Origin: an uncultured Clostridium sp.
Lineage (GTDB): Bacteria; Bacillota; Clostridia; TANB77; CAG-508
Direction of reading: 5' to 3'
NCBI GenBank assembly: GCA_946498265.1
Contig: CAMMNR010000002.1
Coordinates: 1-33,703, forward strand
Length of the DNA stretch: 33,703 nt
Part shown: positions 1-33,703 of the stretch, piece by piece
How the letters are laid out: every line of letters starts with the position of its first letter
Position numbering within the stretch: position 1 is the first letter of the stretch
Position numbers and translations under genes: made by a program
The notes under the pieces: generated by a model
What the model saw: the letters and a program-made list of their open reading frames with translations, nothing else
Told to the model about the DNA's origin: nothing
The model's database searches: none

Positions 1-152
1 TAGCCGAGTAATTATTAAAATTTATATATAATACTTTTGTTTAATTAATGTAAAAGATTTTCAACAAAATTCCCTTTTTGGACGCGTCCCCAAAATGGTA
101 AAGAAGGTCCGTCCCCCTATCCCGAATTTTAGGGATTAAAGGAACGTCCCCT
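1..152 (-). repeat. Partial copy, cut by the window edge, of the composite GC-rich inverted-repeat element also found at 30002-30267. Arm = 70-152. Core-homologous segment = 1-41.
   Basis: 70-152 (ttccctttttggacgcgtccccaaaatggtaaagaaggtccgtccc...ggaacgtcccct) aligns with 30179-30267 with few differences. The reverse complement of 1-41 matches 30121-30152 (aacaaagtattatatataaatttaataattac) apart from two 1-nt homopolymer indels. The arm ends 3 nt from the TAG stop (156-158) of the 1845-aa gene. Confidence 0.8.
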
Positions 153-155
153 CCT

Positions 156-3100
156 CTATTTTAGAACATATTTTTTTATTATTATTACTCCAGATGCCAA
201 TATTCCTAATGAACATATTCCAATTATAAAATATGGTATATAGTAGTAATCTACACCTGTTGGTGGAATCACTGTAAAATGTTCTGCTTCATCATTATCT
301 GGCTCATATGTTGTACTATTTCCTGGTACATAATTTCCAGGTGTTGTTATTATTACAGAACCATATGTTTTTCCAACTTCTATAATTTCTGCAAAGTTTT
401 CATAGTCTATATCACGGTTTGTTGATAAATTTACATATGTTATTATTTCTGTTGTTGCTGATTGTCCTGCTGATATTTCAACTGCTGCTGTTCCGTTTTC
501 TGTAGGAGTTTCTGTTGGAGATTCTTCCGATGTTTGTCCCTCCTGTTTTACTGGATCTGTTATTGGAGTTATTACTACGTTATTTGTATCATTAAGTTGT
601 GTCTGTAATTCTTCTGTTAGATATCCATTTCTTATTAAATCTTCTTTGTCTTGCTTTTCTTGAATTTGACAATTTGAGTTGTTTTCTTCGCTGACTAGTA
701 AATCATTGTCTATATAATCAATTACTTGTTTTGCTGCTAGTTTTGCACTATATTCATCATCTATTCCTGTATCTCCATACCAATAATATTCTCTTGTACA
801 ATAATCACGTTCTGATAAGTTATTAGCTTTAAGTTCATATGTTATTATTGTTTCTACATCTTGTGAAATTTCGTCATTAATCTGTACTAATACCTGTTTT
901 ATATTCTGATCATTTTCTTCTTTTGGTATATATTGGATATATTTAGGTTGTCCTATTATATTTCCATTTTCGTCGATTTCAGCATCAATTAATGTAACAT
1001 CATTTGATAATTTCATTTCAACATGTTTTATTCTCTTTTTAAGTTCTAATATTTGTTTTGGCCTTTCGATTATACCGAAATCAACATAATTTATACTATA
1101 TCCTTGACTTATTGTTCCTTCGTCTGTTGGTCCAGTAATTTGTTCTTCTGTATCTTCTAAAGTTATTTCCATAAGACGTGTATTTGATTGCATTTCTAAA
1201 GTTTTAATTTGTTTACCAGAGTAATCTTCATTTATTGTTTGATTAAATTCTTGTTTTGTTTCATATGTTATATTTGATGTTTCATCATCTATTTTTTCTC
1301 TTATATCCCAATCATCTAGAGCATCTGTATATCTTGTGTCTTCGTCAACTTTATACCAATGTGTATTTGTTTGAACTCTAGTACTGTCATATACTGTTCC
1401 TTTATAATTTTGAACTGTTGTATATATTTTTTCTCCTTCAGGTGTTTCATAAAATGTGTTATTGCCCCATGTATATTTTATAATATAATCTCCTGGTATA
1501 TATCCTGAAATAGAATAATTTCCATTTTCATCTGTTATAGCTTCTTGATCTTGTCTTACATTATTCTGTTCTATTAAAGTTACTTTAACTTCTTGTACTT
1601 CTTCTTCTCCAGGTTCATAAATTCCTGAACCTATTCTTTGATTGTCTTCTAATTTTTCTTCCATCGCATTATCTATAAATACCATTCCTGATACTGTTCT
1701 CTCTTTATGATTATTTTCTATTTTGAATGATGGGGCTCTATCTGTATCATCTTCATATGTTGAGATATTTCCTGGTACTGCATTTCCTGGCTTTGAGTCT
1801 ACATCCACACCTGCTATCATTGTATTTCCATCTGCTTCAAATGTTGAATATGAATTTATTTCTGCTACGTTTTCTAGTAAGTTTTCATTACCTTCTGTTT
1901 CTGCTACTACTTCAATTGCCTGTCTAGTTAATTTAAATTGTACATATATATAAGTTTCTGATTGTGCATCAAGTTTTAGATTAGTTTCAATAGTCGCTTT
2001 ATGATAATTATTATTATAACCTTGAGTATTTACATTAAATGATTCATTTACTGTTCCATCATCATTCATTGCATTTCCAGCTATTACATATTCTAGCTCA
2101 TATCTGCTATCATAATAATCTACTATTGAATTTACTTGTGATGTAAGATTTGTTGATTGATTTTTTAAAGTTATTTTATAAGTTAAATAAGCTTTTAATT
2201 CCCTATCATCTTTATTGTTTTCATAAGTAAACGTATAATCTGATTTATATACAGGTCTTGTATATGTATATGCTAAATATTTCTGCCCAAATTTTACTCC
2301 TAAATCTTCTGCTGCATCTGATAGGTCTTCTGTTTCATCTATATCTCCGAATAAGTCATCTCCTTGTTCTTGTGCATAAGACATTTTAGTTTCGTAATTA
2401 TATGTATGTGCTTTTCCATTTATTTCTAATCTAACCTTTGCTAAATCCTTTACAAGTGCTAAATCTGGTTGATCTTTTATTAGAATACCAAAATTAACAT
2501 TCTGAATTTCATTATATAATGGATTATATCCACTTTTTAAGCTATATATTCCACTTGTTGAAGCTGTTACATTATATTTTCCACTATTATCATAAACATC
2601 TCCATTATATTTTATTATACTCTGGTAATTTGCACTATCATATTCTACATCTGACATATTATCAACAGTACTATATTTTTGGTTTAAACTATTTCTTGAT
2701 TCTTCTATATCTTCTGCCTTTGAGCCTCTATCTTCACCTATATTTGATGCTATAGCTTGATATTTCATACCATTATATTCAAATTCTACGATATATTCAT
2801 CTAAATATTGTGTTTCTATTTTTAAATTATCTCTATCACCCCAGAATTTGTATTCTCCTTCTTGTAGAGTATTTCCTTTACTGTCTTTTCCAGATTCTAT
2901 AGTATCTATAACAGTTCCATTTCTTTTTAATGTTACTTTTACACCATTTACTCCTTCACCATCTGTATACAATCCATCGCCCTGCCATTTTTTTCCTGCT
3001 TGCTCGTCTATAAATACTATACCTTGTATATCTACATATGTCCTTTCATTTTCTACAATTTGTTCTGCACTATCGTTTTTTACTTTTCCTCCTTCTACTT

Positions 3101-5693
3101 CATAACCTGTTCCTATTTCTTTTTCACTAACATCTGTATTACCAATACGAACATTAAAGTATGGGTTTTCGCTTCCTATTTCATATAAAGTATATGTTCC
3201 TGGTTCTGTGATACTAGAATCATCTAATGTTATTCTTATTAATCCATCTTCTTCAGTAACACCAGTTCCTACATACTCTCTTTTTGATCTCTGCCAATAA
3301 TTATAATATTTTTTCCATTCTTCCCATTCTTTATGATCTTTATTATATTGAGCTGTACGATGTCTTCTTTCACTTCTATTTTCTGTTGTGTAATAAATAT
3401 TTCCTTCTTCATCTACATGTGGTACTTGCACTGTATAATGATATGTATAATAGTAATCACTATATTGAGGTTCTTCCTTATATTTAGTATATTCCTTTTC
3501 TTTTGGATTCCAATTTTTTACACCAAATTCCATACCTGGTAATGGGGTATTTCCAGTATCTTTAATTACTTTTATTATTCCATCTCCAGTTGATGGCTGT
3601 TGTTTTCTAACATTTTCAAATATTACTTCCTGTTTTTCTTCCTCTCCTGATAATATAATCACTTTTTGCACACCTGCTGTTGACAATTCATATCCTGGTG
3701 GTGCTTCTGTTTCTTTTATATAATATGTACCTGGTTCTAGTCCACTGACTGTTATGGTACCAGTTGAACTTGTAGTTCCTGAAGCCACTACATCTGTACA
3801 TTCAACATCTGTACATACTATGAATTTCGCATCTGCTAAACCTATAGTTGTACCTGCTGCATATTTCTTAATAATTAGACCTGCTGAATCTGAAACATTA
3901 TATACAACTCTTACATTTGCTTGTTTGTCCCATTGTTTCCAATAACTTTCTTGCAGTGAAGCTGGCATATTTACAATTGTCTGACCTGTTTTTTCTCTCA
4001 TTCTTCGATAAATTCTATTTAGTTTTTGTTTAACACCTGCCTCGTCAGTCATATCAACTACGGCATAACCTTTTTCATCTATTAAATATTGTAATACATA
4101 ACTTAATAGATTATATTTATTCGTAAATTTCTTTGCATCTGATGCACCTGGATTACTAGAATCCATTATGGTATTATAATATCCACTTGCTTTCAAGTCA
4201 TTTACTATTGCTTTAACTTCTGTACTATCAGGTGCATAATCCACCGCTGCGATAACATATGCCAAAGTACTTATATAATCTTTTAACTGCTTATTTCCAG
4301 GAAGATTATCATAATATAAGTCACTTCCTAAATATGTTATACTTTTTATTGCATCCCATGTATAATTATATCCCATTTCTACATTAGGAATTGTACCTTC
4401 AATTCTATAACCTTGTGGTGTTTCTTTTTCTATTACTTTGTATGTACCACCTGCATTTAACCCTGTTATTTCTATAAGTCCATCAGCATCTGTAGTAAAT
4501 ACTGTTGCTTCACTTTCATTTTTTGTAAAAGAAATTTTATTTCCATCTTTCTTAATATATGAACCATCATTTGGAGCTCCCACCTTTTGGAAAATAAATT
4601 TTGCTCCCTCTAGTGGTTGGCTTGTATCTCTATCTAGTTTTTGTACTATTAATGTCTCTGTATCTATTGTAAAACTAAATTTTTGATGATGATATATTGT
4701 TTCTCTATATGGATAATATGCCATCAAAGGTTGTAAAGAATTTAGAGATTTAAAAATAATTAAATCTGCACATCTTGCTTGACTTTTGCTGTTTATATAA
4801 ATTGTAACAGATACTTTTCCTGTTATTCCTGACGATACTCTTAAGTAAAATAATTGATTTGGTTTTAAAGTAGAAACACCTTTTGCATTCCCATTAGCAT
4901 CATACACATTTCCTGATGTACTTTCTCCTCCACTCCATTTTACTTGTATCATTCTTTTATTACTACTATTATCTACTTCCATTCCACTAGGAAATTCAAA
5001 CTTAAATGGTCCAATTAATGTCATTGCAGTACCTTCTGAATCTGTTACTTGTCTCTTTTGTACTGTTTTACTGCCTGTAGAATTTACTATCCATTGTCCT
5101 ATTGAATCTGCATATTCTTCAGCTTCCCTTTGTAAAGTTTCATTAAATGGCTTATAATCTCCATTTTTCCATGGGTCTCTTATAGTTCCTATAAAACTAT
5201 CTACATTAAATATTCTTCCTAAAGTTTTGGTGCTTGTAGTTGGTTTTGCTGTTTTCCAATAATACATCTCTCTCCACATATTCATACAAAATGAATCACT
5301 TGCATTAAATCCATATTGTGTTCTTTTAGGATGTCCATTGTTAGATACAGTATATGCTAAAATTCCATTTTGCTTAGAAGGTAGTCCTTCTGTAATATGT
5401 ATAGTTGAACCGTCACTATTACTCGTATTATTATAATGACCAGTAGCAATATTTCCTTCTATATTTATTTTAGCTTGTATACGGTAGGTTCCTCCACCAT
5501 GAATACTTTGAGCATGGTTTAAACATACAATATTTCTATTTGCTGAAAAATCAGTTAAAGTTAGTGTAGATCCAACCCAGCCATATGCATCTGCACTAGT
5601 TTTATAACCATCTGCAAAAGATTTTGTATTCATTATTAAAATTGTTAATAAAAACATTATTATTGCTATTATTATTTTTTTAATTCTACTCAT
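156..5693 (-). CDS. Giant surface protein B2 (1845 aa): signal peptide, N-terminal Cys-containing thioester-domain-like module, three SpaA/Cna-B-type domains, SdrD-B-like and DUF11-like repeats, C-terminal IPPTG + TM helix + KK tail.
   Basis: Uninterrupted 5.5-kb ORF. SD aaggaggt lies 5 nt upstream of the ATG. N-terminus MSRIKKIIIAIIMFLLTILIMNTKSFA|DG looks like a Sec signal. E-box-like YYIKETEAPPGY (3690-3725) and YKVIEKETPQGY. SdrD-B-like VFIDNAMEEKLEDNQRIGSG...GNYSISGYIPGDYIIKY. Paralogous to 10867-14907. Confidence 0.88.
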   Translation of the reverse strand: MSRIKKIIIAIIMFLLTILIMNTKSFADGYKTSADAYGWVGSTLTLTDFSANRNIVCLNHAQSIHGGGTYRIQAKINIEGNIATGHYNNTSNSDGSTIHITEGLPSKQNGILAYTVSNNGHPKRTQYGFNASDSFCMNMWREMYYWKTAKPTTSTKTLGRIFNVDSFIGTIRDPWKNGDYKPFNETLQREAEEYADSIGQWIVNSTGSKTVQKRQVTDSEGTAMTLIGPFKFEFPSGMEVDNSSNKRMIQVKWSGGESTSGNVYDANGNAKGVSTLKPNQLFYLRVSSGITGKVSVTIYINSKSQARCADLIIFKSLNSLQPLMAYYPYRETIYHHQKFSFTIDTETLIVQKLDRDTSQPLEGAKFIFQKVGAPNDGSYIKKDGNKISFTKNESEATVFTTDADGLIEITGLNAGGTYKVIEKETPQGYRIEGTIPNVEMGYNYTWDAIKSITYLGSDLYYDNLPGNKQLKDYISTLAYVIAAVDYAPDSTEVKAIVNDLKASGYYNTIMDSSNPGASDAKKFTNKYNLLSYVLQYLIDEKGYAVVDMTDEAGVKQKLNRIYRRMREKTGQTIVNMPASLQESYWKQWDKQANVRVVYNVSDSAGLIIKKYAAGTTIGLADAKFIVCTDVECTDVVASGTTSSTGTITVSGLEPGTYYIKETEAPPGYELSTAGVQKVIILSGEEEKQEVIFENVRKQQPSTGDGIIKVIKDTGNTPLPGMEFGVKNWNPKEKEYTKYKEEPQYSDYYYTYHYTVQVPHVDEEGNIYYTTENRSERRHRTAQYNKDHKEWEEWKKYYNYWQRSKREYVGTGVTEEDGLIRITLDDSSITEPGTYTLYEIGSENPYFNVRIGNTDVSEKEIGTGYEVEGGKVKNDSAEQIVENERTYVDIQGIVFIDEQAGKKWQGDGLYTDGEGVNGVKVTLKRNGTVIDTIESGKDSKGNTLQEGEYKFWGDRDNLKIETQYLDEYIVEFEYNGMKYQAIASNIGEDRGSKAEDIEESRNSLNQKYSTVDNMSDVEYDSANYQSIIKYNGDVYDNSGKYNVTASTSGIYSLKSGYNPLYNEIQNVNFGILIKDQPDLALVKDLAKVRLEINGKAHTYNYETKMSYAQEQGDDLFGDIDETEDLSDAAEDLGVKFGQKYLAYTYTRPVYKSDYTFTYENNKDDRELKAYLTYKITLKNQSTNLTSQVNSIVDYYDSRYELEYVIAGNAMNDDGTVNESFNVNTQGYNNNYHKATIETNLKLDAQSETYIYVQFKLTRQAIEVVAETEGNENLLENVAEINSYSTFEADGNTMIAGVDVDSKPGNAVPGNISTYEDDTDRAPSFKIENNHKERTVSGMVFIDNAMEEKLEDNQRIGSGIYEPGEEEVQEVKVTLIEQNNVRQDQEAITDENGNYSISGYIPGDYIIKYTWGNNTFYETPEGEKIYTTVQNYKGTVYDSTRVQTNTHWYKVDEDTRYTDALDDWDIREKIDDETSNITYETKQEFNQTINEDYSGKQIKTLEMQSNTRLMEITLEDTEEQITGPTDEGTISQGYSINYVDFGIIERPKQILELKKRIKHVEMKLSNDVTLIDAEIDENGNIIGQPKYIQYIPKEENDQNIKQVLVQINDEISQDVETIITYELKANNLSERDYCTREYYWYGDTGIDDEYSAKLAAKQVIDYIDNDLLVSEENNSNCQIQEKQDKEDLIRNGYLTEELQTQLNDTNNVVITPITDPVKQEGQTSEESPTETPTENGTAAVEISAGQSATTEIITYVNLSTNRDIDYENFAEIIEVGKTYGSVIITTPGNYVPGNSTTYEPDNDEAEHFTVIPPTGVDYYYIPYFIIGICSLGILASGVIIIKKYVLK
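255..269 (-). other. Candidate sortase-type sorting motif IPPTG of B2, followed by a 25-aa hydrophobic stretch and KKYVLK.
   Basis: Reverse complement of acctgttggtggaat = att cca cca aca ggt (I P P T G). Tripartite layout of motif, TM helix and basic tail at the extreme C-terminus. Confidence 0.5.
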
Positions 5694-5707
5694 TTTTACC
5701 TCCTTCC

Positions 5708-8700
5708 TTATTTATTTTTCAAAACTTTTTTATAAATAAAATATATTCCAACTGCTACTATTAACAATGTCACAATTATTAGTAAAATATATGTGTATAC
5801 AGTACCTGTTCTAATACTTAAAATAACATCTGCCATTGCTTGATTATCATCTGTACCAGCATTTTCTGGTATACCTGTTTCATTATAGCTTTGCTCTATT
5901 TTAGCTGTATTACTAATTAAGCCTGTGCTATCTTCTGTCATATTTTTTGTTAAAACTAATGTTAAAACTTTTTCTTGCCCTGGTTGTATTAATTCATTAG
6001 AAATACTTGCATTTGATACTCTTCCATCTTCTAAATTCCAATTTGTATTTAAACTAGAATCAAAATTCAAACCTACTGGTATATCATCAACTATATTTGT
6101 TGCATATCCTGGTACTTCTCCTGTATTTTTAATAGTTAAATGATATTCGATTGTAACTAATGCATTATTTAATTTTTTAGCTTCAAGTTCTACTTTTGCC
6201 ATTGTTGTATTATTAAATTCATATGCTTGTATTCCTGATTGATATTTTACTGTTATTCTATTTACTGTTTTATGTATTTGTAAATTAAATATTTCTAATT
6301 CAACAAATCCTATATTTATATATCTAGTATCTTCTCCATCTACTATTAGAGTATCTGTTACTCCATATACTTTTTGTACTCCATTTACATTTATTTCCTT
6401 AGATATTACCTTTGAAGTTTTTGTATTTTCTACATTTTCTGCTTTATATGTAGTTAATTTATATTTATTAGTATTATAATCAACAACTACTAAATATCTT
6501 CCATTTTTTATTTCATTAAATTGATAAAATCCTAATTCATCTGTTTTAGTTATTATATTTTGTCCTTGAGAATCTTTTACTAGTTCTCCTGTATTTGCAT
6601 CTAATAACATTACATTTATATCTTTCATAATTTCTTCATTTGTGTCTTTTTCGCCGTCTTCGTCGCTGTCTAACCAAGCTGTACCACTAATTGCATATGT
6701 TCCTGTATCTTCTACAGGGTCACCTATATCGTCATCGTCACCTATTTCAATAGCATATATATGTGTAATTGGTCCTAATGTTTCTTCATAGCCACTTGTT
6801 GATACAGTTGCTTGATTCGTTATTTCTGTATAATTTTCTAAATCAAATCTTTGGACTTCTACTTCTATTTCTATAATCATAGTAGCATTTTGTTCTAATG
6901 AAAAACTTCTATCTATACTATTATTCAAATAAGTTTTCAAACCAGATTCATCAGTTGTTGCTTGTTCTACAACTTCTCCATTCATAGTTATTGACAATAG
7001 ATTTAGTTGCTCAGGAATATTATCTAAAAATTGTACATATGCATCTGCTTGTCCGTTATTTTTTATTTCTACTATATATTTGAATATGTCTCCTGCATAT
7101 ACTTTTTCATTTGTATTAGTAGATGTCATTGTAGATTCCATGTCTACAAGTGCCACTGCTGATTGATACAAATTTGAACGACACCATTCTTGAGTATCTG
7201 ATTTTGCAACTGCTGTAACCTTAAATGCACTATCATCTATATCCACTATTTCAGCTGTTAGTTCCAATACTTTCTTCTCATTTGCTTCTAGAGTTCCTAT
7301 ATTAGTTTCTTGATTTCCATCTAAGTAATCATATTGAATAACTTCTTCTCCATCAAATTTCTTTAATATTAATGTATGTATTTGTGTTCCTTCTGGTAAA
7401 TTTAGTCTTATCGTCACATTTTCCTGTGGCTCTGAAGTCATATTTTCTACAATTACATAATAATTTATATAAGCCCCTTCTATAAACTCAATTTCTCTAT
7501 CTGATACTTGTTTTACACTAAGTCTTAAATCCCCTTTTTCTACTGTATTACTAATAGTATTTGATTTTATTGAACTATCTTCATATATAAACTCGACTGT
7601 ATTACTAATTGTAGAACCTTCTGTATCTTGTTTTACTCTTACTTCATATTCTTTTGTAACTGATTCTCCTATAGCTAAAGTATTAATATCATATGTTAAC
7701 TCTGTATCTGCTTTTTCTTCAAAATATATGTCCCCAGTATACTCGTAACCTATTTCTCCTTCATAAGGAATTACATATACAGTATTTTCAGGAATTTTGA
7801 CTTTTGCTGAAATATTTTGTGCTTCTAAATTTCCTGTATTTTTAAATTCTACAATATATTTTATTGTTTCTCCTTCTTTAACTTTATCTCCGTCTTTTAA
7901 TTCATCTTGTCCTACTAGGGCTGTTATATTTGTTTCTATTTGTGCTTTTGGTTCTGTTTCTAATGCTACTACTGTTGATGTTGTTGTTTTTGGTTCCATA
8001 ACAGTTGGTACTTTATAACTTACTTCATATCCTTCATAAGATATTTGACTTGCATTTAAGGAGTCTGGCATTTGCATATAATATGTTGCTATAACCTGTT
8101 GTTCTTGTTCTAATCCATTCATTTGTATTAAATAATTTTTTACTTCAGTTGGATTTTCTATTTGTTCTTTCCATTCATTCTCAGGATTTGTAACATCTGT
8201 TGTTACTTCTTCTTTTTCACTATAATATATCTTTACTTGGTTTGTATCAACACCATTTAATGCAATACTTCCATTTATTCCTACTGGCAAAGTATTTTCT
8301 AATTCTTGATCTCCTATTTTTGCTTTTCCTAATGTAGGAAATCTTCCTAATACATTTACATTTTTTACAGCTGTTGTTTCATTGTTAATAAGACCTAATT
8401 CTACTTTGGTTTGTGTTCCTACCATCTCGTCTTTTATTATTGCTTTTTCTTCTTTTTCTTTTCCACTAGTTTTTATTTGGTATTCTTCTATATTATTTGT
8501 TGTAACAACATTTTCTAATGTACATATTTGTATATCTGTTGAAACATCTAAACTTCTATTTTCATTAGAAACATGCATTTTAACTGGTAATGTTTGGTTT
8601 CCTGCTTCTACTTTCACAGTAATATCTGCTATTATAGATATTATTGCATTTTGTAAATCTCTTTCTTTATGGTTTGTTTGTTCTCCTTCCATTTGAATTT

Positions 8701-10489
8701 CAATAATTCTTTTATCATTTTCTGTTTTCATTTTGGCTGATTTTATTGTCAATTCTTCTTCATATAATAATTGAATAGATTTAAATTCTATATTTTCTAT
8801 TACATCTGGTAATTCTATTTGAATTACAGGGTTTTTATATAATTTTTGCGATTCTTCATTTGTTTTTATTGTTGCTCTTATTTCAATATTTTCGTTTTTT
8901 TCTAATGTTGTTAAAGAATTTGGCATAACTTCTATATTAGCTTGCTCTGTAGCTTCTTTTAAAGTTATTTGAGTTTGTTTAATTCCTGAAATTCCTTCTA
9001 ATGTTTCTACTAGTTGCGTAGCATTTTTTACTACTTCATTATTTGTTTGTTCTTGTATTTGTTTTGTTTGTTTAATAGATATTTTTCCTTGTTTTTCTAC
9101 TTGAACAAAATATAGTACGATTTCTCCTAAATCTTCTTGATAATTTATAACTATATTTCCTTGTTCATTTGCTTGTGTCTCTTTGTTTATCTCTGTAATA
9201 GTTTCTCCTGATGTTTTTAATATTTTTAATACTCCATTTTCTCCTAAGATATTATCTAGTTCTTGCTTATTTATCTGTGTCTTTATATATTTACTATTTA
9301 CATTAAATTGTTCATTTCCAACCTGATATTTTTCTTGTAATTCTTTTACTTGGTAAGAATTTTGTATTCCTACTTCATTTATATATATATTAGTTATTTT
9401 TTCAAATTGCTTTGTTTCCCCTGTTTCTATTTTTCCTTTATAAATTTCATTCGCAGAATTTTGTGTCTCATATGTAATAAATCCATTTTTTTCTTCTCCT
9501 ACAGCAATCTGAATTTCTTGTTGCAAACTTGATGTATTCTCATCATATAATTTGATTTCATTTTCTATTTGTAGATTTTCTTTTGTAATATCTATTGCTT
9601 CTTGATATTGAATAGTTATTAATAATTTATCTAATTTGTTTTGCCACTTTATTTTTCCTTCTGTTTCATTATTTGGAATTTGAATTACTAAATTTCCTTC
9701 TTGTTTATTAAATTCATAAATTTCACCTGCTATAGGTATATTTACCTCCATTCCTATAACAGTAATTTTTTCTGCTTTTTCATAATTAGGGATTTTTATT
9801 TCTAATTTATTATTTTTTATAGGATAATCATTTTCTTTTAATCCTGTGTTTACCATTACTTGTGCAATTGTTTTATTTGTACTATCTATTGAGTTTACTT
9901 GATTTGTTATGACTTCTCCTGATAAGACAATTTCTTTATTTTTACTAATTAATTTTGCTTGAACTGTTCTTGTTCCTTCTACATCAATGTCTTTTTCTGT
10001 GCTATCTTTATATGTTCCTTTTAAATTTATTTTACTTTCCATGTTTAAAAAAGATAATTCTATATTATCTGATTTATATGTTTTTATATTTAAAGGTATT
10101 TCTATTTTTTCTCCTGCATTTATTTGGTTAAGAAAAATAGTATTACCTTCTATTTTGTTAACTTTATCACTTAATATATCTTCTTTTAACTCAAAATTTT
10201 TGTTTTCAAACTCTAATTTACCATTGATATATCCTTCTTTTTTAACTTCTATCTCTACATACAATGTTTCATCTGTATTTACTGCTATTTCCTTATCTTT
10301 TGCTTTTTGTCCATTTTGATTTTTAAAATATATATCAAATTCTACATTACTACAATTAGTTGTTCCACTTTCTGACAAACTTTCAGAAACAGCTAATACT
10401 ATACTTCTGCCAATTAATGCAAAATCAGATAAAATCATAAATAAGATGATTAATAAAGTAACTGTTACTTTCAAAACTTTTGTTTTCAT
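5708..10489 (-). CDS. Giant surface protein A2 (~1593 aa): signal peptide, long Ig-like/DUF11 ('conserved repeat domain') array, SdrD-B-like domain, C-terminal SIRTG + TM helix + basic tail.
   Basis: ORF runs 5708-10504. Preferred start is ATG at 10489 (MKTKVLKV...), preceded by gggagag. DUF11-like repeats: GETIKYIVEFKNTGNLEAQNISAKVKIPENT, GDIFKYIVEIKNNGQADAYVQFLDNIPEQL, ALVTIEYHLTIKNTGEVPGYATNIVDDIPVGL. SdrD-B-like ISGTAWLDSDEDGEKDTNEE...GFYQFNEIKNGRYLVVVDY. Paralogous to 14930-19804. Confidence 0.88.
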   Translation of the reverse strand: MKTKVLKVTVTLLIILFMILSDFALIGRSIVLAVSESLSESGTTNCSNVEFDIYFKNQNGQKAKDKEIAVNTDETLYVEIEVKKEGYINGKLEFENKNFELKEDILSDKVNKIEGNTIFLNQINAGEKIEIPLNIKTYKSDNIELSFLNMESKINLKGTYKDSTEKDIDVEGTRTVQAKLISKNKEIVLSGEVITNQVNSIDSTNKTIAQVMVNTGLKENDYPIKNNKLEIKIPNYEKAEKITVIGMEVNIPIAGEIYEFNKQEGNLVIQIPNNETEGKIKWQNKLDKLLITIQYQEAIDITKENLQIENEIKLYDENTSSLQQEIQIAVGEEKNGFITYETQNSANEIYKGKIETGETKQFEKITNIYINEVGIQNSYQVKELQEKYQVGNEQFNVNSKYIKTQINKQELDNILGENGVLKILKTSGETITEINKETQANEQGNIVINYQEDLGEIVLYFVQVEKQGKISIKQTKQIQEQTNNEVVKNATQLVETLEGISGIKQTQITLKEATEQANIEVMPNSLTTLEKNENIEIRATIKTNEESQKLYKNPVIQIELPDVIENIEFKSIQLLYEEELTIKSAKMKTENDKRIIEIQMEGEQTNHKERDLQNAIISIIADITVKVEAGNQTLPVKMHVSNENRSLDVSTDIQICTLENVVTTNNIEEYQIKTSGKEKEEKAIIKDEMVGTQTKVELGLINNETTAVKNVNVLGRFPTLGKAKIGDQELENTLPVGINGSIALNGVDTNQVKIYYSEKEEVTTDVTNPENEWKEQIENPTEVKNYLIQMNGLEQEQQVIATYYMQMPDSLNASQISYEGYEVSYKVPTVMEPKTTTSTVVALETEPKAQIETNITALVGQDELKDGDKVKEGETIKYIVEFKNTGNLEAQNISAKVKIPENTVYVIPYEGEIGYEYTGDIYFEEKADTELTYDINTLAIGESVTKEYEVRVKQDTEGSTISNTVEFIYEDSSIKSNTISNTVEKGDLRLSVKQVSDREIEFIEGAYINYYVIVENMTSEPQENVTIRLNLPEGTQIHTLILKKFDGEEVIQYDYLDGNQETNIGTLEANEKKVLELTAEIVDIDDSAFKVTAVAKSDTQEWCRSNLYQSAVALVDMESTMTSTNTNEKVYAGDIFKYIVEIKNNGQADAYVQFLDNIPEQLNLLSITMNGEVVEQATTDESGLKTYLNNSIDRSFSLEQNATMIIEIEVEVQRFDLENYTEITNQATVSTSGYEETLGPITHIYAIEIGDDDDIGDPVEDTGTYAISGTAWLDSDEDGEKDTNEEIMKDINVMLLDANTGELVKDSQGQNIITKTDELGFYQFNEIKNGRYLVVVDYNTNKYKLTTYKAENVENTKTSKVISKEINVNGVQKVYGVTDTLIVDGEDTRYINIGFVELEIFNLQIHKTVNRITVKYQSGIQAYEFNNTTMAKVELEAKKLNNALVTIEYHLTIKNTGEVPGYATNIVDDIPVGLNFDSSLNTNWNLEDGRVSNASISNELIQPGQEKVLTLVLTKNMTEDSTGLISNTAKIEQSYNETGIPENAGTDDNQAMADVILSIRTGTVYTYILLIIVTLLIVAVGIYFIYKKVLKNK
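5804..5818 (-). other. Candidate sorting motif SIRTG of A2, followed by a TM helix and KKVLKNK.
   Basis: Reverse complement of acctgttctaatact = agt att aga aca ggt (S I R T G). The same 15-mer occurs in A1 at 15035-15049. Confidence 0.45.
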
Positions 10490-10727
10490 AGTTTTCTCTC
10501 CCATTTAAACATATTTTATTCTATTTATATAATAGCTTCATTTACTGTTTTAATCAATATATAGAGTTTTCCAGTTTTTAAAATATTACATTAAAAACTT
10601 TGTATTATCTTACGGAAACTTGTAGATTTATCATGATTTTTCTTATTTTACTTTTTGTTTACATTTTAGTAACATTTCCTTTATTTTCAAACTTTACCAT
10701 GTTTTTTTGTTGATATATTTAAGCTTT

Positions 10728-10756
10728 TATATACGGAAAAGTAAAATTGTATACAA
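10728..10756 (-). promoter_or_regulatory. Candidate sigma-A-type promoter for the A2-B2 operon (TTGTAT-17 nt-TATATA on the minus strand).
   Basis: Minus strand reads ttgtat acaattttacttttccg tatata. The -10 lies ~240 nt upstream of the A2 ATG, mirroring the better promoter upstream of A1. AT-rich background makes false positives likely. Confidence 0.3.
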
Positions 10757-10816
10757 TCGTCGGAGCGTAGCGACTTTTATACAATAGGAAATGACGACTT
10801 TCCTATTGTATAACTA

Positions 10817-10853
10817 AAAGAGATACTATATAAAATTTATATAATATCTCTTT
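10817..10853 (-). terminator. Hairpin immediately downstream of B1: 16-bp stem with 1 mismatch and a 5-nt loop. Probable intrinsic terminator of the A1-B1 operon.
   Basis: aaagagatactatata / tatataatatctcttt flank loop aaatt, 14 nt after the B1 stop (10867). The stem is AT-rich and the U-tract is short. Two more hairpins follow at 10777-10813 and 10758-10774. Confidence 0.45.
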
Positions 10854-10866
10854 ATTTTACATTTTG

Positions 10867-13800
10867 TTATTTATTTAAAGTCTTTTTCTTTATTACAATT
10901 ATTCCTACAGCTGTGATAATTAATGCTCCTACAATTACTCCTGTTATAATAATAAAGTTTCTATTTTCACCTGTTGGTGGAGTTACTGTTACTGATTGTG
11001 CCATATCACTATCAAATTCGTCAGTTTCTCCTGGTATATAATTACCTGGTGTTGATGATATAATGTCACTTCCTCCTGTTTTATCTATTTTTACTATTTC
11101 AGTATCATTATTAAAATCAATTTCATCTGTTACTGCTAATACTTTAGAAACTATTAAATTTACACTTGCACTTTGTGTAGGTTGTAGAGCTTGGTCTTTA
11201 AGTTTTTCTGTATATAATATTATACTTTCATTTATAGTTTCACTATTAATTACTTCTGCTCCTAATAATTGTAATTGTTCAGCTTCCTCTGGGGTTTTGA
11301 TTTCCCATCCACTTTCTTGATTTCTAGATTCTTCAAATTCCCAATCTTTATCTAAATAATCAATAATTGCTGTTGGTGTGATTGTTACAACGGGATCTTT
11401 ATTTATTCCGTATTTATAGTATTCTTCACTAATATAATCTAATTCACTAATATTTTTTGCAATAATTTTATATTCTACTTCTAATGTTGAACCTTGCATT
11501 AATTCTTTGTCTATTTGTACTTGTACAAATCCATTTGGTTTCTGTACATTCAGAGCACTTGGTGGTCCAGCTGTAACATATGTAGAAGTTTGTTTAATAA
11601 TGTTTCCTTCATCATCTAATTCAGCTTCTGCAAGTACTTGTCCATTTGCTAATGTCAATTTTAGTCTACTTACTCTTTTAATTAATTCTACTTCTTGTCT
11701 AGGTCTTTCTACAATACCAAAGTCTACATTTCTGATTTCATAGATAAGTTCATCACCAGTTGCGTCAGTTACTGCCATATCAGTATTTTCTACTGTTATT
11801 CCCATTGTTGGTGTTGTTGAGTCCATTGTTGTTATTGTTGGTGTTGTTGAATTTGTTATTACCTTTAATTCATTATCTATTAACTCTCTTTGTGAGTAAT
11901 CATCTATTGCATCTGTATATCTCTTATCTACATTTGATTTATGCCATGCTTTATCTTGTATATTTTTATCATATCTGTCTTTTGCATAAATTGTTCCTTT
12001 ATAATTTTGTACTGTGTATGTTTCGTCTCCCCATGTATATGTTAATGTATAATCACCTGGTATAAATTCTGCTACTAAGAAGTCTCCATTTTCATCTGTA
12101 GTTGCATTATATACCTTTCCTGTTCCTGTATTTTCTGTTAATGTAATTTGTACTCCTGGTATTCCAAGTTCTCCATCCTCATATTCTCCACTTCCTAGTC
12201 TTTCTTCTCCTGTTTTTAGTTCGGCTTCAGTTCCATCTAAGAATACTTTACCTGTTAATCTTCTTGCATCCGCAACTTCTAATCTTAATGCTGGAGCTCT
12301 ATCAGTATCATCTTCAAATGTCTTTGTATCTTCTGGGTTTGCATTTCCTGGGTTAGAATCTACATCTATACCAGCATATTGATTTCCTTCTTTGTCAAAT
12401 ACTGAATATGAATTTATTTCTACAACATTTTCTAATAGATTATCTTTTCCTGCTTCTGTTCCAAGTTCATCTATTATACTTGCAACTGCTTCTCTACTTA
12501 GTTCGAATTGTACATATATATCATTTTGTTTTTGTGCTTCTATATTAGAATTTGTTTCTATTATTATTTTATTATATTTTGAACTACTATATCCTACATC
12601 TTCAGTATAATTTAAATTTCCACTAAGATTTCCATTATTATCTATGCCAGTTCCTGCTCCTACTATAGTATATCTCTTATCATAATAATCTACTATTGAA
12701 TTTACTTGTGATACAAGATTTGTAGATTGATTCTTTAATGTTATTTTATATGTCAATTTTACTTTTAACTCTCTACTTGTATCTTCGTCTGTGTATGTAT
12801 AATCTGATTTATATATCGCTCTTGAATATGTCATATTTGAATATTTTTCTCCAAATTTAACACCTACATTAAATATGCTACTCTCATCATTTTTATCATT
12901 TTGAGCTTCTTTTGATTTTGTTCCATAATTATATGTATGACCATATCCATTTATAGAAAGACTTACATTATCAAGGTCTTTTACCAAAGCTAGGTCTGGT
13001 TGTTCTCTTTCATATAGTCCTAAGTTTATATATTTAATTTCTTCTTGTCCTACTACATAGTGCTCTAAAATACTATAACCTGTTTGTTCTGTATCTGCAA
13101 TAATTGGAAATTGTCCTTGCCCATTTTCTGCAAATTCTAATACTTCAGCATTTTCGTCTTTAAATTTTACATTTATGAATATTGACTTATATTCTTCTTC
13201 ATTTTTGTCATATTCTAAATCATATATTTTATTTCCATTTGAATCTTTTGTTATACCAGTATTTCCGCCTGTACCTTCGACAATACTAAAGTTATTATTA
13301 AATGTTCTTCTTTCATCTTCATTTTCTGCTGCTTTTGAACCATTATCTTTATCTATATATGGTACAACATTTGTAAATGTTAGTCCATCATATTCAAACT
13401 CAATATAGTAATTTCCTAATTCTTCTACTAATACATCTACAAATAAATATGATCCTCTATCTGCTGTAACTGTTTCCATTATTGTATTTCCAGATTTATC
13501 TTTTAATCTTACTGGTATTCCATTAAGTAGTTTGTCTTCATAATCAAATTCTCCATCATTATATAAATCATTTCTTATTGATTGTTTTTCTGATTGCTTA
13601 TCTAACCAAACATATCCTGAAAGTTTTATATATTTTTGAATATTTGATACATTTAAGTTTGAAGTTTTATCAACTACTACTGTTCCTTCTGTTGCTTCTG
13701 TTTTTAGTTCATATCCATAATTAGGATTTTTTGTTTCATATGCTAAATATTTTCCTACTAATAGATTTTTAACTGTAAATTCTCCATTTGCATTTGTTAT

Positions 13801-14907
13801 AAATTCTGTTGCTTGACTTCTACTATCTACATATGTAATTACTCCATTTGAATTTTGTTTTACATATTTTCCAGTATCTTTATTTTGTATAATAAAACCT
13901 ACTCCAGAAAGTGTTACATTATCTCCACCTTCTACTATTTTTATTACTTTAAGATGTCCTAATAAAGATATATCATATTCAAAATCTTCATGTATTTTTT
14001 CTGATGATGTATATGGTTCTCTTGCCATTAAATTTTGATAACTTGCTCCACTTATACTTTCTAAGAACCATATTTTTACTGATTTAACATCATAATTACA
14101 GCTTCCTGATATTCTTGTTATTTTACTTACACTTTTGTCTATTGGTATTAATACATAAAAGTTTTTATCTGATTTTATTTGTTTAACACTTACTGTTTTA
14201 AATGTTGAACCTGAATACATTCCATATGCTACTCCACTTATTGCTTTTTCATTTTGATCATATACAGTTATACCACTTAGACTTCCTGGGAATGACCATT
14301 TAAATGGTCCAACTCTTGTATATTGTTTTCCATTTACTTCTACTGCTGTTGCTTTTACTTGACTTTTATTTGTATTATCTTCTAATGTTGAAGTATTAAT
14401 ACTATTTGCATATGATTGCGCTTGTGCTATTAGACTATTTCCTAAAGATGAACCTGCATTTCCTGATACAAATGCTTGTGAAATTCCATGTCTTGTACCA
14501 ACACTTCTTACCCAAGTAGGTGCATATGTCCATATTGCATTTGCCACTGGCCCTTGGTCTTTGTCTATTCCTGCTCCTTCTGTTCCATTATTTTGTGAAA
14601 GTATATATGCAAAAGTTGCATTTATTTTACTATTATTTACTCTAGTATTATTAGCCGTATTTACTGAATTTAATCCTTTAATTGTTACAATTGAATTTAC
14701 TCTATATGTGACATCATACCCAGGTAATCTTTGCCCATGTTGAACACAGAATAAATTTGTATCTGTTATATAATCATAATATGATTTGCTTAATACATCT
14801 CCTACATTGTAACCACTATATGATGCTGCTTCTGTTGTATTTGCTATACATAGTATTGCAATAATTAATCCTAATATTAAAATGATTTTATTTTTTAATG
14901 TTTTCAT
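10867..14907 (-). CDS. Giant surface protein B1 (~1346 aa): signal peptide, Cys-containing thioester-domain-like N-terminal module, SpaA/Cna-B domain, SdrD-B-like and DUF11-like repeats, C-terminal TPPTG + TM helix + KKK tail.
   Basis: ORF runs 10867-14940. Preferred start is ATG at 14907 (MKTLKNKIILILGL...), preceded by aaaggaggt with a 9-nt spacer. Signal peptide ...ANTTEA|AS. Cna-B/SpaA-like LKVIKIVEGGDNVTLSGVGFIIQNKDTGKY...NGEFTVKNLLVGKYLAYETKNPNYGY. SdrD-B-like LSGYVWLDKQ...GIPVRLKDKSGN...DRGSYLF. Confidence 0.88.
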   Translation of the reverse strand: MKTLKNKIILILGLIIAILCIANTTEAASYSGYNVGDVLSKSYYDYITDTNLFCVQHGQRLPGYDVTYRVNSIVTIKGLNSVNTANNTRVNNSKINATFAYILSQNNGTEGAGIDKDQGPVANAIWTYAPTWVRSVGTRHGISQAFVSGNAGSSLGNSLIAQAQSYANSINTSTLEDNTNKSQVKATAVEVNGKQYTRVGPFKWSFPGSLSGITVYDQNEKAISGVAYGMYSGSTFKTVSVKQIKSDKNFYVLIPIDKSVSKITRISGSCNYDVKSVKIWFLESISGASYQNLMAREPYTSSEKIHEDFEYDISLLGHLKVIKIVEGGDNVTLSGVGFIIQNKDTGKYVKQNSNGVITYVDSRSQATEFITNANGEFTVKNLLVGKYLAYETKNPNYGYELKTEATEGTVVVDKTSNLNVSNIQKYIKLSGYVWLDKQSEKQSIRNDLYNDGEFDYEDKLLNGIPVRLKDKSGNTIMETVTADRGSYLFVDVLVEELGNYYIEFEYDGLTFTNVVPYIDKDNGSKAAENEDERRTFNNNFSIVEGTGGNTGITKDSNGNKIYDLEYDKNEEEYKSIFINVKFKDENAEVLEFAENGQGQFPIIADTEQTGYSILEHYVVGQEEIKYINLGLYEREQPDLALVKDLDNVSLSINGYGHTYNYGTKSKEAQNDKNDESSIFNVGVKFGEKYSNMTYSRAIYKSDYTYTDEDTSRELKVKLTYKITLKNQSTNLVSQVNSIVDYYDKRYTIVGAGTGIDNNGNLSGNLNYTEDVGYSSSKYNKIIIETNSNIEAQKQNDIYVQFELSREAVASIIDELGTEAGKDNLLENVVEINSYSVFDKEGNQYAGIDVDSNPGNANPEDTKTFEDDTDRAPALRLEVADARRLTGKVFLDGTEAELKTGEERLGSGEYEDGELGIPGVQITLTENTGTGKVYNATTDENGDFLVAEFIPGDYTLTYTWGDETYTVQNYKGTIYAKDRYDKNIQDKAWHKSNVDKRYTDAIDDYSQRELIDNELKVITNSTTPTITTMDSTTPTMGITVENTDMAVTDATGDELIYEIRNVDFGIVERPRQEVELIKRVSRLKLTLANGQVLAEAELDDEGNIIKQTSTYVTAGPPSALNVQKPNGFVQVQIDKELMQGSTLEVEYKIIAKNISELDYISEEYYKYGINKDPVVTITPTAIIDYLDKDWEFEESRNQESGWEIKTPEEAEQLQLLGAEVINSETINESIILYTEKLKDQALQPTQSASVNLIVSKVLAVTDEIDFNNDTEIVKIDKTGGSDIISSTPGNYIPGETDEFDSDMAQSVTVTPPTGENRNFIIITGVIVGALIITAVGIIVIKKKTLNK
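10969..10983 (-). other. Candidate sorting motif TPPTG of B1, followed by a TM helix and KKKTLNK.
   Basis: Reverse complement of acctgttggtggagt = act cca cca aca ggt (T P P T G). Confidence 0.5.
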
Positions 14908-14929
14908 AAAATTTTTACCTCCTTTCTTC

Positions 14930-17900
14930 CTATATTTCATCGATTTTTATATCATTCTTTTTTCTAACTAATACAATTGCTACTATTACTAAGATTGCAA
15001 CTACTATAATAGTTATTCCTACATATACAATTCCACCTGTTCTAATACTTAAGATAACATCTGCATAGTCCATATCATTTTCACCTTGCACTTTATTTGC
15101 TGGTGTTGAATTTATATCTCCTAATCCTAATTCATTATATGCTTCTGCTATTTCTGCTGTATTATTTACAAGTCCTGTATTATTTTCGTTCATTGCTTTT
15201 GTAAGTGTTAATGTTAATGTTTTTGTTTCTCCTGCTGCTATTTTATCATTTGCTATGCTTGTATTATATAATACTCCATTTTGTTGATACCAATCCTTGT
15301 TTAATTCTGAACTAAATTGAAGACTATTTGGCATATAGTCTGCAATTTTTCTTGCATAACCATCTATTTCTCCTACATTTGTAACATTGATTTTATATTC
15401 TATTATTACTGTTGTTCCTGCTAGTTGTTTTGCATCTATTTCAACTTTTGCTAGTTTTTCATTGTTAAATTCTTTTACTGTTGTTCCTGCTGAATTTTGT
15501 AATATGATTTTACTTACATATTTTTCTAATTTTAAATCAAATGTTTTTAGTTCTATTAAACCTATATTAATATCTGAAATATTATTATTGTCTATTGTTA
15601 TTATATCTGTACCTGTTACTTGTTCAGTATTTCCTGCTATATTCAATTCTGTTAACATTGCATCAGAGTTTTTACTCTCATCTGCACCCTCTACTTTGTA
15701 TTTAGTAACTGTATATTGTGTTGCATTATAATCAAATATCACAACATATTGTCCATTTGATATATTATTTAATACATACATTCCGTTATCATCAGTTGTC
15801 ACCTCTAGTACATTTCCTGATTCGTCTTTTACTAAATTATTAGTTTGTGTATTTAATAATCTTACTTTTACATTATTTAATGTAGATTCATTATTATCTA
15901 CAATACCATTAGTATTTTCATCATACCATGCTAGACCACTTATCATTCTTGTACCATCTGTTATATCTCCATTGTTATTACTATTATTATTATCATCTTC
16001 ATCTTGGTTATTATCTTCATTAGATGTTGTCTCTATTATATGGCTTATACTATCTGTTTCTGCAATTACTTCTCCGAACATGCTTGCTGATGCTTTATTC
16101 ACTATTGTTTCTGCTTCATTTCTTCCATCTGATTCATCTACTACAGTTTCGATTTTTACTTCACATTGACCTTTTTCCATAATACTTAATATAATTTCTA
16201 CATTATTGTCTTCTATTCCTTCTACAGCTTCTCCATCTACAGTTATGTTATTTATTGTTAGTTGTTCTGGTATTGTGTCTGTAAAACTAATTCCTTCTGC
16301 TCTACTATCTGAATTATTTTTAAGTATTATTGTATATTCTATTATGTCTCCTGCTTTAACATATGAACTTTCTGTATTAGATGTCATTGTCATTGATATA
16401 TCATAATTGTTTATATTGTCTTCCCATACATTAGATTTATATTCTTTAGAATTATCTTTAGCTACTACTGAAAATTCTGCTTTTTCATTTTCAGTTTTGC
16501 TTACTAACATACTATAACCTAAGACTTTTGTTTCTCCTGCATTTAAAGTTCCTACATTTACTTCATTTGCATATTGTAAGTCCTCTGCTGTCATATTGTT
16601 TCCTATAGAATCTTCTTTTTGTATTTCATTTTGTTGGCTTACAGGTTGATTATTATCTTCTACATTTATTTCTTCATTTAAAACTTGTTGTGATTCCATT
16701 CCTGTATATAATGTTAAGTTTTCTACTTGCAAATTATCTGATTTATTTGTTTGTATTTTAACATTTTCTTGTGCTTCATTTGATATATTTTCAATTATTG
16801 CATAATACTTAACTGCTCCATTTGCATATATATTTATATTTCTATCAGTAACTTTTTTTACACTTACTCTTAAATTTCCACTTTCTGTTGTGGTTTGTAT
16901 TTCATTAGATTCATTTATTGCTTCTCCATATTTTGTCTCTATCATATTTGTAAGTGTTGTATTTTCAGCTGTATCTGAATTTACTCTTACTTCATATTCT
17001 ACAATTGCTTTTTCTCCAACTGCTATTTTTTCTATAGTTTTTTCGAATTTTTCTGCCTCTATTTCTTTATAATATGATGAACCTGTGTATTCATAATTTG
17101 GCTCTGGTTCTACTAATGTTGTTCCTTGAGGTATTTGACCTGTTACTATAGCATTTTGTACTTCTTCTGAACCAGTATTAGAAATTTCTACATGATATTT
17201 TATAACTTCTCCATTTTTTACTTTCATATCTGAAGTTAAGTTTTGATTTCCAACTGTTGCACTTAACACTGTTTCTATTTTTGGTCCTACACCTGTATCC
17301 ATTTCTATATTTGTTGATTTTATTGTATTTGAAATATTTGTTACAGCATTTGTATAACTTACTTCATAACCTTCTGATGCTTTTTGATTATATTCAAGGT
17401 TTTCTGGTACTTCTATGTTATATGTACCTATAACACTTTGTCCAGATTCCAAATTATCATATTGTATTAAGTATTTTTTACTATTTTGTGTTGCATTTTG
17501 TGTCCATACATTTTCTGCATTTTGTAAGTCTTCTGTTGCATTCTCATTTTCTGAATAATAAATTGTTGCATTTTCCATATTTATTGTAGTTGCAAGTTTT
17601 GCTCCTAAATTATTTGATTCACTATCAGTAGGAAATGTTCCTAATACTTTCATATTACTTATTGGTTCTTGATTGTTATTTATTATCTCTAATTGCACTT
17701 CTAATCTTTTTGCATCTTGTCCTTTATCCATTGATATTGTTTGTTTTTCTTCTTGTCCTACTGTTTCTATTCCTAAGTCTTTTATACTATTTATTGCTGT
17801 TACATCTGTAGGTGCTACTATTTGGATATCTTTTGAAGTTGTTCCTACTTCTTCTCTATTTGTATATTCCATTGTTATTTGTTTTGTTGAAGTTGCTGAT

Positions 17901-19804
17901 TTTTTGTTTACTGTTATATCAGCATTTATTATTATTGTTGCTCCTTCTATTGATTGTTCCTTATATTGTGTTTGTTTTCCTGCTAATGTTATTGTTAAAA
18001 TTCTTCCATTTACTACATAATTTTGTATTGTTAATTCATTTTCATAAACTAAATCAATACTATTTATTTTTACCCCTTCTACTTCCTCTGGTAAAACTAT
18101 ATTTATCATTGGATTCTCAAATAAATTATATTCTTCACTATTTGTACTTAAAATAGCTCTCATTTCAACATTATTTTCAACTACTGTAGATAAAGTATCT
18201 TTATTAACTTCTAATTTTGCAACTGTTTTTGTTTCATTTAAGGCTATTTCTGATTTAGCTTCTGTTTGTATACCTAGTGAATATTTTTCAGTATCTGTTA
18301 CATTCATGTTATAACTTGCTACTGCTGTTGTTTGTATTTTATTAACACTTCTAAGTACATCCACATCATTTTGTTTTATTGTTTTTTGATTATTAAAATC
18401 TATTTTTCCTTCCTTTATAGGTGTTGATGTTCTTATTTCTATATTTTTTGCTTCTACATTTGAGTATTCGATATTAATGTTTCCGTTTTCATCAGGTGTT
18501 GAATTTACATCTGCTCTTCCAATCATTTGTCCATCTTGATTTATTATCTCTATAACTCCGTTTTGTCCAAAAATTTCATCAAATCTTTGTTTACTAAATG
18601 ATGTTCTTGTATCTATGATATTTGCATCAAGTAAAGTATTTTCATTTGCTATAAAGTTATTTTGCTCTTTTATACTTATATATTCTGCTGTATTAGCTAA
18701 ATTTACTACTAATTTAGTAGTAGAGTTATAACTTCTATCTATACCAGAATATAATTTTCCTTTAAACATTTGTTGTTCACTATTTTGTGTTTCTATTGAT
18801 ATTGTTGTATCTTTTTCTTCATTATTTAGAGTTATTTTTGTATCATTTGCTTGAATTTCTTTATCATTATATAATGTCACATTTTCTTGTGATGTTATTT
18901 CTATATTTTCTAAATTTACATCTTTTTCATATATATATGTTAATATAATATTTTCATTTCCAGATTTTTTCCATACTATTTTATTATCTTGTGTTAATTC
19001 ATTTGAAAGTTGAAATTCTATGTATCCATCTTCATTTTTATATTCATATGATGTCATATTGTTTAAATTAACAACTTGTACAACTTCTGGTTGTTGTTCA
19101 TTTATTTCTGGAATATTAATTTTTGAATTTATGTTTTTTATTGGATAATTATTTTCTTTTAATCCTAAATTTACTGAAAATTGGATTATTCTTTTTTCTT
19201 CTCCATTTATTTTCATTACTTTGTTTGTAATTATATTTATGCTATTTTCAACATTTTCTGGTGTATTTGCTTCAATTAGTTTTAAATTTACTTCTCTACT
19301 TGAATTTATAGTTATATCCCTTTCAGTACTATCTTTATAATCACCAGTCAATATTATTTCGCTACTCATGTCTAATAAACCTGCATCTATTTGATCTTCC
19401 AGTACAGGTTTTATTTTAACATCAATTTCAGCATTTGTTCCTGCATTTAGTTGATTTAAATATATTGTATTTCCTTCTATTCTGTTTACATATTGATTTT
19501 CTGTACCAACAATTGTAAAATTAGTATTTGCGATTTCTACTTGCCCATTAAAGTATCCATCTTTTTTTACATTTACATTTAGGTACAATGTCTGTTCTTG
19601 TTCTTCTGACGTAATTTCTAAGGAACTTGTGTTTTTTCCTTCTTTATCTTTAAAGTATGTATTAAATTCTACATTAGCATGATTTGTAGATAAAATATCT
19701 GCAGCATAACTTACTAGACTTGAACCAACAAAAATAAAATTGGCAATTGTCATTGTTAGTATTAACGCTATAATAATGCTAATTTTTAGAAATTTCTTTT
19801 TCAT
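14930..19804 (-). CDS. Giant surface protein A1 (~1624 aa): signal peptide, DUF11/Ig-like repeat array, acidic N/D-rich linker, SdrD-B-like domain, C-terminal SIRTG + TM helix + basic tail.
   Basis: ORF runs 14930-19828. Preferred start is ATG at 19804 (MKKKFLKISIII...), preceded by aaaggagga. DUF11-like GEVIKYHVEISNTGSEEVQNAIVTGQIPQGT, GDIIEYTIILKNNSDSRAEGISFTDTIPEQL, TTVIIEYKINVTNVGEIDGYARKIADYMPNSL. SdrD-B-like ISGLAWYDENTNGIVDNNES...GMYVLNNISNGQYVVIFDY. Confidence 0.88.
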   Translation of the reverse strand: MKKKFLKISIIIALILTMTIANFIFVGSSLVSYAADILSTNHANVEFNTYFKDKEGKNTSSLEITSEEQEQTLYLNVNVKKDGYFNGQVEIANTNFTIVGTENQYVNRIEGNTIYLNQLNAGTNAEIDVKIKPVLEDQIDAGLLDMSSEIILTGDYKDSTERDITINSSREVNLKLIEANTPENVENSINIITNKVMKINGEEKRIIQFSVNLGLKENNYPIKNINSKINIPEINEQQPEVVQVVNLNNMTSYEYKNEDGYIEFQLSNELTQDNKIVWKKSGNENIILTYIYEKDVNLENIEITSQENVTLYNDKEIQANDTKITLNNEEKDTTISIETQNSEQQMFKGKLYSGIDRSYNSTTKLVVNLANTAEYISIKEQNNFIANENTLLDANIIDTRTSFSKQRFDEIFGQNGVIEIINQDGQMIGRADVNSTPDENGNINIEYSNVEAKNIEIRTSTPIKEGKIDFNNQKTIKQNDVDVLRSVNKIQTTAVASYNMNVTDTEKYSLGIQTEAKSEIALNETKTVAKLEVNKDTLSTVVENNVEMRAILSTNSEEYNLFENPMINIVLPEEVEGVKINSIDLVYENELTIQNYVVNGRILTITLAGKQTQYKEQSIEGATIIINADITVNKKSATSTKQITMEYTNREEVGTTSKDIQIVAPTDVTAINSIKDLGIETVGQEEKQTISMDKGQDAKRLEVQLEIINNNQEPISNMKVLGTFPTDSESNNLGAKLATTINMENATIYYSENENATEDLQNAENVWTQNATQNSKKYLIQYDNLESGQSVIGTYNIEVPENLEYNQKASEGYEVSYTNAVTNISNTIKSTNIEMDTGVGPKIETVLSATVGNQNLTSDMKVKNGEVIKYHVEISNTGSEEVQNAIVTGQIPQGTTLVEPEPNYEYTGSSYYKEIEAEKFEKTIEKIAVGEKAIVEYEVRVNSDTAENTTLTNMIETKYGEAINESNEIQTTTESGNLRVSVKKVTDRNINIYANGAVKYYAIIENISNEAQENVKIQTNKSDNLQVENLTLYTGMESQQVLNEEINVEDNNQPVSQQNEIQKEDSIGNNMTAEDLQYANEVNVGTLNAGETKVLGYSMLVSKTENEKAEFSVVAKDNSKEYKSNVWEDNINNYDISMTMTSNTESSYVKAGDIIEYTIILKNNSDSRAEGISFTDTIPEQLTINNITVDGEAVEGIEDNNVEIILSIMEKGQCEVKIETVVDESDGRNEAETIVNKASASMFGEVIAETDSISHIIETTSNEDNNQDEDDNNNSNNNGDITDGTRMISGLAWYDENTNGIVDNNESTLNNVKVRLLNTQTNNLVKDESGNVLEVTTDDNGMYVLNNISNGQYVVIFDYNATQYTVTKYKVEGADESKNSDAMLTELNIAGNTEQVTGTDIITIDNNNISDINIGLIELKTFDLKLEKYVSKIILQNSAGTTVKEFNNEKLAKVEIDAKQLAGTTVIIEYKINVTNVGEIDGYARKIADYMPNSLQFSSELNKDWYQQNGVLYNTSIANDKIAAGETKTLTLTLTKAMNENNTGLVNNTAEIAEAYNELGLGDINSTPANKVQGENDMDYADVILSIRTGGIVYVGITIIVVAILVIVAIVLVRKKNDIKIDEI
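15035..15049 (-). other. Candidate sorting motif SIRTG of A1, followed by a TM helix and RKKNDIKIDEI.
   Basis: Same nucleotide 15-mer as in A2. The surrounding block acctgttctaatacttaaRataacatctgc is 33/34 identical between A1 and A2. Confidence 0.45.
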
Positions 19805-20022
19805 TTTTATTCCTCCTTTAAAAAACACTTAAAATTAATATTTCCTTTATATAATATAAATTTTTTGTAAAAAAATCAATTATTAATATTAATGTATTTT
19901 TTTATCTTTTTCTAACGTTTTACGGCTTTACACTTTGCGTGTTTGAGTGTTTTATATTACATTTTCATGACATTTTTGTAAAAATTTGTAATATTATTTA
20001 TTTGCATAAAGCACCTATTTAT

Positions 20023-20051
20023 ATTATACCGCTTTTTTATTGATTTTTCAA
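20023..20051 (-). promoter_or_regulatory. Strong sigma-A consensus promoter (TTGAAA-17 nt-TATAAT on the minus strand) ~220 nt upstream of A1.
   Basis: Minus strand reads ttgaaa aatcaataaaaaagcgg tataat. -35 = 20051..20046 and -10 = 20028..20023. This implies a ~210-nt leader before the A1 start at 19804. Confidence 0.5.
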
Positions 20052-20184
20052 TGCTTTTTTGCAAAATAAAACATTTATGTTAATTTTTTATAATTAATAT
20101 GAATTGTAACATAAAAATTTATAAAGAATATTATATTACATAGTTTTAAAAGTTTTGAATATATATTTTTTAGAGGTGATATTT

Positions 20185-20667
20185 TTGGATAACTTTAATA
20201 TTGATGAGAATTCTATTAATAAATTAAAAGATATGATGAACAAAGGTGAACTTTCTGATATTATTTCACAAATTCCACCTGAAATGTTTCAAAATTTTTC
20301 TAATATGATGTCCTCTAGCAACACAAATGAAGTCAGCAATAGTACTAATAATGGAGATACTATTAATTCAAATAATAATATTACTAATAATTCTAATACT
20401 TCTACAAATAATACTTCTAATAAAGAAAACAATAATTTTGATTTTTCTAAAATAGACATGAACACTGTTATGAAAATGACATCAGTAATTAATAAAATGA
20501 ATTCTACAAATGATCCTAGAACTAATCTTTTAAATTCTTTAAAGCCATATTTGCGTGAAGAGAGAAAGGGTAAGTTAGACCAATATGCAAATTTTATGAA
20601 TGTCGCTAAACTAGCTGAATTATTTAATTCAGAAAATCAATCTAAGGAGAAAAAATCAGATGATTAG
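20185..20667 (+). CDS. Hypothetical protein with an N/S/T-rich low-complexity centre and a helical-looking C-terminal segment (…NDPRTNLLNSLKPYLREERKGKLDQYANFMNVAKLAELF).
   Basis: ORF runs 20155-20667. The start is uncertain. TTG at 20185 sits 5 nt after agaggtga, and in-frame ATGs follow downstream. Its stop overlaps the start of the next ORF (ATGATTAG). Confidence 0.55.
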   Translation: MDNFNIDENSINKLKDMMNKGELSDIISQIPPEMFQNFSNMMSSSNTNEVSNSTNNGDTINSNNNITNNSNTSTNNTSNKENNNFDFSKIDMNTVMKMTSVINKMNSTNDPRTNLLNSLKPYLREERKGKLDQYANFMNVAKLAELFNSENQSKEKKSDD

Positions 20668-21031
20668 CTTTCCATTTTTTAGATTTCCTTATTCAAATTA
20701 TAGATATTATAATAACTATAACCCTTACTATAATAAAAATGATGCTCTATTAGTAAATAATTCCAATGAAGATAATAGTGAAAATAGGAATACAGAAAAT
20801 AAATATACAAAAAACCAGTATAAAAAAAAATCATCTAAGTATAATTCTTTTGGACCTATAAATCTTAATTTTTCTAGCTTTAATAATATTGAAGAACCTT
20901 TACTAGAAATACTAGGTATTAAATTATATTTAGATGATATTATTATACTTGGCTTATTATTTTTTCTTTATAATGAAGGAGTTAAAGATGATATTTTGTT
21001 TATTACACTAATTTTATTACTATTAAGTTAG
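20660..21031 (+). CDS. Hypothetical small protein: Y/N-rich N-terminus and hydrophobic C-terminus (LGIKLYLDDIIILGLLFFLYNEGVKDDILFITLILLLLS).
   Basis: ORF starts at an ATG that overlaps the upstream stop (translational coupling), 13 nt after aaggaga. A C-terminal membrane helix is likely. Confidence 0.55.
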   Translation: MISFPFFRFPYSNYRYYNNYNPYYNKNDALLVNNSNEDNSENRNTENKYTKNQYKKKSSKYNSFGPINLNFSSFNNIEEPLLEILGIKLYLDDIIILGLLFFLYNEGVKDDILFITLILLLLS

Positions 21032-21105
21032 TGTTTAATTTTAGCACTATTAGTAGTGTCACAAAATCTATATTTTATATACTACTATTCTATTAAAATA
21101 ATATT

Positions 21106-21717
21106 TTATTCTACTTCTATTTTATCATCAATTATACTAATATATGCTTGTCTATAAATAGGATCTTCTTCTCTATCAAATTCTTTTACAATATTGGCAA
21201 TTCTAATTTGTACAGTATCTAACATTCCAGCAGCGATGATAGCCTGCTTATTTCCTTTAGCTCCTGCATGTGCCAATCCCCTAAGAGCTCCTAACACAAT
21301 TATATTTTCTGAAGCCATTACTTCTGCCCCTGAATTTACATCTCCTATTATTACTAAACTTCCTTCTGATTCTAATTTTTGTCCTGAACGTAATGAACCT
21401 CTATGAAAGGTAGTTTCTGATATTGTTGTCTTTTTTTCGAATGTCTTTTTTATACTATGTAATCCTAAACTTTTTGGCATATCAAAATCAATTTCTACAT
21501 CTATTTTGCTTTTTATTAATTCTTGAATTTGTGCAATTTCTTTATTCTTTAAAACTTTTCCTACTACTCTTATTGGAGTTTTTTCATCTTTATATAATTT
21601 TTTTAAGTCTGGTAATTTTTTTCTTAGTGCTGATATTAATTCCATTTGTTCTGCATCTTCACTTAACTTAATGATTATCTCATTTCTTTTTAAATTAATA
21701 CTAACACAATTTTTCAT
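21106..21717 (-). CDS. minC: Septum site-determining protein MinC.
   Basis: C-terminal beta-helix signature SLVIIGDVNSGAEVMASENIIVLGALRGLAHAGAKGNKQAIIAAGMLDTVQIRIANI. Preferred start MKNCVSINLK at 21717, preceded by gaagga (ORF extends to 21753). Lies at the end of the mre operon. Confidence 0.85.
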   Translation of the reverse strand: MKNCVSINLKRNEIIIKLSEDAEQMELISALRKKLPDLKKLYKDEKTPIRVVGKVLKNKEIAQIQELIKSKIDVEIDFDMPKSLGLHSIKKTFEKKTTISETTFHRGSLRSGQKLESEGSLVIIGDVNSGAEVMASENIIVLGALRGLAHAGAKGNKQAIIAAGMLDTVQIRIANIVKEFDREEDPIYRQAYISIIDDKIEVE

Positions 21718-21777
21718 TTTTAACATCCTTCTTTCTTTAAAAAAGTATAACATAATGCATTTTTTATCTTATTATAC

Positions 21778-21926
21778 ATTCGAATTATATATATTATATT
21801 TTTAACGGGTTTCGTGGGGACCGACACATTACATATTGTTGATAAATCAATGATGTTCAAGAATTGATTTATTTACAATATGTAAAGTGTTGGGATAGTT
21901 AAAAATATAATATATATAATTCGAAT
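21778..21926. repeat. 149-bp imperfect palindrome (long hairpin) in the PBP2-minC intergenic region.
   Basis: Outer arms 21778-21806 and 21898-21926 are perfectly complementary (29/29). Inner arms 21824-21850 and 21864-21890 match ~23/27. Loop is 13 nt. An asymmetric GC-rich bulge gggtttcgtggggaccg (21807-21823) faces tgggata. Confidence 0.85.
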
Positions 21927-21936
21927 AATAAAATAT

Positions 21937-24048
21937 TTACTGCATAATCTCCACATATGGAACAGCTGACATATCTTCTTCAACATTTTGAGTATTCATT
22001 CCGAAATATTCTTGCATTATATCTCTTACCACTTCCGCTGTATAGTTTCCATGACCACCATTTTCAACCATAACCACTATTGCAATTTCTGGATTATCAA
22101 ATGGTGCAAATCCTACGAACCACGCATGTACTTGGTTGTTTGGTGCCTCTGCTGAACCTGTTTTTCCTCCTACTGATATATTAAAGTCCCTAAATCTAAC
22201 ATATGCTGTACCTGAGCTGTCTTGTGTAACTGATTCCATACCTGCTAAGATTGCATCTAAGTTTTCTTGTTTTATATTTAAGTCTTCTTGTTGTTCTTCA
22301 TTAATTCCTAATTTTTGATTTACAAATGAATTAATTTCTTCTTTTGATGCTTCTGTTCCATCTGCTTTTCTAATTGTTTTTACTATACTAACATCTATTT
22401 GGTGTCCCCCATTTGCTAATATACTTATATATTTTGCCATTTGTAGAGGACTAAATTCGTTATCAAGCTGTCCTATTGCTGATTGTAATGTATCACCAGG
22501 TCCCCAAGTTGGTTCATCTGGATGCAATTTTTCTTTTGATGCTTTACTTGATACTATTCCAGATGTTTCTGATGGTAATTCTATTCCTGTTTTATTTCCT
22601 AGTCCAAAATATCTTGCATATTTTTCTAATGTATCGATTCCCATTCTATCTGCAGTTTCATAGAAGAAATAATTACATGATCTTTCAATTGCCTGTGATA
22701 CATTTAACCATCCATGTCCTGTTCCATAATCAGAATAGTACCAACATTTTGGTTGATAGTCTCTATATTTTCTATATACACCTGTATCATTAATTCTTGT
22801 ATTTAAGTCTATTACTCCTGATTCTAATCCTGCAATTGCTGTTATCATTTTAAATGTTGATCCTGGAGAATATGAATTTTGAATTGCTTTATTTACTAAT
22901 GGTTTTGCTTCATTGTTTGTATAATTATTCCAATTTTCTGTGCTTATTCCTCCAACAAAATCTGCTGGATTATAGTTTGGATAACTTGCCATTGCTAAAA
23001 CTTCACCTGTGTTTACATCCATTACAACACAAGCACCTGCTTTTGCATCAAATCTCTGTCCAAAACCTCCACTTGCTATTTTATTTATATTTGCTTCTAA
23101 TGCACTTTCAGTTATTTTTTGTAAGTTAGCATCTATTGTTAATACAACATCTCCTCCAGCTACAGCTTCTTCAGCTGTATATTCTGCTGTTGTTGTTCCA
23201 TCTACTGCCATGTCTATTTGCTTTGTTCCATTTTTTCCTTTTAGATATTCTTCAAAAACATATTCTATTCCTGTTTTTCCTATTATATCATTCATTCCAT
23301 ATGTATCTTTTCTTGACTCATATTCTTCACTTGTTATTTGACTTGCATAACCTAATATATGTGAAGCTAGACTGCCTGATGTATATTCCCTTACTGGTTT
23401 TACTACAATATTTATACCTGCATATTTATCTGAACTTTCACTAAATTCTGCTACTGCTTCTGCTGGTATATTATCTGATATTTCTACAGATTTTGTACTA
23501 CTATACCCATTTACTGTTATTTCATATCTAATTACCATTACTTTTCTTGCATCTTGAACATTATCAAATTGAATTTCGTATCTATCCTTCAATTTGTAAA
23601 ATGCTTCTTCTGCTGTAATGTTTTCATCGAAGTTATTATCTTCCTTCCAAGAGCTAAGACTTTCATCTGATATTGTAAATTCAAATGGTTCTACTTTTAT
23701 TGGTAATGTATCATCATAAGAACAACCATATTTTTCTAAAGTTTGTACCATATTTAATATCGCTTGATTTAAGTCTGCATCTTCTACTTTTGTTTTATAC
23801 ATTTCCAATGAGTATTGTATTTTAGAAGTTACTAACTCCACACCAGTTCTATCAACTATTGACCCTCTAGCGGCTTCTAATGTACTTTCTCGTGTAAGTC
23901 TTGTATTTGATTGTTCTCTATATTCTGCTCCATGTACTATTTGAAGACTAAATAGTCTAATTATCAATACTATTCCTACAATATATACTAATACAGTTAA
24001 TATGTTAAATCTTAAATTAATATTTAGCTTACCTTTTCTTTTTACCAA
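21937..24048 (-). CDS. mrdA: Penicillin-binding protein 2 (class B transpeptidase of the elongasome).
   Basis: N-terminal TM anchor. SxxK = STFK, SxN = SCN, KTG = KTGSAE. TTG start 5 nt after agaggtg. Located directly after mreD. Confidence 0.9.
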   Translation of the reverse strand: MVKRKGKLNINLRFNILTVLVYIVGIVLIIRLFSLQIVHGAEYREQSNTRLTRESTLEAARGSIVDRTGVELVTSKIQYSLEMYKTKVEDADLNQAILNMVQTLEKYGCSYDDTLPIKVEPFEFTISDESLSSWKEDNNFDENITAEEAFYKLKDRYEIQFDNVQDARKVMVIRYEITVNGYSSTKSVEISDNIPAEAVAEFSESSDKYAGINIVVKPVREYTSGSLASHILGYASQITSEEYESRKDTYGMNDIIGKTGIEYVFEEYLKGKNGTKQIDMAVDGTTTAEYTAEEAVAGGDVVLTIDANLQKITESALEANINKIASGGFGQRFDAKAGACVVMDVNTGEVLAMASYPNYNPADFVGGISTENWNNYTNNEAKPLVNKAIQNSYSPGSTFKMITAIAGLESGVIDLNTRINDTGVYRKYRDYQPKCWYYSDYGTGHGWLNVSQAIERSCNYFFYETADRMGIDTLEKYARYFGLGNKTGIELPSETSGIVSSKASKEKLHPDEPTWGPGDTLQSAIGQLDNEFSPLQMAKYISILANGGHQIDVSIVKTIRKADGTEASKEEINSFVNQKLGINEEQQEDLNIKQENLDAILAGMESVTQDSSGTAYVRFRDFNISVGGKTGSAEAPNNQVHAWFVGFAPFDNPEIAIVVMVENGGHGNYTAEVVRDIMQEYFGMNTQNVEEDMSAVPYVEIMQ

Positions 24049-24062
24049 TATTACACCTCTTT

Positions 24063-24596
24063 TTAAAAATATCTTGTTAATATTTTATTTCCTTTATACT
24101 CATTTTCTATATAATATCCAGCTTTCTGAATTAATGGGTAAATTATAATTGTTAAAATTAAATTATATATAACTTCTATTGCTAAAATTTTTATAAAGTT
24201 CATTATTTCGATACTATTTGATAATAATACATAATTTAAAAGATATCTAATAACTTCAAAAATTATTGTTGATGCTAATACCATTACCATAATAGTTATT
24301 CTGCTATCTTTTGAAAAATTTTTATCAAATAATCCTGCCAAAAATCCGATTACTCCTAATCCTACAGCATATACACCTACTTTATTTCCTATTACTAAAT
24401 CTAGTATAAGTCCTATAACAATTCCATATATTGTACCCATTGTTTTATTAGCAAATAATCCTATAAAAAGTACAAATACTACAAATAAGTTTGGCATTAT
24501 TCCAGATATAGTAAACCAATTAAAAAAATTAGATTGCAAATAATATATTATAAATACTGTTAGTATTAAAACTATATTTATTATTGTTTTTTTCAA
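24063..24596 (-). CDS. mreD: Rod shape-determining protein MreD.
   Basis: 177-aa polytopic membrane protein directly downstream of mreC. TTG start preceded by aagaggtga. Confidence 0.8.
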   Translation of the reverse strand: MKKTIINIVLILTVFIIYYLQSNFFNWFTISGIMPNLFVVFVLFIGLFANKTMGTIYGIVIGLILDLVIGNKVGVYAVGLGVIGFLAGLFDKNFSKDSRITIMVMVLASTIIFEVIRYLLNYVLLSNSIEIMNFIKILAIEVIYNLILTIIIYPLIQKAGYYIENEYKGNKILTRYF

Positions 24597-24610
24597 TCAG
24601 TTCACCTCTT

Positions 24611-25423
24611 TTATTGATTTACTATTACTAATACTGTATCTAATTTATTAAAGTCTACTGCTGTTTCTACTAAAGCATATCTATCAGTAATGTTTTGTGT
24701 ATTTTCTACTTTTTGTATAGTACCAACATGTATTCCTTTTGGATAAATTCCTCCTAACCCTGAAGTTTCTATACTATCTCCTTGTATTACATTTGCTTCA
24801 GTTGGTATATACATTGCCTTTAATGTAGTATTATCGTCTAATGTTCCTTTACAAACTATTGTGTCTTTGTCACTCATTGTACAACTAACAGAACTTGCCG
24901 TATCTATAATTGTTTGTATTTTGGCCGTATTTTCTGTAACTGATATAACATGTCCTACTAATCCTTGATCTGCTATTACAGTCATATTTTCTTCTACACC
25001 ATCTTCTTTACCTATATTTATAACTATTGTTTTTGAGTAATTACTTATGTCTTTATTTATTACGTATCCTGGTACTGTTTTATATTCTCCATATTTTTCT
25101 GTTAAATTTAAATATTCTTTTAATGTATTATTTTCTGTTTTTATATTTTCCAATTCTCTTAGAGATTGCTCTAGTTCACTATTTTTTTCCTTTAATTCTT
25201 CATTTTCTTGTTTAAGATTGTTTATATCTGTAAAGAAGGTACTGTTTCCACTTAATTTATTTTTTAAATATGTTAATCCATTTTGAATAGGCATAACTAG
25301 ATTACTTGCCGCATTTTCGAAAAATGATGCATTATTTTCTCCATTTGAAAATATTACTATTAAAATTAATACAATTACAGTTATAATTATTCCTATTATT
25401 CCACTTTTTTTGTTTCTATACAT
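24611..25423 (-). CDS. mreC: Rod shape-determining protein MreC.
   Basis: N-terminal TM helix, coiled-coil region (LKQENEELKEKNSELEQSLRELENIK), and beta-rich C-terminus with GLGGIYPKGIHVG. SD aaggaga. Confidence 0.9.
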   Translation of the reverse strand: MYRNKKSGIIGIIITVIVLILIVIFSNGENNASFFENAASNLVMPIQNGLTYLKNKLSGNSTFFTDINNLKQENEELKEKNSELEQSLRELENIKTENNTLKEYLNLTEKYGEYKTVPGYVINKDISNYSKTIVINIGKEDGVEENMTVIADQGLVGHVISVTENTAKIQTIIDTASSVSCTMSDKDTIVCKGTLDDNTTLKAMYIPTEANVIQGDSIETSGLGGIYPKGIHVGTIQKVENTQNITDRYALVETAVDFNKLDTVLVIVNQ

Positions 25424-25436
25424 TTTTTCTCCTTAA

Positions 25437-26468
25437 TTATCTTCTTTTTCTTGCATTAATTAAAACTGTTTTTAATCTTTCTAGATCTTCTAATGTTTTT
25501 CCTGTTCCTCTTACTACACAATCTAAAGGTTCTTCAGCAACATATACAGGCATCCCTGTTTCTATGCTTATTAATTTATCAAGATTTTTAATCAATGCTC
25601 CTCCTCCTGCTAGAACAATTCCTTTTTCCATTATATCTGAAGCTAATTCAGGTGGAGTTTTTTCTAATGTCACTTTTACAATATCTACAATCTTTGTTAT
25701 AGATTCTTTTATTGCTTCTTCTACTTGAACAGATGTAATTTGAACATTTCTAGGTAGTCCATCTACTAAGTCTCTTCCTCTTATTTCCATGGACATTTCT
25801 GTCATTAATGGCATTGCACAACCTATTTGAATTTTTATCTGCTCTGCTGTTGTATCACCTATTGCTAAATTCATTTCTCTTTTTACATAATTTACAATGT
25901 CTTGGTCTAATTCATCACCGGCAACTCTTAGGGAATGACTAATTACAATCCCTCCTAAAGATATTACAGCAACTTCTGTTGTACCCCCACCAATATCAAC
26001 AATTATACTTCCACTTGGTTCTGCAACATCTAGAGATGCTCCTATAGCAGCTGCCATTGGCTCTTCTATTAAATATACTTCTTTTGCCCCTGCTTGCAAA
26101 ACAGATTCTTCGACTGCTCTTTCTTCTACTTCTGTAATTCCTGAAGGTACTCCCACAACTACTCTAGGTCTTCCTATATTATACCTTTTTCCAACTTTTC
26201 CAATTATATTTTTTAACATTAATTGTGTTGCTGTAAAATCTGCTATAACACCATCTTTTAAAGGTCTAACCGCCTTTATTTGATCTGGTGTTCTTCCTAG
26301 CATTTCTTTTGCTTCAGTCCCTGTTGCCATAATATTTCCAGTTTTTCTATTTATTGCCACTACTGATGGCTCTTTTAGAACTATCCCTTTTCCTTTTACA
26401 GTAACTAATAAATTTGCTGTACCTAAATCAATACCTATGTCTTTTGATCCAAATGTAAAAAATTTCAT
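25437..26468 (-). CDS. mreB: Rod shape-determining actin homologue MreB.
   Basis: DIGIDLGTANLLV phosphate-1 motif, IVDIGGGTTEVAVISLGG, and GIVLAGGGALIKNLDKLI. Confidence 0.95.
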   Translation of the reverse strand: MKFFTFGSKDIGIDLGTANLLVTVKGKGIVLKEPSVVAINRKTGNIMATGTEAKEMLGRTPDQIKAVRPLKDGVIADFTATQLMLKNIIGKVGKRYNIGRPRVVVGVPSGITEVEERAVEESVLQAGAKEVYLIEEPMAAAIGASLDVAEPSGSIIVDIGGGTTEVAVISLGGIVISHSLRVAGDELDQDIVNYVKREMNLAIGDTTAEQIKIQIGCAMPLMTEMSMEIRGRDLVDGLPRNVQITSVQVEEAIKESITKIVDIVKVTLEKTPPELASDIMEKGIVLAGGGALIKNLDKLISIETGMPVYVAEEPLDCVVRGTGKTLEDLERLKTVLINARKRR

Positions 26469-26492
26469 CTTATCTTTTCCTTTCCTTTTAAA

Positions 26493-27212
26493 TTATTTAA
26501 CATCCTTTATTTGGTTTTTATCAGATATCATTTCTGAAAAAATACTGGTAAATTTCATATCTCCTATCACTATATGGTCTAAAAGTTGAATTCCTAATAT
26601 CTGTGCTGCATCATATAGTCTATTAGTGATTGTAATATCTGAATTACTAGGTGTACAATCGCCTGTAGGATGATTATGTACTAAAATTATTTTTGGTGCC
26701 TTCATTTTTATTGGTTCAGACAAAATATCTTTCATCCCTATCTCTGCATAATTTGTACCACCAATTGCTATATCTTGTATTTTTAATATTTCATTTTTTT
26801 CATTTAATATTACTATTTTTGCAATTTCTTTTTTCTCAAATCTTAATTCATTCATTAATATTTTTGCTAAATCATATGGTTGTCTTACTTTTATTTTCTT
26901 ATAATTATTAGGTCTAGACATCCTTATCGCTAACTCACATACTGCCTTTAATTGTATTGCTTTTACTTTTCCAATTCCTTTTATTTTTATTAATTCTTCT
27001 ATTGTTACATTCCTTAAAAAGTTTAGTTCATCTATGCTTTCATTATTCATACTTAATATTTTTTGTGCTATTTGTACAGAATTTTCAGTTCTGGTTCCTG
27101 TCTTTATTATAATTGCCAATAATTCTGCATTTGATAAGTTTTTTTCTCCATATAATTCTAATTTCTCATATGGTCTTTCTAACTCTGGTAATTCTTTCAT
27201 TTTTAGAGACAA
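26493..27212 (-). CDS. radC: RadC-family JAB/MPN-domain protein.
   Basis: N-terminal HhH-like region (LSNAELLAIIIKTGT, IKGIGKVKAIQL) and JAB motif LVHNHPTGDCTPSNSD. Start is ambiguous: TTG at 27212 or ATG at 27200. Confidence 0.88.
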   Translation of the reverse strand: MSLKMKELPELERPYEKLELYGEKNLSNAELLAIIIKTGTRTENSVQIAQKILSMNNESIDELNFLRNVTIEELIKIKGIGKVKAIQLKAVCELAIRMSRPNNYKKIKVRQPYDLAKILMNELRFEKKEIAKIVILNEKNEILKIQDIAIGGTNYAEIGMKDILSEPIKMKAPKIILVHNHPTGDCTPSNSDITITNRLYDAAQILGIQLLDHIVIGDMKFTSIFSEMISDKNQIKDVK

Positions 27213-27255
27213 ATTTATTCATTCCTTTCTATTTTTATTTGCCCCTAATTTATTT

Positions 27256-27513
27256 TTACAACTTTTTATATATAAATATTGCCAAAGTCATTCCTATTAT
27301 ACTTGCAACACTTATTTTGAATGTTAGTGCAAAACTTAATTTTAAAACTCCTAAATCTAATGGAATTGGATTTTCTAGTCCAAAACTTTGACTGTATGAT
27401 AACCACCATAGCCAATCAACTCTTGATGCTAATTCTCCTAGTAATCCCCCAACTACTAGTCCTGATAAAATAAATATTAATAATATCCATATATTTTTTT
27501 CTTTTGTTGCCAT
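27256..27513 (-). CDS. Small membrane protein resembling the DUF4321 family.
   Basis: MATKEKNIWILLIFILSGLVVGGLLGE...; two hydrophobic segments. Preferred start at 27513 after ggaggt (ORF extends to 27528). Position just upstream of radC-mreB is typical for Clostridia. Confidence 0.6.
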   Translation of the reverse strand: MATKEKNIWILLIFILSGLVVGGLLGELASRVDWLWWLSYSQSFGLENPIPLDLGVLKLSFALTFKISVASIIGMTLAIFIYKKL

Positions 27514-27633
27514 ATTTTTTACCTCCATATTTGTTTCTCTTACGGGTATTTATTTTTTCACATATGTATTATATATTGATTTAACATTTTTTTCAAGTAA
27601 ATTTTGGTATTTTCTTCAATTCAGCAATTAAAA

Positions 27634-27876
27634 AAGTTACTATCTACAGCTCCAAATAAAGCAGTAATATCCTATAATATATGATTTTTCGGCTCAATAC
27701 ACAATTTAAGAAATTCTAAATTAATTTTTTGGCACCCTTTCACTTAGTCCGAGCTAAAGCTCGACGCGAACATTTTCCAAAAAATTAATTAATAATTTCT
27801 AGAATTGTTCCAATCGCATTCAAAATCATATATTATAGGATATTATTGCTTTATTTGGGGCTGTGGATAGTAACTT
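27634..27876. repeat. 243-bp imperfect palindrome (long hairpin) in the divergent intergenic region between the DUF4321 gene and mecA.
   Basis: Outer 55-nt arms match 52/55. A ~12x13-nt internal loop follows, then a second ~32-bp stem (28/32). The apical region is GC-richer and ends in the mini-hairpin cgagct-aa-agctcg, centred at ~27755. Confidence 0.85.
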
Positions 27877-27952
27877 AAAAAATTAGAATTAATCTTTTAA
27901 AGTTGAATTAATTTCCTATTTATGATATATTTAAAAAAGTTTATTATTTTTA

Positions 27953-27981
27953 TTACCAAAAATTGTGCATTTAAATATAAT
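27953..27981 (+). promoter_or_regulatory. Candidate sigma-A promoter for mecA (TTACCA-17 nt-TATAAT).
   Basis: ttacca aaaattgtgcatttaaa tataat, ~50 nt upstream of the mecA ATG. AT-rich context makes this uncertain. Confidence 0.3.
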
Positions 27982-28032
27982 AATATTAGTAGTATAATAT
28001 AATTAGTACCATTTTAGGAGGAATTTCTTTAT

Positions 28033-28668
28033 ATGAAGATTGAAAAGTTAACTGAAAATAAAATTCGTGTTATTATCAATGATGAAGACTTGAAACAAAA
28101 CAACACAGATTTACATACAATTATGACAAAATCATTAGAAAATCAGGGATTATTTTTAAATATATTATCTAAAGCAGAAAAAGAAGTAGGTTTTTATACT
28201 GAAAATTGCAAACTTCTTATTGAAGCTTTTTCTACATCTGATGATATGTTTGTGTTCACCATCACTAAATATAGTGAAAATGATTTTAAAGATGCCTTAC
28301 CAAACAATCCAAAAAAATTAACAGTAAAAAGAAAATCTGTTAATATCAGCAATTCAGATGCTATCTATAAATTCAATGATTTTGAAGAATTTTGCAACTT
28401 TTGTAATTGTATAAATAATAAAAATCAATTTGAAATAAACAAACTTTCAAAACATATTTCTTTATATTTATATAATAATACATATTATTTAATACTTGCA
28501 AATATTAATACAAATTATAAAAACATAAAAATATTTTATAATACAATATCTGAATTTGGAAAATTCGTTTCAAACTCTAATACTTTTAAAACAAAATTAA
28601 TAGAACATGGTAATAGTATTATTAAGAAAAATGCTATTTCTATAGGAATAAAATATTTTTCAGAATAA
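28033..28668 (+). CDS. mecA: Adaptor protein MecA family (ClpC adaptor).
   Basis: N-terminus MKIEKLTENKIRVIINDEDLKQNN...GFYTENCKLLIEAFSTSDDMFVFTITK matches the characteristic MecA N-terminal domain pattern. Strong SD aggagg. Confidence 0.75.
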   Translation: MKIEKLTENKIRVIINDEDLKQNNTDLHTIMTKSLENQGLFLNILSKAEKEVGFYTENCKLLIEAFSTSDDMFVFTITKYSENDFKDALPNNPKKLTVKRKSVNISNSDAIYKFNDFEEFCNFCNCINNKNQFEINKLSKHISLYLYNNTYYLILANINTNYKNIKIFYNTISEFGKFVSNSNTFKTKLIEHGNSIIKKNAISIGIKYFSE

Positions 28669-28778
28669 AATTTTTAGTATCTTTTTTAACTTGTATACGG
28701 AAATATCTTAAATAAGTCTAAAATAAAAATCAATTTCCTATACAATGCAAAAATAACTTATACAAATAAAAATCCGGA

Positions 28779-28813
28779 TTATAAATAATAAAAACCGGAT
28801 TTTTATTTTATAT
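28779..28813. terminator. Bidirectional intrinsic-terminator-like hairpin between the convergent mecA and M23 peptidase genes.
   Basis: aaaatccgg ... ccggatttt: 9-bp stem with an A-run on one side and a T-run on the other. The loop is long (17 nt). Confidence 0.5.
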
Positions 28814-28840
28814 AGAATTTAATTTTTTCTAAAATTTTAA

Positions 28841-29860
28841 TTAATATAAATAATTTTGTGGATTATATGCTACTCCATTTACTCTTATTTCTAAATGTAA
28901 ATGTGGTCCAGTAGAATTTCCTGTTGAGCCAACTGCTGCTATAGTTTGTCCTTGTGATACACTAGCACCAGCTGAAACATATAATTTGCTACAATGTGCA
29001 TAATATGTTTGAACATTGTTTCCATGTGATATTACTATCATATTTCCATAAGATCCTTTATATCCTGAAAAAGTTACTGTTCCTGAAGCTGTTGCTACAA
29101 TTGGAGTTCCTGTTGATGTTGCAATATCTAATCCTGTGTGTGATGATCTTCTAATAGCACTTCCAACTCCAAATTTTGATGTGATAATTCCTGAAACAGG
29201 TCTTATCAAACTAATCCCTAAATTTGCTTTTCCTCCTGATGTTTTACTTGAAGTATTAACAGTCCCTGTCGACTTAGCTTTAGTAGTATTTGAACTTCTC
29301 GTACTTGCAACTGTGACTTTTACTGGCTCTACATATAATTTAGCAATTGCTTCATCAGAAGAGACAAAATCTTTCATTTCTGTTTCATATTTTTCTGCTA
29401 TTGATAAATTATTTATATTTGTACTACCTTTTTCTTTAAGTGTATCTAATACTTTTTGTGCCTCATCGAAACTTGAAATATAATATTTTTCCTCTCCATT
29501 TTCTAATATAGAATAATATCTATAATATTCAATTCCTTGTTCTTTTACTTTATTATATATTTCATCATCATTTGTTACAACATCTTTTTTTAGTAGACAT
29601 AATTCATATTCAGGAAGATTTTCAACCTGAACAAATGCTGTATTATCATTTTCGCCTTCTCCATGTTCTACAAAAGCATTAATCTTGTGTTGTAACTCTG
29701 TTCTATTTTCTGTATATCCTACTTGTTCTCCATTTATATAAACACTATATGTTGGTTTGTATAAAAACGCTATTGCTCCAATTATTAAAAATATTGCAAT
29801 TAATAAAAGAATAAACATTTTTATTCCTTTTTTTGTATGTACCATTAATTTTTTAAACAT
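28841..29860 (-). CDS. M23 (LytM) family metallopeptidase with an N-terminal membrane anchor.
   Basis: HxxxD = HTGLD. C-terminal HxH = HLHLE within GSTGNSTGPHLHLEIRVNG. TM helix MFILLLIAIFLIIGAIAFLY. SD aaaggaga. Confidence 0.88.
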   Translation of the reverse strand: MFKKLMVHTKKGIKMFILLLIAIFLIIGAIAFLYKPTYSVYINGEQVGYTENRTELQHKINAFVEHGEGENDNTAFVQVENLPEYELCLLKKDVVTNDDEIYNKVKEQGIEYYRYYSILENGEEKYYISSFDEAQKVLDTLKEKGSTNINNLSIAEKYETEMKDFVSSDEAIAKLYVEPVKVTVASTRSSNTTKAKSTGTVNTSSKTSGGKANLGISLIRPVSGIITSKFGVGSAIRRSSHTGLDIATSTGTPIVATASGTVTFSGYKGSYGNMIVISHGNNVQTYYAHCSKLYVSAGASVSQGQTIAAVGSTGNSTGPHLHLEIRVNGVAYNPQNYLY

Positions 29861-30001
29861 TACAATATCTCCTTTGTATATGATATTGTAATATTATTGT
29901 AATTTTTTTAAAATTGCAAAGATTATGAATTGCTAATTTCCGTAAGATTTTTTATTTTTTCTTTGTTATTCTTTATTTTTTATGGTTTTTCTTTATTTTA
30001 C

Positions 30002-30267
30002 TTTTTTAGGGGACGTTCCTTCAATCCCGAAAATTAGGGAACAAAGGGACGGACTTTTTTACCATTTTGGGGACGCGTCCAAAAAGGGAATCTTAATTCT
30101 ATAACATTTTTTACTATAAGAACAAAGTATTATATATAAATTTAATAATTACGAATGCGAATGAAAGAATATTATAAATTCCCTTTTTGGACGCGTCCCC
30201 AAAATGGTAAAAAAGTCCGTCCCTTTGCCCCCTAATTTTCGGGATTGAAGGAACGTCCCCTAAAAAA
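30002..30267. repeat. Composite inverted-repeat element: 89-nt GC-rich arms (30002-30090 and 30179-30267) flanking an 88-nt AT-rich core. MITE-like or a giant hairpin.
   Basis: Arms are complementary at 87/89 positions (two adjacent A.C mismatches at 30040/41 vs 30228/29). Each arm carries the palindrome GGACGCGTCC and three CGTCCC motifs. It lies in the divergent region between the M23 peptidase and cotF-like genes. Confidence 0.9.
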
Positions 30268-30331
30268 ATGAATAAAAAATTTAAATTTGTAAAAACTATT
30301 TAAGAATTAAAAAATGAAAGGAAGGATAAAA

Positions 30332-30520
30332 ATGGCAGATCTAAATCAAATGGAATTACAACATTTAAGACACCTAATAGGTGCACACGAAACTGCATAT
30401 CAAAAGTTAAACACTTATTCATCTCAAGCAGTGGATCCACAAATAAAACAGTTATTTACTAAATCAGCTCAAGATGCATTAAATACTAAACAAAAATTGA
30501 TGACTTTTTTGAATAATTAG
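30332..30520 (+). CDS. Small spore-coat-protein-like protein (Coat F-type helical domain).
   Basis: MADLNQMELQHLRHLIGAHETAYQKLNTYSSQAVDPQIKQLF... Preferred start after aaaggaagga (ORF starts at 30314). Paired with a second CotF-like gene. Confidence 0.65.
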   Translation: MADLNQMELQHLRHLIGAHETAYQKLNTYSSQAVDPQIKQLFTKSAQDALNTKQKLMTFLNN

Positions 30521-30551
30521 ACAATAATTAAATAGTAAGGAGGAAAATATA

Positions 30552-30797
30552 ATGGATGAAAAAACTATGGTAAATGATATTTTATCAGGTGTTAAATCTG
30601 ATCTAACAGCTTATCAAACAGCAATTTCTGAATCAGAAAATATGCAATTAAGACAAACTTTTCAACAAATAAGAAATAATGATGAAAGTTTTCAATATGA
30701 GTTATTTAAAATTGCACAATCTAAGGGTTATTATATACCTGCTCAAAAAGCTACTGTAACTGAAATAAATACTGTTAAAACAGAATTATCAAATTAA
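30552..30797 (+). CDS. Spore coat protein F (CotF)-like protein.
   Basis: MDEKTMVNDILSGVKSDLTAYQTAISESENMQLRQTFQQIRNNDESFQYELFKIAQSKGYY matches the Coat F domain pattern. SD aaggagg. Confidence 0.7.
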   Translation: MDEKTMVNDILSGVKSDLTAYQTAISESENMQLRQTFQQIRNNDESFQYELFKIAQSKGYYIPAQKATVTEINTVKTELSN

Positions 30798-30865
30798 ATA
30801 TTAATTATAAATTAATTATAAATTAATTTTTATATCATTAGAAAATATCTAATTTTCTATAACAT

Positions 30866-30904
30866 AAAAAAGATATCTTATCAAAAATGAAAGATATCTT
30901 TTTT
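30866..30904. terminator. Bidirectional intrinsic terminator between the convergent cotF-like gene and pcrA.
   Basis: aaaaaagatatctt / aagatatctttttt: 14-bp stem, 11-nt loop, with flanking A-run and T-run. Confidence 0.6.
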
Positions 30905-30908
30905 CTAA

Positions 30909-33263
30909 TTAAATTATTTCAAGATTTGCGAATTTTGCCATTAGTCTTTTATGTCCTACTTTATCAAAGTTTATATCTACTTTTAAGTCTTCTCCTTCTG
31001 GTTCTACAGAGTTTATTGTTCCTTCTCCAAATTTTTTGTGATATACTCTTATTCCTGCTTCGTATTTACTTAAGTCTACTTGTTGTGTTGATTTTTTTCC
31101 TATATTATTTAAGTTATTTAGAAAACTTTCTGCTGTTCTAAACATAAATCCATTCGAAGTATTTGATTTTTTTGTATTTCCTACTGATGATATTGATGCT
31201 GCTACAGCTGGTTCTTTTTGCGTGTCTATTTTGTATGTTTTTATATTTCCAGAATTTCTACTTCCATATGACCAACTATATGCTGAATCTTCAAACATTC
31301 TATCCTTATTTGTTTTTCCATCACTGTCTCCAAATACATCTTGATATCCTTCTAGTAAATCTTCTGGTATTTCCTTTATAAATCTTGATACTGGATTATA
31401 ACTTGTTGAACCAAATATTGTACGCTGTCTACTGCATGTTAAAAATAAATAATTCTTTGCTCTTGTTATTCCTACATAGCATAAACGTCTTTCTTCTTCT
31501 AATTCTCTTGGCTCTGAAATTGATTTGTACCCAGGGAATATTCCTTCTTCCATTCCTACTAAAAATACTACTGGGAATTCTAGTCCTTTAGCACTATGTA
31601 GTGTCATAAGTGTTACGGATTCTTCGTTTTCTTCCATATTGTCAAGGTCGCTTGATAAAGTTATTCCTTCTAAAAATTCTCTTAACCCGTTTTCTGCAAA
31701 TTCTTCTTCAAATTCCATCGCCACTGTTAAAAATTCTTCTAAGTTTTCTATTCTATTTTCAGCTTCTATGGTGTTCTCATCTTCTAATGCTTTTGTATAT
31801 CCTGTCTTTTTCAATGTTTGTTTGATTAACTCTGATACTGATAAGTCTTCTATCTTACTTTTTAGTTCTTCTATTGTGTTTATAAATTCTCTTGAATTTA
31901 AATATACTCTATTTAGTCCATATTGCTCTGCATCTTTTATTATTTCATACATTGATTTCTCATTTGAAATTGCTAATTGTTCTACTTTGTCTAAACTAGT
32001 TTTCCCTATTCCTCTTTTTGGTTCGTTTATTATTCTTTTTAAACTTAAATTATCTGCATTATTTTGTATTAATCTTAAATATGCAATTATATCTTTTATT
32101 TCTTTTCTTTCATAGAATTTTAATCCACCTACAATTTTGTATGGAATATTTTCTCTTCTGAAAATATCTTCTATTGCTCTTGATTGTGTATTCATTCTAT
32201 ATAAAACTGCAAAATCAGAATATTTATAATATTCTTCTCTTTTTAAATGTTCTATTTGTGAAACTATATATGAACCTTCATCATATTCATTTTCTGCTAG
32301 ATATACTTGTGGTAAGTTCCCTTGTTCGTTTTCTGTCCATAATTCTTTTTTGTATTTTACTTCATTATTCTTTATTACAGCATTTGCTGCTTTTAATATA
32401 TTACCTGTACATCTATAATTTTGCTCTAGTTTTATTATTTTAGTTCCTGGGAAATCTCTTTCAAAATTTAAAATATTTGAAATGTCTGCTCCCCTAAAAG
32501 AATATATTCCTTGATCATTATCTCCAACAACTGTTATATTTCCATTTCTTGATGCAAATAATGTTATCAATGTAAATTGTGATTTATTAGTATCTTGATA
32601 CTCGTCTACTAAAACATATTTAAATTTATTTGAATAATATTCTAATACATCAGGATTTTCCATTAGTACTTTAATAGTATAATTTATAATATCATCAAAA
32701 TCTATTGCATTATTTTCTTTTAATCTTTTCTGATATAATTCATAAACTGTTGCTATTGTTTCTTTTCTAAAATCGCCATTTGCTCTTAAAGTATATTGGT
32801 CTGGCTCTAACATTTCATTTTTAGCATTACTTATTTCTGAAAGAACCGCTCTATCATTAAATAATTTATCATCTATTGCTAGGTCTTTCATACAATTTTT
32901 CACTAATGTTTTTTGGTCTGATGTGTCAAATATAATAAATGATGTATCAAATCCTATTCTATCTATAAATCTCCTTAAAATACGTACACATATTGAGTGA
33001 AATGTACCCATCCATATGTCTTTTGCTGGGTCTCCTACTAATCCAGCTATTCTTTCTTTCATTTCATTTGCTGCTTTATTTGTAAATGTGATTGCTAGAA
33101 TGTCCCATGGTTTAACGTTTTTTTCCCCTATTAAATAAGCTATTTTGTGTGTTAGTACTTTTGTTTTTCCACTTCCAGCCCCTGCTATTACTAAGCATGG
33201 TCCTTCTGTATTTATTACGGCTTCGTATTGTTTGTCATTTAATCCTTTTAATATATCTTGCAT
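30909..33263 (-). CDS. pcrA: ATP-dependent DNA helicase PcrA (UvrD/Rep superfamily 1).
   Basis: Walker A AGAGSGKTKVLT, DEYQDTN, VGDNDQGIYSFRGA, LEQNYRC, TLMTLHSAKGLEFPVVFL, and RRLCYVGITRAK. PcrA-type C-terminal tail GIRVYHKKFGEGTI. Confidence 0.95.
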   Translation of the reverse strand: MQDILKGLNDKQYEAVINTEGPCLVIAGAGSGKTKVLTHKIAYLIGEKNVKPWDILAITFTNKAANEMKERIAGLVGDPAKDIWMGTFHSICVRILRRFIDRIGFDTSFIIFDTSDQKTLVKNCMKDLAIDDKLFNDRAVLSEISNAKNEMLEPDQYTLRANGDFRKETIATVYELYQKRLKENNAIDFDDIINYTIKVLMENPDVLEYYSNKFKYVLVDEYQDTNKSQFTLITLFASRNGNITVVGDNDQGIYSFRGADISNILNFERDFPGTKIIKLEQNYRCTGNILKAANAVIKNNEVKYKKELWTENEQGNLPQVYLAENEYDEGSYIVSQIEHLKREEYYKYSDFAVLYRMNTQSRAIEDIFRRENIPYKIVGGLKFYERKEIKDIIAYLRLIQNNADNLSLKRIINEPKRGIGKTSLDKVEQLAISNEKSMYEIIKDAEQYGLNRVYLNSREFINTIEELKSKIEDLSVSELIKQTLKKTGYTKALEDENTIEAENRIENLEEFLTVAMEFEEEFAENGLREFLEGITLSSDLDNMEENEESVTLMTLHSAKGLEFPVVFLVGMEEGIFPGYKSISEPRELEEERRLCYVGITRAKNYLFLTCSRQRTIFGSTSYNPVSRFIKEIPEDLLEGYQDVFGDSDGKTNKDRMFEDSAYSWSYGSRNSGNIKTYKIDTQKEPAVAASISSVGNTKKSNTSNGFMFRTAESFLNNLNNIGKKSTQQVDLSKYEAGIRVYHKKFGEGTINSVEPEGEDLKVDINFDKVGHKRLMAKFANLEII

Positions 33264-33298
33264 ATTTTGTTCCTTTCTTTATTCAAAACTCTGTTTGT

Positions 33299-33327
33299 AT
33301 TCTACCATATCTTTTTTACGTTTTCAA
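33299..33327 (-). promoter_or_regulatory. Candidate sigma-A promoter of pcrA (TTGAAA-17 nt-TGgTAGAAT, extended -10).
   Basis: Minus strand reads ttgaaa acgtaaaaaagatatgg tagaat. The -10 lies ~35 nt upstream of the pcrA ATG, followed by SD aaagga. Confidence 0.45.
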
Positions 33328-33397
33328 GATTAAATATACATTTTTTAGAAATTATCTTTATGCCAATTACCACTCATGACTAGTAATATTTGATAAC

Positions 33398-33703
33398 TTA
33401 TATCATAGTAGCTAATATTCCTAACAAAAATCCTATTATATTTCCAATGGCTGTCATTCTTCCATGATATAATTTGTTTGATTCTGGTGCAAGTTCTCCT
33501 GATACTATATATAACATTGCACCTGCGGCAAAACTTAAGCATATTGCAATTATTTCTTGTGATATATTTCCTATTATTGCTCCAAAAAATGCTCCAATTC
33601 CTGTTGTCACTCCTGATAATACTACATAGAAAATAACTTTACTTTTTTTCATTCCTCCATTTTTCATAGGTACTGCCATTGATATTCCTTCTGGTTGATT
33701 CTG
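33398..33703 (-). CDS. ZIP-family (ZupT-like) divalent metal transporter, C-terminal part only. The 5' end is outside the window.
   Basis: The frame stays open to the window edge: QNQPEGISMAVPM... matches the (H)NxPEG(x)A(V) ZIP signature. Followed by CLSFAAGAMLYIVSGELAPES and GFLLGILATMI. Confidence 0.8.
   Translation of the reverse strand, partial: QNQPEGISMAVPMKNGGMKKSKVIFYVVLSGVTTGIGAFFGAIIGNISQEIIAICLSFAAGAMLYIVSGELAPESNKLYHGRMTAIGNIIGFLLGILATMI

Follow-up and report, generated by a model that had tools for sequence, protein, structure and literature searches.

Two paralogous operons of an uncultured gut Clostridium pair a rod-like protein with a thioester-tipped adhesin and probably build a two-component surface structure

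The locus considered here raises the question what is made by four very long genes standing in two neighbouring pairs, A1-B1 and A2-B2, and whether the two members of a pair work together. These minus-strand open reading frames cover 57% of the window, by which we mean the whole analysed stretch of DNA (33.7 kb) from an uncultured Clostridium sp. Open reading frame calls and pairwise alignment confirmed the initial annotation, which had placed here four large minus-strand frames forming two paralogous pairs, with 14–22 nt between the genes of a pair and a Shine-Dalgarno sequence of its own before every gene:

14930..19804, minus strand: gene A1, 1,624 aa, likely start at 19804, Shine-Dalgarno sequence AAAGGAGG
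10867..14907, minus strand: gene B1, 1,346 aa, likely start at 14907, Shine-Dalgarno sequence AAAGGAGG
5708..10489, minus strand: gene A2, 1,593 aa, likely start at 10489, Shine-Dalgarno sequence GGGAGAG
156..5693, minus strand: gene B2, 1,845 aa, likely start at 5693, Shine-Dalgarno sequence AGGAGGT
10777..10854, minus strand: two stem-loops of 17 and 15 bp, directly after the stop codon of B1

Frames of 1,346–1,845 codons cannot have arisen by chance in DNA of 27% GC. The stop codon of A is separated from the start of B by 22 nt in one pair and by 14 nt in the other. The intergenic DNA between B1 and A2 has a fold energy of −40.5 kcal/mol against −15.6 in shuffled sequences (z = −8.0), and the two stem-loops found there probably serve as a terminator between both operons. 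Thus, of the hairpins and the promoter-like leader that had been noted between the pairs, the former stood and the latter is no more than putative, as a promoter scan in this AT-rich DNA registered 82 sites with 84 expected from shuffles, which is no enrichment. Scanning the window for Rfam families and tRNA genes gave no match. The flanking genes encode MinC, two small proteins, SpoIIE and housekeeping functions.

Alignment of the paralogues revealed 35% identity of A1 and A2 over 1,644 columns, that is over the full length (E = 0), and 37% identity of B1 and B2 over 1,038 columns (E = 3e-162), with 24% in the N-terminal ~440 residues. Between A and B the shared part is limited to a weak C-terminal module (E = 1e-7). 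The proposed duplication of the whole A1-B1/A2-B2 cassette is therefore borne out by collinear homologues at ~35% identity and, judging from this value, appears to be old. The similar divergence of A and B paralogues (35% and 37%) is what should be expected if they were duplicated as one unit.

Among genomes of uncultured gut Clostridia, 79 at the species level carry the same array at the same chromosomal site, between minC and spoIIE, and all 79 loci share the gene order mreBCD-PBP2-minC, two small genes, then A-B. B stands directly downstream of 79 of 79 testable A genes and A directly upstream of 98 of 99 B genes, as counted in loci that were retrieved via B, so that A genes standing alone elsewhere in the same genomes would be missed. 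The reversed order, B then A, never occurs in the 79 related loci. Pairing of A with B, suggested earlier from its maintenance through duplication, has thus been kept through speciation as well, and the A and B proteins of the paired species have diverged to 40–55% identity. First-position A and B remain conserved at ~50% identity. The second pair is variable among loci, and in several of them its genes are split; in a 95%-identical strain B2 is apparently interrupted by an IS66 transposase, with A2 intact. The hosts of the approximately 80 array-bearing species include humans, chickens, rabbits and mice.

Protein A is an all-beta rod of ~14 domains. In A1 a signal peptide is followed by about eight beta-sandwich domains, CLIPPER/DUF11 domains, SdrD_B, a terminal CLIPPER-like domain and the motif SIRTG. 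DUF11 and SdrD-B repeats, which had been proposed for this protein, were recognised by Pfam above the cut-offs as PF01345 and PF17210 in A1 and as PF01345 in four stretches plus PF17210 in A2. Membership in CLIPPER/DUF11 follows from PF01345 scores of 60.4 bits for A2 and 45.6 bits for A1 (cut-off 24.6), and TIGR01451 gave 48.6 and 54.4 bits on A-type proteins (cut-off 24). The base of the rod, which shows weak homology to its counterpart in B (local match, E = 1e-7), is located as follows:

15140..15934, minus strand: base module of A1, with SdrD_B at 15632-15934 and the last CLIPPER/DUF11 domain at 15140-15406

All 134 A-type sequences share K1428, D1489 and N1548 of A1, which at the sequence level is consistent with an intramolecular isopeptide triad. 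Residues 1-850 of A match no Pfam family, and the AlphaFold2 model of A1 residues 1-860 (pLDDT 87) is all-beta. An adhesive head was sought on A by Pfam and by fold search, and none was recognised: the model matched generic multi-beta-sandwich folds, namely integrin legs and MG domains of alpha-2-macroglobulin, with TM below 0.2, and at this level a weak bMG10 match was not accepted as homology to alpha-2-macroglobulin. The sequence NNYPIKN was considered as a pilin motif and rejected, since in the form NNYP[IM]K[NE] it occurs in A1 orthologues only and its lysine is less than 93% conserved across the 134 A-type sequences. Altogether, A is a CLIPPER/DUF11 fibrillar protein of a known kind (PMC12617251).

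Protein B differs in its N-terminal part. B1 is composed of a signal peptide, a thioester domain, a SpaA/CnaB isopeptide domain, two modules of SdrD_B plus a CLIPPER-like domain, and a TPPTG signal. The positions of its distinctive elements and of their counterpart in B2 are:

13948..14826, minus strand: predicted thioester domain of B1, residues 28-320, assigned by fold match and Cys/Gln conservation
14746-14748, minus strand: codon of Cys54 of B1
14035-14037, minus strand: codon of Gln291 of B1
4644-5621, minus strand: divergent thioester domain of B2, predicted from Cys and Gln kept in the alignment containing B2
13612..13923, minus strand: SpaA/CnaB-type isopeptide domain of B1 with the E-box AYETKNPNYGY (PF17802, E = 7e-13)

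The thioester domain was found by fold comparison and by no sequence model: Pfam with its TED model gave no match to it at E ≤ 1 and NCBIfam with TQXA none at E ≤ 0.1, a profile of this domain alone retrieved no thioester domain from the PDB sequences at E ≤ 10, and a full-length profile of B likewise did not find it. The AlphaFold2 model of B1 residues 1-340 (pLDDT 84), compared with PDB by Foldseek, matched 6fwy (E = 3.6e-7) and 6fwv (E = 1.1e-5), both with probability 1.0, though with low TM-scores of 0.30–0.34; the next matches had E > 4e-3. In the model, helices of the N-lobe, a sandwich and a long hairpin (residues 262-314) follow each other in the published class II topology, so that B1 is predicted to have the class II thioester-domain fold with its beta-sandwich insert and hairpin. 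Cys54 and Gln291 are each present in 93 of 94 diverse B relatives, while H57, Q59, K116 and N123 vary among them, and invariant Cys and Gln amid varying neighbours are the pattern described for thioester domains (PMC6194298). The surroundings of these residues in B1, FCVQ and YQNLM, fit the motifs [YFL]C-phi-zeta and phi-Q-zeta-phi-phi of the same source, and the helper motif TQxx-phi-W is degenerate (VANAIW, with Gln gone). Taken together, fold and conservation bear out the thioester-like N-terminus that had been suspected in B, and the Cys-Gln pair may form a thioester bond able to capture an amine on a target.

The subfamily of these domains is almost confined to the N-termini of B-type proteins of 1,200–1,970 residues and comprises 184 matching clusters among 1.84 billion representatives. 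It is the fastest-evolving part of B, with 22–30% identity over residues 1-300 against 42–56% over residues 601-1100. For the thioester domain of B2 a single match was found in a database of 5.8 billion proteins, namely the IS66-truncated B2 orthologue of the 95%-identical strain, and a look-up of the exact B2 sequence gave no record. A tip evolving so fast, and nearly unique in B2, fits a ligand or immune interface. A conserved linking lysine was not found in this domain across the 94 relatives.

The stalk of B is an isopeptide-domain stalk. Pfam detected PF17802, PF17210 and PF13620 in B1 and two SpaA stretches in B2 (E = 9.5e-32); the SpaA and SdrD_B domains exceed the cut-offs, PF17802 in both B1 and B2. 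The E-box AYETKNPNYGY and the triad K323/E391/N422 are invariant among relatives, in agreement with the Cna-B/SpaA domains with E-box initially ascribed to B, and the B1 sequence matches the pilin isopeptide domains 9lty, 4oq1 and 3phs of PDB. B is therefore an adhesin of the thioester-isopeptide-ester (TIE) type, an already described class (PMC6194298).

All four proteins end in a putative tripartite sorting signal, in which a TG motif is followed by a hydrophobic helix and then by basic residues, and this pattern was also registered in more than 230 relatives:

14933..15049, minus strand: sorting signal of A1, S-I-R-T-G with a 23-residue hydrophobic helix and the tail RKKN
5711-5818, minus strand: SIRTG sorting signal of A2
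10870..10983, minus strand: sorting signal of B1, T-P-P-T-G with a hydrophobic helix and the tail KKK
159-269, minus strand: IPPTG sorting signal of B2

Of the 134 A-type sequences all have T1589 (numbering of A1) and 133 have G1590, and the motif census gives [SG][IVL]xTG, helix and basic tail as the consensus, without the usual proline. In B the signal is [T/I]PxTG, with P1310, T1312 and G1313 of B1 invariant; 119 tails include TPATG 26 times, TPNTG 24, TPPTG 17 and TPSTG 12. The closest NCBIfam model to these tails is LPXTG_anchor (TIGR01167), which gave 12.6–14.6 bits for A1, A2 and B1 (14.6 for A1) with a cut-off of 15.9. It is not listed for B2, where the only match was EF0750_LPXTG (13.5 bits, cut-off 47). 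Tags of exosortase, archaeosortase and rhombosortase were rejected, as NCBIfam found none of them in the last 52–62 residues. No sortase gene was found in the 33.7 kb window, nor in the 79 related loci up to a distance of 10 kb, and a signal peptidase or regulator was linked in neither; the reported lack of such linked genes therefore holds for the whole set. A class C sortase was also searched for by its TLxTC motif, with no genuine frame in the window or in 83 loci: one match in the window falls in a stop-interrupted frame, and four in the loci belong to short frames of 125–257 codons judged spurious.

In 26 species the A-B pair is encoded by a single open reading frame of 2,600–3,200 residues. 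All 26 fused frames keep [SG][IVL]xTG, the first helix, a Lys-rich loop and a second hydrophobic stretch; the latter has signal-peptide character and, where the compared stretch extends that far, is followed by an AxA-like cleavage site. A true Rosetta-stone fusion of domains lacking the anchor of A was rejected, since this anchor and the signal peptide of B are both retained, and their retention in all 26 shows selection acting to preserve the two processing signals and to hold the products together. In the fused product the anchor helix of A, the short basic loop and the signal peptide of B would form a membrane hairpin. To our knowledge, biogenesis in which a polyprotein is resolved into surface proteins at a sortase site and at an internal signal peptide has not been described.

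Based on this data one can assume, with a probability of about 0.6, that each of the two paralogous operons encodes a rod A followed by a thioester-tipped adhesin B, and that the two proteins together form a fibre or coat of two components on the cell surface. A and B would be exported side by side via Sec in a ratio of ~1:1, each would be cut at its TG motif by sortase(s) encoded elsewhere, and each would then be fixed to the cell wall. The thioester of B may form and covalently capture an amine of the host, mucus, a food particle or another cell, with A acting as an obligatory partner, that is a shaft, a spacer or a co-adhesin, and the divergent second pair may provide a second specificity. 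Physical coupling of A and B is what we infer from their pairing, and since signals for export and for anchoring are present on both proteins, they could also act independently. A more demanding version, possible but rather doubtful, makes A and B halves of one obligate fibre of more than 100 nm joined by sortase or thioester, with the precursors leaving the same translocon and the single-frame forms being true polyproteins. In that case the sortase site and the internal signal peptide, with the membrane hairpin between them, would yield two wall-anchored proteins.

The architecture had been likened at first to a pilus or MSCRAMM locus. Neither likeness persisted: Pfam and NCBIfam searches gave no N2N3 ligand-binding region, and the A-B cassette is not a classical pilus, having neither a class C sortase nor a conserved canonical pilin motif, because NNYPIKN is not family-wide. 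By analogy, A and B could nevertheless form a minimal heterodimeric pilus, a covalent two-subunit fibre of more than 100 nm with a thioester tip, in which a sorting signal is joined to a lysine of the partner instead of peptidoglycan or the thioester of B reacts with A. The sorting motifs of A and B differ and are separately conserved, and in pilus systems differing motifs route subunits to different sortases. In Streptococcus pyogenes a thioester protein, Cpa, stands at the tip of the pilus, and the VPPTG/TPPTG-type motif of B presumably resembles that of Cpa. Strict order and adjacency of the genes point the same way, and a polyprotein would bring both products to one spot of the membrane, favouring a cross-link in cis. 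However, a class C or other pilus-type sortase is linked in 0 of 79 loci, the lysine motif NNYP[IM]K[NE] is confined to the A1 orthologue group, lysines conserved family-wide stand where intramolecular isopeptide bonds would be expected, and both subunits exceed any known pilin several-fold in size, which makes such a fibre unlikely.

The proteins may, on the contrary, be independent co-transcribed adhesins, adjacent owing to shared regulation and the history of duplication. A complete signal peptide and an own anchor on each protein agree with this, and so does the possibility to lose a partner, as indicated by IS66-interrupted B2 next to intact A2 and by the split genes of second pairs. The fused frames would then result from neutral loss of a stop codon, made easy by a gap of 14–22 nt and tolerated due to compatible membrane topology. 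Yet nearly every gene has its partner (79/79 A and 98/99 B) despite divergence to 40–55% identity, the order A then B is never reversed, the paralogues of A and B are similarly diverged as if duplicated together, and the pattern of the junction loop, kept in 26 fused genes, speaks of long-term maintenance and not of repeated accidents. Independence of the two proteins therefore seems quite unlikely. It is very improbable that the array forms a core envelope structure, a constitutive surface layer or sheath serving for shape or protection and not for adhesion. Such a role would explain the fixed site by mreBCD-PBP2-minC and the lineage-wide conservation, and the identical position between minC and spoIIE in 79 species, ~50% identity of first-position A and B and the isopeptide domains stabilising both proteins are in line with it. 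Against it stand the rapid evolution of the tip of B with the single database match of the B2 thioester domain, the variable second pair, partly lost in at least one strain, and the lack of SLH, CWB2 or other S-layer anchoring domains in Pfam and NCBIfam searches, while thioester domains are known solely as reactive binding modules (PMC6194298, PMC8092201).

The array, filling 57% of the window and fixed at one site in ~80 species, is probably a major part of surface presentation in this clade, that is of the way it meets its host and surroundings. The more demanding obligate fibre, if true, would be the structure that defines this lineage, an uncultured clade abundant in the human gut. Thioester adhesins attach to targets by covalent bonds, and as the subfamily of B is invisible to current sequence models, microbiome surveys probably undercount covalent adhesins. 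Strict pairing of A and B together with the polyprotein form provides a definite example in which coupled biogenesis of two proteins anchored to the wall can be tested, and S-I-x-T-G and T-P-x-T-G, if confirmed, would extend the known range of sortase substrates.

Comparison with known systems sets these features in relief. With sortase-assembled pili, such as Cpa-FctA-FctB of S. pyogenes, the locus shares clustered genes of surface proteins, isopeptide domains, an E-box, differing sorting motifs on the subunits and a thioester-tipped component, as Cpa carries thioester domains; it differs in having no pilus sortase nearby in 79 species, no conserved pilin-motif lysine (WxxxVxVYPK-like) and two giant subunits in place of a polymerising small backbone pilin, and in encoding some A-B pairs as a single polyprotein. 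A ‘conserved pilin’ locus of TANB77 (PMC11680825) is a Tad-type pilus and unrelated. SdrD B-like domains (PF17210) and an LPXTG-like anchor are common with Sdr/Clf MSCRAMMs, but SdrD_B is here one element within a larger repeated module, and there are neither a dock-lock-latch N2N3 region nor Ser-Asp repeats. Like the CLIPPER (DUF11, PF01345) fibrillar adhesins (PMC12617251; PDB 9IFR), A has 3–4 PF01345 domains above the cut-off, a rod-like all-beta build and invariant Lys/Asp/Asn fitting an intramolecular isopeptide bond; unlike them, it has no recognisable adhesive head, ends in the non-proline S-I-x-T-G and has an obligate partner with a thioester domain. Class II TIE proteins, BaTIE/BasC of Bacillus anthracis, EfmTIE86 of Enterococcus faecium and SaTIE (PDB 6fwv, 6fwy; PMC6194298), resemble B in the predicted N-terminal thioester fold with beta-sandwich insert and long beta-hairpin and in the CnaB/SpaA isopeptide stalk followed by a C-terminal xPxTG signal. 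B is 2–3 times longer (1,346–1,845 aa against ~560–800 aa), its TQxx-phi-W helper motif is without Gln (VANAIW), its thioester domain is missed by Pfam, NCBIfam and PDB sequence searches, its stalk bears SdrD_B and CLIPPER-like modules, and it always follows the gene of its partner A, an arrangement for which known TIE proteins offer no reported parallel. A limited literature search gave no description of obligate A-B pairing or of the polyprotein form. Thus, the early impression of a system not described before is right for the pairing and does not extend to the proteins themselves, since B belongs to the TIE class and A to CLIPPER/DUF11 fibrillar proteins: the component parts are of known kinds, and the novelty lies in their obligate pairing and polyprotein form.

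The coordinates that the initial annotation gave for the four large ORFs proved correct:
19804-14930, minus strand, rod-like surface protein A1
14907-10867, minus strand, adhesin B1
10489-5708, minus strand, rod-like surface protein A2
5693-156, minus strand, adhesin B2
All four likely starts are preceded by a good Shine-Dalgarno sequence. The longest B1 ORF begins at 14940 and runs into the end of A1 (window 14908-14940); compared with it, the start at 14907 has a good ribosome-binding site and a normal signal peptide, and the shorter start is likewise preferred for A1 (19804 over 19828) and A2 (10489 over 10504). The A-to-B gaps (22 nt and 14 nt) and the homology within each set were reproduced, A1 and A2 being related end to end with 35% identity, B1 and B2 with 37% over ~1,000 residues and 24% over the N-terminal ~440, while A and B have in common only a weakly similar C-terminal module (E = 1e-7). 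The hairpins claimed between the pairs include two strong ones after the B1 stop codon (z = -8.0), so that A1-B1 and A2-B2 are probably separate transcription units; a promoter scan was uninformative. Since the paralogues are only about 35% identical the duplication is old, and the similar divergence of both sets is as expected had the pair been copied as a unit.

Pfam assigns SpaA (CnaB-type), SdrD_B and CarboxypepD_reg-like domains to B. For the SpaA domain, matches among solved structures are isopeptide domains of pilins (9lty, 4oq1 and 3phs), and neither its E-box nor its Lys323/Glu391/Asn422 triad varies. The first 340 residues of B are recognised by no sequence model. An AlphaFold2 model of this part of B1 is confident (pLDDT 84), and its sole significant matches in the PDB are class II thioester domains, those of E. 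faecium TIE86 and of a B. anthracis TIE (thioester-isopeptide-ester) protein, with probability 1.0 each. The paper on those structures (PMC6194298) places the bond-forming Cys in [YFL]C-phi-zeta and the bond-forming Gln within phi-Q-zeta-phi-phi and says that no other residue is universally conserved; B1 carries F-C54-V-Q and Y-Q291-N-L-M. An exhaustive search with HMMER, covering 1.84 billion representatives, yielded 184 related clusters and no more; almost all of the full-length ones have 1,200-1,970 residues and an N-terminal thioester domain. In a set of 94 of these sequences, 93 retain Cys54 and 93 retain Gln291, with neighbouring residues varying freely. Fold match, motifs and conservation of Cys and Gln therefore indicate that B is a giant TIE-class adhesin with a predicted thioester in a divergent domain of class II type. 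This end is the fastest-evolving part of B (22-30% identity over the initial 300 residues versus 42-56% over 601-1100), and for the B2 thioester domain the only match in a 5.8-billion-protein database is a B2 orthologue, truncated by IS66, from a strain with 95% identity. Both facts fit a ligand-facing or immune-facing tip, and the second pair may supply a different specificity. In B2, residues 735-808 (3270-3491, minus strand; YTKYKEEPQYSDYYYTYHY...WEEWKKYYNYWQRSKREY) are strongly enriched in Tyr, Trp, Lys and Glu; this stretch is absent from B1 and seemingly placed inside an isopeptide-type domain.

For A, Pfam finds three to four CLIPPER domains and one SdrD_B; CLIPPER is the recent name of DUF11, a CnaA-like domain with a demonstrated intramolecular isopeptide bond (PMC12617251). 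The first 850 residues matched no family; their model (pLDDT 87) is a confident string of about eight beta-sandwiches resembling only generic multi-Ig proteins, and neither family search nor fold comparison of the model found a recognisable binding head. All four proteins end with a TG-ending pentapeptide, ~22 hydrophobic residues and a basic tail. In related loci the A-type motif is [S/G][I/V/L]xTG (most often SIRTG, 47 of 112; Thr in 134/134 and Gly in 133/134 sequences), that of B-type proteins [T/V/I]PxTG with P, T and G invariant. Among curated models the LPXTG anchor comes closest, with a score just below its cut-off, and no other C-terminal sorting family matched. The tails most plausibly represent two distinct types of non-canonical sortase signal.

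With each species represented by one genome, a scan found 79 loci. All come from MAGs of uncultured gut Clostridia (human, chicken, rabbit and mouse samples), Clostridium sp. CAG:343 among them. In every locus that includes the upstream flank the order is mreB-C-D, PBP2, minC, usually two small genes, then A-B, followed by a second pair in 28 loci, a single very long ORF in 23 and the beginning of a third unit in a few. The proposed pairing was borne out: A stands directly upstream of 98 of the 99 B genes with room for it, and B directly downstream of 79/79 A genes with room, in loci retrieved through B, so that any A gene standing alone at another place in these genomes would have escaped notice. 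The reversed order never occurs. Some A or B genes, mostly second-pair ones, are broken up into two or three ORFs, as in the related loci L001 (14075-18888, 18903-23076), L011, L046, L052, L061 and L067; these could be pseudogenes, phase variation or assembly errors, and two break points read in L001 show no obvious homopolymer runs. In L083, from a closely related strain, whose positions 1-5326 match window 5414-8937 at 95.5%, the B2 orthologue continues after ~93 codons into an IS66-family transposase (PF03050), and either B2 is disrupted by an insertion sequence or the contig is chimeric.

In 26 species A and B form one ORF of 2,562-3,187 codons (26 genes, at two different array positions), for instance, besides 22 further loci:
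L013, 14251-22815, single-ORF A-B gene
L018, 14237-23647, single-ORF A-B gene
L076, 1163-9481, single-ORF A-B gene
L077, 6872-15232, single-ORF A-B gene
Reading such 2,600-3,200-residue ORFs as A-B domain fusions was rejected, as the whole A, with sorting signal and anchor helix, is kept. Each comprises a complete A with S-x-x-TG and anchor helix, a Lys-rich loop of ~10 residues and then a second hydrophobic, signal-peptide-like stretch; most of the junction excerpts extend to an AxA-like cleavage site. Sorting motif, anchor helix and basic loop are kept in 26/26, the loop with a similar pattern, and most excerpts also show the second helix. In six ORFs read further, the B part has a shortened thioester domain with Cys and Gln kept, a much shorter N-lobe and, apparently, no helical subdomain. 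The predicted topology is coherent: A lies outside, the first helix leads inwards to a cytoplasmic loop, and the second leads outwards again to B on the outside. Cleavage by sortase and signal peptidase would free the same pair of mature proteins from a single translation product. No other finding speaks as strongly for selection to produce A and B jointly and to bring them to one place, yet as separate mature proteins.

Most likely, a rod protein and an adhesin with a thioester tip are made from each operon, leave the cell next to each other and are anchored via their TG signals; the thioester of B would covalently capture a target, with A as its obligatory partner. Covalent joining of A and B into a fibre appears rather improbable; they may merely co-assemble or be functionally independent. 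The initial observation is thus confirmed, and its interpretation as a cooperating fibre or adhesin complex partly supported.

The window has ~27% GC, with nearly all large genes on the minus strand, along which one reads pcrA, an M23 peptidase gene, mecA (plus strand), a DUF4321 gene, radC, mreB, mreC, mreD, a PBP2-type transpeptidase gene, minC, two small divergent genes, A1, B1, A2 and B2. By its genes the window is therefore part of the chromosome of a walled Clostridia-type bacterium, and the lineage probably sporulates, since spoIIE lies just past the A/B array in related loci. The two small genes lie between minC and A1:
20155-20667, plus strand, 170 aa, Asn/Ser-rich
20660-21031, plus strand, 123 aa, Asn/Ser-rich, with a C-terminal hydrophobic stretch, overlapping the former
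One or both stand at the same position in almost every related locus covering it, and neither matched a Pfam or NCBIfam family. A GC-rich repeat of ~85 bp with GGGGACG...CC motifs also occurs in this 27% GC genome, in three copies of about 89% identity:
67-152, minus strand, just 3' of the B2 stop codon
30008-30091, plus strand
30176-30261, minus strand
The latter two make an inverted pair spanning ~250 bp, flanked by the M23 peptidase gene on one side and two small genes on the other; a further partial match joins 8-37 to 30124-30152, the left-end copy being cut by the window edge. The fold of the repeat is strong (z = -4.3), and in appearance it resembles a MITE- or REP-like element.

The likeness to a pilus or MSCRAMM locus suggested initially did not hold. 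No sortase is linked, either within the window or near any related locus; without sortase and pilin motif this is therefore not a sortase pilus operon, nor is it an MSCRAMM locus. A report of a 'conserved pilin' in TANB77 (PMC11680825) concerns a Tad pilus at a different locus. In limited literature searches, neither an obligate pair of TIE protein and CLIPPER rod nor a polyprotein in which a signal peptide follows an internal sorting signal was found described. B agrees with TIE proteins in structure and motifs, but its thioester domain is missed by every sequence model. A belongs with the CLIPPER fibrillar proteins. The locus combines known kinds of adhesin in a new arrangement.

Follow-up and report, generated by a model that had tools for sequence, protein, structure and literature searches.

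Proline-bearing and proline-less tails of paired giant clostridial surface proteins as putative cell-wall sorting signals of one inherited module

The giant surface proteins of the A and B types described here end in tails of two kinds, and both are best explained as signals for cell-wall sorting that belong to one inherited anchoring module, the Thr-Gly bond of which would be cut by a sortase that is not of class B and is encoded elsewhere. The chances of this reading are put at somewhat better than even. The B tails resemble known signals. The A tails lack the proline typical of such signals, but keep the Thr-Gly pair, which is invariant in over a thousand relatives. The surface proteome of a Gram-positive bacterium is predicted from its sortase signals, which are used as protein-ligation tags as well.

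Results

The window, i.e. the whole stretch of DNA analysed, spans 33,703 nucleotides and comes from an uncultured chicken-gut Clostridia bacterium. All four giant surface proteins are encoded by minus-strand ORFs, and the coordinates of their terminal motifs have been confirmed (Table 1). The N-termini of A1, A2, B1 and B2, read by eye, are signal-peptide-like, a K/R-rich segment preceding a hydrophobic one. The three-part C-terminal layout reported in a preliminary description of this DNA, based on the letters alone, is found in all four proteins: the motif lies 31-34 aa from the C-terminus, with a hydrophobic run of about 20-25 residues and a K/R-rich (Lys-rich) tail behind it. None of the four carries LPXTG, and the acidic segment preceding the motif (...PGN...E/D-D...A...V...) can be aligned in all of them and across the wider family, so that the positional homology of the motifs, also proposed there, holds. 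ADVILSIRTG is common to A1 and A2. The SIRTG-bearing A-tail peptide reads DVILSIRTGTVY, its B1 counterpart VTVTPPTGENR. The start of B1 and the stop of A1 overlap by 11 nt, A and B are probably co-translated, and their pairing holds genus-wide. B proteins are tip-adhesin-like, with a thioester-like N-domain and SpaA domains. A search of genome contigs for related loci yielded five loci only, all in MAGs of uncultured Clostridia.

Table 1. Positions in the window of the four genes and of their C-terminal features
Feature	Position	Strand	Remarks
A1 gene	14930..19828	-	1632 aa; DUF11, SdrD_B (Pfam)
A1 SIRTG pentapeptide	15035..15049	-	residues 1594-1598; 34 aa from C-terminus
A1 membrane helix and basic tail	14933..15034	-	
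A2 gene	5708..10504	-	1598 aa; DUF11, SdrD_B (Pfam)
A2 SIRTG pentapeptide	5804..5818	-	residues 1563-1567; 31 aa from C-terminus
A2 membrane helix and basic tail TVYTYILLIIVTLLIVAVGIYFIYKKVLKNK	5711..5803	-	AlphaFold helix at 169-199 of a 200-residue fragment
A2 terminal Ig-like domain (DUF11/CARDB-like)	5810..6283	-	Pfam DUF11; AlphaFold; last strand enters motif
B1 gene	10867..14940	-	1357 aa; SpaA, SdrD_B (Pfam)
B1 TPPTG pentapeptide	10969..10983	-	residues 1320-1324; 33 aa from C-terminus
B1 polar spacer (ENRN), membrane helix and KKK tail	10870..10968	-	
B2 gene	156..5693	-	1845 aa; SpaA x2, SdrD_B (Pfam)
B2 IPPTG pentapeptide	255..269	-	residues 1809-1813; 32 aa from C-terminus
B2 spacer, membrane helix and KK tail	159..254	-	

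Conservation of the A tails was assessed in 139 diverged representatives (<=50% identity), picked only for a C-terminal membrane helix and a basic residue, and not for any motif. The module conforms to the consensus GE[DN]D..A[DE][VL][IL][IL]-[SGT][IVL][KRS]-TG. Thr (138/139) and Gly (139/139) are the most conserved columns of the whole tail, to be compared with 134/139 and 133/136 for the conserved A and E residues, and their conservation is far beyond chance. Position 2 is hydrophobic across the family (I 76, V 44, L 10), and position 3 is variable in the representatives (K 68, R 30, S 23). The maintenance of Thr-Gly next to a varying position 3 conforms to what a scissile bond with an unconstrained "X" would show. 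The distance from motif to C-terminus has a median of 32 aa and ranges from 27 to 43 aa in 141 relatives. The module also has a conserved end of its own, KK[Y/K]V[L/I], and some positions of the membrane helix are partly conserved (Tyr 98/139, Gly 87/139, Ile 104/139), which is unexpected in a segment to be discarded. A search with the tail profile retrieved 1377 clusters at E<1e-30. Loss of the motif in orthologues, regarded in the preliminary description as an argument against its proposal, was not observed, the motif being kept throughout the genus and in four sister genera. The module is restricted to one lineage, since it occurs in 8/8 genomes of its family and in 0/293 of the others sampled in the class.

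B tails have the form [T/V/I/L]PxTG, followed by a polar spacer. Among 90 tails of the B1 type, 82 carry xPxTG and 8 T[S/A/T]xTG, and TG is present in all 90. B tails fall within known LPXTG-like variation and can be taken as ordinary xPxTG signals, in agreement with the earlier view of the B motif as a plausible sortase signal. B1 and B2 have Pro at position 2 along with Thr-Gly; in A1 and A2, T-G is kept and Ile stands in the place of this Pro. Neither tail type has the (S/P)-P-x-T-G form, because B tails begin with T, V, I or L, and A tails are devoid of Pro. The two states are nevertheless exchangeable. A-like relatives with Pro at position 2 include APKTG, MPKTG and VPSTG, and the members of one close pair (P0005, APKTG; P0068, SVKTG) differ by this very swap; in another relative the motif is NIKTG. 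The interchange of Pro with Ile, Val, Ser or Ala at position 2 in both families means that A and B motifs are equivalent in position. The tails match the geometry of canonical proteins encoded in this genome, with LPKTG, LPQTG or LPFTG: in each case the motif starts 27-43 aa before the C-terminus, and a spacer of 0-6 aa, a helix and a K/R tail come after it.

The curated anchor models of Pfam (PF00746) and NCBIfam (TIGR01167) gave no match on the tails, and the B1 tail hit NF053819 with a sub-threshold score of 13.9 bits. In the complete genome of a relative (G270), a search for the proline-less motif on unrelated proteins found none, and only members of this homologous module carried it; confined to one module, the motif could be a feature of the domain rather than a portable signal. 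Literature searches retrieved nothing relevant on SIRTG, and only general reviews on non-canonical sorting signals in Clostridia.

The terminal domain of A2 was modelled by AlphaFold with a mean pLDDT of 86.9, and values of about 75-81 at the motif. S-I-R lies inside the last beta-strand, T is the sole linker residue, and G is the first residue of the helix. The A motif is thus predicted to be more buried than sorting signals usually are, and an uncleaved membrane anchor stays a serious rival explanation for A proteins. The best PDB match to the A2 domain is the CARDB domain 3idu, and the fold search returned no more than generic sandwiches of the Ig-like, CARDB and RhoGDI types. TPPTG of B1 was modelled as part of a coil that links the last strand to the helix. 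Mean pLDDT is 68.8, and a model of such low confidence supports an exposed motif only weakly.

The window lacks a sortase gene, as noted earlier: the Pfam sortase model has no match on its contig (C2). The preliminary description had called for a search of the entire genome, which, if devoid of sortases, would speak against sorting. Six matches to PF04203 (sortase) were found, all on contigs other than that of the window; among the sortases of the organism are the C88-type enzyme, those of C7 and C64, and two of class B. Sortases number 2-12 per genome in 38/38 examined genomes of this bacterial family, and 11/16 sister-family genomes without the module have no sortase at all. No match to exosortase (PF09721) above the cut-off was obtained in 31 genomes of the genus; an exosortase/archaeosortase system (PEP-CTERM, Firmicu-CTERM and similar) is ruled out by the absence of the enzyme family from the genus genomes.

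One sortase of the genome, on contig C88, is conserved. Full-length orthologues, 53-95% identical, reside in 21-22 of 24 genus genomes. In 4 of the 5 contexts inspected the full arrangement is kept, and there the gene lies within a fixed housekeeping set (AlaX-like, HIT, sortase, LigA, as the genes were identified from sequence). A close orthologue was not found in the 99% complete genome G014, although the cassette is present there. The core sortase has neither a conserved DP[FWY] lid motif nor a C-terminal anchor. Its identification as a class C enzyme (pilin polymerase) was rejected, since DPF, found in the own copy, is not conserved among 14 orthologues.

Class B sortase (TIGR03064) is missing from 9/31 genus genomes, among them G004, G014, G019 and G022, which are near-complete and carry both A and B. 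Absence from near-complete cassette-carrying genomes implies that class B is not the general enzyme. In G016 a class B sortase is found near the cassette, but lies beside its own NPQTL substrate, and the class B copies of the genome under study reside in apparently mobile-element contexts. On all these grounds class B was discarded as the cognate enzyme, many cassette-carrying genomes being without it. A sortase near the cassette was also sought by tblastn, using as queries five of the own sortases and leaving out the broken C143 copy, and nothing was found at loci L008-L072. Longer stretches from four relatives contained unrelated sortases only. No sortase adjoins any cassette among the loci inspected, and the flanks are ordinary housekeeping genes.

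Discussion

According to the explanation that we prefer, the module is made, in order, of an Ig-like domain, x-x-x-T-G, a membrane helix and a Lys-rich stop-transfer tail. The N-terminal signal peptides suggest that the proteins are exported via Sec. Helix and basic tail would retain the precursor in the membrane such that its Thr-Gly bond comes to lie on the outside. There a sortase, itself membrane-bound and encoded in another part of the genome, may cut between Thr and Gly, and the Thr carboxyl would be joined to peptidoglycan. The best candidate for this role is plausibly the conserved C88 sortase in its fixed housekeeping neighbourhood, which is not of class B. The A tails ([S/G/T]-[I/V/L]-[K/R/S]-T-G) may represent a lineage-specific proline-less derivative of the LPXTG-like signal to which B tails conform, and A and B tails are probably read by one enzyme, mainly via T-G and the hydrophobic position 2. 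Cutting of the tails by a sortase is likely. A bolder proposal can be advanced only tentatively: [S/G/T]-[I/V/L]-x-T-G might be the true site of a proline-independent sortase that reads the end of a beta-strand and Thr-Gly at the membrane surface, one specificity anchoring thousands of fast-evolving giant adhesins of this family. We know of no sortase shown to cut a motif in which position 2 is Ile or Val and position 3 is other than Pro.

The tails share with LPXTG-type signals (TIGR01167/PF00746) a pentapeptide ending in T-G, some 20 hydrophobic residues and a basic tail; moreover, the proteins have N-terminal signal peptides, sortases are encoded in the genome, and B tails keep Pro. In contrast to those signals, position 1 is T/V/I (B) or S/G/T (A) instead of Leu, A tails have I/V/L in place of Pro, a folded Ig-like domain immediately precedes the motif, a wall-spanning linker being absent, and the curated models find no match.

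The preliminary description supposed that two motifs within one cassette could mean two sortases or fates. This is unsupported, given the Pro interchange in both families and the properties of the S. pyogenes M1 pilus, in which a single class B sortase, Spy0129, acts on EVPTG (Spy0128) as well as on VPPTG (Cpa), its substrate consensus being (E/Q/V)(V/P)PTG (PMC3019223). Two motifs need not mean two sortases. The likeness to the M1 pilus includes neighbouring genes with two different motifs, Val or Pro at position 2, TG as cleavage site, and an xPPTG partner which is an adhesin with a thioester-type N-domain. The differences are as marked: position 3 is always Pro in the pilus and K/R/S in A, the pilus sortase is in the operon and none is linked here, and many cassette-carrying genomes lack class B sortases. 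Pneumococcal pilin signals, IPQTG in RrgB and VPDTG in RrgC (reviewed in PMC11231552), show that I/V at position 1 is accepted along with Pro at position 2, as in IPPTG of B2 and in VPPTG and VPSTG of relatives. Those pilins are however assembled by islet-encoded class C sortases, and no such enzyme or islet organisation was seen here.

The closest published proline-less analogue is the signal NVQTG proposed for C. difficile CbpA, SrtB substrates being (S/P)PXTG (PMC4155245, PMC4371152, PMC5569036). At the level of the motif, NVQTG resembles [S/G/N]-[I/V]-x-T-G, and both are found on clostridial adhesins. The preliminary description listed NVQTG among the sequences recognized by SrtB, but two laboratories found that NVQTG peptides are not cleaved in vitro by this enzyme (PMC4155245, PMC4371152). 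The precedent is therefore negative, and argues against cleavage of the A tails; B tails in turn differ from SrtB substrates in beginning with T/V/I rather than S/P. Altogether, the observations made in the preliminary description are correct, and its interpretation is supported in part.

The main rival explanation is a split fate, in which B proteins are anchored to the wall by a sortase, the A helix is a permanent membrane anchor, and Thr-Gly of A is a hinge or helix cap rather than a cleavage site. We regard this as possible, yet doubtful. The placement of S-I-R and Gly in the AlphaFold model fits it, as does the [I/V/L] residue at position 2, which continues the alternating hydrophobic pattern of the terminal strand. 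The conserved positions in the membrane helix, the failure of SrtB to cut NVQTG, the confinement of the proline-less motif to one homologous module, and the lack of a dedicated sortase at the cassette loci inspected point in the same direction. On the other hand, a hinge rarely needs two invariant residues while core positions of the fold vary more, as is the case for T and G relative to A and E. Pro-bearing A-like tails and Pro-less B tails exist, hence the two states interconvert with TG kept, and the spacing between motif and helix is that of the canonical LPXTG proteins of the genome.

A and B could alternatively form a pilus-like or heteromeric assembly, a sortase joining the Thr of one partner (e.g. 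B) to a Lys in its counterpart (A); just one of the two would finally be wall-linked, and the two motifs would serve two steps. The constant pairing and probable co-translation of A and B, the A1/B1 overlap, the motif set directly after the last Ig-like domain as in pilins, the SpaA domains of B proteins, and the VPPTG tip adhesin and EVPTG shaft pilin of S. pyogenes are in line with this view. Such an assembly is nonetheless improbable. No sortase was found in or beside any cassette inspected, the core sortase has the features of class C neither in its lid nor at its C-terminus, and both partners, of 1300-1800 aa, are far above shaft-pilin size. Nor is the acceptor conserved: YPIKN of A was considered as a pilin motif with a YPKN-like acceptor Lys, and discarded because the Lys of YPIK is present in only 52/91 aligned homologues, and is replaced by E/Q/S/N elsewhere. 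Finally, processing by an undescribed, family-specific protease or transpeptidase, neither sortase nor exosortase, would suit a module which is restricted to a single family-level lineage, ends in a conserved sequence of its own and escapes curated models, but is very unlikely, since no candidate enzyme was found, cassette flanks are ordinary housekeeping genes, exosortase is absent from the genus genomes, B tails make good sortase motifs of the xPxTG kind, and it is precisely in this lineage that sortases are expanded.

If proline-less tails are cleaved, at least one natural sortase can do without Pro at position 2, and the question of C. difficile CbpA is reopened. Should the proline-independent reading prove true, the known specificity of sortases would be widened, and a new ligation tag offered. 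If the proline-less tails are uncleaved, A and B would make a pair with one wall-linked and one membrane-linked partner, an unusual surface architecture. PF00746 and TIGR01167 miss the whole module, and those surface proteins of the lineage that are largest and vary most are consequently annotated as plain hypothetical or membrane proteins. The lineage is one of common chicken-gut Clostridia.

Tails of the giant proteins

Positions 156-19828 are occupied by four minus-strand ORFs, in the order A1, B1, A2, B2. Pfam detects DUF11 and SdrD_B domains in the A proteins (A1, 1632 aa; A2, 1598 aa) and SpaA and SdrD_B domains in the B proteins (B1, 1357 aa; B2, 1845 aa), and the N-terminus of each of the four resembles a signal peptide. 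Translation bears out the motif coordinates of the preliminary description, and downstream of every motif come a hydrophobic stretch of approximately 20-25 residues and then a tail rich in Lys. The tails are a real feature; their cleavage, the central claim, is a prediction. The C-terminal domains of A proteins can be aligned with those of B proteins, PGN...E/D-D...A...V segment included, and the four motifs are thus positionally homologous, as had been proposed. The B1 start codon (14940) is located 11 nt within the end of A1 (stop codon 14930-14932), which suggests that A1 and B1 may be translationally coupled; between A2 and B2 there are 14 nt. Judged by eye, the other ORFs of the window resemble cell-shape and housekeeping genes (minC, PBP2-type transpeptidase, mreD, mreC, mreB, radC, PcrA-type helicase). 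Both A proteins also carry a pilin-like YPIKN patch, conserved as [Y/L]-P-[I/V]-x. Its Lys is kept in no more than 52 of the 91 A homologues aligned, the others having E, Q, S or N, and is unlikely to be the acceptor Lys of a pilin motif.

Location of the motifs and loci described in the text
Feature	Location	Strand	Remark
A1 motif SIRTG	15035-15049	-	34 residues from C-terminus
A2 motif SIRTG	5804-5818	-	31 residues from C-terminus
B1 motif TPPTG	10969-10983	-	33 residues from C-terminus
B2 motif IPPTG	255-269	-	32 residues from C-terminus
YPIKN patch, A1	19133-19147
YPIKN patch, A2	9812-9826
Class B sortase pair, relative G016	L073 (G016:C4) 13389-15400		278-aa sortase directly downstream of 363-aa protein ending NPQTL, helix, KNKKF
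LPxAG-type proteins, own genome, outside the window	C14 674-2542; C36 7892-9274	-
LPxAG-type proteins, complete relative G270	C3 136429-137878; C8 19383-20741
Sortase in conjugative-element-like context, relative G004	L074 (G004:C1) 1-8000
Family member with frameshift or in-frame stop	G270:C4 71080-75336

Conservation of the tails and proline exchange

Of 24 genus genomes, 23 encode several copies of the A-type C-terminal domain, invariably adjoining a B-type gene. Across the genus A tails read [S/G/N/T]-[I/V/L]-x-T-G, B tails [T/V/I/L]-P-[P/S/A/N]-T-G with a polar spacer behind it. A profile built on the terminal domain of A1 and A2 matched 3268 representative clusters in a library of 1.84 billion proteins, 1377 of which at E<1e-30, and a C-terminal membrane helix with a basic residue was found in 139 of the best 150 matches. 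These 139 tails, chosen for helix and basic residue, were aligned without any motif criterion, and the Thr (138/139) and Gly (139/139) columns, positions 4 and 5 of the motif, turned out to be the two most conserved. No residue is fixed at position 3 (K 68, R 30, S 23); I, V or L stands at position 2, and mostly S, G or T at position 1. The tails share the ending KK[Y/K]V[L/I] and semi-conserved helix positions (Tyr about 8 residues past TG in 98/139, Gly in 87/139, Ile in 104/139), a patterning beyond what is expected of a discarded stop-transfer segment.

The module, meaning the A-type terminal Ig-like domain with motif, helix and tail, is limited to one family-level lineage within the class, being present in all 8 sampled genomes of the family (five genera) and in none of 293 others. 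The other genera of the family have the same tails, one of which reads SIKTA-G. The lineage consists of uncultured gut Clostridia with small (1.2-2.4 Mb), AT-rich genomes. That 1377 clusters at ≤50% identity come from one family indicates very rapid adhesin diversification. Several genomic matches contain a frameshift or in-frame stop ('1 TAA', '1 TAG'), and in G270 the second A gene passes out of frame into B2; such members of a fast-evolving multigene family could be pseudogenes, products of phase variation or assembly errors.

TG is invariant in the 90 distinct B1-type tails, of which 82 read xPxTG and 8 have lost Pro (TSKTG, TSATG, TAATG, TSNTG, TAPTG and TTPTG are among the variants). In turn, A-like relatives may bear Pro, as in APKTG, MPKTG and VPSTG, and the closely related proteins P0005 (...PAPIIV-APKTG) and P0068 (...PADFIV-SVKTG) differ by precisely such a swap. 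SIRTG and [T/I]PPTG are thus best seen as two states of one signal. No other argument speaks more strongly for the A tail being read by whatever reads the B tail.

Candidate enzymes

The assembly (1.87 Mb, 232 contigs, 26.5% G+C, 82% complete), whose sequence is also contained in chicken-gut metagenome runs, encodes six sortases. All reside on other contigs; the window contig has no match to the Pfam sortase model, in agreement with the absence of a sortase gene noted earlier. Two of the six are class B enzymes (TIGR03064; 155.8 and 148.6 bits), and four fall outside the curated classes, their best class C, D and E model scores being far under the cut-off. The general enzyme cannot be of class B, since 9 of the 31 genus genomes lack TIGR03064, among them G004 (97% complete), G014 (99%), G019 (95%) and G022 (100%), which host both A and B genes. 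In G016 a class B sortase resides a few kb from a cassette, but its immediate neighbour is a protein that ends in NPQTL, helix and basic tail, obviously its predicted substrate in a classical enzyme-substrate pair. No sortase adjoins a cassette in any locus examined.

The sortase of contig C88 has full-length orthologues, 53-95% identical, in 21-22 of 24 genus genomes, and by sequence its neighbourhood (AlaX-like, HIT, sortase, LigA) is the same in 4 of 5 inspected genomes. It is therefore regarded as a housekeeping enzyme and as the leading candidate. The assignment is not clean, because no close orthologue was found in G014.

Cleavage or retention of the tails

The B motifs are ordinary. To combine I or V in the first position with Pro in the second is also normal for pneumococcal pilins (IPQTG and VPDTG; PMC11231552). 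In S. pyogenes M1 a single class B sortase, Spy0129, takes both EVPTG of the shaft pilin and VPPTG of the tip adhesin Cpa, the consensus being (E/Q/V)(V/P)PTG (PMC3019223). This system is a better precedent for the giant-protein tails than NVQTG of C. difficile. Recognition of NVQTG by SrtB, invoked in the preliminary description, is contradicted by Donahue et al. and Chambers et al., who observed no cleavage of NVQTG peptides and both doubt sortase anchoring of CbpA (PMC4155245, PMC4371152). No mention of SIRTG as a signal was found in the literature searched, and the A motif would be an undescribed, Pro-less variant, shared across the lineage, of a signal type already known.

That B tails are sortase substrates is, as a rough estimate, very probable; that A and B tails are both sortase signals we hold to be somewhat better than an even bet. 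The Thr-Gly pair is invariant while position 3 is free, Pro and non-Pro residues interchange at position 2, and the spacing between motif and helix equals that of the LPXTG proteins of the same genome. Sortases are expanded in exactly the lineage bearing the module: all 38 family genomes examined have 2-12, and 11 of 16 sister-family genomes without the module have none. Nor was any other known tail-processing system found.

Alternatively, B would be cleaved and A retained as a membrane anchor, a possible, less probable scenario. There is no precedent for cleavage of a motif in which neither position 2 nor position 3 is Pro, the NVQTG result is negative, the cassette has no linked enzyme, some helix positions are conserved in A-family tails, and in G270 the Pro-less motif is found solely on the homologous module, never on unrelated proteins. 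The last 200 residues of A2 were modelled by AlphaFold2 from a 20-sequence alignment (mean pLDDT 86.9) as an Ig-like sandwich, resembling CARDB and DUF11 domains in fold. The last strand spans fragment residues 157-167 (QAMADVILSIR), and a lone Thr168 precedes a helix running from Gly169 to the end. S-I-R is thus predicted to be part of the domain; this accounts for the hydrophobic position 2, so that T-G alone is not explained by the fold. Embedded in a predicted beta-strand, the motif would be less accessible than sorting signals usually are, which is the chief structural point in favour of retention. In the B1 model, which is poor (mean pLDDT 68.8), TPPTGEN forms a coil that links a short strand to the helix, as fits prolines and a polar spacer.

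Pilus-like cross-linking of A and B is improbable. The C88-type sortase bears no mark of a pilin polymerase, being anchored N-terminally only, and the DPF of the own-genome copy is not conserved among orthologues. Processing of the tails by an unknown system is very improbable; no exosortase-family enzyme was found across the genus genomes.

Other anchor signals

The same genome encodes canonical signals (LPKTG and LPQTG twice each, LPFTG once), against which the giant proteins stand out, as well as LPNAG and LPAAG. A number of smaller surface proteins carry LPxAG (LPNAG, LPAAG, LPKAG), in which Ala takes the place of Thr, ahead of a C-terminal helix and basic tail; in G270 they outnumber LPxTG proteins 3 to 1. 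FctB of S. pyogenes has LPLAG. The sortases of contigs C47 and C38, and that of L074, reside by eye in conjugative-element-like contexts (VirB4-like ATPase, peptidase, recombinase), adjoin adhesins with a thioester-type FCAEHG motif, and probably serve the element's own adhesins.
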